In this document: positions 1-64,000 of the stretch, in pieces
How positions within the stretch are numbered: position 1 is the stretch's first letter
Layout of the letters: each line of letters starts with the position of its first letter
DNA from: Hemiscyllium ocellatum
Lineage: Eukaryota
Direction of reading: 5' to 3'
NCBI RefSeq assembly: GCF_020745735.1
Contig: NC_083420.1
Coordinates: forward strand, 17,856,001 to 17,920,000
DNA length: 64,000 nt
Made by a program: the position numbers and the translations under genes
The notes under the pieces: generated by a model
Databases searched by the model: none
What the model was told of the DNA's origin: nothing
Seen by the model: the letters and a program-made list of their open reading frames with translations, nothing else

Positions 1-626
1 CAAGTGATTGACGACAGTGACAAAGACACTCTGGTGAATTATGTTTCAGCATTGCGAATCAAGCTAATGGTGAGGCCCACTCAATGTCCTCTCTCTCTCC
101 AAGAATTATTAACTTTACTGAAAAATGGGTCCTGCTTTCCCTTGTGCTCAGACCTAGCTCACCAGTTCCAGTTGGATGTTGTGGTTTGATCACTTGGCTC
201 CCAATTATCCTACCCAGTCCATCAACCTCGATGCTCATTCCCAGGGGTGAAGCCAGGATATTTTGTAGTAAGTGTAGGATATACACTGGTGTTCCATTTT
301 CAGGTAGACAAGACAAGCCACAGCAGAATTTGTCACTCACCGGTTATACTGTTCTTTTCCCTTCTTTTAAGTCTAATATTCCTTGAAGTAGTGAATGAAA
401 GTATGAAAACAAATTTAAAAATTTCAAAACCCTTCCCAAATATGTGTTGTTCATATTAAAGGTGATTACTGTGACAATGAGGAAAAATAAAATTGAAACA
501 TTATCTGCAAAAGCCTGCCTTCGACCCCAAATTATTTACTTCTCACATTATGTTTGGGAGATTAATCTTTTAATTTCTGGAGATTTCAAGGAGGTTTAGC
601 TTCAGTAATGCTTTTTAATGATGAGA

Positions 627-967
627 GGCCCTAGTGGTATTCTTACAAGACCATTAATCCAGAGACCCGGGTAAACAAATCTGGGGACCTGAGTTCAAAT
701 CCAGCTTGGCAGATGGTGGGATCTAATTTAATAAAAATCGGGATTTAAGAGTCTAATGATGCTCATGAACTATTGTTGGGAAAAACCCATCTGGTTCACT
801 AATGTCCTGTAGGGAAGGAAACTGCCATCCTTACCTGGTCTGGCCTACATGTGATTCCAGACCCATGGTCAACTCTTAACTGCCCTTCTGGGCATCTAGA
901 GATGGGCGAAAAGCGCTGGCCCAGCCAGCGATGCCCACATCCTGTGAATGAATAATAAGTTAAAAAA
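627..967 (+). mobile_element. tRNA-derived SINE (family B; tail shared with LINE-B)
   Basis: A-box-like CCTAGTGG, B-box-like GAGTTCAAATCC, body AAAAACCCATCTGGTTCACTAATGTCC, tail GCCCACATCCTGTGAATGAATAA also seen at LINE-B 3' ends; related copies at 6327, 15322 and 31165. Confidence 0.8.
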
Positions 968-1659
968 TGATTCTAAAGCGAGGAGTGAGTCTCATTCTGT
1001 TTGCCTGGAATCCACCTTGAGAAGTAATCACCATAAAAGTCAAATACCACTGACTGTTAACTGAGCAATTTCTTTGCAGCATTGCAGTAGAAAGATTTAT
1101 TGTAGATAGTTCGCTTAAACCCACACGGGAGTCCCTGGTTAGATACTGCAGCTGCTGACAGGATGACCTGACTCCGAGGGGCAGAAATAGAGATGGTTAC
1201 AGTAATATACTTTTAATAAGTAATTGCGTATCAGCTTACACAGAAGACCAATCTCACCATTCATCAGTGAAAGCGGGGATGTTAACAGCATGTGTCCCGC
1301 AGCTTAACCAGATGATGTTTCAGTTTTATTTTTCCTCAGTGTCACAGTAATCCACTTTAATATGAATGACACGTATTTGGGAAGGAGATTTGGTGGGTCA
1401 AGGTTAAAGTCTGTCTGAGTTACACCAGAGCAAATGGTCACTTCACTATTGTTAATATGCTTGTCTTTCAATAAGTAGGTTGTTCCTTGCTTTACAATTA
1501 GAAACTGCTTAATTAATTAATTGCCATGTCTTCAAATGATGGAAGTAAAACAAGCATGTCAGAAGGTGAGACAGAACTGCCTAAGGCAAAACTTATTCAA
1601 ATGAAAATAAGTGCACCTATATATGCTTTTAATCTTTCTCAGTGGATTTATTGACTGGA

Positions 1660-2797
1660 GTAGCAGCCCTTGACATCAAGGTCACAAGTCACCTAGTGTG
1701 TCATCAAGAAGAAACCACCCAAGGCAAATTGGAATCAATGGGAGTCAGATGGAAAGCTCTCTGCTGATTGGAGTCATACTGACAGATAGGGAGATATTTG
1801 TGATTGTCGGAGGTCAGTCATCTCAGCTCCAGGATATCTCTGCAGGAGTTCCTCAGCCCAACTACCTTCAGCTGCTTCACCAATGACCTTCCTTTCATCA
1901 TATGGTCAGAAGAGGTGGGGGGGGGGGGGGGGGGGAGGGAATACTTGCTAATGATTTCACCATTTCTGACATCTCAGGTAATGAAACAGATCACGTCCAA
2001 ATGCAGAAAGGCATGGACAGTATTCTGGTTGAGGCTGACAAGTGGCAAGTAATTATTATGCCACACAAATGCTAGGCAATGAATGTCTCCAACAAGAGAG
2101 AATCTAACTTTGTCCCTTAACATTCAATGGCATTACCATCACTGAATTCCCCACTGTCAACATCGGACGGGAGTGGTGATAGTACCATTCAGCAGGAACT
2201 AAACTGGACTTGCCTTTTAGTTACTGTGATGACAAGAGTAAGTCAGAGGCTCAGAAATTTGGCTAGGGAGGCTAGACAGTGAGCAACTCACCTCCTAACT
2301 CCACCATTCATAAGGCACAGGGTGATGATGAATGCAGTTCCACCAGCACTCAAGAGGCTCAACATGATCCAGGAAAAAGCAGTCCACTTATTAGCACCAC
2401 ATCCACCACCTTCAGCATTCATTCCACCACCAATGCCTGGTAACTGCAGTATGTCCTGTTTACAAACACACTGCGAAAACTCAACAAGTCTCCTTTGACA
2501 TCACCTTCCAAACTCCAACCTCTACCATCTAGAAGAGCAAGGACAACAGATACAAGGAAACTTCTCTTTAGAGGCAGACACAACATCCTGATTTGGGAAT
2601 GTATGACCATCCCCTCACTGCTAGTGGGTCAAAATCTTGGAGCTCCTTCACTATATTGTGGGGATATCTGCACCAGATGGATGGCTGTGGTACAAAATGA
2701 CAGCTCACCACTGCGTTCTCAGGGACAGTTATAGATAGGCAACAAATGCTGGCCTTGTCTGCACTGCCCTCATCCCATGAGAGAATGGTTTTAAAAA
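1660..2797 (+). mobile_element. LINE-B (CR1-superclade LINE), 5'-truncated degenerate RT/C-terminus
   Basis: ORF pieces QDISAGVPQP, TTFSCFTNDLPFII..EEVG (RT core next to the FADD motif) and PLPSRRARTTDT; homologous to 39297-43460 and 55465-56444. Confidence 0.8.
1917..1935 (+). repeat. poly-G run (G19) inside LINE-B RT
   Basis: 19 consecutive G where other LINE-B copies read GAAGTGGGGATG. Confidence 0.9.
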
Positions 2798-2964
2798 GTG
2801 TTGCTGAGTTATTCTCTATGGAAACTGATGGGCTCTGGAAAGGACATTAAATACCCCACCCATCACTCTTTCTTTGAAACAAGATTGTGCTGGTGTGATT
2901 TTTCATCTTGCCTTTCAAACTGATTCATGAGCAGGGATTGGGGTGAAGAGCATGATTTGTGTTC

Positions 2965-3190
2965 CACACTAGAGCAGATACATTACAGCAAGATCCCACA
3001 GATAACAGCAGCAGGAAGGACTCATGAAATCAGTTGGCTTATAATAGCAGACAATGTCGCTTCTTATCTGTGAGTAATATTAGAGGATCTTTAACTTATA
3101 AATGAATGAACAGATGGGTTTTGATTTAATATTTATTTCAAAGAACAGCATGCCTCACCATACAGTGTTTCCTTAGCATTGTAATGGGCT
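2965..3190 (-). mobile_element. Degenerate Deu-domain SINE (SacSINE1/AmnSINE-like)
   Basis: Reverse-strand similarity to the copy at 34975 (CAGCAAGATCCCACA ... GGATCTTTAAC ... CAGTGTTTCCTTAGCATTG). Confidence 0.5.
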
Positions 3191-3769
3191 TGAATACTCT
3201 CCCTTCAGACTGTTTGATGGAACAGACTGGAGAGTTTAGATGGTCTGCTGCTGTTTCTGTGTAGACTTCCTGTTGTGGAAGCATTGTCAATTCCTCCCAT
3301 TCACCTGCTAGCTTCTATCTCTCACATTTCGACTCTTTGTGCCCTAGTTTAAGCCCTGCAATTCCTTTGCTGATATCTCGTAACGTTTCGAACTGCTCTG
3401 TTTGGAGTGTGATGGTTTTTGGCAACACATGAATTGATGGCCTGATTTCCATGTCACGGTGACCAGAAGTGGCACACGATTTAGTGATCCCTTGCCATGG
3501 GGTAAATTGTGACGTACGAGAACTTAACGAGTTTAAAAATATGGGAGAGCTGAAGCTGGTTCAGCACATGGCCCACGAGTCCCTAATGACTCAACGAACT
3601 TGGTGCAGACAAATGAGGGTGAGAAAGCTACCAAGTTGACATCCCTCTCCTTCTGTAGCTTTGTAACCGCCTGTGACTTCAGGGTGCTTTGTACTCACAC
3701 AACTCGGGGCTGTTGAATTTCCCTATTCAGATCATGCCTTCACTTGTCTGCATTCTTAGCTGTAAAAGT

Positions 3770-3945
3770 TTCCTGCATAAAATTCTCAACCTCTGCTTTT
3801 TTAAAACCTATTTCTCTGGCCCCAACATTTAGTCACACCTATCTTAACACCTTCTTTTATCTGATGTCAGCTTTCTATCTGATAAACTCTCCAACAAAGC
3901 ACCTTGGCAAACTGATCTATATTTAAGTGCTATAGATATGTGTGA
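3770..3945 (+). mobile_element. L2-like LINE 3' end
   Basis: TTAAAACCTATTTCTCTG...AAAGCACCTTGG...GTGCTATAGATATG; tail resembles the Deu-SINE tail. Confidence 0.5.
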
Positions 3946-4433
3946 GTGGTTACATGCAATCAACTTTGCACGCGAGCACTCAGGATGCTCCATCAGCGGG
4001 AATTTCTGATATCTCCTCTAGGCAACTGTATAAGATCATGATGATGTCAGTTTGAAGTGATTGTAAAAGAATCAGCTGCAGGTTATTTTTCCGTCAGTTT
4101 TACAGTGAAAATAGTCAAGAGTGAAGATGCTGTAGGCCTCCATAAATTGTAGCCTCCATCAAGACAGATTGTGGTTTTATTCCTACTATTCCACAAACTG
4201 CAAAGAGTTAACCATCATTTTTAATTGATCGGGTGCCACCCAGACCCTGGGCAACTTGAATCACACTGGAACTAACTTCTGGAAGATGTGTGAACCCAAC
4301 CTACGGAAACGGCAGTAAGGAATGCTTTTCGTTGGGATTACCTCTCTTATTTTTCTCCTTGTGGAACAAGCCTCCATTCTTACTGCACCAGTTTTACAAG
4401 TTGGGAAGCCATGTCAGGGCGGAAAATTCCATT

Positions 4434-4588
4434 AGAAACAAAAACAGAAATTGCTGGGAAAATTGGACCGTTCTGAGGACAGGTCACTGGACCTGAAACA
4501 TTTAACTCAGTTTTTCTCTCCACAGACACTGCCAGACCTGCTGAGGTTTCTCCAGCAATTCCTGTTTTTGTTTCTGATTTCCAGCACC
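4434..4588 (+). mobile_element. PLE terminal stub with short fold-back and degenerate hammerhead motif
   Basis: AGAAACAAAAACAGAAATTGCTGG pairs with CCAGCAATTCCTGTTTTTGTTTCT; core CTGAGGA-CAGGTCACTGGACCT-GAAAC. Confidence 0.65.
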
Positions 4589-5081
4589 TTTTTGGGTTTT
4601 ATTTTGGAAGATTTCAACAGTTGGAAGACTGTTGTGAAATCATGGACCTACCTATTCCTTCCAAATTGATATTTTTATTGCAAAGAATGATCTGAAAAGA
4701 CTTTCTTCCTGTGACAAACCATAATACTATTTTCAGAAGAGGTTTACTCTGTGACAACAGTCTGGAATTGGCAGCTGATAGAGGCTGATAGTTAGTTAGC
4801 AGACCAGAGGTATACCTCTGGCTCCATCAAGGGAATGGAATGCTCTCCCCACAGGCCTGTTGTCGAAAACAATGATCCTCCTATTGCAATTGTCTCTTTG
4901 CTAAAATTAAAATTTGTTTGCTAATTGTAGTTTTAATAAGTTCCTGGTGAAGCACACTGGGACTTCTTAAGATTTCCTTTTTGTTAACTGCAAAACCAAG
5001 CTTGCATATGATTCCTTCTTGCATATCACTTTCCCCACAGCCTGGCTAGATTAGATTTTCAGGGTATGGGAAGTCGGTTGC

Positions 5082-5581
5082 TGTAGTGATTGTACCAAGG
5101 TCAGCCAGGTGGACCTCATAGAATGTGAGTTCCCTGAATGAGGCTGTTAACCTGGTCCAATCAGGGAGCCCTGGCTGACAGGTAGAAACAGGAGTGTCAG
5201 AGGTTCTGTTCCTTTGATGTCAAGGGCACTGCTTGTCACTGGCCACTTGGGTGTTTCTTTTCTTCCTGGTGGTGGAAACTGAATAAAGATTCGTGCATCT
5301 TGTGTCTTTCACTGTGCCTTGCGCAAAAAAAAAATAGGAGTGTCGGGGTTCTGTTGATTTGAGAGTTGTCTCTGAGGGAGCTGGATCAATGTCAAGTATT
5401 GTGCACATGTAGATAGGATACCGTCCTCTGTAGAGAAGAGAAAGAAGAAAAAGGAAAACAAAACAGGAGTGTCAGAGGTTCTGTTCCGTCTGAGAGCTGG
5501 CTGGATCAGTGTAAAGGACTCTCTGTCTGTAATTAAAGGGCGACCGGATGGCTGGATACCAGCCCCTGTGGAGTTATTTCA
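5082..5581 (+). mobile_element. Solo LTR (chimeric, internally reiterated) with 5-bp TSD
   Basis: Starts TG (5082), ends CA (5581); GTTGC on both sides (5077-5081, 5582-5586); CCAAT near 5157, AATAAA/ATTAAA signals; AGGAGTGTC..GGTTCTGTT occurs three times. Confidence 0.8.
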
Positions 5582-6326
5582 GTTGCTGGGCAAAGGAAAG
5601 GGGGTTGGTGGTGGTGGGGGGGTTGCATGTTCGATACAACACAAATCTCATTAATGTGAAGCAGCAACAGAATCCTATGAATAGAGGAAAGAAATGGTGC
5701 TGACCTACTTGAGTCCAGTCTGTTACATTAGTAACACAAGCTCAGCCAACCTGTGGAAACTCACTCATACCTTCCAATAAAAACAAAACTCAACATTCTT
5801 CCAGGCTGCACACTTTCTCTGATGTTCACTGATTCTATGTCCGACGATAAAATGAATGCTTTCCTGTTTGCAAAGGCTAGTCATGTGAATCATGTTATTT
5901 GCTTCAATTTCTGTCTTGCAGGGGAGAATGGGACCTCCTGAAAATATTAGCAGGTACACAGGGATCTCAAGGTTAAAGAGTACTACATTGTGGGCTGGCC
6001 TTGTGTAAACAGCAGCAGAAATAAAGTTTGCATAAGTCAACCGAAGGTATAATTTCACAATGTCTGAGACCAGCCCTCATTTGGGCACCCTTCGGGCTCC
6101 ACCTCATGACCTCTAATGGATAAATCTGGAGCATATAGTGTGCCAATCAACAGAGCTACTGTTTCTGCAGCAACTTCAGGTTTTCCTTCTGGTCCAAGAG
6201 CAGACAGCGACAATAAAAATCAACCCCTTGACTTCCAATGTTGTTATAAAAGCACCCCCAAAAGCTTCAGGAAAGTACAGCGAAATAAAGGATGTTGAGA
6301 GAAATTAGATGGGCTCACCTAGCGAA

Positions 6327-6925
6327 GAGGAGGTGGTCGTATTATCAATGGTCCGCACAGTGATTCAATGGCTAGCACTGTTGCCTCACAGCGCCAGGAA
6401 CCCAGGTTCCAGCCTTGGGTGACTGTGCAGAGTTTGCATGTTCTCCCTCTGTCTGCGTGGGTTTCCTCTGGGTGCTCTGGTTTCCACCCACAGCCCAAAG
6501 ATGTGCCGGTTAGGTGAATTGGCCATAATAAATTGCCCATAGTGTTAGCTGCATCATTCAGAGGGAAATGGGTCTGGGTGGCTACTCTTCAGAGGGTCAG
6601 TGTGGATTTGTTGGGCCAAAGGGCCTGTTTTCACACCGTAGGGAATCTCATCTATGATCCAGTAATCCAGAACCCCAAGTTAATGTTTTGAGGATATTGG
6701 TTCAAATCAAACCGTGGCAATGGGTGAAATTTGAATTTAAATAAAAATTGGCATTTTAAAAAAGGTATGCACTATTGTTTGTCATAAAAGCCCATTTGCT
6801 TCATTAATGCAGAAAGAAATCTATCCTTATCTGGTCCAGCTTTTATGTAACTCCAGACCTATAGCTATATGGTTGACTCTTGACAGCCCTCTGGGCAATT
6901 AAGGATGGACAAACTCTACCCATCA
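6327..6925 (+). mobile_element. SINE family B interrupted by HE1
   Basis: Head GGTCGTATTATCAATGG resumes after HE1 as CAGTAATCCAG...GGTTCAAATC...GCCCATTTGCTTCATTAATG...GGGCAATTAAGGATGG. Confidence 0.65.
6350..6655 (+). mobile_element. HE1 SINE (tRNA-derived V-SINE)
   Basis: GCACTGTTGCCTCACAGCGCCAGG head, V-domain GTCTGCGTGGGTTTCCTC, CR1-like tail GGGCCAAAGGGCCTGTTT. Confidence 0.9.
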
Positions 6926-7795
6926 GGATACGATGGGCTGTTCTTGGGAAGAGTTAACCTGTGAGATATAAGTGTGAAGTTCCCCTTGGCTAAACAGTAA
7001 TGCTATTTCCTCTTAAGTGTAACCTGAGGCCTTACTAGGGATCCTGATATAACTAAGATGTAATGTAACTGTTAAGTAATAAAGTAGTACTCCCACTCCG
7101 TTCAACAAGCCCGACTCTCTCTTCTGTCAAAGATTTTGTGTGGGCATCCCTTCCCACTTGGTACCAGTGACTTGGCATGATACCAAGAAGAGGGATTGGT
7201 GATTGGAGTGAATTTACCCAGAAGCATCTCAGATGGTATCAGTCAGCGTGACCACAGTATCTATTGGAATGGAAGAAGTTTCTAGATGGCTGAATGCACA
7301 GCAGCTCATGGTGGGCTGAAAGAAAGTGATGGCGGAGAGGCAAGAGGCTGGAGGCAAAGTGATGGTGATTACCGTGGAGATTTCAGTGTCATTGGAGGTG
7401 CTCAGCTGTGACGTGATTTAAACAGAGAATAAATGCTTTACATTTGAGGCGTTAGGGTCAGTGTACACCAGAATAAATGGTAATTGTGACTCCATGGGCG
7501 ATCAGGTTGGATCAAGCTTTATTAAACTGTAATTGAGACTTGTAAATATGAAGTCAACACAAGCTTTGAGCTTTTGCCCAATTTTCTTTTTAGCTGTGAA
7601 TGTTCTAAAATACTGTGTAAAATATTTATCTAATGTTGTAAATAAACCAGCCTACACTCTGTTTCTTTCCTCTGTATTCTCAGCACATTCCAAAGTGCCT
7701 CCTGACTAACACATTATTTCCTGTGAGCTGAAGCCTATGGAATTCCTTTAGGCTGGCCGGGCTTTTCCTCTCACCCAGGCTTCAGTGAGCATGGT

Positions 7796-7943
7796 GGTGC
7801 TAGCTAAACTGTCCATAGTGTTCAGGGGTAAATGTATAGTAATAGGGTAGGGGAATGGTTCTGGGTAGGACACTCTTTGGAGGGTCACTGTGGACTTGTT
7901 GGGCCGAATGGCTTGTTTCCACACTTTAGGGATTCTAATTCTA
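7796..7943 (+). mobile_element. HE1 SINE 3' part
   Basis: GTGGACTTGTTGGGCCGAATGGCTTGTTTCCACAC followed by an ATTCTA tail. Confidence 0.8.
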
Positions 7944-9949
7944 AAATATCCCACTGAACCCTTGCTCATCCATTGTGGACCACAAAAGAATCTAATGGGA
8001 TAAACTTATGCTGACTGGGGAAGAAAATCTCTCTGTTCTTTTCACAATTCTTGTAGATAGCTGCAGTGCCAATCTGCGATGCATACTGAAATGTGTGTCG
8101 TTTATTTTCGACCTTTCCTTCATGCGTTTGATTTGATGAACTGTCAATACTTTCGGGTGTGATACATAGGAAAGAATAAGTCATTGGCAGAGATTGATTT
8201 AAATTTAATTTGAGATTCATTTTTAAATCGATGGCTAATCTCATTGCCATGGACGTCAGCTGTGGCTCTGCTTGCAGCACTGCAGGCAGGAGTGCGGCAG
8301 GTTCAAGTCCCACTTGGTTATAGCGTTCAGCATTTTCACAAAGAGAGCTGTGCTCTGTGCCTTAGCTAAAATGAAGCCCAATTCTTGAACTCCCACCCCA
8401 AACCTGACACCCACCGTTTTCACTGGGATGGGGGACAGGGGAATGTTGTGTCTGAGCTGTGTGGGCTCACAGCTGACCGTTGTGTCTGGCAGTCACAGAA
8501 CATTGAGCTCCCATTTCAGAGGTTACTGCCACTCATGTACCTCACTTGTCCACACAGCTGCAGGGAAAATTAGGGGGAACACGGGCTGGAAGTGGGATGA
8601 GCAAGGGCAAGTTGTACTTTGCACATTTGTCTCTCATAGAGATACCTGCCACCCTGGTTAAAAGTGCAAACTTTCTTCAAACAGAGACAATTTCCATTAT
8701 AGGTCCTTTACCAGCATTGCTAAAAACCAAGAAGTTCTTAAAAGCACAAGATCTTTTTGAAAGCAGACCTGTAGACGTGCTGAGTTTAGGCCTTTTGGAA
8801 AGACAATTTTACATGCCTCAAATGTGAACAGACCATAGGAAGTGTACCCGAAAACCAGAAATATTCTTGGTTGATCCTGAGGTTTTTGGATAAAAGCTTC
8901 CTGACTTGTATTGGGATTTTCAGAACATGATTCATGGCTTTTGATTTTTGAAGAATAGATGTAAAGCTGCTGAATTCAATTGGAGAGATAAGGTACCTTC
9001 TTGAAGAGGCTCCTTTCAGAAAGGTAAGGTGCCTTTGAGATTGTGAAGAGTTAAACATCAATGTGTGTAAAACATGGAGTGAGCTTTGTGAACCTGCACA
9101 TTGTCAAGTCATTCAAATTCCCAAGCCCTTCAAATCTAAAAATAAATCCAACCTGCAGTTAAAACAAAACAATGCTTCTGTTTCACTGTTTGTTGACATA
9201 TGCCTGAGATTTGTCAATATATGATTAATGCTGCTGGACTGCTTTCAAAGCCAATCAGTATCACAGTGAGGTAACTGCCAGTTCAGAGTTTAATTCTGAG
9301 CTTCAAGGGGCTATAAAGAGATCAGTTGTCTTTGATATGCAATGAATACAAATATTTGATTTCATAAGGAACTAAATACTTGAAATATTCAATTGAATAA
9401 TGCATTAAGGGATTGAGGAGATTTTAATGTTAGCAGTGAGTATTTTTTAATAGTGAGTTCTTCAATAGAAACTTAGAATGTTATTTTACTTCACATGGTG
9501 CCTGAAGTCTACCCATGATGGAATTCCTAAGGGCATTGTTACTGTAACAGTTCTAGAGGGCAGCTCATCACCACCTTCTCAAGGGTGACTAGGGACTGGC
9601 ATTTGTGGGGAATGAACAGAGTTGAGGGCGTGTGAGCAATGGGGGTTAGAGGGTTGTATTTAATCTTAGTTCACTGTACTGGGACAAAGTCTCAGAACAT
9701 CAAGTGCACCTTTTAACTAGTCTACCACAGCACTTGACAACACTTGCAGTTGCCTCTGTACGTTTTATGGGGTCAGTGCTTGACTCTTGTGAGCAACTCA
9801 AGCTTCCAAGTCAAGTTTACAAATTTCCCCAACGCAGAAGTGAAAATCTGCCCCAAAATCTAGGACAGGTAGACAAACGTCATTTTTCAATTAAGGCCTG
9901 GTTTTCCTTCTTGGGTGAACTCAAAATATTGTTTAATGTTATTTCTAAG

Positions 9950-10150
9950 GAAACCAGGGAAGTCTCACCACTGTCAAATCAATATTCACCCCAAAGCTAA
10001 CATCACTAAATAATAGATTATCTGGTCATTATCTCAAATTAGCTACTGTATTTTTAATATTGGCATAATAACTATGTTTCAAAAATGGCTGGAAATTTCT
10101 TACAGCACCTTTGAGGTTATGAAAAGATGCTGTGAGCAAGTCTTTCTTTC
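9950..10150 (+). mobile_element. Deu-domain SINE 3' part
   Basis: AACATCACTAAA..AGATTATCTGGTCATTATC and tail GAGGTTATGAAAAGATGCT..GCAAGTCTTTCTTTC. Confidence 0.6.
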
Positions 10151-12513
10151 TGTTAAGTGGAATATATTTCAACTTAAAACATTTGGGCAAGTTCAGTCTT
10201 TCACGTCTGAGAACTAATGGCTTATATTAAAACCAGATAGTTATTGCTGCTTAAACCAACAATACATCTTTGCAATACTCATTCTGCCCTACCTCACTTA
10301 GTATTAAAGAACTATTTTTAGGCGGGAGATGTTGCAAGTAATTTGATGTTAGCATAATAGTATTTCAAGTATTGATTGCCTGAGCAATAATATGTTTGAA
10401 CACAAGGAGCATAATTAAGTTTTAACAATACAACCAATATATGTTTTGAATATTTATACCTCTAGGACACTAATGGGGCTCATTATTTATCAAAATGAAG
10501 AATGTTTATTTTATCGTTGGCTTAGCGTACCAACGCCAGCCCTTCATGAAGGAAGTTGTGCCTTGGCTTTGTTGTGGGTGATTGCTTCCGTCTGAAAGTG
10601 CTGGATAATGAGTCTCGGTCAATAAACTCTTCAGCTACTGCTTCCAGTAATGAACCACAAAAGAATTAAATAACGTTGCACCCGATAGAGGAGTCAGTAA
10701 TTCCTTCTGAGAACTTGTCTCATGGAGCATCACCCCCAAACACCAGGTTTCAATCCCTTCTCAAGCTGCCATCTTTCTAAGGAGTTGAGGAAGACATGCC
10801 CGAAAGGTGAGATTAATAAATTGCAGCTTTGGCATGTGGAAGTGTTTAGAGGCTGTGCTTTGATCTTTAATAGTCTGACTTTATTGATTACTTTGATGTT
10901 TAATGAAAGTGAGAAGATCATTTTCCTAACCATTTACAAAATATAATGTAGAAAGGTGATTTTTTTTGTGAAATGTTTTTCAAGCAGTTTAGAGTGAATC
11001 TGTAACATAGAAATTCAGTTTCCATGCTTCAATGTTGGCAGCGATTAGATGCCTATAAGGTCTTAGAATTAAAATTTTACTTAGACTTTAAATTTTACAC
11101 CATCTTGCTGGGTAAAGTTATGGTGGGTGCCATGTAAAAAGCATTGGGTAGCCACCAAAGACGTACTTGTCCACTCTGATCCACTGCCCCAATGAGGAGG
11201 TTGGGGGGTGGGGACATGAACGGGGGTGTGGAGGGAGGGCAGAGGTTCGTGGGTAAGATGCCCATTTGGCTGCCTGGACTTGAGGCCTCTTGAGGCTTTT
11301 AACTGTCTAATTAGGTGGTCTCATTCTACCTCCACTTACCCAGGGTCAATGAAGGTGGGACAGAGTGCAGAGAATGCTCCGAAAATGCTCCCTTGAAAAA
11401 GCAGTAGAGAAGGTACAGGGGATGGGGTGGTGGTGATGGGGAACAGAAGCTACACTAAGAGGTTGTATTAAGTGGGGGAGTATCCCTATGCACATTGGGG
11501 GCAACACCCCACCCTCAAAGTTATTGCCCTCTATCTTTGTTCCTTCCTGTTAACTCTCCAAAACCTGTCACCCCACCCCAACACTGCATCCAAACCTTTC
11601 CAACTCCAAAAGCATTACCTCACTCCAGTCCCTGTTTAGTGCACTTTATGGAGATGCTTGAAGTCCCACCAGTGTCCACTGCAGTGTTATGGTGTGATTG
11701 GGGCTGTTAGAGCAGCTCATTAATCAAATCTCGATCTCGAGGAGCTGTCTTCCTGAGAGGTAGATGTCTCACCTTAGCTTGGTTTGGTTGCCCTTCCTGT
11801 ACAAACGCTTTGGGGAGGACATTTTCGATGTTGGCCCATACAGGACTGACTTTACTTCTGGAACACACCCAGACCATAAAAGGTAAAACATGCTATCATC
11901 AGGCTATTGTTTATAATTTAGAAAATTGACCAGCCTGCAATAATTTGGCTGTTCTCTGGTGTTACTGTTAGAGCTTTGTTGATATTCCAGCTTCTGTTTG
12001 CAGTGATTCCACACTTAACAATGTAGTTGTGTTATTTGAAAGCGCGAATTTAAATCAAGCAATGTTCAGTGACTCAGCTTTTCTATTATAACTACTGTAA
12101 AATGTACAGCTGATGTTCAGTCCTGCGGGACCTTTCCCAAAAAAGGAGCAGACAACAGAGAAGAGATTGTATGGGAAGGACATAACATCTGTGGCTAACT
12201 CAGGATGTCAAATATCACATAAAACTGAAAGAAAATAAATTCTGCAAAGATTTGTGTAATTTAGAGGATTTGATAGGCTATAAAGAACTGGAAAGAATGA
12301 CTAAAAGATTAATAAGGCAGGATAAGTTAGAGTAAATGAGAAAGCTAACTAGAAATTCAAAACGGATAATAGATCTACAGATATTTAAAAAGGAAAGCAT
12401 AAATAATATTAGGGCTGGTCCTTTGGAGAGTTAGTCTGGGTCATTAATAATAGTAAATAAGAAAATGGCACAAATAAGTTGTTGAGATATTTTGTGTTTG
12501 TCTTCACTGTAGA

Positions 12514-12738
12514 AGAGCTGAAAATGTGTTGCTGGTTAAAGCGCAGCAGGTCAGGCAGCATCCAAGGAACAGGAAATTCGACGTTTTGGGCATAAGCCCT
12601 TCATCAGGAATCCTGATGAAGGGCTTATGCCCGAAACGTCGAATTTCCTGTTCCTTGGATGCTGCCTGACCTGCTGCGCTTTAACCAGCAACACATTTTC
12701 AGCTCTGATCTCCAGCCATCTGCAGACCTCACTTTTTA
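12514..12738. mobile_element. PLE terminal hairpin (96-bp arms) with 15-bp TSD
   Basis: Arms 12514-12609 and 12611-12706 are reverse complements with one mismatch; CTTCACTGTAGAAGA at 12502-12516 and 12739-12753. Confidence 0.9.
12613..12644 (+). ncRNA. Minimal type I hammerhead ribozyme motif (PLE-type)
   Basis: CTGATGA-A-GGGC(TTAT)GCCC-GAAAC-GTC: intact core, stem II, palindromic ACGT in place of stem III, GUC site; activity untested. Confidence 0.7.
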
Positions 12739-13009
12739 CTTCACTGTAGAAGATACAAGTAATATCTCATGAAAAGAATTAAATCTCCAGGTAAAGGATA
12801 CTAAGAAAATTATTAGAAATAAAATTGGACAAGGCCCCAGGTCTAGATGGACTTTATTGCAGAGTGTTAAAATAAATGGTTGCTGAGATAGTGGATGCAT
12901 CAGTTTTAATCTTCTTGGATTCTGGAAAGGTGCAACTGGTTTGGAAAATCGTGAAGGTGACTCCTCTATTCAAGAAAGGAGGGAGTCAGAAAATAGGACG
13001 TTACTGTCT

Positions 13010-13162
13010 AAGTACAAAAAAAAGTACAAGGAACATTACAGCACAGGAACAGGCCCTTCGACCCTCCAAGCCTGCGCCAATCCAGATCTTCTATCTAAAC
13101 CTGTCGCCTATTTTCTAAGGATCTGTATCCTCTGCTCTCTGCCCATTCATGTATCTGTCTAG
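13010..13162 (-). mobile_element. CR1 3' end fused to an HE1 body
   Basis: Minus strand ends GGGTCGAAGGGCCTGTTCCTGTGCTGTAATGTTCC. Confidence 0.75.
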
Positions 13163-13675
13163 ACCCACCCAGACCATTTCCCTCTGAATGATGCACCTAA
13201 CACTATGGGCAATTTAGCATGGCCAATTCACCTGACCTGCACATCTTTGTACTGGAGGAAACTGGACGGATTTAGGAAACTGGACTGGACAGGAGGAAAC
13301 TGGAGCACCCGCAAGAAACCCACGAGCAGGGGATTCACATTAATATTCTTTTGCGCTGGGTGTGACGTAGGGTCACGAGATCTGATTGGTACCATTTTGA
13401 AACCACACTACAATCCTCCTGGCACCTGCCTTCCAGTTCATCACCATCCTCTCCCAGAAAACCCCAAAATGCTGCTAACTCTCCTGCTGGAGAACCAGGC
13501 TGCTCACCATCTCCCCAGTTACGGTCACCTCCACAATCTCACACCCTCGGCAAAAGGGAAAGTGAAGTGGCGAGCATGAACGTGCAAACTCCACACAGAC
13601 AGTCGCCTGAATCAAAATCTGGCTCCCTGGCGCTGTGAGGCAACAATACTAACCACTGAGGCACCGTGCCACCCG
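13163..13675 (-). mobile_element. HE1 SINE lacking its own tail and carrying a 247-bp foreign insert
   Basis: Reverse HE1 motifs on both sides of 13331-13577. Confidence 0.85.
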
Positions 13676-14574
13676 AGCCTAATGTCTGTCAGAGGCAAAG
13701 TTCCAGAATCTATCATTAAGGAGATTATAGCAGGACACTTAGAAAATCAAACATGATTTTTGTTTAGAAAGGGAAGTTATATTTGACTGTGTTTAAGAAC
13801 TCTATTCAGGGACATTGTTTAAAAATGAGGTTTCCCAGTAAAAATGAAGGTGACAAGTAATTATTTCTTTAACCATTGAAAGTATTGGGAACTTTCTGCT
13901 TTAGAAATTGGCAAAAGCAGGGTCATTGAATATTTTGAAGACAGAAGTAAATAGATTCTTGACTAACAATGGAGCCAGTGCTAATCAGGGCTAGATGGGA
14001 AGAGGGATTATATCCACAATTAGACCATCCATGATCCTAATGGTAAAACAGGACAGATGGGCTGATTTGCTTGCAACTGCTCCTAACTTGAATGTTCATA
14101 ACAAAATATTTCACCTAGTGGGTTTAAATACTATGCATTTCTGAATTATTCTGTTTGCAAATGAAATAACTTTTAAAATGATATAAATTTAAGAATATAA
14201 TTGAAATGTCATGTATATTTCTACTCAGCTCTCTCTTGCTGTCTCTCCTCTACCTCACCTTTCTCCATCACTGATCAGTCTTGTTGCTGACTCTCCCATT
14301 CACTCACTGTCTTGTTTGCCAAGTCTATGCTCGCCACTTCACTTTCCCTTTTGCTGAGGGTGTGAGATTGAGAGTGTGAACTGTAACTGGGGAGATGGTG
14401 AGCAGCCTAGTTCTCCAGCAGGGGAGTTAGCAGCATTTTGGGGTTTTCTGGGAGAGGATGGTGATGAACTGGAAGGCGAGTGCTAGGAGGATTGCAGTGT
14501 GGCTTCAAAATGGTGCGAATCAGATCTCATGAACCTACGTCACATCCAGCGCAAAAGAATATTAATGTGAATCC
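13331..14574. repeat. Inverted repeat pair 13331-13577 / 14327-14574
   Basis: Reverse-complement match over about 247 bp, roughly 93% identity by eye. Confidence 0.95.
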
Positions 14575-14639
14575 TCGAACCTAAACATGACTACATTGAA
14601 ATTACAGCATTCAATCAAAGCAACTTAAAATGAGGCACC

Positions 14640-14815
14640 CTAACACTTATTTAAGAAATATTTAGATGTACACTTGTGATGCCAAGGGACAGAAGGCTTT
14701 GTGCCAAGTGCTGGAAAGTGTGATTAGAATAAGTAGCTGTTTCTGACCGATGCAGACTTGATGGGCTGAACGGCTCTTTTTCATGCTGTAGACCTCAATG
14801 ACTGTATGACTCTAA
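14640..14815 (+). mobile_element. CR1 3' end fragment
   Basis: ATTTAAGAAATATTTAGATG...GCAGACTTGATGGGCTGAACGGC with a short repeat tail. Confidence 0.65.
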
Positions 14816-15362
14816 CTCAAGGGTTTTGTCAAGTCTGACTGAGTCTAACATAACTGCACTGGCAGCTGACATACAAAATAACTTGTTGGCATTCTGTATC
14901 CTTGTTCGAACATTATTTAAACAATCATGATGTCTCTTTAATGTATGACAGAAGCTGAAAGAAAGTAAATTGATGTATTGGATTTGCTTGAAGTTGTCTT
15001 TGCCTGAAAGCCACTGCCTAACAAAAAAATGTTAATGAATTTCTGCTTTTACTCAGTGCCAAAACGAAATCTCTGTGAATAGTAACAGTTCACATGCACT
15101 GCTGGCAAGACTTTACAGAAAGAGGAAACCTGTTCTTCACTTTGACAAAGCACATCCAAACCTTATTGGGTAACTTTGTATGGAATGTTTCCATTAAGTA
15201 TTTAGATAGTTTGTTCACTGAATGATTTATAGAATTTTTTAACAGGTTGAGATGAATTTTTAAAAAGATATTTAATAGTTACAGATCAGTCGACTTCTGA
15301 TGGTTCCTCATTAGGAGACCATGGAATAGCAGTCACTGGGCTCGTAAGTTAGACTCTTCTAG

Positions 15363-15948
15363 GAGAAAGTGAGGAGATGCTGGAGATCAGAGCTGAAAAT
15401 GTGTCGCTAGAAAAGCGCAGCAGGTCAGGCAGCATCCAAGGAGCAGGAAAATCGGCGTCTTGGGCATGAGCCCTTCTTCAGGAATGAGGAGAGTGTGCCA
15501 AGCAGGCTAAGATAAAAGGTAGGGAGGAGGGATTTGGGGGAGGGGCGTTGGAAATGCGATAGGTGGAAGGAGGTTAAGGTGAGGGTGGTAGGCCGGAGTG
15601 GGGGTGGGGGCGGAGAGGTCAGGAAGAAGATTGCAGGTTAGGAAGGTGGTGCTGAGTTTGACTGGAAAAGCGCAGCAGGTCAGAACTCAGCACCACCTTC
15701 CTAACCTGCAATCTTCTTCAACCTCTCCGCCCCCACCCCCACTCCACGTATCACCCTCACCTTAACCTCCTTCCACCTATCGCATTTCCAACGCCCCTGC
15801 CCAAGTCCCTCCTCCCTACCTTTTATCTTAGCCTGCTTGGCACACTCTCCTGATTCCTGAAGAAGGGCTCATGCCTGAAACATCGATTCTCCTTCTCCTT
15901 GGATGCTGCCTGACCTGCTGCGCTTTTCCAGCAGCACATTTTCAGCTC
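15363..15948. mobile_element. PLE long inverted-repeat hairpin (arms about 265 bp)
   Basis: Arms 15390-15658 and 15684-15948; hammerhead-like CTGAAGAAGGGCTCATGCCTGAAAC near 15857; degenerate flanking duplication TAAGTTAGA. Confidence 0.9.
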
Positions 15949-16049
15949 ATAAGTTAGATTACCTAGTTAATGCTGTAGGACTACAAGTTCAAATCCCATC
16001 ATGACAACATTTCAAATCAATTAGTGAATAGATCTAGAATTGAAAGCTA

Positions 16050-16375
16050 TCTTGCATGAAGTTCTGGTCTGCCTGCTGTGGGAAGGATGTTGTGAAATTT
16101 GCAAGGGTTCAGAAAAGGTTGCCAGGGTTGGAGGGTTTGAGCTATAGGGAGAGGCTGAATAGGCTGGGGCTGTTTTCCCTGGGGTGCCAGAGGCTGAGGG
16201 GTGACCTTATGGAGGTTTATAAAACCATGACGGGCATGGATAGAGTGAATAGATAAGGTCTTTTCTCTGGCGTGAGGGAGCCCAAAACTAGAGGGCATCA
16301 GTTTAAGGTGAGAAGGGAAAGATTGAAAAGGGACCTAAGGGGCAGCTTTTTCAGGCAGAGTGTGGCACGTATATG
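16050..16375 (+). mobile_element. CR1 ORF2 C-terminal fragment
   Basis: LPGLEGLSYRERLNRLGLFSL..RLRGDLMEVYK. Confidence 0.9.
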
Positions 16376-16689
16376 ATTAGGTGAGATTCCCTACAGTGTG
16401 GAAACAGGTCCTTCAGCCCAACAAGTCCACACCGACCCTATGAAGAGCAACCCACCCAGACCCATTCTCCTACATTTACCCCTGACTAATCCATGTAACA
16501 CTGCGGGCAGTTTAGAATGGCCAAGTCACCTGACCTGCACATCTTTGGACTGTGGGAGGAAACCAGAGCACCTGGAGGAAACCCACGCAGACACGGGTAG
16601 AATGTGCACACAGACAGTTGCCCGAGATGGGAATTGAACCCGGGTCCCTGGCGCTGTGAGGTAGCAGAGCTAACCACTGGGCCACCGTG
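16376..16689 (-). mobile_element. HE1 SINE
   Basis: Full reverse HE1 including B-box GGGTTCAATTCC. Confidence 0.9.
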
Positions 16690-17114
16690 GAATTGTAATT
16701 GTGAAGATAGCATCAATTGTTGTGGTATCCCATTTGGTTCACAAATGCCCTTTAGGAAACAAAATCTGCTGTTTCTTACCTGATCTAATGCGCATGACCT
16801 CAGAGCCACAGCAATGTGGTTGACTTTCAATGCCTTAGAAATGGTTTCGCAATTTACTCAGTTCAAGAGCAAATAGGGATGGGTAGCACATGCTGGCCTT
16901 ACTACTGATGTCCATGTCCCAAGAAAGAATAAGGATAAGAAAAGTTAATTTATGCACCTGAAATTGAAGCCCTGGTTCCTTCAGTACAATTGATATGATT
17001 CCTCTTCAGTTTTGTGAAGAGCCTTGTCATTAGCCATACAGAATAAAAACTATGGGCCAGATCTAGCAGACAAAATAATGAATTTAATGCCATTTGTTAT
17101 CATTTCTGTCAGAC

Positions 17115-17247
17115 AGATTTTTAATCAGTCGGGGAATCCAGGGTTATGGGAAGAAGACTGAAAGGCAGAGTTGAGAATGATCAGATCAGCCATGATCATT
17201 GAATGGCAAAGCAGAATTGATGGGCTGAAAGGCCTACTGCACCTAAT
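17115..17247 (+). mobile_element. CR1 3' end fragment
   Basis: AGATCAGCCATGATCATTGAATGGC..GATGGGCTGAAAGGCCTACT. Confidence 0.65.
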
Positions 17248-17854
17248 GGACTTTCTCAATCCTTCAGCAATTTGTGACAAATAATACAGTAATCGGGCAA
17301 GATTTTAACTCATTGAAAACTCACTTTCTGAGTTATGGTTAGGTCTACATTGTGGGTTGGGAATTGATACAAGTTGGTACCTGATTTTCACTGCCCTTCT
17401 GTTAGCTTCAGAAAAACCATAGTGCAGATGAAAGCTCTTTGTGAGAGAATTTGTGTATTCATTGTCATCTGAAGTCACCCGCAGAGAGGGCTTGTATTCA
17501 GTTGCATAAGGACATTTTTTAATTATATAATTTTATGTTCCTACAATGGCATTGAACTTCTCTAGTTTAACCTCTCTAATTCAGAAAGGGAATATTTAAG
17601 GCTGCCTCCTTGTTGCTGCATGGAAATTGTTCTCAAGAGATTTTCAAGATTTAAAATGTTCTTCAGTTTGTTACTTTTCCTTTCTCTTTCTCTTTCTCTT
17701 CCTCATCATCTGTACCCTCTTTTCTCTTGAACACACTTTTTGTCATAAATGTGACTGTAATTCTACCTCTTCCCTTCTATGTGCTGTTTCTTTCTCAGTG
17801 CTTGAGTCTGACTAGTTAAGGAAGTAGGCTGTTTGTTCCTTCATTCCATTTGGA

Positions 17855-18920
17855 TAGCAGGACTGGTTCGTAGGTAGAAGACAGAATGTCGTGGTGAAGG
17901 GTTGCTATCCAGACTGGAGGTCTGTGACCAGTGGTGTGTCACAAGGATTGATGCTGGGTCCACTACTTTTTGTCATTTATATAAATGATATGGACATGAA
18001 TATAGGACGTGTGGTTATTAAGCAGACAACACCAAAATTAGAGGTGTAGCGGACAGCAAAGAAGATTACCTCAGATTATAACAGGATCTTGATCAGATCG
18101 GCCAATTTGCTGAGGAGTGGCAGATGGAGTTTAATTTAGATAAATGCGAGGTGCTGCATTTTGGGAAAGCAAATCTCAGCAGGACTTATACACTGAATGG
18201 TAGGTCCTGGGAATGTTGCTGAACAAAGAGACCTTGGAGTGCAAGTTCATAATTCCTTGAAATTAGGGTCACAGGTAGATAAGATAATGAAGAAGGCGTT
18301 TGGTATGCTTTCCTTTAATGGTCAGTGCATTGAGGATAGGAGTTGGGAGGTCATGTTGCAGCTGTACAGGACATTGGTTCAACCACTTTTAGAATACTGT
18401 GTGAAATCATGGTTTTCCTGCTATGGGAAGGATGTTGTGAAACTTGAAAGGGATCAGAAAATGTTTTAAAAGTTTGCCATCATTGAAGGATTTGTGCTAT
18501 AGGGAGAGGTTGAATAGGCTGGGTCTGTTTTCCCTGGAGTGACGGAGGCTGAGGGATGAGCTTATGGAGGTATATAAGATCATGAGGGACATGGATAGGA
18601 TGAGTAGACCAAAGTCTTTTCTCTAGGGTGGAGAGTCCAAAATTAGATGGCATAGGGTTTAGGGGGAGAGATTTAAAAGGGACCTAAGGTATAACTTTTT
18701 CACACAGAGGATGGTGTGTGTATGGAATGAGTTGCCAGAGGAAGTGGTGAAGGCTGGGGCAAGTATAACATTTAAAAGGCATCTGGATGGGTATATGAGG
18801 GTTTAGAGGGATATGGGCTAAGCGCTGGCAAACGGGACTAGGTTGAGTTGGGATACCTGATTGGTGTGGACGAGTTGGTTCGAAGGGTCTGTTCCCATGG
18901 TGTACATCTCTATGCTTCTA
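17855..18920 (+). mobile_element. CR1 LINE, 5'-truncated (RT end, C-terminus, tail)
   Basis: EQRDLGVQVHNSLK..KKAFGML..YRTLVQPLLEYCV; tail CGAAGGGTCTGTTCCCATGGTGTACATCTCTATG. Confidence 0.9.
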
Positions 18921-19064
18921 TTCACCAAGGTCTGAGGTGCTCCATCGCCAGCTTTCCTGCCCAGCTGAAGGCTGAAGACGAAATCTAACCAGGGGAGCAG
19001 CAACACCCGCATTTATAATTTATAGCAGATATTTGACAATGATTCTCGAAATAATAGAGAGTTC

Positions 19065-19430
19065 TGACAACTGCCCAATCCATCACGCAAGCCAACCTTC
19101 CATCCATTGACTCCAATCATTTCCCGTTTCCTCAAGAAGGCAGCCAACATCATGAAGGACCCCTCCCACCGCAGTTATAATCTCTTCCAACCTCTTCTGC
19201 AGACTGACGATACAAAAGTTTAAACACACATACCAAAAGATTCAAGAACAACTTCTTCTCCTGAATGGACCTCTCAAATTTTAAATTTACTGTGTATCTT
19301 GCTCTTTGTGTACCTTCTGTGCAGGCATAACCTTGTATTCCTTGCTCTGTGCTATTACCCTAATGCACTTTGTACGGTGTGATCTGCCTGTACTGCACAC
19401 GAAACAGAATTTCACTCTTGTATCTACAAT
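19065..19430 (+). mobile_element. Rex1/Babar-like LINE 3' fragment
   Basis: Translates across frameshifts to AQSITQANLPSIDS..KAANIMKDPSH..YNLFQPL..YKSLNTHTKRFKNNFF, a Rex1-type C-terminus. Confidence 0.7.
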
Positions 19431-19909
19431 GCTGGGTAGTTTAGAAATAGCATGTCAACAATTGTACCAGCTAGAGATGGGGCTTATTAATAACAAATGA
19501 GGTATTGAACTGATCTGTTAGGTTGAAAGATAAGCAGATTGCAATAAGTAGATTGCAGGGGAAGTGTGGGGAGGATGGATGTTAATCAGCTTCTTAAATG
19601 TGCATTCTGTGTTAAGAAACAGCAAGTTGAAAGTTTAGATTGCTTATCAAAATTAAGAGGTACCAAGTGTAGGCATTCTCCTAACATGGAGGTTAGTGGA
19701 TCCCTGGGAATGACCACATCATGTCCTATGGGATGCAGTCATGTTCTAAGACAAGGTGATGGAAACTCTGAGCAGGTTGTAGTTGCCTGAATCTTTAATT
19801 AAATCACTGAGTGGAAATCTAAGAGTTTTATTTTGTGCTTTCCTTTACATACCGATCTTCTTCCCCCTTTCTTCCAGTTCAATTATTTTCCCCCTTTTTT
19901 AAAGCCATG

Positions 19910-20150
19910 AATGGGTTTGATTGAGTGATTAAAGAAACCCTATTTCCAGGGGTAGAAAGGTCGGTAGCCAAGGGTCACAGGTTTAAGGGTAAGAATCAGA
20001 GAGAAGGTGAAGAGTTTTTTTTAATGCAACTACTTCCTATACTCAAGAATACACTGTCTAATAGGATGCTGGAAATAAATTCAGTCAGAGCTTTCATCAG
20101 TGAATTGGGTAGTACCTGTAGGATTAAAAACAAATGTCAGGATATAGGGA
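19910..20150 (+). mobile_element. Degenerate CR1 3' fragment
   Basis: ETLFPGVERSVAKGHRFK. Confidence 0.6.
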
Positions 20151-20237
20151 AAGAGGAGGAAATGAGATGCTGTCCCTTCAGCTTTCTCAACAAAACCTAG
20201 ACTGGGTACGGACCTTATGGAATACCACAGCTTGGAA

Positions 20238-21025
20238 CGTAAGAATGACCTGTCTTTTCAGTCGCTTGCCATTTCAATGCATTGTCTTGCTGTCATGTTA
20301 ACATCCCTGTCCTAACCTGCTGCAGTGTTCCAGCAAAGGCCAGCATAAGCTGTAGAAACAGCACCTCAGCTTTTGCTTCGGCACTTTTCAGTCCTCAGGA
20401 CTTGAAATTGAGTTGGACTCCTTCAGACCATGAACACCATCCTCCATTTTGATTATAAACCCTTCCCCACCATCCCCACAATCAGATCTTGTTTCACAAT
20501 TAAACCAGTGCTATTTGCTTGTGTTAGGTCCATATCCCTCCATACCAACCCATCCATGTACCTGTCTAAATGTTTCTTAAATGACAAAATTGTACTCACT
20601 TCCAGCAGTACCTCTGTCAGCTGAGTTGTCCTATTATCTGTTATTCACAGCTATCATTAACTATGCTCTTCATCTGTATCTCTCCCCTCTTACCATTCGC
20701 ATTTGAGAAGATCTTTTCCTTTTGCACTGGACACTTTCACCATCTGTTACATTTGCTGCACCTAGTCCTTTTTTAACAGTATAAAAAATGTTACTGGGCT
20801 CTCATTGATGTGGTGGCAGTGTCCCTACCTCTGAGCCAGGAGGTCCAGGTTGAAATCCCATTGTCTCCATAACATCTGAACAGTTTGATAATATCTAAAA
20901 ACCATCCCGCTCCTAGCCCCCTGCAGTTCCAAAGAAGAGTCCTATTCGACTCAAAATGTTAAATCTTTTTCCCCCTCCACAGGTGCTACCAGGCTCAATG
21001 AGTATCTCCAGCATTTTCTGATCTT
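20238..21025 (+). mobile_element. Degenerate PLE: GIY-YIG endonuclease C-terminus plus terminal repeat
   Basis: 20261-20432 translates VACHFN..HVNI.VL / LLQCSS..HKL*KQHLSFCFGTFQSSGLEIELDSFR; decayed hammerhead AAGAAGAGTCCTATTCGACTCAAAATG near 20931; interrupted by a CR1 piece (20525-20625) and a SINE head (20797-20890). Confidence 0.65.
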
Positions 21026-21922
21026 ATGTATCCCCTTGCTTGCTGTCAGTACACGATAGGGTCAGGGCTTTGCTGGCCATATAGGCCAAGTAAATTTACA
21101 TAAATATGCAGTAGTTTCAAAGAAAAATCAAATTGAGTTTCTTTTAAGTTTGAAGAAGTACAGCAGATGAAGTCCAATGCTTCAGTATAGACACTGTTCA
21201 TTGCTCTCATTTAAAGCTCATTTACAACACAGGGTTCATGTCTTAAAATAATCATAGTCACATTCGAAAAATAATTCATTTCTTGTGAAGTACAACCTCA
21301 GGCCATGACAGGAGTTTTCCAAGTGCAAGTTTTTCTTTATTAACGAAGCACTTATTGCTGCTTTATTACAGCGATATACACAACTCACATGGACAAATTT
21401 CAGTAATCCTGCTCCTTGGCTAATATTTACATTGAGGATGAAGATCTGATAAGCAATTCCAAGAATCAAGTGAGAAATGAAGCCACCAGAACCCAGAAGC
21501 TGAAGGGAAATGGAGTTGATGTTTTGAAAATCTTGAAATGCATGAAGATTGCAAATATGGAAGTCTAATTCTACTACACACATACATATAGTTGCAAAAT
21601 ATTTTTTCACATAAGAAAGTGGCGTTGAGTCAGATCAGCCATAGTCAAATGGTAAACAGGCTTAAGGGATTGACTGGTTTATCAATCTGAAATATCAGCG
21701 AGGATTTTATCAAATCAGTCGAGGTCCCGACATCAGCTAGAAATGATCAGCAGGATTTCCCCATCATTTTTCTGCTTGCCAGCTAATAAAGCAGTAGGGA
21801 CTGAACCTCTGAGCAACTACACAGCTGCACAGTGTAGAGGGAACGCTGTACAAGAGTACATGTAGGAAACGTGATGAATTACTTATGTTTCCCCACCATC
21901 TGATCCCATTACGACTTGGGCT

Positions 21923-22050
21923 GAGTCATAGAGTCATAGAGATCAACAGCACAGAACAAAGCCCTTTGGCCCATCGCACTAGCGCCAGTCAAAAACAGCC
22001 ACCTACCTATTGTAATCTCATTTTCCAGCACAGGCCCATAGCCTTGTATG
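21923..22050 (-). mobile_element. CR1 3' tail fragment
   Basis: GAGTCATAGAGTCATAGAG tail repeats followed by GCCCTTTGGCCCATC. Confidence 0.7.
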
Positions 22051-22696
22051 TGTTGTACTGCCAAAGCATGTCACAGCTTGGCAGTTGTAAATGGTAAGTG
22101 CTGGTGTGAGAAATATAAGGTAGTGGATCCAACAGGAGAGTGATACAAAGATAATCCTTTACTTTCCTAAAGTTGTACAATCCTTATACTCATTGTCTGG
22201 TGGTCTGCTGTCTGAAGAAATTACTCTTCCAGGATGCTGCTCCAAGAAATATCCCAGTGACGTGTAAATAAAAAGCTTTTCGTTTTCATTTCCTTTGAAT
22301 ACATTAAAGTTCTCTGAATGTTGATGATTGAATAAGCACTGTTGACTGGATGTGGTGGTTGGAGGCAGGGAGTCATGTAAACAGTAACCCCCTCTCCAAC
22401 CTCCCTTTCCTCTCCTGTATCCTGGAGCACATCACCTCCCAAATTCCTTTCGGTTTTCCTCGAACTCCCTCCAAGCACATCCCTACCTGTGCCGTGTTAG
22501 CTAGACAGTTTGTTGGACAATGATATTTTTGGTGACTGTTGCTGTATGAGCAGTTTTCACCATTGACCACCATGCTGAATGAGGCAATGGCTCATCATGG
22601 CTGAAGTTAATTGCCATCACCCGTTTTTTAGAGTAGTGACCTACAGGACCCACTTGGTTTAATGTATCAGGCAGAATATGCTTACTGGCCAACAAA

Positions 22697-23028
22697 GGGT
22701 GGCTCATTGGTTAGCACTGCTGCCTCACAGCTCCAGAGACCTGAATTCGATTCCACCCTCGGGTGATTGTGTGAAGTTTGCACATTCTCCCTGTGTCTGC
22801 GTGGGTTTCCTCCTGGTGCTTCGGTTTCCCCCCACAATCCAAAGATGTGCAGGTTAGGTGGATTGGCCATGCTAAATTGCCCATAGTGTCCAGAGATGTG
22901 CAGGCTAAGTGGATTAGCCACGGGGAAGGCAGCATTACAAAGATAGGGTAAGGGGTGGGTCTGAGTGGGAAGCTCTTTGGAAGATTGGTGTGACTGGTTC
23001 CATACTGTAGAAATTTTATGATTCAATG
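22697..23028 (+). mobile_element. HE1 SINE
   Basis: TGGCTCATTGGTTAGCACTGCTGCCTCACAG head plus V-domain. Confidence 0.9.
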
Positions 23029-23635
23029 AAAAGAGGCTCTTGTCTTAAGATGTAGTTTATTGCATAATATTCACCGACTACAAGTGACATTGAGATAATG
23101 GTTTCTGTAGCAGTGTCTATGAGGAAGATCTGAATGACAGGTCTTCTTCCTGTAAGATGCTAATCTGTACCCTACCAGATCCAAATGAAATCATCTCAGC
23201 TTAATATCCGTCTCAGTATTAACCCTTTCAGAGACTGACACAATTATGCAACCACTGAGTCAAAGGTGAAATATCCCTCCTTTTTCAGTAGCTCTTGGCC
23301 TCCTTCATTTCTGTGTATAAACACACACCCACCCATCATTAATTCCCTGAGTAAACCTGTTGATTCTTAGTAAAACACTTTCCCAGCCAGCATTCTCAAC
23401 TCTCCAGGCTTGCAATGAAGCCATCTGTTATTTTTTCCTTAAGATCTGTATTTAATTGCAGTCCATTTGTTTCATCGTAGTAAAAATTCATCAGCAGTTT
23501 TATAGTCAACAAGACACTTTGTTTGAGATTTATTTATTTGGTTGAACCTACATTCTACTGTTTTTGTGGTGGGATTTGAACCCCGTAGCTCCAGGTTATT
23601 AGTTCTGCACCATGAACTGCTGCAACCTAAACTTC

Positions 23636-23735
23636 ACTTCAGAGAAAGAGTCATATTGCACTCAAAGCATTAGCTTTGATTTCTCTCCACAGATGCTGCT
23701 GAGTTTCTCCAGCATTTGCTGTTCTGTATTTCAGA
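23636..23735 (+). mobile_element. PLE terminal stub (decayed hammerhead)
   Basis: GAGTCATATTGCACTCAAAGC..TCTCTCCACAGATGCTGCTGAGTTTCTCCAGCA, same family as 28973. Confidence 0.55.
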
Positions 23736-24028
23736 CTAGATAGTCAAACGGGAACTGGAAATATTCTTGAAAAAGTCACAGGGTTTAGAATAGGTGGCAG
23801 TGATAGCAATGGGATGCAGTTAGAGAGATACATCTCCATAATCATGAAAAAAAGGTGATATGGAACCATTTACCAAAATGGTCCTCTATTTTCCAGCCCA
23901 TTTCTGGGGGACTGCCCAGTGTGCCATGGATTGAAATTGGGACCTTTAACTGGGAGTTAAAATACACCAAGGTCCCATTGCTCTCTTGGAACTGTGCCAC
24001 TCAGTTGAAAATGTTATTACCATACCAG

Positions 24029-24215
24029 TCATGATTTGGAGATGCCAGGGTTGGACTGGGGTGCATAAAGTTAAAAATCACACACTAGGTTATAGTCCAA
24101 CAGGTTTATTTGGAAGCACTAGCTTTCTGATGAAGGAGCAGCACTCTGAAAGCTAGTTCTTCCAAATAAATCTACTGGACTATAACCTGGTGTTGTGTGA
24201 TTTTTAATTTTGCAC
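24029..24215. mobile_element. PLE (second family) hairpin with 11-bp TSD
   Basis: Arms about 24061-24128 and 24149-24215; loop holds CTGATGAAGGAGCAGCACTCTGAAAGCTA; TACCATACCAG (24018-24028) and TACCATTCCAG (24216-24226). Confidence 0.85.
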
Positions 24216-25098
24216 TACCATTCCAGAATCACTTTGCTGTCAATCTGACCATAGTATCACCATTCTGAAGTAAAATCCAGAACTTTGTATGACTCCTTAA
24301 GTTCCTCAGATATAATTGGTTGTACCGTAGCTATTAGGAGAATTTTGAGAGTCTTGTTGCTATTCATTATCTCTGATCAAAGGATCGGAAATCCAAGAGG
24401 CAATTGCTGAGTTAGGAATAAAGGAATGAACAAACCACTTCCAGATACCACTGCAGTTCAGAATTGCCCTTATTAATCACTGGAATGAGTAATGAATAAT
24501 CGTAAAGACAGAATAACTGCACGTGTTACGCATGATTTCTTTGCGCGTAGCCTCAAAATGCTCTATTCTCAACGACTCGTCCAGTCTCCTCTCTTAAGTT
24601 TGGAGTAATATTCTGGGAAGCAATGTAATGACAGAGCCCTTCCTCTTTATCAGTAACCTCTGATATTTTTCAAAAGCTCTTCAATGAATAAGTAAGTTAT
24701 TGAATTGTAGGATGCACAGTTGTGAATAAATTGTGGCAACATGTTAAAGTCAGAAGTGTCTTCCCACTCTGTTAGACGGAAAAACTGATTTTATAAGTGC
24801 CTCTGCTCTTGCACAAAGGCCTTAACTCAATTCCAGACTTACCCACATTTACCAACAAGTTATTACACCAACAGGGCCTATTTTCTAATTGGATTGCAGA
24901 GATGTTTGAATGAAGAAGGAGGCCATTTGGTCCATTGAGCTGTGCTGGCTGTTTTTTCATTGGTCGCATTGCCCCACTCTTTCCAAATCACTCCACAAAT
25001 GTTTTCAAGTCGTTCTCCAATTCTCTTTTCAAAGTCATCATTGAATTTCTCCCATCACTTTTTCAGCCAACGTAGCCTAGATCACAAAAACTTAAAAG

Positions 25099-26468
25099 AT
25101 AGAACATAGAACATAGAAGGATACAGCGCAGTACAGGCCCTTCGGCCCTCGATGTTGCGCCGACCGAATCCTACCTAACCTATACTAGCCCAATAACTTC
25201 CAAATGCCTATCCAATGCCCGCTTAAATGACCATAAAGAAGGAGAGTTCACCACTGATACGGGCAGGGCATTCCATGAACTCACAACCCGCTGTGTGAAG
25301 AATCTACCCCTAACATCTGTCCTATACCTACCACCCCTTAATTTAAAGCTATGTCCCCTAGTAACACCTGACTCCATTAGCGGTAAAAGGTTCTTAGTAT
25401 CTACCCTATCTAAACCCCTAATCATCTTATACACTTCTATCAGATCTCCCCTAAACCTTCTCTTCTCCAATGAGAACAGCCCCAAGTGCCTCAGCCTTTC
25501 CTCATAAGATTTTCCTACCATTCCAGGCAACATCCTGGTAAACCTCCTCTGCACTCGTTCTAAAGCTTCCACATCCTTCCTATAGTATGGCGACCAAAAC
25601 TGCACACAATACTCCAGATGAGGCCTCACCAGAGTCTTATACAACTGCAACATGACCTCAGGACTCCGGAACTCAATTCCTCTGCCAATAAAGCCCAGTA
25701 CACCATATGCCTTCCTCACAGCACTATTTACCTGGGTGGCAACTTTCAGAGATCTGTGTACATGGACACCAAGATCCCTCTGCTCATCCACACTACCAAG
25801 TAGCCTACCATTAGCCCAGTAATCCATCATCTTGTTATTCCTACCAAAGTGAACGACTTCGCACTTAGCTACATTGAATTCCATTTGCCACATTGCTGCT
25901 CAGCTCTGCAGCTTATCTATATCCCGCTGTAACCTACCACTTCCTTCCTCACTATCCACAACTCCACCGACTTTTGTGTCATCCGCAAACTTGCTTACCC
26001 AGCTTTCAAGTCCTTCCTCTAGATCATTTATAAAGATAACAAAAAGCAATGGTCCCAAAACAGATCCTTGTGGTACACCGCTAGTAACTGCGCTCCAAGA
26101 TGAACATAATCCATCAACTACTACCCTCTGTCTCCTTACAGCCAGCCAATTCCTAATCCAAACCTCTAATGTATCCTCAATGCCATACCTCCGAAGTTTT
26201 AGCATTAGCCTACCATGGGGAACCTTATCGAACGCCTTACTAAAATCCATATACACAACATCTACTGCTTTACCCTCGTCCACTTCCTTAGTCACCTTCT
26301 CAAAGAACTCAATAAGGTTTGTGAGGCACGACCTGCCCTTCACAAAACCATGCTGGCTATCCCTGATCACGTTATTCCTACCCAGATGTTCATAAATCTT
26401 ATCCCTTACCATTCTCTCTAAGACTTTGCCCACCACTGAAGTCAGACTCACTGGCCTATAGTTACTAG
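25099..26468 (-). mobile_element. Young 5'-truncated CR1 LINE; ORF2 RT and C-terminus with one nonsense codon
   Basis: ORFs 26451-25900 and 25893-25180 share a frame, separated by a TGA (QS*AAMW); [27 protein letters not shown] motifs; (TTCTATG)n tail. Confidence 0.97.
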
Positions 26469-26544
26469 ATCTCCCAAAATAACAATGAAAATAGAGTAAT
26501 CATTACATTTCTCTCTTCAACATCAAATGACAGGAAGAACCACG

Positions 26545-26900
26545 ATGGAGAATAGTGATAAGACAGGGAAGAGGAGGAATTTCTTCTCTCAGGGGAATTC
26601 TTTAATACAGAGGGCTGTCAAGGTTAGGTGATTAAGTATACCCAAGGCTGAGATGGACATATTTAAATCAGGAATTTTCAAACAGATAAGCTACTAACTT
26701 CTGACCAACATGCCAACTCTTCAGGTTGGTCATGGAATCTTTTGATGCCCATCTGAAACAGCAGTTGGGGTCTTGGGAATCAGGAGTTATGGGGCAAAAG
26801 CAGGTAAATTGAGGATTATCAGAACAGCCATGATCTCACTGAATGGTGAAAAACATTCGATGGCTTGAATGACCTACTTCTGCTCCTACGTTTTATGGTC
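26545..26900 (+). mobile_element. CR1 3' fragment carrying a 111-bp foreign insert
   Basis: GAGGAGGAATTTCTTCTCTCAG...CAAGGCTGAGATGGACA|insert|GGAATCAGGAGTTATGGGG...CAGCCATGATCTCACTGAATGG. Confidence 0.75.
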
Positions 26901-27860
26901 TTGTTGTATAGTTCTGAACTATTGTTGTGGTCAGAGGAGAGTATGATTTTTCCCAAATCTGTCTGGGAATCTCTATTGGTTGGGATTTTTAATAAGTTTG
27001 TTGCCTGTCTTTGGAGATCACGTGGTTTTGAGCAAGGGTTGGGTTTGCATATTGTGCTTTTCCAGGCAGGACACTTGGGAGGGACAGGCTACATGGATTA
27101 GTGGTCATTTCCTGTCTGTAGAGCTCAGTTGGTTATCACAGTATACTTTGAGGGATGTGTCTACTCTTCATTGATGCAGCAATGAGCCTTATGCAAGGCT
27201 GCTCTTCACCACTAAAACGGTCCCCTGTCATAATGTAGCCTGAATTTTTCATGGCTGCAGCAATAGTTGGCTACACTTTTCATTGGCGAACAGTGAGTCT
27301 GACAAGATACTGCCGTGTTCTTCCTCAAGGCTGGGGTAATGAGCCCTGTCGGACATAGCTATCCTTCCACATTTATGACCAGAGCAATGGTCCCTGTGTG
27401 ATATTATTCTGTTCTCTGTGGATGGAACAATGTGCCGTCAATTGCTCTGGTTCACTGACCAAGTGGCCGTATGTTTCTAAGAGTAACAGCGTGAAATGTG
27501 GTAATTCCAACATTGTAACAGCTATTCCTGTTTTAATCTCAAGGAAAGGGATATCTTAATGACAATTAAAATTTGTGTGTGCCTCAAACAACACTTGGCA
27601 ACCACATTGCATGCTGTCCAATGAAAAAACCTCCACAATCAGCTGCTCAACAAAACCTTATAATGGGCATCTATCAATGCTTTAGTAAGACAGAAGTTTC
27701 AAGTCATAGTTCACAGACCTGCGCATAGTATCCAAACTGACACACCAATGCAGGGCCCAAGACCCCTGTTTCAGATGGGCATGAAAAGATTCCATGACCA
27801 ACCTGAAGAGTTGGTATATTGGTCAGAAGTTATTAGATTATCTGTTTGAAAATTCCTGAT
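26667..27860. repeat. Inverted repeat pair 26667-26777 / 27756-27860
   Basis: Reverse-complement match with 5 substitutions and one 6-bp indel. Confidence 0.93.
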
Positions 27861-28387
27861 GAAACTGTTCCATCCTGCGAAGGCAATCTATCCTCATTGT
27901 GCTGTCATTTCTAATGTAAAAATAATACAGGGATATTGTGTAAAAGATACTAAACTGACTTTCAGAATGTGCACCGAATCTTCCATGATGGCTCCCTGAA
28001 GTCACATGACTGTTCTCAGCTAGCTAAACAGGCAGTTACCACAGCATCAATTATGATGAACACTACAAGGGGTCCTTCGAAAGCGGTTTCATTCTGCCAA
28101 TTCCTCCAACTGACTGTGCCCCACCCCCATGGCCAGTTTGGCCAGCAGCCCTGCTTGATGACTGACCAGACCCCTGCCCATGCCTTGTGAAGCTCCCCAC
28201 CTACAGATCCCTTGGCCATTTACACCTGACCAGCAAGACTGACCGTGGTCAAATCCCCAGGTAGCAATGAGATGGATCCCCTCAGCCTGACTGCCCCAAG
28301 AGTTGTTTGACCTTGCCCAAGCGCCTGGACTGATAGCCGACATTGCCTTCGACTGATTGTCCTGGGTATCCCCTGACTGTCCTCTTT

Positions 28388-28820
28388 ATAGAGTCATAGA
28401 GATATACAGCATGGAAACAGACCTTTCGGTCCAACCTGTCCATGCCGACCAGATATCCCAACCCAATCTAGTCCCACCTGCCAGCACCCAGCCATATCCC
28501 TCCAAACCCTTCCTGTTCATATACCCATCCAAATGCCTCTGAAATGTTGCAATTGTACCAGCCTCCGCCACATCCTCTGGCAGCTCATTCCATACACGTA
28601 CCACCCTCTGTGCGAAAAAGTTGCCCCTTAGGTCTCCTTTTATATCTTTCCCCTCTCACCCTAAACCTATGCCCTCTAGTTCTGGGAAAACCCCAGGGAA
28701 AAGACTTTGTCTATTTATCCTATCCATGCTCCTCATAATTTTGTAAACCTCTATACGGTCACCCCCTCAGCCTCCGACGCTCCTGGGAAAACATCCCCAG
28801 CCTGTTCAGCCTCTCCCTCT
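28388..28820 (-). mobile_element. CR1 3' fragment
   Basis: VRVWNELPEDVAEAGTIATFQRHLDGYM; ERLNRLGMFSQERRRLRG. Confidence 0.9.
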
Positions 28821-28972
28821 TGACCTGACTGAATGCTACTAGCCCTCTATCTGGAGACATGGCAACTCGGTTAATGCTCACACTGTGTCTTTGCCTCATG
28901 AGTTGCTGGAACATATTGGCATGAGATGGACATAGCACTATGCTGTACAGCAACGTGTCCAGCCTCTGGAGT

Positions 28973-29075
28973 TCTGAAGAAAAGTCATATTGGACTCGAA
29001 ACGTGAACTCTGTGTTCCTCTCTCCACAGACGTTGCCAGATCTGCTGGGTTTCTGCAGCGTTTTTTTTTATGTCT
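28973..29075 (+). mobile_element. PLE terminal stub with hammerhead-like motif
   Basis: CTGAAGA-AAAGTC(ATATTG)GACTC-GAAACG followed by CTCTCCACAGACGTTGCCAGATCTGCTG. Confidence 0.65.
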
Positions 29076-29394
29076 ATCTCTAGTGATTACATGACAAGCT
29101 TACCAGGCAAGACAGAGGTAACATGAGCCTTTAAAGCACACCTGAGGAAAAGCACAAAAAGGCCAGGCAGGGATGCTGAGAGTATCCAGGTAGGCACTAT
29201 CTGAGTGAGTAGCGAGCAGCTTGGTCTAGTCTCGATGCCTGTCTCTAACCTAGTGTCCTTGCTATATTGTTCCACTGAAAGCTGCCATTGCACTCTAAAA
29301 GGCAGCTTGGCAGTGCAGCAGCACGCACTAAGTGGACTGGAGATGTGCTATCACATTGCAGAGAAGTCAGCCTGGAGCGAACGCCACTGGCTGT

Positions 29395-29397
<3 letters not shown>

Positions 29398-29475
<78 letters not shown>
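29398..29475. repeat. (GT)39 microsatellite
   Basis: Uninterrupted GT dinucleotide run. Confidence 0.98.
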
Positions 29476-29476
<1 letters not shown>

Positions 29477-31056
29477 TGCATATTAATGAGGTGAAGTTAT
29501 CTGGTAATGAGGATGTTCATAGGCAATAATCCCTGCTAATAGGCCTCTCGCTGCTCACAAGTGAGAATCTCATCTCGACATCTGGAACTCAGTAGGAAAA
29601 ATGTGACTTGTTGCTCCCAACGTTAAGAAAGTCCTAGCATGACCTTCTAAATTTTTCACCTCAGCCCACGTTACTCCTGTGAAGATTCCGCTCCAAATTT
29701 TCAATCCCCTTCATTGTGGAAAGATCATCTTCATGCACATAACTGGATGGCAGCAATAACAACTGATTTTACTTTAATCGTTGTAAATATCTGTTACCTA
29801 TTCCTATTTTTAATCCTTGTATCTGTAGTTTAGCTCTGAAAAGGCCACTTTCTACACCTGTAACCTCCAGCAATAGTTATGACATAAGCTAACCATTGAC
29901 CAAGGCTAAAGCTTTACTTCTGATTATTTTAAAATTGGAACATTTGAAGAACTCAAAATGGGCTAAATGAATTACATGAATTCACAGATCCTGCACCACA
30001 GCTGGACACAGCTGGTGTGTGACACTGTGGAGAAACATGACGGTAGAGCAAAAAGGTGGATTATTCCAGTCAGGTAATGGAATCCTCTGAGTCCCTGGCA
30101 ATAATTCAATCAGAGACTCTTAATTGAGATGCACTTAATGACATTGTGATGAACCACAAAAGAAGTAACAAAAGGTTTAGGAAGAGAATTATGATCGAAT
30201 GACTGCCTGTAGCTCACTGCCTGTTGCTAGTTGGTCTATGAATGCTTTCTTACATCAAATTAACATTGGGGAACCAGGCCATTGAGCCTAACTGGTCTGT
30301 ATCCACTTGCTTCACATGAGCATCCTCCTAGTGTTCACTTCATCTCGCCTTAAAAAATTATTATGTATAAAGTGCTCTGTGGGGGACAATATTCCCTTTT
30401 GCATTTTGTTTTCTTTTATGTGCCCGGTCAGATTTTTCAATGTACAGGAACGTTCGATTCTTTTGCGCAACTCAGCAGGGGCTAGAAGGGAACATGGTCT
30501 CGGATCTGTGTGGTACTGTCCAGGTTTCTCATTAACCATACACAAACACAGTTCAGCAGGAACGTTGTTAGGGGATACAGAATTTACAAGAAGTATTGTG
30601 CAGCAAAAGGAACAGTGTAAAGGCCAATGAGTAACATATACTATATAGAACATTTTATTTGAATTTGAAAAACAGCCTGCTTTTAACATGGAGGAGTTGA
30701 GGTAATTATGTGAGAACAACAGGACAGGAAGTATATATTAGCAGATTATGGAGAATAGAGTATATAATCGTTTTCCTTTTTTACCACAAAAGAGTTTTTA
30801 AATAATTTGTCCCTTTGACACAATGAGGTGATGCAGCACAGTGTGTTAGCATCTGGCTGAAGCTGAAGAACAATAAATTTGGCATTGACATATGACCCAT
30901 CCTCACGAGATGGCCATTGCCTGACTGATGCTGTGCATCAGTCTGCCCCCTAGTGACAGATTCTTCAGGAAGTCAATTATGCAGCATATTTATGTGCATC
31001 TAAGAAACAATGCTGTATGGAATGTCTGGACTCATAAAGCCTTACGGACATCAGTA

Positions 31057-31145
31057 TGTGTGTATGTATACTATCTTGAGCTGTGTGTATGTGCAAATGT
31101 TATCTTGAGTAGTGTGTATGTGTATATGTTATCTTGAACTCTGTC
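31057..31145. repeat. Imperfect tandem repeat, 3 units of about 25-30 bp
   Basis: TGTGTATGT....TATCTTGA repeated three times. Confidence 0.6.
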
Positions 31146-31164
31146 TGCGTGCTGTGCACATGCA

Positions 31165-31532
31165 CTTTTTAAAATTACTTTTTATTAATTCATGGAATAT
31201 GGGCATCATTGGCTGGGCCAGCGTTTATTGCTCATCCCTAATTGCCCAGAGGGCAGTTATGAGTCAAGCACATGGTTGTGGGTCTGCAATCACATGTAGG
31301 CCAGACCACGTAAGGATGGCAGATTTCCTTCCCTTTTAGGACATTAGTGAACCAGATGGGTTTTTCCTGACAATTGATTCATGATCATTATCAGACTGTT
31401 AATTCCAGAATTTTACTGAATTTAAATCCCACTATCTGCCATGGTGGGATTTGAACCTGAGTCCCCAGAACATCACCTTGGTCTGTCGGTTAACAGTCCA
31501 GTGATAAAACTGCTAGGCTGTCACCTCCCTAG
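31165..31532 (-). mobile_element. SINE family B
   Basis: Reverse complement of the 627-967 type, with GGGATTTGAACC (B-box) and GGACATTAGTGAACCAGATGGGTTTTT. Confidence 0.85.
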
Positions 31533-31564
31533 TGCATGGTGTGCTACCTTTAAGGGTTGGAGAT

Positions 31565-32995
31565 AGTACATAGAACAATACAGCACAGTACAGGCTCTTC
31601 AGCCCATAATGTTGTGCAGAGTATTTACCTTAAGCTAAGATCAACCTAACATCCCTCAATTTACTGCCAGCAGTTGCTTAGATGTCCCTACTGTATCTGA
31701 CTCTATTACCATCACTGGCAGTGCATTCCACACACTCACCACTGTCTGTGTAAAGAACCTACCCCTGACATCTCCCCTAAACCTTCCTCCAATCACCACT
31801 GTCTGGGTGAAGAAAATCCTCATCTCAGTTCGCAGATGGCCTACTCCATATCCATATCCATGACCCAGCTCTGGTGTCTCCAGTCCTCAAGAACATCCTT
31901 TCTGCATTTACCCTGTCTAATCCTGTTAGGTTTCTACAAGGTTACCCTCATTACGAACCCTCGTGACAGCCATTTCTGGCTTGGGGAAAAGTCTCTGGCT
32001 ATCTACTCTATCTATGCCTTTCGTTACCTTGTACACCTCTATCAAGTTCACCTCTCTTCCTTCTTCTCTCCAGTGTGAAAAGCCCTAGCTCAACCTCTCT
32101 TCATAAGACAAGCCCTCCAATTCAGGCAGCATCCTGGTAAATCTCCTCTGCACCTCTCTAAAGCATCTACATCCTTCCTATAGTGAGGCGACCAGAACTG
32201 GACACAATATTCCAAATATGGTCTAACGGGAGTTTTATAGAGCTGCAGGAAAATCTCGCAGCTCTTAAACTCAATCTGCTTTTAATGAAAGCCAAAACAC
32301 AATACGCCTTCTTAACAACCTGAGCATCTTGGTGGCAACTTTGAGGGATATATGGATGTGGACCCCAAGATCCCACTGTTCTTCCGCACTACCAAGAATC
32401 CTGTCTTTAACCCTGTATTCAGCTTCAAATTTGACCTTTCAAAATGAATCACTTTTTATTTATCCAGGTTGCACTCCATCTGTCACTTCTCAGCCCAACC
32501 CTGCATCCTGTCAATGTCTTGTTGTAGCCTGCAACAGCCCTCAACACTATCTACAACTCCACTGACCTTTGTGTCATCGGCAAATTTACTAACCCACCCA
32601 CCCTTCATCCAGTCCATTTCTAAAAACTACAAAGAGCAGAGGCACAAGAACAGATCCCTGCAGGAAACCACTGGTCATCGACCTCCGGGCGGAATACTTT
32701 CCATCCACTACCACACGCTATCTTCGTTCAGCCAGCTAACTCTGTATCCAGACAGCCAAATGTCCTGGTATCCCCTACCTCCTAACTTTCTGAATGAGCC
32801 TACCGTGGGGAACCTTATCACATGCCTTACTGAAATCCATATACACCACATCCACTGCTCAACCTTTATCAACTTGTCTTGTTGCATCCTCAAAGAACTT
32901 AGTAAGGCTTCTGAGGAATGACCTGTCCCTCACAAAACCATGCTGACTATCTTTAATCAAACTACGTTTTTCCGAATAGTCATAAATCCTGTCAT
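31565..32995 (-). mobile_element. CR1 LINE, 5'-truncated and degenerate
   Basis: Frameshifted reverse RT motifs (TTTGTGTCATCGGCAAATTT encodes KFADDTK); ACATAGAAC tail. Confidence 0.9.
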
Positions 32996-33313
32996 GGCCT
33001 GACAATTTTCACTGTTTGCACTCATTGATTAAGGGTTTGATTTCAATGATTATTCCTAAATTAGAAAATAAATTTCTGGAATAGAATGGTAAAATGTTAT
33101 GAATGGTAACAAAATGTGTATGCAGTCAACCTTTTAACTTTAGAAATTCTATCAACATTCAGAAGCCGCTCAATACTGAATAGGGAACATCTTGAAAGGC
33201 ACATCCAGTACTTTGCTTTCCATTGAATTCTTTATCTGTTGACAGTTGATTGTACAATTATCGCTTATATCAATGATCTTGTTGGGATCACATGTGAAGT
33301 AGTGTATTCTGAG

Positions 33314-33418
33314 AAAGTTAAAAATCACACAACATCAGGTTATAGTCCAACAGGTTTAACTGGAAGCACACTAGCTTTCGGAGCGACGCTCCTTCACCAG
33401 GTGATTGTCAATCATGAC
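33314..33418 (-). mobile_element. PLE (second family) stub with 9-bp TSD, inserted into another PLE stub
   Basis: TATTCTGAG at 33305-33313 and 33419-33427; minus-strand CTGGTGAAGGAGCGTCGCTCCGAAAGCTA. Confidence 0.8.
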
Positions 33419-33555
33419 TATTCTGAGGAAGGGTGACTCGATCTGAATTGTGAACTCTGCTTTCTCTCCACAGACGCAGTCAGGCCTGCTGAGCCTTTCC
33501 AGCAATTGCTGTTTGTGTTTCTGATTTACAGCATTCTCAGTTCTTTCGGTTTTTA
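33419..33555 (+). mobile_element. PLE terminal stub (same family as 4471)
   Basis: CTGAGGAAGGGTGACTCGATCTGAA..TCTCTCCACAGACGC..CCAGCAATTGCTGTTTG. Confidence 0.6.
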
Positions 33556-33561
33556 TGGATC

Positions 33562-34078
33562 ATTGTGTGCAGTTTGGTCTCCTTATCTGAGGAAAGATGT
33601 TCTGGTTCTGCAGGGAGAGCATTACCGGACTGATTTCTGGGTGAGGAGACTGACATCTGAAGAAAGACTTGATCGGTTTGTACTATATTCACTGGAGTTT
33701 AGAAGAATGAGAGTGATTTTGTAGCAACTTATAAAATTCTAACAGGAGGAGACAGGAAGGATGTTCTTGAGGACTGGAGACACCAGAACTGGATATGGAT
33801 ATGGAGTAGGCCATCTTAGAAATGAGATGAGGAATTTCTTCACCCAGAGAGTGGTGAGCATGTGGAATTCCATCATGGAAAGCAGTTGAGCCAAAACATT
33901 GAATACTTCCAAGGACTTGGATCTAGTTCTTAGGCATCAACTGCTAAAGGGGTCAAAGGGTGTAGTGAGAAAACAGGAACAAGCTAGTCAGTGGGATGAT
34001 CAGCCATGATCATATTGAATGGCAGAGCAAGCTCAATGGGCCAAATGGACTATTCCTGCGCCTGTTTTCTATGTTTCA
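33562..34078 (+). mobile_element. CR1 3' fragment
   Basis: WSPYLRKDVL..EERLDRFVLYSLEFRRMR; tail TTTTCTATGTTTC. Confidence 0.85.
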
Positions 34079-34339
34079 GTGCACCATTGTTAAGTATTTG
34101 TACCGTGAAAACCACTGAACACACTGCTGTCAGAAGATTGTATTGGGCAGAGAGCACTCAACTGAAAATTTCAAAAATTGGAAATGTGTTTGTTTGACAC
34201 ACCTAATAGCAGTTATGAACCTAGGTGGTAAGATGAGAGTTAAGAAACAGATCAGGTTTGAGCTAATTGACAAGTTTCACAGAAACAGAAAGTGCAGTGG
34301 TATAGAAAGTGTCTATCCGGACCATTGTATCATCACCAA

Positions 34340-34920
34340 CTTTGTGGGAACTTTAACATGATGCTAATGTTCCCCCCACCCACCTTTCACTGTAAATCCT
34401 ACGCAAGTTAGTATCCAAATAATCATCTCATTGCCTCATCTTGAATACCTCAATTGAACCTGCCTCTACCATACTTCCAGCCAGTGCGTTTCAGATTCCA
34501 ATTAGTTGCTGTGAGAGAAACATTTTTCTCACCTCTGATTTGCTTCTTTTGTAAAACATTTTAAAACTGTACTGTCTGATTCTCAGTCCATTTACGAGTA
34601 GAAACTGTTTCTCCCTATTGACTCCGTTCAGACCCTTAATGATTTTGAAAATTACTACAAAAGTCTTCCAAAAGCTGAATGGTCTCCTCGTGTACCTATC
34701 AAGAATTAAGTCCCATTTAAAGAAAATATAACTAACAGAAGAGTCTCTTGTGCGTGTTAAACTTGTAGTGAACCTATCACACTTAGAGGTCCGTGTAGTA
34801 TCTGGGTCTCCATACCAGAAGCAGTGTCTGGAGGTCCTTGCAAAGTACAATACTCATTTGCTAGGATGTTACCCAAACTGAGAGACTGATGCTATTAGTA
34901 AAGATTAAACGACCTGTTCC
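34340..34920. mobile_element. Degenerate CR1 fragments in both orientations
   Basis: Minus-strand FKIIKGLNGVNREKQFLL; plus-strand remnant near 34780-34915. Confidence 0.55.
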
Positions 34921-34974
34921 TCTTTCAATGGCAGTTGTGACACATTGCACATCACCCTACTTTTTCTGGGGGCT

Positions 34975-35345
34975 GCGAGTTCAAGTCCCACTCCAGGACT
35001 TAGATACAAGAATAATCATAAGAGGGGACACCCCAGTCCATTATAGAGAGGACACTGCACTGTCTATCAGTTGCAATGTTAAAAATGAAACGATGTGTAC
35101 CTGTTGAGAGAGGTGCAACAAATCCCATGGAAAAGAACAGGGATTTTGCCCTGGCATTCTTGACAATGTGTTTTCCTCAACTGATCTCACAGAAACAGAT
35201 CATTGGGCCGTTATTCCATTGCTTTGTGGGAGCTTGCTGTGTGTAAGTCGGTTGCTATGTTTCTATATCATGACAGTAACCTCACTTTGACAACACGTTG
35301 TTGGCTCTAAAGCATTTTAGAATGTCATGTGTATCACTGAAATAC
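34975..35345 (+). mobile_element. Deu-domain SINE (SacSINE1/AmnSINE-like)
   Basis: GTTCAAGTCCCACTCCAGGACTT head; AATCCCATGG..CCTCAAC..AACAGATCATTGG..TGTGGGAGCTTGCTGTG Deu core; TTGGCTCTAAAGCATTTT tail. Confidence 0.7.
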
Positions 35346-35349
35346 ATTT

Positions 35350-35725
35350 CTCTGGTGATCTGATAAAGATCTTTAATGTAATGAAGAAGTAGAGTCGGAG
35401 AATAAATTTCTATTTGTGTGAGGTGCCATAACTAGGGGCTATACTTAAAAAATGAGGTACAAATAAATCATTTAAGGAATGCAGACACAAGAATTCTTAC
35501 ACAGATGAGTAAGAATATTATGCGGGGACCTTACCAACAGGGAGTAGTGGAAGCAAATTTTATGGATGCATTTAAGGGGAAGATAGGTTGACATAAGTGA
35601 AAGCAGGTAGTGGAATGATGTCTTAATAGGGTTAGATGAAGTGAGGTATGAGGAGACACATACAATCATAAATACAGCAGACTAGTTGGTCTGAATGACT
35701 TGTTCCTGTACAGTAGAATTGATGT
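35350..35725 (+). mobile_element. Degenerate CR1 3' fragment
   Basis: GGAGTAGTGGAAGCAAAT..GATGCATTTAAGGGGAAG..GGTCTGAATGACTTGTTCCTGT. Confidence 0.6.
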
Positions 35726-35789
35726 CTCTCAGTCTTAATGATGCATTTCAAGCTGCTGTATTAAAGTGCCAAAGACTATTTTGACTTTA

Positions 35790-35985
35790 ATTCATCCCTC
35801 AAACAGCAGCAGTAAAACAGCTTATCTGGTGACTGTTCACATAACTGTCAGTGAACCCTTGCTGTAGGCAAATGAGCTGCCCCAATACCACAGTGCCTAC
35901 ACGTCAAAAAAAGTGCTTCATTGGATGCAAAGCACTTTAGGATGTTGTGGAGTCATGAATGGCACTATTTCAATGCAAATGTTTC
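35790..35985 (+). mobile_element. Deu-domain SINE 3' part
   Basis: AAACAGCTTATCTGGT..CTTGCTGTAGGCAAAT..CTTCATTGGATGCAAAGCACTTTAGGA. Confidence 0.6.
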
Positions 35986-36271
35986 ATCACATATACAGGA
36001 ATATTATTAAAATAAATTGTATCGGGGAGGGAATGAAGGGGCAGGGTTGTTACTCAGAGACTGTGGAGTGTGCAATGAGCAATGCCAGGGTTGGAGATCT
36101 GGAACAAACATATCTGCTCATCTCGACCCACAAGCAGTGCTGTAAAGACAGTCACCTGTTGATTGCAGACTGTCTTCCCTCCTTTTATTGGTCCAATTTC
36201 CTAAGGACAGGGAATCACCATTGACAGTAATTGAAAATAGAAACTATGTTAGAATGGAGGCATGTTTGTCT

Positions 36272-36392
36272 GTAGTGTTAGGTAAGGGGTAAATGTAGGG
36301 GTATGGGTGGGTTGCGCTTCGGCGGGTTGGTGTGGACTTGTTGGGCTGAAGGGCCTGTTTCCACACTGTAAGTAATCTAATCTAAAAAAAAA
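36272..36392 (+). mobile_element. HE1 SINE 3' part
   Basis: Near-identical to the 3' end of the HE1 copy at 45979; ATCTA tail. Confidence 0.85.
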
Positions 36393-37029
36393 GTAACATC
36401 CTTAAAACCTTTCAACAAGCCATCATCCTCCTGAGAGCAGATTATTCTCCCACCCTCCCCTCCCTCAGTTAAAATCAGAAAATGGGTGAGTTCAAGTATG
36501 CTGGGGTGCTCATTGAACTATTTAGCATGTTTACCTCCCAATGACCACAACCCTAGCACTCCCAGATTTTGGGATCAAAAATTACCTGGCTGTTTTTGTA
36601 TTCAACCACTTTCTTTGCACACTTTTGAGTTCTCAAGCATAAGAGATGGTAAATATTTGCTGTTTGATAGGGAGGGACAGATGGAGGTAGGATGACATCT
36701 CCAGGAATGTAGCCAAAAAGAGTTGGCAATCCTAAGTGTGGCACAAAGTGCCAAGTGAGGCAATTGAAAAAGCACCCAAACATCTATCCAGAATTAGTTG
36801 GGAGGAGCCCAGGGGAGTTGTGGTAGGATGTCAGTATTTATCTGTGAATGAAAGGTATCTGAAAGCTGAATTGTAAAATACTTCACAATATATCGCAACA
36901 CGCACCTGTGGCTGAGTAATATATTCCAAACCAAAGCTCAAGAGGCATCACTCTGGACTAAAATTCCCTAAAGAAGGAGAAGGAATAATCTTTCCCCAGC
37001 TTCCCAGTTGATGTGTTGCTCCTTGCTGA

Positions 37030-37215
37030 TTGAAACAACAGCAACGTTTTATTTTCTAAAGTGCCTTTGACAAAACAACATTTCCCAAAATGCATCACAA
37101 AAAATACATCAGAGCTTAATATTTCACTGAGCCCCAGAGGGAGATATTAGAATTAGATAAAAAGAGGTAGGTTTTAAGGAATATTTCAAAGGAGGAAAAT
37201 GATGTAGGAAAGTAA
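37030..37215 (-). mobile_element. L2-like LINE 3' end
   Basis: AAAGAGGTAGGTTTTAAGGA, reverse of the 3770-type segment. Confidence 0.55.
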
Positions 37216-37624
37216 AGAAAGTATGTTTTAATATGAGAAATTACAATTTTGTTAACTGACACACATATGAGTTCAATTACATACAGTGAAATATAAACTA
37301 TTAAAATAACTTATGAATTTTGGGTGTTAGTCAAGGTTAAGTGAGTGCACTTCAGCATCAAATATACATGTTAGAGGCAGAAAATGTTGTGTATCAGATA
37401 ATACAACTTTTGTTCTGAATCAAAATCCAGCTTGAGAAAGTGTCTAATGTCAGGATTGTAAGGCATCACATCTCCACATCACATATCCATTTAACATCCA
37501 CATTATCCATTTAAAATCAACATTTCATGTTGTCTTGTGTACTGTTCTGTCTGAGAAGCTATTTCTCAATCTTCATTTCATATTTATAATGTCCAAAATA
37601 TAAGCAAAACGTTGAACCAAAAAA

Positions 37625-38075
37625 GAGTCATAGAGATGTACAGCACATAAACAGTCCAACCTGTCTATGCCGACCAGATATCCCAACCCAGTCTAGTCCC
37701 ACCTGCCAGCACCCAGCCCGTATCCTTCCAATCCCTTCCTATTCATATACCCATCCAGATTCCTTTTAAATGTGCAAATGTACCAGCCTCCACCACTTCA
37801 TCTGGCAGCTCATTCCATACTCGTACCAACCTCTGCATGAAAATGTTGTCCCTTAGGTCTCTTTTGCATCTTTCCCCTCTCACCATAAACCTATGCCCTC
37901 TAGTTCTGGACTCCCCAACCCCAGGGAAAGGACTTTGTCTATTTATCCTATCCATGCCCCTCATAATTTTGTAAACCTCTATAAGGTCACCCTTCAGCCT
38001 CCGACGTTCCAGGGAAAACAACCCCAGCCTGTTCAGCCTCTCTGTATTGCTCAAGTCCTCCAACCCTGGCACATC
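37625..38075 (-). mobile_element. CR1 3' fragment
   Basis: MPGLEDLSNTERLNRLGLFSLERRRLKGDLIEVYKIM..VWNELP. Confidence 0.92.
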
Positions 38076-38896
38076 CTTTTACCAAGCCATGCTTTCTACC
38101 CAAACTATTTGTTTATTAACTCATTCATTCATAGGATGTGATGCCACTAGTAAGGTCAACATTTATTGGCCATCCTTAATTATTCTTTGGAAAGTGATAA
38201 GCTGCCTTCTTGAACCATTGCATTATTTGTGATGTGGGTATAATCAAATGTTATTAGGGATAGAGTTCTAGGATGAGTACAGCTTTGTTTATTTTACATC
38301 CAGAGTGAAGTGGCTGACCACATTCATAAGGACAGCTTCTGGGAGCCTGCTTGTAGATTTCACAAAATAACCGAGGATAACTCTGGGATATCAATCTAAC
38401 TTTACAACATCCAATATTCAACTAAGGCCAGTTGACAGTGTATCTCACCATATTTTGTAGAACATTTAAGAATCGACATTTGTATTCTACCCATCAATGT
38501 TCTGTTCTTCATGAGATTTTTGTTAATTAAAAAAAAGTTGATTAATTTAATATTGAGTAAAATAATTGCATTGATTTATTACCAGAAATACAAAGACAAT
38601 TGCTCCTTGCTACTGTGCTAGCCAATTGTAATTTACATTTTTTAACTGTAATAAGTATCATCAATTTGTTCAGTCAAGATTTGATTGACCTGGGTACTAA
38701 TGAAAAGTCTCCTGGTGAATAATGATGAAGTGGGATAGTTCAGTATTCTTGATGTCGAACAATTGCATGAAAGTGAGGATTAATCTGAAATGTTGAGGTA
38801 AAAGATTGGAACCATTTGAATTGAGTGATATTGGATGACCTCAATGCCTGACTGAGGGCACGTGACACTTTTGGAGGATGCTGTTTCTTGGGTAAG

Positions 38897-39103
38897 ACAA
38901 AAAAAACTGCAGATGCTGGAATCCAAGGTAAACAAGCAGCAGGCTGGAAGAACACAGCAAGCCAGGCAGCATCAGGAGGTGGAGAAGTCAATGTTTTGGG
39001 TGTAACCCTTCTTCAAAATCTTCATTCCAAAATGTTGACTTCTCCACCTCCTGATGCTGCCTGGCTTGCTGTGTTCTTCCAGCCTCCTGCTTGTTCCTTG
39101 GAT
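38897..39103. mobile_element. PLE terminal hairpin (arms about 78 bp)
   Basis: 38921-38999 pairs with 39027-39103; minus-strand GAAGAAGGGTTACACCCAAAAC decayed hammerhead. Confidence 0.85.
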
Positions 39104-39660
39104 AAGGCCTTGAAGTGATGATCCATCAGCTCTCTCAGCTGGGTGTAAATGTTCCTATGGCACCATTCAAAGTTAGTTTTCCCGATGTACCTAGCTTCTT
39201 AACAAAGCTATTCCATTGCAAGAAAACACTTGCATTAATGTATCACCTTTCAGAGTTTCATTCAGTGAAATACGTTCAAAATGTATTAATTTGTTTTATT
39301 CATTTGTGGGAGGTGGGCGTCGTTGGCCGGCCAGCATTTCTTGCCCATCCCTGGTTGCTCATGAGAAGGTGGTGGTGAGCTGCCTTCATGAACTGCTGCA
39401 GTCCACCTGCTGTGGGTTGACCCACAATTCCAGTAGGAAGGGAATTCCAGGAATTTGACCCAGCAACAGTGAAGGAACAGCGATATATTTCCAAATCAGG
39501 ATGGTGAGTGGTTTGGAGGTAAACTTGCAGGGGATGGTGTTCCAATGGATCTGCTGTCCTTGTCCTTCGAGCTGCAAGTGGGTTTGGAAATTGCTGTATA
39601 AAGATCTTTGGTGAATTTCTGCAGTGCATCTTGTAGATGGTACACACTGCTGCTACTAAG

Positions 39661-40360
39661 TTTCAGTGGTGGAGCGAGTGGATGCTTATGGATGTAGTGC
39701 CAATCAAGCGGGCTGCTTTGCCCTGGATGGTGTCAAGCTTCTTGATTGTTGTTGGAGCTGTACTCATCCAGGCAAGTGGGAGTATTTCATCACACTCCTG
39801 ACTTGTGCCTTGTCGATGGTGCACAGGCTTTGGGGAGTCTGGAGGTGAGTTACTTGCCACAGTATTTCTAGCCTCTGACCTGCTGTTGTAGCCACTGTGT
39901 TTATGTGGTGATTCGAGTTGAGTTTCTGATCATTGGTAATACCCCAGGATGTTGATAGTGGGGATTTAGTGATTGTAACACCATTGAATCTCAAAGGGCA
40001 ATGGTTAGATTGTCTCTTATTGTTGATGGACACAGCCTGGCATTTGTTTAGTGTGAATGTTATTTGCCACTTCTCAGCACAAGCCTTGATATTGTTCAGA
40101 TCTTGTTACATTTGAACATGGACTGCTTCAGTATCTGAGGAGTCATGAATAGTGCTGAACAGAGCATTCCTTCCCCTGCTGACAGAGCAGGGAGAGGAAT
40201 GGTTGGTGAAGGTTCCGGGTTTTAGATGTTTCCGTAAGAACAGAGAAGATGGCGAAAGTTTGGTGGGGGGGGGGGGTAGTTTGGTGTTGATAGTGAAGGA
40301 AAAAGCAGCCCGCTTGATTGGCACTACATCCACAAGCATCCACTCGCTCCAGCACTGAAA
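39661..40360. repeat. Inverted repeat pair 39661-39719 / 40302-40360
   Basis: 57 of 59 bp reverse-complement identity. Confidence 0.93.
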
Positions 40361-42078
40361 TGCTTAAAGCTTTTTATAAGTATATCAGGAATAAAAGAAT
40401 GACTAGAGTAAGATTAGAGCCAATCAAGCATAATATTGGGAAGTTGTGCATGGATTGTGAGGAGATCGGCTACTAAGCTAGACGGGGTTGAGGTTCACAA
40501 GGCGGAGGTGTTAGTAATTCTGGAACGTGTGAAAATAGATTAGCCCCCTGGCCGGATAGGTTTATCCTACGATTCTATGGGAAGCCAGGGAGGAGATTGC
40601 AGAACTCTTGGTTTTGACCTTTATATCATCATTGCCTACAGGAAAATTGCCAGAAAACTGGACGATAGGGAATGTTGTCTCCTCATTCAAGAAGGGGAGC
40701 AGAGACAACCATGGTAATTATAGATCAGTGTACCTTACTTCGTTGGTGGGTAAAGTGTTGGAAAAGGTTATAAGAGAGAGGATTTATAATCATCTAGAGA
40801 GAAAGAAGTTGATTAGGGATAGTCAACATGGTTTTGTGAAGAGTAAGTGTGCCTCACAAGCCTTATTGAGTTCTTTGAGAAGGTGGCGAAACAGGTGGAT
40901 GAGGGTAAAGCAGTTGATGTGGTGTATGTGGATTTCAGTAAGGCATTTGATAAGGTCCCCTACGATAGTCTATTGCACAAAATATGGAGGCATGAGATTG
41001 AGGGTGATTTCTTGGTTTGGGTCAGAAATTGGATAGCTGAAAGAAGACAGAGGATGGTGGTTGATGGTAAATATTCTTCCTGGAGTTCAGTTACTAGTGA
41101 TATACTGCAAGAATCTGTTTTGAGGCCACTGCTCTTTGTCATTTTTATAAATGATTTGGATGAGGGCGCAAAAGGATGGGTTAGTAAATTTGCGGATGAC
41201 ATTAATGTTGGTGGAGTTGTGGATAGGGCAGAAAGATGTTGTAAGTTACAGAGAGATGTAGATAAGCTGCAGAGCTGGGCTGAGAGGTGGCAAATGGACT
41301 TTAATGCGGAAAAGTGTGAGGTGATTCACTTTGGAAGGAGCAACAGGAATGCAGAGTATTGGGTTAATGATAAGATTCTTGGTAGTGTAGATGAGCAGAG
41401 GGATTTTGGTGTCCACGTACACAGATTCTGGAATGTTGCCACCCAGGTTGATAGGGTTGTTCAGAAGGCATATGGTGTGTTAGCTTTTATTGGTGGAGGG
41501 ATTGCGTTTTGGAGCCATGAGGTTATGTTGCAGCTGTATAAAACTCTGGTGCAGCCACACTTGGAGTATTGCATTCATTTCTGGTCATTGTATTATAGGA
41601 AGGATGTGAAAGCTTTGGAAAGGGTGCAGAGGAGATTTACCAGGATGTTGTCTGGTATGGAGAGAAGGTCTTATGAGGAAAGGCTGAGGGACCTGAGGCT
41701 GTTATCATTGGACTGAAGGTTGAGAAGTGACTTAATTGAGACATATAAGATAATTAGATGATTAGATAGGATGGACAGTGAGAGCCTTTTTCCTTGGATG
41801 GTGATGGCTAGCACGAGGGGACATAGCTTTAAATTGAAGGGTGATAGAGAAACAGATGCCAGAGGTAGTTTCTTTATTCGGAGAGTAGTAGGGGTGTGGA
41901 ATGCCCTGCCTGCAACACTAGTAGACTCGCCAACTTTAAGGGTATTTAAATGGTCATTTGATAAATGTAAGGATGAAAATGGAATAATGTAGGATAGATG
42001 GGCTTCAGATTGGTTCCACAGGTCAATGCATTATCGAGGGCTGTAGGGCCTGCATTGCGCTATAATGTTCTATGTTCA
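40161..42078 (+). mobile_element. CR1 LINE with internal deletion (APE scrap, linker, RT, tail)
   Basis: EWLVKVPGFRCFRKNR..GGG (APE); 289-aa ORF 40847-41716 with DFSKAFDKV and FADD; TGTTCTATGTTC tail; degenerate TSD GTGCTGAAC/ATGCCGAAC. Confidence 0.93.
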
Positions 42079-42333
42079 ATGCCGAACATTGTGCAATCGG
42101 TGAACATCCCCACTCTGGCCTTATGGCGGAGGGAAGGTCATTGATGAAGCAGCTGAAGGTGGTTTAGTCGGGGCTACTAACCTGAGGAATTCCTGTAGAG
42201 ATGTCCTGGAGCTGAGATGAGTGACCTCCAACCACCATGACTAACTTTCTATCTGCCAGGGATGACTCCAACCACCAGAGAGTTTGCCCCCATACCCATT
42301 GATTCCAGTTTTGCTCGGGCTTCTTGATGCTAC

Positions 42334-42455
42334 AGCTGAAAATGTGTTGCTGGAAAAGCGCAGCAGGTCAGGCAGCATCCAAAGGGCAGGAAAATCGACA
42401 TTTCGGGCATGAGCCTTTCTTCAAGAATCCAGCATCTGCAGTCCTCACTTTCTCC
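42334..42455. mobile_element. PLE terminal stub (two opposed pieces) with 13-bp TSD
   Basis: TTCTTGATGC[T/C]AC at 42321-42333 and 42456-42468. Confidence 0.85.
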
Positions 42456-43185
42456 TTCTTGATGCCACGCTCAATTAAAAGCAGCTTTGATGTCAAGGAC
42501 TATCACTCTTGCCTCACCTCTGGAATTCAGCTCTTTTGGCCGTTTTTGGACCAAGGCTGTCATGAGGTCAGGAGCTGAGTGGCCCTGACAGAACCCAAAC
42601 TGGGCATCACTGAGCAGGTCATTGCTGAGCAGGTGCTGCTTGATAGCACTGTTTATGACGCCTTCCATGACTGATTACTTCCATTACTGATTATCAAGGG
42701 TGCTCTGATGGAGTGGTAATTGGCTGGGTTGGAGTTGTCCTGTTTTTTATATCCAGGACGTACCTGGGTAATTTTCCACATTGTTGAGAAATGCCTGTAT
42801 GTAAGTGTATTGAAAGAGCTTGGCCAGGGGAGCAGCAAGTCTGCATTTCTATTGCTTGAATCATGTCAAGGCCATAGTCTTTGTAGTATCAGTGCCTCCA
42901 ACCATTTCTTGATATCATGTTGAGTGAATCGAATTGGCTGAAGACTGGTATCTGTTAATGCTGGGGACCGCTGGAGAAGGCTGAGATGGATCATCCAGTC
43001 AACGCTTCTGGCTGAAGATCACTGCGAATGCTTCAGCCTTATCGTTTGCATTGATGTCCACCATTGAGGTGGAGATATTTGTGGAGCCTCTCTTTTAGTG
43101 AGTTGTTTAATTGTCCATCACCATTCATGAGTGGATGTGGCAGGAATGCAGAGCTTAGATCTGATTTGTTGCTTAGCTCTTAATT

Positions 43186-43348
43186 CTGTGTATCACTTAC
43201 ACACTAAGCGCTGTGTATCACGTACACACTAAGCGCTGTGTATCACATACACACTAAGCGCTGTGTATCACATACACACTAAGCCCTGTGTATCACGTAC
43301 ACACTAAGCTCTGTGTATCACATACACACTAAGCCCTGTGTATCACTT
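43186..43348. repeat. Minisatellite, 25-bp unit x 6.5
   Basis: CTGTGTATCAC[T/G/A]TACACACTAAGC[G/C/T] starting at 43186, 43211, 43236, 43261, 43286, 43311 and 43336. Confidence 0.97.
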
Positions 43349-43944
43349 GCTGCTAATGTCATTTGTCATGCTAGCAGTTCCTGTTTGGTGGCTTCACCTG
43401 GTTGACAGTTCATTTTCAGGTATGCCTGCTGCTGGTATGCTTCATTGAACCAATGGAGAGTGCAGGAGGACATGCCAATGGAGGCAATGGAACTAGCATT
43501 TTGCTAAAAGCAAGTGCTCATGGAAAGCAGGCCAATATTGGCCAATTTCAGTGATGCTGTTTGAGGAATAATTGCTGATTGAAACACTGGGGAGAGCTCT
43601 TTGCTTTTCTTCAAGTAGAGCATTCTGGATTGTTTAAGCCAGTCTGAAAGATGTCACGATTGATGGTCCTGAACAAGAGGAAATACTCGGTCTACTTTTT
43701 GCCACTAATTGCTTGTTATGACGGGAACATTTCATGTCTGATTTTAATTCAAATGGATAAATTGAGTTTTTTTTAGGCTGGAGGACTTGAATGTGTTGGT
43801 TAATATCTCCAGTCTGGTCTTGGTTACCTTATTCCAATTTCATCTTCAGATTTGAAGTGCATATTGCTAAGAGAAAGGAAGGACTGACTGCTACCTGAAT
43901 ACGCTAAGCTATTTTCATGAATTGTTTGAGTTCAAAAATCAGGG

Positions 43945-44715
43945 TGATCATAGAGGAAAGCATTCATCCCTCCTGCCTGTTTCCCTGTTTGGCTGATCTA
44001 TGTCTTCACTCCTTTAGACTGCAGTCAGTCTATAACCTTCATTCACCTCACCGGACAAAGTTCGACGAGTCACCATTTGAAGTTTTCAAATGACCCAAGA
44101 CATCAATCAGTCTTTTGCACACAGAGTTCCAGGCTATCACCACTCTTTGCGCGTAGAAATGCTTCTTGATATCGCTTCTGAACAGTCACATTATTGTACA
44201 TCAGGGAAATAGACCCTTCGATCCAACTCGTTCATGCTGAACAGATATCCTAAATTTATCTAGTCCCATTTGCGAGCACTTGGCCCATATTCCTCTAAAC
44301 CCTTCCTATTCAGATACCCATCCAGATGCCTTTTAAATGCTGTAATTGTACCAGCCTCCACCACTTCCTCTAGCAATTTGTTCCATACATGTACCACCCT
44401 CTGCATGAAAAAGCTGCCCTTTAGGTCCCCTTTATATCTTTACCCTCTCACCTGAAACCTTTACCATCTAGTTTTGGACTCCCCTACGCTAGAAAAAAGA
44501 CCTTGTCTAGTTATCCTATCCATACCCCTCATGATTTTATAAACCTCTATTAGGTCACCCCTTAGCCTCCGACGATCCAGGGAAAACAGCCCCCGCCTAT
44601 TCAGCCTCTCCCTCCCACCCTGGCAATATCTTTATAAATCTTTTCTGCACCCTTTCACGTTTATCAGCATCTTTCCTATAGCCGAGAAACCAGAATTGAA
44701 TGTGGTATTTCAAAA
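43945..44715 (-). mobile_element. Two adjacent CR1 3' fragments
   Basis: Older piece 43945-44185; younger piece 44186-44715 similar to 37625-38075. Confidence 0.8.
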
Positions 44716-45978
44716 TTCAATTCATTCTTGGCATTATACATAGATCTCAGAGAGTAACCTGGATATCAACAGCACCTCATAGGTTAAGACAATGGACAAT
44801 AGACAATAGGTGCAGGAGTAGGCCATTCTGCCCTTTGAGCCAGCACCACCATTCATTATGATCATGGCTGATCATCCTCAGTCAGTATCCTGTTCCTGCC
44901 TTATCCCCATAATCCTTGATTCCACTATCCTTAAGAGCTCTATCCAACTCTTTCTTGAAAGTATCCAGAGACTTGGCCTCCAATTCCTTCTCAGGCAGAG
45001 CATTCCGTACACCCACCACTCTCTGGGTGAAGAACTTTCTCCTCATCTCTGTTCTAAGTGGCCTACCCCTTATTTTTAAACTGTGTCCTCTGGTCCGGGA
45101 CTCACCCATCAGCAGAAACATGCTTCCTGCCTCCAGAGTGTCCAATCCTTTAACAATCTTATATGTCTCAATCAGATCTCCTCTCAGTCTTCTAAACTCA
45201 AGGGTATACAAGCCCAGTCACTCCAATCTTTCGGCGTAAGATAGTCCCATCATTCTGGGAATTGACCTCGTGAACCTATACTGCACTCCCTCAATAGCCA
45301 GAATGTTTTTCCTCAAATTTGGAGACCAAAACTGCACACAATATTCCAGGTGCGGTCTCACCTTGGCCCTATACAGCTGCAGAAAGACCTCTTTGCTTCT
45401 ATACTCAATTCCTCTTGTTATGAAGGCCAGCATGCTATTAGCTTTCTTCACTGCCTGCTATACCTGCATGCTTGCTTTCATTGACTGATGTACAAGAACA
45501 CCTAGATCTCGTTGTACTGCCCCTTTCCCTAACTTGACTCCATTTAGGTAGTAATCTGCCTTCCTGTTCATGCCACCAAAGTGGATAACCACATATTCAT
45601 CCACATTACACTGCATCTGCCATGCATCCATTCACTCAGCTAACCTGTCCTGGTCACCCTGTATTCTCCTAACATCCTCCTCACATTTCACCCTGCACCC
45701 AGCTTTGTATCATCAACAAATTTGCTAATATTACTTTTAATACCTTCATCTATATCATTAATGTACATTGTAAAAAGCTGCGGTCCCAGCACTGATCCCT
45801 GCGGTACCCCACTGGTCACCACCTGCCATTCCGAAAGGGTGCCATTTATCACTACTCTTTGTTTCCTGTCAGCCAACCAATATTCAATCCATGTCAGTAT
45901 TTTGCCCCTAATACCAGGTGCCCTAATTTTGCTCACAAACCTCCTATGTGGGACTTTATCAAAGGCTTTCTGAAGCCG

Positions 45979-46294
45979 TGGGCAACACAGTGGCACAGTG
46001 GTTAGCACTGCTGCCTCACAGCGCCAGAGACCCGGGTTCAATTCCCGCTTCAGGCGACTGACTGTGTGGAGTTTGCACGTTCTCCCCGTGTCTGTGTGGG
46101 TTTCCTCCTGGTGCTCCGGTTTCCTTCCACAGTCCAAAGATGTGCGGGTCAGGTGAATTGGTCATGCTAAATTACCCATAGTGTTAGGTAAGGGGTAAAT
46201 GTAGGGGTATGGGTGGGTTGCGCTTCGGCGGGTCGGTGTGGACTTGTTGGGCCGAAGGGCCTGTTTCCACACTAAGTAATCTAATCTAATCTAA
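45979..46294 (+). mobile_element. HE1 SINE inserted in the CR1 RT region
   Basis: A-box TGGCACAGTGG, B-box GGTTCAATTCC, (ATCTA)3 tail. Confidence 0.93.
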
Positions 46295-46503
46295 ACTACA
46301 TCCACTGGATCTCCCTTGTCCATCTTCAGAGTTACATCCTCAAAAAATTCCAGAAGTTTAGTCAAGCACGATTTCCCCTTCATAAATCCATGCTGACTCT
46401 AACCTATCCTGTTACTGCTATCCAGATGTGTCATAATTTAGTCCTTTATAATTGACTCCAGCATCTTTCCCACCACTGAGGTCAGACTAACTGGTCTATA
46501 ATT

Positions 46504-46920
46504 GACAAAAACTGCATGAATTCATGTAAAATCCGTTATCTCACTTTTTAGATTGGAATCAACCTAAACATCATGGAATAGACAGAGAACACAGGGGGCC
46601 AACACCTTCAACATATTATCTAGCTATCTCCATTGTTAACAGCTAACCCGAGAATGCAACTTTTTAAAAAAAAGGTTTTGTGATTTACACATGAAAGAAG
46701 TGAAACTATCACGATATTCTAACAGATGAAAGGCTTAACAGACAATCAATTTTTCAATGTATAATTTCAGTTACATCACACTGTAAATTTTTGCTATAAA
46801 TTCTGTGTGTTAGGATTGAGCCCTCCACTGCCGCCTGATGAAGGAGCATCACTCCGAAAGCTAGTGTGCTTCCAGTTAAACCTGTTGGACTATAACCTGG
46901 TGTTGTGTGATTTTTAACTT
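46504..46920 (+). mobile_element. PLE (second family) fragment with exact 12-bp TSD
   Basis: TGGTCTATAATT at 46492-46503 and 46921-46932; ends in the same terminus as the 24149-24215 arm. Confidence 0.85.
46832..46866 (+). ncRNA. Minimal hammerhead ribozyme motif (PLE family 2)
   Basis: CGC-CTGATGA-A-GGAG(CATCA)CTCC-GAAA-GCTA-GTG; palindromic AGCT, CUA site; activity untested. Confidence 0.65.
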
Positions 46921-48699
46921 TGGTCTATAATTCTCTGTTTTGTCTCTCCCTCCTTTCTTAAAAAGTGAGACAATATTAGTCACCCTCCAATCCACAGGAA
47001 CTGATCCTGAATCTATAGAACATTGAAAAATGATCACCAATGCATCCACGATTTCTAGAGCCACCTCCTTCAGTACCCTGGGATGTAGACCATCAGGTCC
47101 CAGGGATTTATCAGCCTTCAGGTCTAACAGTCTGTCCAACACCATTTCATGCCTAATATAAATTCCCTTCAGTTCAGGTCCTTCAGCCACTGTTACATCT
47201 TGGAGATTGCTCGTGTCTTCCCCAGTGAAGACAGGTCTAAAGTACCAATTCAACTCTTCTGCCATTTCTTTGTTCCCTGTAATAAATTCACCCATTTCTA
47301 TCTTCAAGGGCCCAATTTTAGTCTTAACCATTTTTTTTCTTTTCACATATGTAAAAAAGCCTTTACTATCCTCCTTTATATTTTTGGCCAATTTAACTTC
47401 GTCCCTTATTTTTTCGTTGCGTATTTCCTTTTTCATTATCCTCTGGTGTTCTTTAAAAGCTTCTCAATTCTCCGATTTCCCACTCATCTTTGCTATGTTA
47501 TACTTTTTCCCTTTTGTCTTTATATCATCCCTCGTCAGCCACCCCTGCGTCCCCTTAGGATCTTTCTTCCTTTTTGGAATGAATTGATCCTGCATCTTCT
47601 ACATTATACCCAGAAATACCTGCCATTGTTGTTCCACTGCCATCCCTGCTAGGGTATTGAACCATTGAATTTTGGCCAGCTCCTCCCTCATAGTTCCATA
47701 GTTCCCCTTATTCAACTGAAATATTGTCACTTCCGATTCTACCCTCTCCCTTTCAAACTGCAGATTAAAGCTTATTGTATTGTGGTCACTACCTCCTAAT
47801 GGCTCCTTTACTTTGAGGTCCCTGACCAAATCCGGTTCGTTACACAACACCAGATCCAGAATTGCTTTCTCCCTGGGAGGCTCCAGCACAAGCTGTTCTA
47901 AGAATCCATCTCGGAGGCACTCCACAAACTCCCTTCCTTGGGGTCCAGTAACATCCTGATTCTCCCAGTCTACCTGCATGTTGATATCCCCCATAACAAC
48001 TGTAGTAATATCTTTGCGACAGGCCAATTTCAGCTCCTTATTCAACTTACATCCAGGCTTTTGTATGGGGGCCTGTGGATAACTTCCATTAGGGTCTTTC
48101 TACCCTTAGAATTTCTCAGCTCTATCCATACTGACTCTACATTCCCTGATTCTAGGTCTGAATATCATTCCTTACCAACAGGGCCACCCCACCCCCTCTG
48201 CCAGTCAGTCCTTCCTTACGATACCACGTATAGCCTTGAATATTCATTTTCCAGGCCCTGTCCACCTGCAGCCATGTCTCAGTCATCCCCACAACATCGT
48301 AACTGCCAATTTCCAAAAAAGCCTCAAGCTCATCCACCTTATTTCTAATGCTTCATGCATTCATATATAAGGATGCATTCATATGCATTCGTGAATTCAT
48401 ATATTAAGGATGGATATAGTTCCATATGGAAGGCAGTTTAAATGAACGTCACTGGGCTGGTACCCGGAATGAAGGGTTATCTTATCAGAAGTATGGATTA
48501 GGGTGCACCTATACTTACTGGAACTTGAAGAATAAGTGCTGATTGTATTGGAACATATGATTCAGAGGGCCGAGTTCTAGTTCATTCTCTTAGTTCTGAT
48601 TGGCCCCATGCGAAGGGAAACTGTTTCCCTCTATCTAGCAAATCCTTCAGTGTGGGTGAAGAGAAAAAACAAAATGTAGTGAGCAAACCTAACATTTAG

Positions 48700-48900
48700 A
48701 GTCAAAACGTATGGCACTGGAAAAGCACAGTGGGTCAGGCAGCATCCGAGGAGCAGGATGTCACAATCCTGATGAAGAGCATATGCCCGAAACGTCGACT
48801 CTCTTGCTTCTCAGATGCTGTCTGACTTGCTGTGCTTTTCCAGCATCACATTTTTTGACTCTGACTCTCCAGCATCTGCAGTCCTCACTTTCTCCTCGAT
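48700..48900. mobile_element. PLE terminal hairpin with 11-bp TSD
   Basis: CTAACATTTAG (48689-48699) and CTAATATTTAG (48901-48911); CTGATGAAGAGCATATGCCCGAAACGTC at 48769-48796. Confidence 0.85.
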
Positions 48901-49989
48901 CTAATATTTAGCCCGTTTCCTCTGGAGCTACCCAATGCCACTTCAACTGTTTTGCCTAGTTCCAGCAACCATGATGTGTGCATTGCAGATAGAAACAGTG
49001 TGGACAGACTGGGCCTGCTCTTTGTCACTAGCTGAGCACTGCCAGAGGAACGTAGTTCTCCATCTCAGTGACGGCTAGATTTAGGGCCTGGAGAGGTGAC
49101 CGCTGAAGTACTCCCAGCTGCTTTTAAACAAACAACTTCTAATTTCTACCACTTCTGTGAGGGAGCCTCCAACCTTTAAATGTAACTTGGCACAACTTTG
49201 TGATGTAAAACTTAATTAAAGTCAAACACTTCCCATCTGCTTAGAGCCAAAAGCAAATAGTCATGGTCTGGTGTCAATGTTTGTGCCTACTGCTGTCTCA
49301 TGGGTTCGTCTACAACGTCTTTGACGTGGGTGGCTTGACAAGGGGTTCATGATGGATGCTTTTACAGACAGACTAGACAAGGCCCTTGTACATATGGTAC
49401 CCTTGTGACCCTTTCAGCTTTTAATATTCGCACGTGATCTCGATCACCTAACACCTTCAAGAATATGTTTCTGCAGAGGGGAAACACAGATTTCACAGAA
49501 TCCTCTCAATTAATCATTGTTATGATAGTTTATAGCAGGGTATTCTCCAGACATAATAGCATGACTTAGTTCTGTGATTCATGCTCATTGCTTCTTGTGT
49601 TGCCTACTTTTCATATTTGAATGATATCCTTTTTGTAAATATCATTCTCTAGATGTGGGCATCATTATCAAAGCCAGAAACAATGGCTAATCCCTAGTTG
49701 CTCCGAGAAGGCGGTGATAATCAGCTCTCCTCTTAAACTACAGTCTGTTAAATGCAAATGCTCTCCTCATGCTTTTAGAATCACATGAACTCACTTCTAT
49801 CTGCATTGCATATGACAGACTATAACTATGAATCCTTAAGAAGACCCTATCGGAGTATACAGAGAGGATTGCATGCTCAATTACTTTAATGGTATGCAGT
49901 AAAAGAGATAGAAATTGAGAATCGGAGAGCAGGCACCATAAATAAAATAATAAACAGCTTACTGCAGATAAAGCCAATAAAGCAAAAAA

Positions 49990-50212
49990 AAAGATGCGTT
50001 CTTAGAGTGTGTTTCATGACCTTTGCAAATAATTAACTGCTTTTTGAAATGTATTCATTGTTGGAGCATGGAATGGAAAGCAAAATCCCTCAAACAAGAA
50101 TGAAGTAATGAGCAGTAATCTGTGTTTTTTGGGTTATTGATTGAGAGATAAACAGTGGCCAGAGCAACAGAGAGGGCTGCCTTCTCTTAAAAATATCAGT
50201 CCCATAGGATTA
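49990..50212 (-). mobile_element. Degenerate Deu-domain SINE
   Basis: AATGAGCAGTAATCTGTG..GATTGAGAGATAAACAGTGGCCAG. Confidence 0.5.
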
Positions 50213-50474
50213 TCCAGCATGGAAACAGACTGTTCAGTCTAACTCATCCAGGCTGACCAGGATTACTTTTCAGGCTAGGCAGTGTTAGTGGCATCTATTC
50301 TGCAGGTGCAACCAGAATGGGGAAAACCCCATCTAACAGCCCACCACATTGTCTTTCAATCAGTCCTGCTGGGAGTGTTCAAAAATGGCACTTAGGGCAG
50401 GTAGAGCCAAGCCTGGCTGTGATGCCTTCCAAAGCTGAATAGGCTGCCTAGATTCATGGCTGAAGAATAACCCA

Positions 50475-50639
50475 AGTGAAAGTGAGGACTGTAGATATTG
50501 AAGATCAGAGTCAAGAGTGTGATGCTAGAAAAGCACAACAGGTCAGGCAGCGTCTGAGGAGCAGGAGAATTGATGTTTCAGGCAAGAGTCCTTCATCAGT
50601 TGATTCTCCTGCTTCTCGGATGCTGCGTGACCTACTAAC
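50475..50639. mobile_element. PLE terminal stub with fold-back and exact 10-bp TSD
   Basis: GAATAACCCA at 50465-50474 and 50640-50649. Confidence 0.85.
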
Positions 50640-50654
50640 GAATAACCCAGTTGA

Positions 50655-50950
50655 AGTATCAATTTATGTGGTGCACGTAATGTCTCAAGGTACTTCAGAG
50701 CAGCATTAACAAACAAAATTGTCAAGAAAGCACGTAAGGTAGTGTCAGGATGGTGAAAAAGTTAGGGGTTTATGGAGTCTCTTAAAGGTGAAAAGGGGTG
50801 GAGCAGTTTAGTGAAGGATTTCCAGGAATAAGGGCTAAGGTAGTTGAACGTTTACAATGATGGGGCAATGAGAATAGAGGATTGCAGAGACCTTGGATGG
50901 TTGTGGGCTAGAGGAGATATCAGAGTGAAAGAGAGAGAGGATACCCCAGA
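50655..50950 (-). mobile_element. Degenerate L2-like 3' fragment
   Basis: Weak similarity to 37030-37215. Confidence 0.4.
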
Positions 50951-52109
50951 GAACAGACCCAGGCTTCAGAGTAGATGGGGAAAAAAAATGAAATGAAATA
51001 TTGCTGCCATTATGCACGATGCACAATTACCATTCACATAGGATGGTAGCTTTTCCCCCCAAAAGTAATTATGTTGTAATTAGCTGATGTGATTCTTTTA
51101 AAAAAAACTGTGTTGAACCTAAGTGACTGTTCTCTTTAAAAATACAAACCAACATTTTATCCTCCTGATAGACTTCACCATATCCCAGAAGGATTCTGTG
51201 GGTGTGGTGGAAAATCAGCTACTAACACATTTGGGGCCAAAACAGACTTGGGCAAACTCTCTACTGTCACGCAGCCCCCAAGACTTCCCTCCCACAACCT
51301 TGCTTCCCAGTGGCTTAGCCATGAGTACAGGAAATATACAAACTGTGGAAGATCCTGTGTTTGATTCCCACCGCACTCAGTTAGCCCTTCTGAGCAGGAC
51401 AACAACAGCTGAAATAATGAAACCTATATGATATGTTCGGCTTTGGAACTGTGCCCTTACTTCAGGTAAAGTGGAAGTGATCATGTGGCCTGCTCCGAAG
51501 TCTGGTTGATTCCAGGCACGGAGACATCAAAAATCAAAGGATGAGTATCAAAGACAGACAGACAAACAAAGATTTCTGTGTGGTCAAATAGATAGACAAG
51601 GTGGTTAAGAGCAAATATGTTGCTTGCCTTTGTGAACTGGTTGTGGGAATGAGACTATCTCTAGTTGAAGAGATGCATCTCAGAGGGATCTAAAGACTGC
51701 AGGAGGTTTGTCTAAGCGTGACTGGGGGGAGAAAATCCATTGAGATAGACTTTACTGTTCCAGGTGGATTCCTAAACTCTATAAAAACTGAGGGAAGCTG
51801 CCGGTAGGTGAAACATGAAAATGCAAATCCAAAGCAAGGAGCCACTGCATATCATTTGCAATAAGAATTGTAACTGTATGGAATGTGAAATGTGTGGTAC
51901 GTTTGAAAGGGGAATGATCCTCTTTGTTGTTCAAAGTTTAAGTTGTCTATAACAGTAATGTTTTAGTCATCAGTCTTTCAGTCACCTGTTGCAGGAAAGG
52001 TTTTAAGATGTAAACTTTGGCTATGTTATTCTTTTTAACCATTAACTGGAATTGTGAATGTCATTGGGTTCTACTGATATCATGATGCAATTAAATTTTG
52101 CATTTGCAT

Positions 52110-52360
52110 GGGCAAAAAAAACTACATTGTTATTTGTGGTGGTTTGCTGCATTTTCTGATGAAGGGTTATGCCCAAAACGTCAACCCTGTTGCTCCTCAG
52201 ATGCTGCCTGATCTGCTGTGCCTTTCTCAAAGCCACACTTTATTGAGTCTGTGTTTTTTACATTACAATGATGACTACAATTCAGAAAGTAATTTGTTGG
52301 TTCTAAAGTGCTTTGAGATGTTCTGAGCTTGTGAAAAGCCTTATATTAATGCAGCTTTTC
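52110..52360 (+). mobile_element. Deu-SINE 3' part interrupted by a PLE stub (52155-52250)
   Basis: CTGATGAAGGGTTATGCCCAAAACGTC stub; SINE tail TAAAGTGCTTTGAGATG..GTGAAAAGCC. Confidence 0.65.
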
Positions 52361-53374
52361 TCAGCTTGTTCTAATTAGGCCATCAAGATGGTTGAATGAC
52401 AAAAAAGTTGAATACCGATTCTCAGGCTGGGAATAGGAAAGAATGGAAACATAACTTCCTAGCTTTCTTTTTTTTCCCCCTATTTTCTGTTTTGTTTTTC
52501 TTCTTATGAGGAAATAAAGCACTATATCCCTGGCAGTGTTCATGTTCTTGGTTCATTTACTTAAAAAAATATTTACTATGAGTATTTTTCTGATCAAACT
52601 GTTCAGAAGTGCCTAGCTTTCTAATGCTAGAGATAAAGATCTTATAATAACACAAAGCAGGTTTTTGTTTTCCCATATTCAGAGTTCTTCACCTTGTTCA
52701 CATCTAAACAAGTTGGAAGATCCATTGTCCTGAGTAAAGTCACTGCGATACGTACATTTGTCAGATATATGGCCTATAAATGCAAAGTCAGCAGAGTGTT
52801 AGTACAGAGCAATCAACACTACAGCAATGCAAAGAGAGGCATTTCTGATTAGTCACAGAAGCATCCACTGGAAACCTACTTAAACACAGAGAGCAGGATT
52901 CACCTTTTTAAGAGTGGCATAAATCCAAATTGCTGGTGTGAATGAATAAATATCGTTCTTAACAATTGGCATGTGTTGGGTTGATAGGTTATTTTAATCT
53001 TTGGTATCTAGGTCAGATTGTTTTGCAACAATGCTTGTTATGAGAGCAAATTGGCCAAATACAGCTGAATTCATGCAAAAATGTTTATGCATCCTGAATT
53101 GATGTTTGAAATAATTCATGTATTAAAAAGGGAGCTGTACTCACTAGAGCGTACTGTGAATGTCTCTTAATAAACAGGACCGTGCATTGTTCAGTGGGAC
53201 TTGCTGAGTATGGCGGCCTGATAGAGTTTTAAGGTTAAAAGCTGCCCTTTGCTTCACCTGTTGGTATATTTTAGACACGGTTGGCAGAACACACCAAAGA
53301 CTCGTGCCATTGGCATTGCCTTTTTTGTTGCAAGTGTCTTTTGTGGAAATTCATTGCTTTCCTTGCTCTAATTG

Positions 53375-53690
53375 GGGTAGCACGACGGCTCAGTGATTAG
53401 CACTGCTGCCTCAAGGTGCCTGGGTCTGATTCCAGCCTTGGGTGACTGTCAGTGTGGAGTTTGCACTTTCTCCCTGTGTCTGCATGGGGCTTAGTCTAGG
53501 TGCTCTGGTTTCCTCCCATGGTCCAAAACGTGTAGGTTAAGTGAATTGGCCGTGCTAAAATGCCCATGTTGTACAGACTGGGTGCATTAATTAAGGGGGA
53601 ATAGGTCTGGGTGGGTCACTCTTTGGAGGGTTGGTGTGGGCATGTTGGGCGAAATGGCCTGTTTCCACACTGGAGGGATTCTATTCTATG
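53375..53690 (+). mobile_element. HE1 SINE
   Basis: GGCTCAGTGATTAGCACTGCTGCCTC head through the ATTCT tail. Confidence 0.9.
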
Positions 53691-53962
53691 TTTGTCCTCC
53701 ATGGATGAAAACCAGTGAGTGAGACATCTGTGGTCTCTCAGTACATTTTGGAAATGACAGGCTGGCGTTAGGAAATGACTACAAAGCTTTATGTTTGTTG
53801 AAAACCTTGGACTGGCATCCTGATGTCTGTCAGAGAAGGTGCCCTACTAGCCTCCATTTGTTTTATTTTCTGCACTGAACAACAATTCCACACAAGATGG
53901 CTGACATAGGAATGGGAATTGGTCCTCAGCCTATTACTCAAACTCTACTGCGACTGAAGCCC

Positions 53963-54738
53963 CTACAGTGGTTCCAAGATAGCGGCTGTGTGTAGGCTCT
54001 TGCCTGGGGCTCATCCGCTCCCACCTGCTTTCTCTCATTTTTATTGCTTTTGTTTATCTTTCTGGCGGCATTGGGTTGGCACTGAGAGCTGGCCATGCGG
54101 GGAATGGCAGCAGCCCCCTGGTGGTTTAAGACTGGTAGTGGCAGCAAGGATGTCCTCATTTGGGGCCAGTAGTAGTGACAGAAAAACTCCTCCATTGATC
54201 AGAGGTAGCAGCGGTACTGGCAAGGCAACATCTCATAGGATGGCAGCCGGAGGAGGGCTCTTGGGGAAATTGTGGCCTGATTGCCATAGGAATAGAGTGG
54301 GATTCTTGGCATTGGTATGCCCAGAATGGGAACTCCTGACGTCATCAGGTGGCAGCGCAGGCAGAGACTCCTGGTTAATGGCAAGGCGGGGTGGGTTCCT
54401 AGTGAGTGTGGGTTCAGCGTGGCACTTCGCATCAGTGAGTTGGGTCCTGGAGGTAAGAAGATGGCACCTGAAAAGTGGCGACTCCTACGTTGGGGGTCAA
54501 GTGCAGATGGCGCGAGATGGTGAGGGACGGGTGACAGTGCAGGTGTCGTTGGTGAGGTGGCTCAGGACTCATAGTGGAGGCAGTGGAACAAAGAGAGACT
54601 TTCTTCTAGTGATATCTTTTAACTTGTTTTATTCTTAAACAATTCAAAATGGCACCAAATTGGGTGATAGTTGAAGCTTTTCACTGTATCTTACTGTATT
54701 ACTCATTGTAAGTGACAAAAAATAATTCAATTCAATTG
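53963..54738 (+). mobile_element. Putative non-autonomous element with Rex1/Babar-like termini
   Basis: GC-richer block starting CAAGATAGCGGC and ending AAGCTTTTCACTGTATC..GTGACAA..(ATTCA)n. Confidence 0.45.
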
Positions 54739-55024
54739 ACTGTGGGTAGCTAGAGGTGGACAATAAATATGGGTATCACGCAAAATCCACGAACTAATAA
54801 TGGACACGGTGTTAGTAAACAAATCTCCCATGCCCATACAACTGTAAGATACAAGACACAAACGTTCAATGTTGATTTCTTTTTCTTTCAATGTCAGTCA
54901 CTTCCATTAAATTCAACATTCAGTATAATACTGTACTACAAATGTGCTTTTTGTATTTAAATTTTAACCAGAAACTCTTGCATTTCTCACTGAACTATCT
55001 TCACATGGTGTTTTCATCTTTTGC

Positions 55025-55031
55025 CTCTCTG

Positions 55032-55062
<31 letters not shown>

Positions 55063-55063
55063 C
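55025..55063. repeat. (CT)n microsatellite, imperfect
   Basis: CT run with two interruptions. Confidence 0.85.
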
Positions 55064-55464
55064 CAGCAGTGTTAGCTGTTGCTTGTCCTTTGAATGCCCA
55101 AACTTGGTCATCTCTGGACAAACAGAATGAAAGGGTTCTGTGTCTAAGGAGAAATCCATTGATACATCAGGATAATTTCTCAAGCTATTACCTTGTGTCC
55201 TCAGAAGTGAAATTGATGAGATATATTACCTGGAAGTTCATAAGTTCATGTCCCACGGCAGGGCACAACTGATGGGAGTGCTACACTGCCTGAGGTATTG
55301 TTATTAAGATGAAGCATTAAACCCTCTCAGCTAGATGCAAAAGATCCCACAGTCCCATTTGAAGAAGTCATGCACATTCATTTTGCTAATCTGATTGGGA
55401 TTTAATCCCACAGTAAGCATCATGAAAATAAACAGATTGTCTAGTTACTATCACATTACTGCGT

Positions 55465-56444
55465 GTTCTTGGGATGTGGACATCATTGTCTGGGCTGTCT
55501 GGGCCAGCATTCTTATCTGTCCTCAGTGCCCTTGGGAAGGTGCTGGTGAGCTGTCTTCTTAACCGCTGTAGTCCACCTGATGTGGGTTGACCCACAATGC
55601 CATTAGGGAGGGAATTCCAGGATTTTGACCCAATGACAGTGAAGAAACGGTGACATATTTCCAAGTCAGGATGACGAGTGGCTTGGAGGGGGACCGGCAG
55701 ATGGTGGTATTCTCATGTATCTGCTGCCTTTGTCCTTCCGGATGGAAGTAGTTATGGGATTGGAAGGTTTTGACTAAGGATCTTTGGTGAATTTCTGCAG
55801 TGCATCTGTAGACAGTACTCAATGCTGCAACTGAGCGTCAGTGGTGGAAGAAGTGGATGCTTGGTGGATGTAGTGCCAATCAATCAGGCTGCTTTGTCCT
55901 GGATGGTGTCAAGCTCCTTGAGTGTTGTTGGAGCTGCACCCATCCAGGCAAGTGGGGAGTATTCCATCAGACTCCTGACTTGTGCCTTGTAGATGGTGGA
56001 CAGACTTTTGGGGGGGTCAGAAGGTGAGTTAGTCACAACAATATTCCTTGTCTATGACTGCCCTTGCAGCTGTTGTGTTTATGTTCTGAGTCCAACTGAG
56101 TGTCTGATCAATGGTCACCCTTAGAATATTAATAATGGAGGATTTTTTGATAGTAACACCATTGAATGTCAAGGGCAGTGGTTAGTTTGTCTCTTATTGG
56201 AGATAGCCATCACCAGCATTTGTGTGGCACAAATGTACTTGCCACTTAACAGCCCAAGCCTTGATATTGTCCCGAACTTGTAGCACTTGAACACAGCTGC
56301 TTCAGTATCTAAGGAGTTGTACAAATTGTACAATCATTGGTAAACATCCCCACTTCTGACCTTATGATGGAGGGAAGATCATTGATGAAGCAGCTGAAGA
56401 TGGTTGGGTCTCGGCCATTACCCTGAGGAATTCCTGCAGAGATG
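55465..56444 (-). mobile_element. LINE-B, 5'-truncated
   Basis: ISAGIPQG..PTIFSCFINDLPSIIRSEVGMFTNDCT; FTVIGSKSWNSLPNGIVG. Confidence 0.88.
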
Positions 56445-56712
56445 TCATAGAGCCATAGAATTCCTGCAGTGTGGAAACAGGCCATTCGGCCCATTGAATC
56501 TATGCCGGACCTCCAAGGAGCATCCCACCCATCCCTGTAATCCTGCATATCCAATGGCCAATCCACCTAAACTGCACGTCTTTGGACTATGGAAAGAGAC
56601 TGGAGCGCCCGGACGAAACCTGTGCAGACACAAGGAGAATATACAAACTCCACACAGACTGTCCCCAAGGGTGGAATCAAACCTGGGTCCCTGGTGCTGT
56701 AAGGCAGTCATG
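56445..56712 (-). mobile_element. HE1 SINE
   Basis: Reverse HE1 body and tail. Confidence 0.85.
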
Positions 56713-57359
56713 CTGTCCTGAGTGTCCTGTGTGCAAATTGATAGCTGAGCTTCCTATGTTATCACAGTGCGTACACTTTTAAAAAATACTTTGTCGGTTG
56801 CACACTGTTGTAGGAGATCTGAAGTTAATGGAATGTGCTCCTTGAATATTAGGGTTTCCATTCACTCTGTTACAGTTGCTTTGTCCTGAATAACCTACAA
56901 AAGAAATGTCGGTTGGTGGCCAGTAAAGGGCCTCACTTTTCTGTGACCAACCAGTGTCAAATACCATTTCTCATGTTGATAGAAAGATACAGAGAAACAA
57001 ATTATTTCAGACTCCGTGACCTCTTGAATTTGCTTTCATCTGTAAAAGACTAATATTCCTTTATTTGGTCTGGCAACCTTCCAAAACTGTTTAAAATGTA
57101 ATTTCCAATTCATTTTTCCAATGTGATGTTTCCCACACTTTTTAATATAATTCTTATTGTAATTCCCCATTCAATGTTACTAAGCAACATGTTGTTGGTG
57201 CTAGCAGGTAACCAGCTCCTGTAAATACCCTCTACAGCTAAACCTGATCTGTTTCGTCCAGAAGAGCTGCTGCAGATTTGGAGATGGGCTTTCAGCAATG
57301 TATTCATACTTGATATGGTAACACTTATGTTAGCTCCCACAACATAGGAGTTAGTTTGA

Positions 57360-57660
57360 CGGCACGGTGGCTCAGTGGTTAGCATTGCTGCCTCACAGCG
57401 TCACGGACCTAGGTTCAATTCCAGCCTTGGCCGACTGTCAGTGTGAAGTTTGCACATTGTCTGTGTGAGTTACCTCTGGGTGCTCAAGTTTCCTCCCACA
57501 GTCCAAAGATGTGCCGGTTAGGTGGATTGCCTGTGGGAAATGCAGGGTTACAGGGATACGGTAGTGGCGTGGGTCTGAGGGGAATGCTCCTCAGAAGGGC
57601 AGTTTGAACTCGATGAGCCAAATGGCCTGCTTCCACACTTTGGGATTCTGAAAAAAAAAT
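57360..57660 (+). mobile_element. HE1 SINE
   Basis: GGCACGGTGGCTCAGTGGTTAGC head, GGTTCAATTCC B-box. Confidence 0.9.
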
Positions 57661-58579
57661 GACGTACGGAAACATGCAATAAGCTTTACAGCTCCTTGTA
57701 TCTGTATATACACGTTACAATCAGAGCCACTTCTGTGTCTGGGCTTAAATCAAGCAAATTGTAAAATGCTTCCCTCAGCCTGTCATGCTGCAAGAGAGAG
57801 CTCAGTAAGGTGGAGACAGACCCATCTAGTCACATGCTAAGATATGGCGATTATATCATGTGTTTACCTCTTAAAGGTATGCTTGCTCTGGGATATAACA
57901 CAACACTGAACTCTGTTACAAACATGACAAAAAGCGCATTCATTAACTTTGGTCTGTTCAATTAAAAGCCATGTACCTGATGGATTGAGGTCTGGGTACA
58001 ATGGATCAGAAAAGCAATTGGGCTAACTTTGACTCAGCCAACCTCCCACCTTAAAATGTCATGACTGAAGCTGATTCCAGTTTGTTTTTTGTTGCATATA
58101 TTGTCAGTTTTGTTTTTCTGAAAGGGCAGCATTATTGATTTCTGTGTTGAAATCAAAAAAAGGAAGTTGGATGAAATGAAGCTTTAAACTGCTCGCTGAC
58201 ATAATGATGAACGTTCCAGAGCACTAAAAGCCGCTAAGAGAGACTGAAAAGCACGTTCATGTTGAACGAGGAAATTGCGGGCTGGCTCAGCTACACATCT
58301 ACCCTGAGGAAGGAGGAGAGGCCAGAAGATACTATTGGCAGACTTTATTCTAATCTGCACTTGGAATAAAGCAGCTGCCTCTCAGTGGACTCTGTAGAGA
58401 CAGGAGCATTGCTTGCATTAATTCTTCATCTCCAACAACATCAGCCAGGGTTCACGTCAGCATTTTATTGATGTGTACCATCCATTTCACTGTGCTGTTG
58501 AGCAGACATGTTACAGTGTAAGCTTTGGTATGCTCAGGAGTGGAAATACGATTTTCCCTTTAATCCCCTTGTGCTTTCT

Positions 58580-59370
58580 CTTCACACTGAGGGTGTGGGC
58601 ATTGCTGATTGGGTTGGTATTTATTGTCTATCCCTATCTGCCCTTGCCGAGGTGATGGTGAGCTGTTGTGTTGTTGGACTGAAAGTGCTGAACAGATTCC
58701 TATAAGGTCTGACCAAAATGGTTACAAGAAGATGTGTGCACATCAATATATAGCTAATTTATTGGGTTAAAATACTTAATTAATAAGTATTAATTTATAA
58801 TTGTGTGTGTATATATATTAAAGCTAAATGGTTAGGTTAAACCACTGACGTATACATTAAACAAATGAGTCTCACACTGTGTTGCTGTCTGATGGGTACT
58901 TTTTCAATGCAACATTTGCTTCAGTTGCTCACAGTTGTGTCCAATTAACCCATAACAATTAACTCTTATTAGTCTGGGTTGGTAGTATCAATTTTAAGCC
59001 CAACACTGTAGCAATCCTCTTGAATCTCTGTACTCCATTTTTGCCAATATTGTGAGGTAGTGAGTTCCAGGATTTTGATTAAACAATGGCGAAGGGGCAC
59101 CAATTTTGTTTCAAGTCAGGTAGCTATGACTTGGAGGGAATGTGCAGGTGGGAAATCCATTGCCCTTGTCTTTTGGAGTGGGACTTTGGAGTAGGTTTGA
59201 AAACTCTTGTTGATGGAGCCTTGGTGAGTTACTGTGGTGCATCTTGTAGATGGTATGCATGGTTGCCACTGAGCAGTGGTAGTGGAGGGAGTGAATGTTT
59301 CAATCTGTGTATCAATGGTCTGCTTTGTCTGTTTGGTGCAGGGCTATTTGAGTGTTGTTTTCGTGCATTG
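58580..59370 (-). mobile_element. Degenerate LINE-B 3' fragment, interrupted
   Basis: GTGTGGGCATTGCTG..GGTGATGGTGAGCTG|insert|GAGTTCCAGGATTTTGA..GCATCTTGTAGATGG. Confidence 0.65.
58672..59005. mobile_element. Candidate MITE or solo LTR with inverted termini
   Basis: TGTTGGACTGAAAGTG ... CAATTTTAAGCCCAACA imperfect TIRs; AT-rich interior; interrupts LINE-B. Confidence 0.5.
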
Positions 59371-59849
59371 ATCCCGGCACATTTAAATGGCCAACTCCAA
59401 ATCTTACGCTTTCCAATTCCTAAATTTGCTTTATTCCAGACAAATTAAAGCTGCAAAGATTAAAAAGACCTCAAATTGATGTGTTGACATGGTTCCCCAT
59501 CCTATAATTTGTCCAATAAATATGTGTGCACATTTCTTTGCAATAACCACTAAAAACAGCTTGGAATAGATCAGGAGCATTTTCAACGTAAACAAGGAAG
59601 TCGGTGGTGAGCCACAGGTCTGACAGTTGACCATAGTAGATCCTAAGGGGTTGTGGACTAGTCTGTGCACACAGTGATAATGAACATTGCAGCATTCTGT
59701 CGAGGCAGGAAAGAAGCACTGACATTCTGATTTCTCCATGGGCCAGACATATCTTATTGCTGTAGTACACCATCTGCCTGCAGCTATCCTGTGTGCATTT
59801 GTAGGGACCATTTATTTTCTGCTTTCAATGTCTGTGGTGATAATTGCCT

Positions 59850-60245
59850 GTTCTCTGCTTGTTTTTATTTGCTCTCTCTTTTCTTTCCATTCACTCATTT
59901 TTTCCTTCACTCACTCCCCCTCCCTTTTGTTACTTGCCCCTTCATTTTTCTCCACTTCTCTCTTATTCTCCTTCAATTTCTTTCCCCTTCTCACTGTTTC
60001 CCTTCATGTTCATTCTCCTTCCTTTTCTCCTCTTGCTCTCTTCCTGCTCAGTATTTTTTCCCCTCTGCATCGTCATTGCTCTTTACCTCTCTCCTGCTTC
60101 ATCTCTCTCTTTCCCCTTGATCATTTCCACCTTTCTCAGTCTCCTTTTTGTTTCAATCCTTATGGGTCTTTCTTCCTTCTCTTCCATGACCATTTTGTCC
60201 TCTTCTGTCCTCTCTTGTCTATAGTCAATTATTTTTTCTACCTTG
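59850..60245. repeat. Pyrimidine-rich low-complexity tract
   Basis: About 400 bp strongly dominated by C/T on the + strand. Confidence 0.8.
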
Positions 60246-60290
60246 GCTGACTCCAATGTAAATTCCTGCACATGACCTAAATTTGATTTA

Positions 60291-60605
60291 GGGCGGCACG
60301 GTGGCTCAGTGGTTAGCACTGCTGCCTCACAGCACCAGGGTCCCAGGCTTGATTCCAGCCTCGGGCGACTGTTTGTGTGGAGTTTATACATTCTCCCTGT
60401 GTCTGCGTGGGTTTCCTCCGGGTGCTCCGGTTTCCTCCCGCAGTCCAAAGATGTGCAGGTCAGGTGGATTGGCCACGCCAAATTGCCCGTAGTGTTAGGT
60501 GCATTAGTCAGAAGGAAATGGGTCTGGATGGGTTACTCTTCGGAGGGTCGGTGTGGACTGGTTGGGCCGAAGGGCCTGTTTCCACACTGTAGGAAATCTA
60601 ATCTT
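60291..60605 (+). mobile_element. HE1 SINE, full length
   Basis: GGGCGGCACGGTGGCTCAGTGG to AATCTAATC; retains several CpGs. Confidence 0.95.
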
Positions 60606-60819
60606 AATGCTTTTACAGGAGCTTTGCCATGTGATGTTCTGCCAGATGCAAGTTTACAGAAATTATAAAATTAAGTTCTGGCAAAAACCTCTAGGCAGTG
60701 AAGGGAAAAAGGACTGGGGGAATTGTCAAGGGATGGTAATTGGAGGATTTCAGTAGTAAGCTTCCTTAAAGAAATAGAGGCATGGATTTCTCAAGCATCC
60801 TTCAAGATAGAAGAAGTCC

Positions 60820-61160
60820 TCCATGGTGGCAGAGTGGTTAGCACTGCTACCTCACAGCACCAGGGACCCAGGTTCGATTCCACCCTCGGGAGACTATATG
60901 AAGCTTACACATTCTCCCCGTGTCTGTATTAGTTCCCACCAGGTGCTCTGATTTCCTCATAAAACCAAAGATGTATAAGTTAGGTAAATTGGCCAAGCTA
61001 AATTGCCCATAGCATCCAGGGAGGTTGGGTGGATTAGCCATGGGAAATACACATTTCTGGAGAGAGGGTGTGTGTCAGGGTGGGAAGCTCTTTGGAGGGT
61101 CAGTGCCAATTTGATGGGTCAAATTGCCTCTCTCTGCACTAAAGGGGATTCTATTCTATG
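60820..61160 (+). mobile_element. HE1 SINE inside a reverse Deu-SINE remnant (to about 61335)
   Basis: B-box GGTTCGATTCC; flank GCAGCACCCAATTTCTGCACAG..TGAGGGATAAACATTG. Confidence 0.85.
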
Positions 61161-62399
61161 AAGTGTGGCCATCATTGAAATGCAGCACCCAATTTCTGCA
61201 CAGCCAGCTCGCACTAACAGCAGTGGGATAATGATAATTTATTTCCAGGATGTTCCTTGAGGGATAAACATTGCTTCGGAGACAGGGAAGCTTTCCCTAT
61301 AAAATAATGCCAGAAAATGTTTTACATCCACACCGGGAGGTGGTGGGTGGTGGGAGATGGGGTGAACAAGACTTCTCTTCAACTTCTCATCCCAAATTTG
61401 GAAGTCCTAAAGCACTTTCACAAGTGTTACAAATTTCAGACATGGGAGTGAGGGTACTGTCTGCTAAGCGTGGTAATGAATGGAATTTAGTGCAGAACCT
61501 CATCAACATTTTACTTCAGCCCTCATGAAGGCTGTGTGAGCATGTTCTGTTTTAACTCACCTGGAGATGGTCACAGGTTTGACCCTTTATCTTGGCTGCT
61601 CATTGAAATAAGGGGGCGGGGCATGACAATTGGGATGTATTAGGAGAGAGGGGTTTTTGTGATTCGCTCTTTCTGGCCTCCACTCACTGAGCCCAATGTA
61701 TACCCTGGCACTGAGTGAGTTGGAGAAACAACTCCATGTTAAGCTTCCTGCTGATACTCAGTGCCAAGACTCGTGGCTAGAAAATAGTCACTTGTCACTT
61801 AGAGGGACTTCCTGGAAACATAAAATTTCAGCTCCTCAGGTCACGGTGAGTTGGGGGAAGGGATGGAATCAGGAAGGAAATAGATCACAAAGAATCGAGA
61901 CGAAGCAAGAAAATAATTGTTTCTAATTGTATGGACTGGGATCCATGTATGCTAGTGTAATAGGTTAGTTATCAGTTATTGACTTCAAGAAGACATTGTT
62001 AAGTATCTTGTGAGGGGACTAAACTGATCCCACCATAAAATATATATCAGCATTTCCATTTTGTTTAGCAGAGGCTGCTCCCTTTGTAGCAACCTGGTTC
62101 AGTCGCCTACTATTTCTGTCCAGCACCTCCCATGGAAGAACAGTTGTACATAAACCACATCATATATATCCCAGATCCCCCAAAGGCTGTTCTGTGCTGA
62201 GGGTAGAACAGCATAGTGACAGTGTTATTGGCCTGAGTAACCTGGAGACCTAGACTAATGACCTAAAGAACATATTCCAATCCCACCAGGTGCATTCGAG
62301 AATAAAATGGAAAACTCTAATATCACAAAGAGTACTGCAAGCTATTGGTTGTCTATGGAGAATGTTCCTACTCACTAAATGTTTCTTTAAGGGTTGACT

Positions 62400-62512
62400 C
62401 TTGCTCGAAACGTCGAATTCTCTATTCCTGAGATGCTGCCTAACCTGCTGTGCTTTGACCAGCAACACATTTGCAGCTGTGATCTCCAGCATCTGCAGAC
62501 CTCATTTTTTAC
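62400..62512 (+). mobile_element. PLE terminal stub within a decayed SINE-B (62210-62620)
   Basis: CGAAACGTCGAATTC..GATGCTGCCTAACCTGCTG..CCAGCATCTGCAGACCTCA, same family as 12611-12738. Confidence 0.8.
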
Positions 62513-63733
62513 TCTTAACTGGCCCAGCAGATTATACAGTTAGTCCATTACCAGCTTCTGTTCAGGGCCAAGTAAGGACAGGCAAGCAACATTTATACTC
62601 TGTGAAAGATTAAAAGGAAACTTTGCATTTAAAAAAATACATTGACTGCCAGATTTTCAGTATCCTTAATTAACTGTACCAAAGGACAATTGAACATTAT
62701 GGAGTGTTGCAATTCTGTTGATAGAACCTGAATATATTTTTATCTCAAATGGTCAGTGCTGTTTACAGAAAACTACGACACTGTGGTCTGTGCCCAGGGG
62801 AAAAGTGACCTTCAGTTGGATAATACATCCTTAGACTTTGGCTGATACACAGAGCATGAAAATAGTTGACGTTTTGTTTGGAAGTGCAGTGTGCCTTTAG
62901 TGCAGAGGAATTCTAACCTTGTGTGCTGAGAGTGTTGAGTTACATGCTTGTCTGTCTAATGAATCACAGTATGGAATAATGCAATCCTTGTATGCTCCCA
63001 CCAACTACTCGGTTGTATTTAAATTCCAATTTCCATCTCCTTCCATAAATGGTTTTAATTAATTATGGACTAGAAGTCTTGAATGTGGCAGCATATTAAA
63101 ACGTGTAATTAAAATTGATGAGCAGCTTCAGCCCAGTTCTTTTCAGAGTGAATTATATCGCCCCCCCCACCCCTCCAACCCCACCCCCACCTTCCAAGCT
63201 CGAAGACCTCTGGTCACGTGTTCAACCATTGCTGCCAGTCTAATGCTACAGTGTCAGCTCAGGTTTTGTTTTCCAGTGCTGATACTCACACGTGACAGAG
63301 CTGCAAGAGCCACATGTACTTTCATTTGATGTTGCTTAGGCTGCGCTTTGGAATGCTTCCACATCAGGACTGAAGGCTGTCATTCTCTACCAATCCCCCT
63401 TCTGCCCTCCCCTCCTGTCACCACCTCCCATCCAATGGCCCAGCGACTACTAACTTCCCTCTGGGTGGCTATTCTGCCTGATTGACTGACTGTGTTTTCT
63501 TGTCATCAGACAAATATCAGGCTCTCCTACCCTCTGGCTGACTGTTTGGATGGCAGGGATTGCTTCCCGTGGGACTGTCGTTTCGAATTGATTACATTTC
63601 AGTGCGAATGAATGTGGAGATGGAGGTAGCTTGTAAATCTGCGTCAAGGGTTAGAGTTCAACGTGGAATCTTGCAGGCAGGCACAGTCATCTGAAGGAGT
63701 TAAAGTGCTCTTTCTTTTGCATATGATATACTT

Positions 63734-63889
63734 NNNNNNNNNNNNNNNNNNNNNNNNNNNNNNNNNNNNNNNNNNNNNNNNNNNNNNNNNNNNNNNNNNN
63801 NNNNNNNNNNNNNNNNNNNNNNNNNNNNNNNNNNNNNNNNNNNNNNNNNNNNNNNNNNNNNNNNNNNNNNNNNNNNNNNNNNNNNNNNN
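63734..63889. other. Assembly gap (156 N)
   Basis: N run. Confidence 1.
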
Positions 63890-64000
63890 TTTGCTGACTT
63901 GGAGACCCATGGCAGAAATTCATGAGTCGACTTTATCCTTGAATTGAGGGACTGCTCACAATGCCACACTCTGACTTATATTAGGGTGCCACGAACGTCT

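What the first reader, a model, noticed from the sequence alone, without database searches (positions are those of the whole stretch)
13331..40360. Four independent inverted, locally templated insertions within 27 kb
Seen: four repeats each contain a foreign insert that is the reverse complement of nearby DNA: 13331-13577 from 14327-14574, 26667-26777 from 27756-27860, 31793-31945 from 33721-33857, and 40302-40360 from 39661-39719. All four are inverted, with donors about 0.6-1.8 kb away. None has a TSD or tail, and each replaces some host bases. Known: microhomology-mediated template switching (FoSTeS/MMBIR, Pol-theta end joining) and RT template jumps produce such scars. Inference: this density and uniform geometry suggest a recurrent lineage-wide process. 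In three of four cases the donor lies beyond the host element's 5' end, which would fit capture of target-flank DNA during retrotransposition; the 26.7-kb case does not fit.
Basis: partly seen in the sequence, partly recalled or inferred. Interest (0 to 1): 0.8.

Follow-up and report, generated by a model that had tools for sequence, protein, structure and literature searches.

The report
Inverted copies of nearby DNA inside transposons
Four old transposon copies in this shark-like genome each carry a 60-260 base patch copied backwards from DNA 0.6-1.9 kb away; these look like scars of a known error-prone break or replication repair process rather than of retrotransposition, and the only unusual feature is how many lie in one small region.

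Summary
All four inverted pairs exist at the stated coordinates, with 3.4-6.7% substitution divergence between arms. A fifth pair lies at 425-507/1309-1392.

In each of the four cases one arm interrupts a transposon, and other copies of that transposon lack it:
- Case 1: a tRNA-derived SINE.
- Case 2: a LINE ORF2 tail.
- Case 3: LINE copy C.
- Case 4: LINE copy B, where the patch bridges a deletion of about 0.88 kb.

None has a target-site duplication or a tail. Junctions show 0-12 nt of microhomology.

Public contigs show that the case 2 donor is single-copy and the core of the case 3 arm is low-copy. The case 1 and case 2 inserts are present in independent individuals and in a related species. 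They are therefore neither assembly errors nor chance neighbours of dispersed repeats.

All five low-copy local pairs in the window are inverted and none is direct. Distant pairs split 23 inverted to 27 direct.

Best reading: fold-back or template-switch synthesis at breaks or stalled forks in transposons that were already in place. This kind of event is known. It is seen here at longer range than published scans search, and at a notable local density.

Every insert is internal to its host, and the case 1 SINE looks about three times older than its insert. First readers and one follow-up agent of this scan noted inverted flank copies elsewhere in this genome, mostly beside Penelope-like elements. 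No such element adjoins the inserts here.

The parts
13334..13577 (.). Case 1 insert: a 244 nt inverted copy of 14327-14571, inside a minus-strand tRNA-derived SINE
   Evidence: The SINE reads ...CAGGGGA | insert | GAACGTGCAAAC..., which is contiguous in the family consensus. Arm-specific 31-mers are present in organism A study P6 (share 1.00) and in organism B (0.29).
13163..13688 (-). Host SINE of case 1 (tRNA head at the high-coordinate end), interrupted by the insert
   Evidence: Alignment with 7 other window copies. A-box and B-box motifs are visible in the reverse complement. It is ~10% diverged from the consensus.
14314..14574 (.). Case 1 donor. Positions 14314-14326 are partly complementary (about 9-10 of 13) to SINE bases 13578-13589, a junction microhomology
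   Evidence: There is no other copy in the window.
26652..26777 (.). Case 2 insert (core 26667-26761, 95% to the donor) inside a plus-strand LINE ORF2 tail
   Evidence: Paralogous host copies join 26592 to 26809. An organism B contig covers 26614-26773 and an independent organism A contig covers 26494-26742.
27756..27874 (.). Case 2 donor, in single-copy DNA
   Evidence: Depth is ~1x across the bins from 27023 to 28359 in all four runs. The flanks show no LINE-tail similarity.
31793..31952 (.). Case 3 insert inside minus-strand LINE copy C. The first ~112 nt come from copy E; the origin of the last ~48 nt is unclear
   Evidence: Joints 31797 to 31958 appear in 3-10 contigs per run, and only 1-5 contigs cover the arm core.
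33706..33857 (.). Case 3 donor, part of the oppositely oriented LINE tail copy E (33556-34072)
   Evidence: The E reading frame contains RNFFTQRVVSMWN.
40302..40366 (.). Case 4 insert: a 65 nt filler bridging a ~0.88 kb internal deletion of plus-strand LINE copy B
   Evidence: The left flank is the EN N-terminal motif and the right flank is the pre-RT region. Reference copy H has an EN Pfam hit at 47599-48045.
39657..39719 (.). Case 4 donor, inside the minus-strand LINE 3' fragment F (39329-40154)
   Evidence: The arm matches it at 94-97%, against 87% for the distant copy at 55838-55900.
425..507 (.). Fifth local inverted pair, left arm. The partner is 1309-1392 (88%). Which arm is the copy cannot be determined
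1309..1392 (.). Fifth local inverted pair, right arm

Best explanation
These are scars of microhomology-primed fold-back or template-switch DNA synthesis in transposon copies that were already in place. They are unrelated to the insertion of those transposons.

Proposed steps (the steps themselves are inferred):
1. A double-strand break or a stalled fork exposes a 3' end.
2. The end pairs through a few bases with the complementary strand 0.6-1.9 kb away on the same molecule. This could be snap-back on resected single-stranded DNA, or a switch to the opposite template at a fork.
3. The end is extended by 60-260 nt and then released.
4. It is joined to the other end by microhomology or end joining, with 0 to ~880 host bases lost.

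Shown here: the inserts are derived, internal, inverted, local, without TSD or tail, and of different ages. Two of them predate a species split.

Not determined: the break, the polymerase, and the direction of synthesis.

The transposon hosts are incidental. Transposons fill most of the window, and their other copies are what make an insertion recognisable.
For: - **Derived state.** Other copies of each host TE lack the insert.
- **Clean insertion in case 1.** Nothing is lost at the insertion point. There are 3 nt (GGA) of microhomology at one junction and an imperfect 13 nt match (about 9-10 of 13), including an exact GCAAAC, at the other.
- **Case 3.** A possible TCACC microhomology.
- **Case 2.** GGGGTCTTGGG and ATCAGGA are shared between host and donor flank.
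- **Case 4.** A 0.88 kb deletion bridged by a 65 nt templated filler, the classic alternative end-joining outcome.
- **No TSD or tail**.
- **Relative age.** The case 1 host SINE is ~10% from its consensus, against ~3% per arm for the insert.
- **Donors.** Unique or low-copy where tested.
- **Orientation bias.** 5 inverted to 0 direct among low-copy local pairs. A fold-back process would explain an excess of inverted copies.
- **Scale.** The loops of 583-1849 nt match fold-back spacers in human inverted duplications: 766 bp to 70 kb, with 2-8 bp of microhomology, and 3 of 21 at inverted LINE or SINE pairs (PMC3907307). Inverted templated insertions are documented in yeast at 2-150 bp (PMC11724301), as human germline MMB-TIs (PMC8421209), and as template-switch mutations up to 318 bp (10.1101/2021.11.26.470150).
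Against: - No orthologous 'transposon present, insert absent' allele was seen. Organism B already carries cases 1 and 2.
- Copies of 60-260 nt from 0.6-1.9 kb away are longer and further than most documented short-range events.
- Microhomology is weak or absent at several junctions (case 3 inner, case 4).
- In case 1 the two terminal primer bases would be mismatched if synthesis started at the 13 nt junction.
- The host consensus for case 2 could not be reconstructed exactly.
- The last ~48 nt of the case 3 arm do not match the proposed donor well.
- The genome-wide copy number of the case 1 and case 4 arms was not measured.
Confidence: 0.62

Rival explanations
1. Reverse-transcriptase template jumping during retrotransposition. 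In this model the LINE, SINE or Penelope RT leaves its RNA, copies the nearby target-flank DNA strand, and the composite is integrated, so insert and host arrived together.
For: - In 3 of 4 cases the donor lies beyond the host's 5' end (my annotation agrees).
- All hosts are retroelements.
- Earlier notes on this genome, including one follow-up (s1-146993), report Penelope-type insertions carrying inverted flank copies. RT-linked capture therefore seems to occur somewhere in this genome.
Against: - No insert sits at a 5' junction. Host sequence resumes beyond every insert, so the RT would have to jump off and back onto the same RNA. In case 1 it would have to return to the very next base.
- The case 1 SINE appears ~3 times older than its insert.
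- The case 2 donor is on the 3' side.
- No Penelope or hammerhead sequence abuts any arm.
- 3 of 4 is not significant (P = 0.31).
Confidence: 0.12
2. Chance neighbours: the arms are fragments of dispersed repeat families that happen to lie close together in opposite orientation, or the inserts came from distant family members rather than from the local partner.
For: - The donors of cases 3 and 4 are LINE sequence with other, more distant copies in the window.
- The tail of the case 3 arm fits donor E poorly.
- The window is very repeat-rich.
Against: - The local partner is the best match in every case: 94-97% against 87% in case 4, and 93-95% against 80-85% in case 3.
- The case 2 donor is single-copy, and the case 3 arm core is covered by 1-5 contigs only.
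- The case 1 and case 2 arms have no other copy in the window.
- All five low-copy local pairs are inverted, whereas far pairs are 23:27.
- Internal TE fragments of 60-160 nt have no transposition route into another TE.
Confidence: 0.06
3. Homeologous recombination or gene conversion between nearby inverted TE copies. This applies mainly to case 3, where host C and donor E are related LINE tails in opposite orientation.
For: - C and E are homologous over the copied region.
- Inverted LINE or SINE pairs are known fold-back and recombination substrates (PMC3907307).
Against: - The tract is out of register. It adds 160 nt (order x, x', y', y) instead of replacing the homologous segment.
- It cannot apply to case 1 or case 2, whose donors are not TE-related to the host.
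- In case 4, donor F and host B share no homologous segment at the junction.
Confidence: 0.08
4. Assembly artefact, for example chimeric fold-back reads.
For: Inverted duplications are a known artefact class of long-read libraries.
Against: - The arms differ by 3-7%, whereas artefacts would be near-identical.
- The case 2 junction is covered by contigs from an independent study of the same species and from a related species.
- Case 1 arm-specific words are present in three studies and two species.
Confidence: 0.01

Closest known systems
Short-range template-switch mutations (TSMs) and MMBIR-type templated insertions (MMB-TIs) in human germline and cancer genomes
   Same: - The inserted sequence is the reverse complement of nearby DNA on the same molecule.
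- There is microhomology at the junctions.
- A few bases may be replaced or deleted.
- There is no TSD.
- The events are inherited as germline variants (10.1101/2021.11.26.470150; PMC8421209).
   Different: Published scans look for templates only within 100 bp (MMBSearch) or within a span of 250 bp or less (TSM filter). The longest reported TSM is 318 bp and most are tens of bp. Here the templates are 583-1849 nt away, the copies are 59-261 nt, and there are 4-5 events in 64 kb.
Fold-back (snap-back) inverted insertions and inverted duplications at double-strand breaks
   Same: - A resected 3' end pairs with itself at a short inverted microhomology and is extended.
- In yeast the new DNA is released and joined to the other end, giving 2-150 bp insertions (PMC11724301).
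- Human fold-back loops are 766 bp to 70 kb, with 2-8 bp of microhomology, and are sometimes anchored on inverted LINE or SINE pairs (PMC3907307). That matches the loop sizes here and the geometry of case 3.
   Different: - In yeast the loop was 41 nt and most inserts were under 14 bp.
- The human cases go on to form dicentric chromosomes and megabase duplications, not a small interstitial patch.
- The events here combine a kilobase loop with a short, resolved copy.
Polymerase-theta-mediated end joining with templated filler (deletion plus insertion scars)
   Same: Case 4 is a deletion bridged by a templated filler copied from a flank. Microhomologies of 0-5 nt are present at several junctions.
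   Different: From general knowledge rather than anything tested here, Pol theta fillers are usually 5-30 nt and copied from within tens of bases of the break. No polymerase can be assigned from sequence alone.
5' inversion by twin priming, and Penelope-like fold-back insertions
   Same: Inverted segments are associated with retroelements. This scan has noted Penelope-linked inverted flank capture elsewhere in this genome (s1-146993).
   Different: - Twin priming inverts the element's own 5' part, produces TSDs, and makes no repeat of flanking DNA.
- Here the inserts are internal and have no TSD. In cases 1 and 2 they copy DNA that does not come from the host element.
- No Penelope or hammerhead sequence adjoins them.

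Membership tests
Template-switch / fold-back templated insertion (TSM, MMB-TI, SD-MMEJ class) | The insert is the reverse complement of a nearby sequence on the same chromosome | tested here: met
   four pairs (plus a fifth), 583-1849 nt apart.
Template-switch / fold-back templated insertion (TSM, MMB-TI, SD-MMEJ class) | The insert is the derived state, i.e. the ancestral sequence lacks it | tested here: met
   The ancestral state was inferred from paralogous TE copies. No orthologous empty site was seen.
Template-switch / fold-back templated insertion (TSM, MMB-TI, SD-MMEJ class) | Microhomology between the break-side sequence and the template at the junctions | tested here: inconclusive
   - Case 1: 3 nt at one junction and an imperfect 13 nt match (about 9-10 of 13, with an exact 6-mer) at the other.
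- Case 2: 7-11 nt candidates, but the host consensus is uncertain.
- Case 3: up to 5 nt at one junction and none at the other.
- Case 4: 1-3 nt.

Template-switch / fold-back templated insertion (TSM, MMB-TI, SD-MMEJ class) | No target-site duplication, no poly(A) or microsatellite tail, and no transposon ends | tested here: met
   Rfam found nothing adjoining.
Template-switch / fold-back templated insertion (TSM, MMB-TI, SD-MMEJ class) | The template lies within the short range used to define the published classes (100-250 bp or less) | tested here: not met
   Templates here are 583-1849 nt away. This is a limit of the published search designs rather than of the mechanism (PMC8421209; 10.1101/2021.11.26.470150).
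Retrotransposition-coupled flank capture (RT template jump at the 5' end) | The captured sequence sits at the element's 5' junction with the target | tested here: not met
   Host TE sequence continues beyond every insert.
Retrotransposition-coupled flank capture (RT template jump at the 5' end) | Insert and host element have the same age | tested here: not met
   For case 1, the SINE is ~10% from its consensus while the arms are 6.2% apart. The consensus is rough (7 copies) and the SINE is CpG-rich. The other cases were not dated.
Retrotransposition-coupled flank capture (RT template jump at the 5' end) | TSDs flank the composite insertion | not tested
   The outer ends of the old, truncated host elements could not be defined well enough.
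DNA transposon or MITE with terminal inverted repeats | The two arms are the termini of one inserted unit, so the host sequence is split around the whole unit and flanked by a TSD | tested here: not met
   The host TE resumes immediately after the first arm, inside the supposed element. There is no TSD.

The most novel reading that the evidence does not exclude
This shark lineage may have an unusually active, or unusually well preserved, kilobase-range fold-back template-switch pathway. It would write 60-260 nt inverted copies of nearby DNA at roughly 80 per Mb, i.e. hundreds of thousands genome-wide. That would make it a major source of new inverted repeats and hairpins, in a class that current detection tools miss because they cap the template distance at 100-250 bp. 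Part of it could be mechanistically linked to the abundant retroelement activity, for example through breaks made by TE endonucleases.
Probability: 0.2. Interest if true: 0.65.

Novelty: new member of a known kind. Interest (0 to 1): 0.4.

Why it matters
If the local density holds genome-wide, kilobase-range inverted templated insertion would be a quantitatively important mutational process in a slowly evolving vertebrate genome. It would be a steady source of long hairpin-forming repeats, which are raw material for small-RNA loci, fold-back instability and inversions.

It would also show that existing template-switch scans, capped at 100-250 bp, under-count the process.

For genome annotation there is a practical point: 'foreign' patches inside transposon copies need not be new elements or chimeric retrotranspositions.

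Taken alone, the four events are ordinary examples of a known repair scar.

Tried and rejected
- **TIR element or MITE.** Rejected, because the host TE resumes between the arms.
- **Inversion with duplicated breakpoints.** Rejected for case 1, because the SINE stays collinear and in the same orientation on both sides of the arm.
- **Case 2 donor as an old inverted LINE tail (gene conversion).** Rejected, because alignment scores of the donor flanks against five LINE tails were at the shuffle null.
- **Better template for the last 48 nt of the case 3 arm.** None found in the window.
- **Shorter local events.** Exact matches of 14-25 nt within 3 kb revealed no additional inverted events beyond the known pairs.
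- **Penelope or hammerhead link.**
  - Rfam at gathering threshold gave no hits over the whole window.
  - Rfam at E <= 1 over 12300-16200 gave only generic long-hairpin matches to plant miRNA models, below threshold and equal on both strands.
  - No tRNA genes were found.
- **Pfam on the 69 aa ORF spanning the left flank of the case 4 arm.** No meaningful hit. The EN assignment for 40149-40301 rests on a motif match to copy H with a weak E-value of 2.8.
- **Fifth pair.** No host TE was recognisable in any frame.
- **Orthologous empty sites.** The single read-laying run showed only paralogous empty copies, plus the filled site of case 2 in organism B. The state of case 3 in relatives could not be read from the rows shown.
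- **Tool errors.** Two literature searches, one paper look-up and two Pfam calls failed on input-format or frame errors and were resent in corrected form.

Full report
**1. Observation**

All four inverted pairs are present at the stated coordinates. Gapped alignment gives:

| Case | Insert arm | Donor | Identity |
|---|---|---|---|
| 1 | 13331-13589 | 14574-14314 | 91.6% over 261 columns |
| 2 | 26652-26777 | 27874-27756 | 87% (core 26667-26761: 95%) |
| 3 | 31793-31952 | 33857-33706 | 80.5% (first ~112 nt: 93-95% in blocks; last ~48 nt: ~60%) |
| 4 | 40302-40366 | 39719-39657 | 94% (59 nt core: 96.6%) |

Substitution divergence between arms is 6.2% (case 1), 5.3% (case 2), 6.7% (case 3) and 3.4% (case 4). 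These are therefore separate events of different ages.

A whole-window self-comparison found a fifth pair of the same type, 425-507 vs 1392-1309 at 88%.

Among all pairs within 6 kb, the only ones whose arms are low-copy in the window are these five, and all five are inverted. Every local direct pair belongs to a high-copy dispersed family. Pairs more than 6 kb apart split 23 inverted to 27 direct. Five of five gives one-sided P = 0.03, which is suggestive on a small sample. A search for shorter exact matches added no further events.

**2. What the hosts are**

The window is vertebrate, TE-rich DNA. It contains a tRNA-derived SINE and RT- and EN-bearing LINEs. Earlier notes of this scan call the genome shark-like.

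*Case 1.*
- The host is a minus-strand tRNA-derived SINE whose head lies at ~13688.
- At least eight other copies in the window run straight through the insertion point.
- Read against them, the SINE is contiguous across the insert...CAGGGGA | 13334-13577 | GAACGTGCAAAC.... Nothing is lost at the insertion point.
- The arm-donor alignment continues 12 nt into SINE sequence. Positions 13578-13589 pair imperfectly with 14314-14326 (about 9-10 of 13), including an exact GCAAAC.
- The other junction shares GGA.

*Case 2.*
- The host is a plus-strand LINE ORF2 tail: ...RRNFFSQ...MDIFKS | arm | GVLGIRSYGAKAG....
- It carries ~103 nt where intact tails have ~27 nt.
- The donor flanks are not LINE-like.

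*Case 3.*
- The host is minus-strand LINE copy C.
- Copies A, B and D lack the 160 nt arm, and about 8-15 host bases are replaced.
- The donor lies in copy E, a related LINE tail in the opposite orientation.
- The tract is out of register (order x, x', y', y), so this is a net insertion rather than in-register gene conversion.

*Case 4.*
- The arm's left flank is the N-terminal motif of a LINE endonuclease domain (40149-40301). Its right flank is the pre-RT region of LINE B (40367 onward).
- The two flanks map ~0.88 kb apart on the fuller copy H, whose EN domain has a Pfam hit at 47599-48045.
- The 65 nt arm therefore bridges an internal deletion.
- The EN motif match is weak statistically (E = 2.8), but it lies exactly where it should.
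- The donor sits inside another LINE fragment, F. The arm matches F at 94-97%, against 87% for a distant copy of F.

No insert has a TSD or a tail.

**3. External data**

Runs exist for the source species (organism A, two studies) and for two relatives, B and C. Organism B differs by ~4% on laid single-copy contigs.
- The case 2 donor lies in ~1x single-copy DNA in all four runs.
- The case 2 arm sits in a dispersed repeat. In 5-10 contigs per run, paralogous copies of that repeat join 26592 to 26809.
- An organism B contig covers 26614-26773 with 8 mismatches and no gaps. An independent organism A contig covers 26494-26742 with none. Case 2 is therefore real and older than the A/B split.
- For case 3, 3-10 contigs per run join 31797 to 31958, skipping exactly the arm. 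Only 1-5 contigs cover the arm core, and they carry donor-type letters, so copy E is the only close relative of the insert.

For case 1, arm and donor share no exact 31-mer, so sampled words are specific to the arm. Organism A study P6 holds all of them. Organism B holds 29%, at or above its 20% background. Case 1 is therefore also older than the A/B split.

Assembly artefact is excluded for cases 1 and 2. It is unlikely for all four, given the 3-7% divergence between arms.

**4. Mechanism**

The anatomy matches microhomology-primed fold-back or template-switch synthesis at a break or a stalled fork:
- The copy is inverted, local and internal.
- There is no TSD or tail.
- Junction microhomology is 0-12 nt.
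- Host loss ranges from none to 0.88 kb.

The direction of synthesis cannot be read from the scars. For case 1 there are two readings:
- The 13 nt imperfect match primed a snap-back.
- GGA primed the synthesis, and the 13 nt match then served for second-end annealing. This reading avoids mismatches at the primer terminus.

The literature supports the kind of event:
- Yeast fold-back insertions of 2-150 bp, made by Pol delta plus end joining (PMC11724301).
- Human germline and cancer MMB-TIs, defined as inverted copies of templates within 100 bp (PMC8421209).
- Human template-switch mutations up to 318 bp, found with a filter of 250 bp or less (10.1101/2021.11.26.470150).
- Fold-back loops of 766 bp to 70 kb with 2-8 bp of microhomology, 3 of 21 anchored on inverted LINE or SINE pairs, in human inverted duplications (PMC3907307).

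The events here combine a kilobase loop with a short, resolved copy. Published scans exclude this regime by design.

**5.

The geometry is as stated: the donor lies beyond the host's 5' end in cases 1, 3 and 4, but not in case 2. The model nevertheless fails on anatomy and timing:
- Every insert is internal to its host.
- Case 1 would need the RT to leave the RNA and return to the very next base.
- The case 1 SINE is ~10% from its consensus, while the two arms are only 6.2% apart. The consensus is rough, so this comparison is approximate.
- Case 4 is a large internal deletion.
- Three of four has no statistical weight (P = 0.31).

First readers and one follow-up agent of this scan reported Penelope-type insertions carrying inverted flank copies elsewhere in this genome. 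I used these only as leads. No Penelope or hammerhead sequence adjoins the inserts here, so at least these events do not depend on such an element.

**6. Verdict**

It is best filed as new examples of a known kind of repair or replication scar.

What remains interesting is quantitative:
- There are five events in 64 kb.
- Templates are at kilobase range.
- Copies reach up to 260 nt.
- Two of the events have persisted since before a species split.

Whether this reflects a lineage-wide high rate needs a genome-wide, cross-species tally, which these tools could not provide.

Unexplained details:
- The poorly matching tail of the case 3 arm.
- Six extra bases (GCAGTT) at the case 2 inner junction.
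- A small reiteration in the SINE just left of the case 1 insert.

Noticed in passing
window 12514-12706 and 15390-15948 (related units at 42334-42428 and 62402-62513): A dispersed hairpin (fold-back) element family. One copy is a near-perfect palindrome of two 96 nt units, 99% complementary with a 1 nt spacer. Another is a 560 nt palindrome (90%) with the same unit at both ends. The unit contains a CTGATGA...GAAA motif, but Rfam gave no hammerhead match, only generic hairpin hits. The two copies bracket case 1 at ~0.6-0.8 kb on either side.
   Followed up: partly
window 28360-28932: An extremely abundant repeat. Summed contig depth is ~10^6 in all four runs and three species, far above the other TEs in the stretch. 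A copy at 37654-38042 is 89% identical.
   Followed up: no
window 43186-43346: A tandem repeat with a 25 nt period, 94-95% identical between copies, just downstream of LINE copy B.
   Followed up: no
window 45688-48253 (minus strand): The most complete LINE copy in the window (copy H), with an Exo_endo_phos_2 hit at 47599-48045 and RVT_1 at 45688-46137. It is useful as an internal reference for the A/B/C family.
   Followed up: partly
window 39329-40154 (minus strand) and 40155 onward (plus strand): LINE fragment F and LINE copy B lie head to head. Their 5' ends abut at ~40154/40155.
   Followed up: no
window 13255-13300: A small internal reiteration (GGAGGAAACTGGAC...GGAAACTGGAC...GGAGGAAACTGGAG) in the host SINE, immediately left of the case 1 insert. 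It may be a slippage footprint of the same repair event.
   Followed up: no
window 5186-5212 and 5461-5487: The only low-copy local direct repeat found: 27 nt exact, 275 nt apart.
   Followed up: no
window 63734-63889: A run of 156 N (gap or masked).
   Followed up: no
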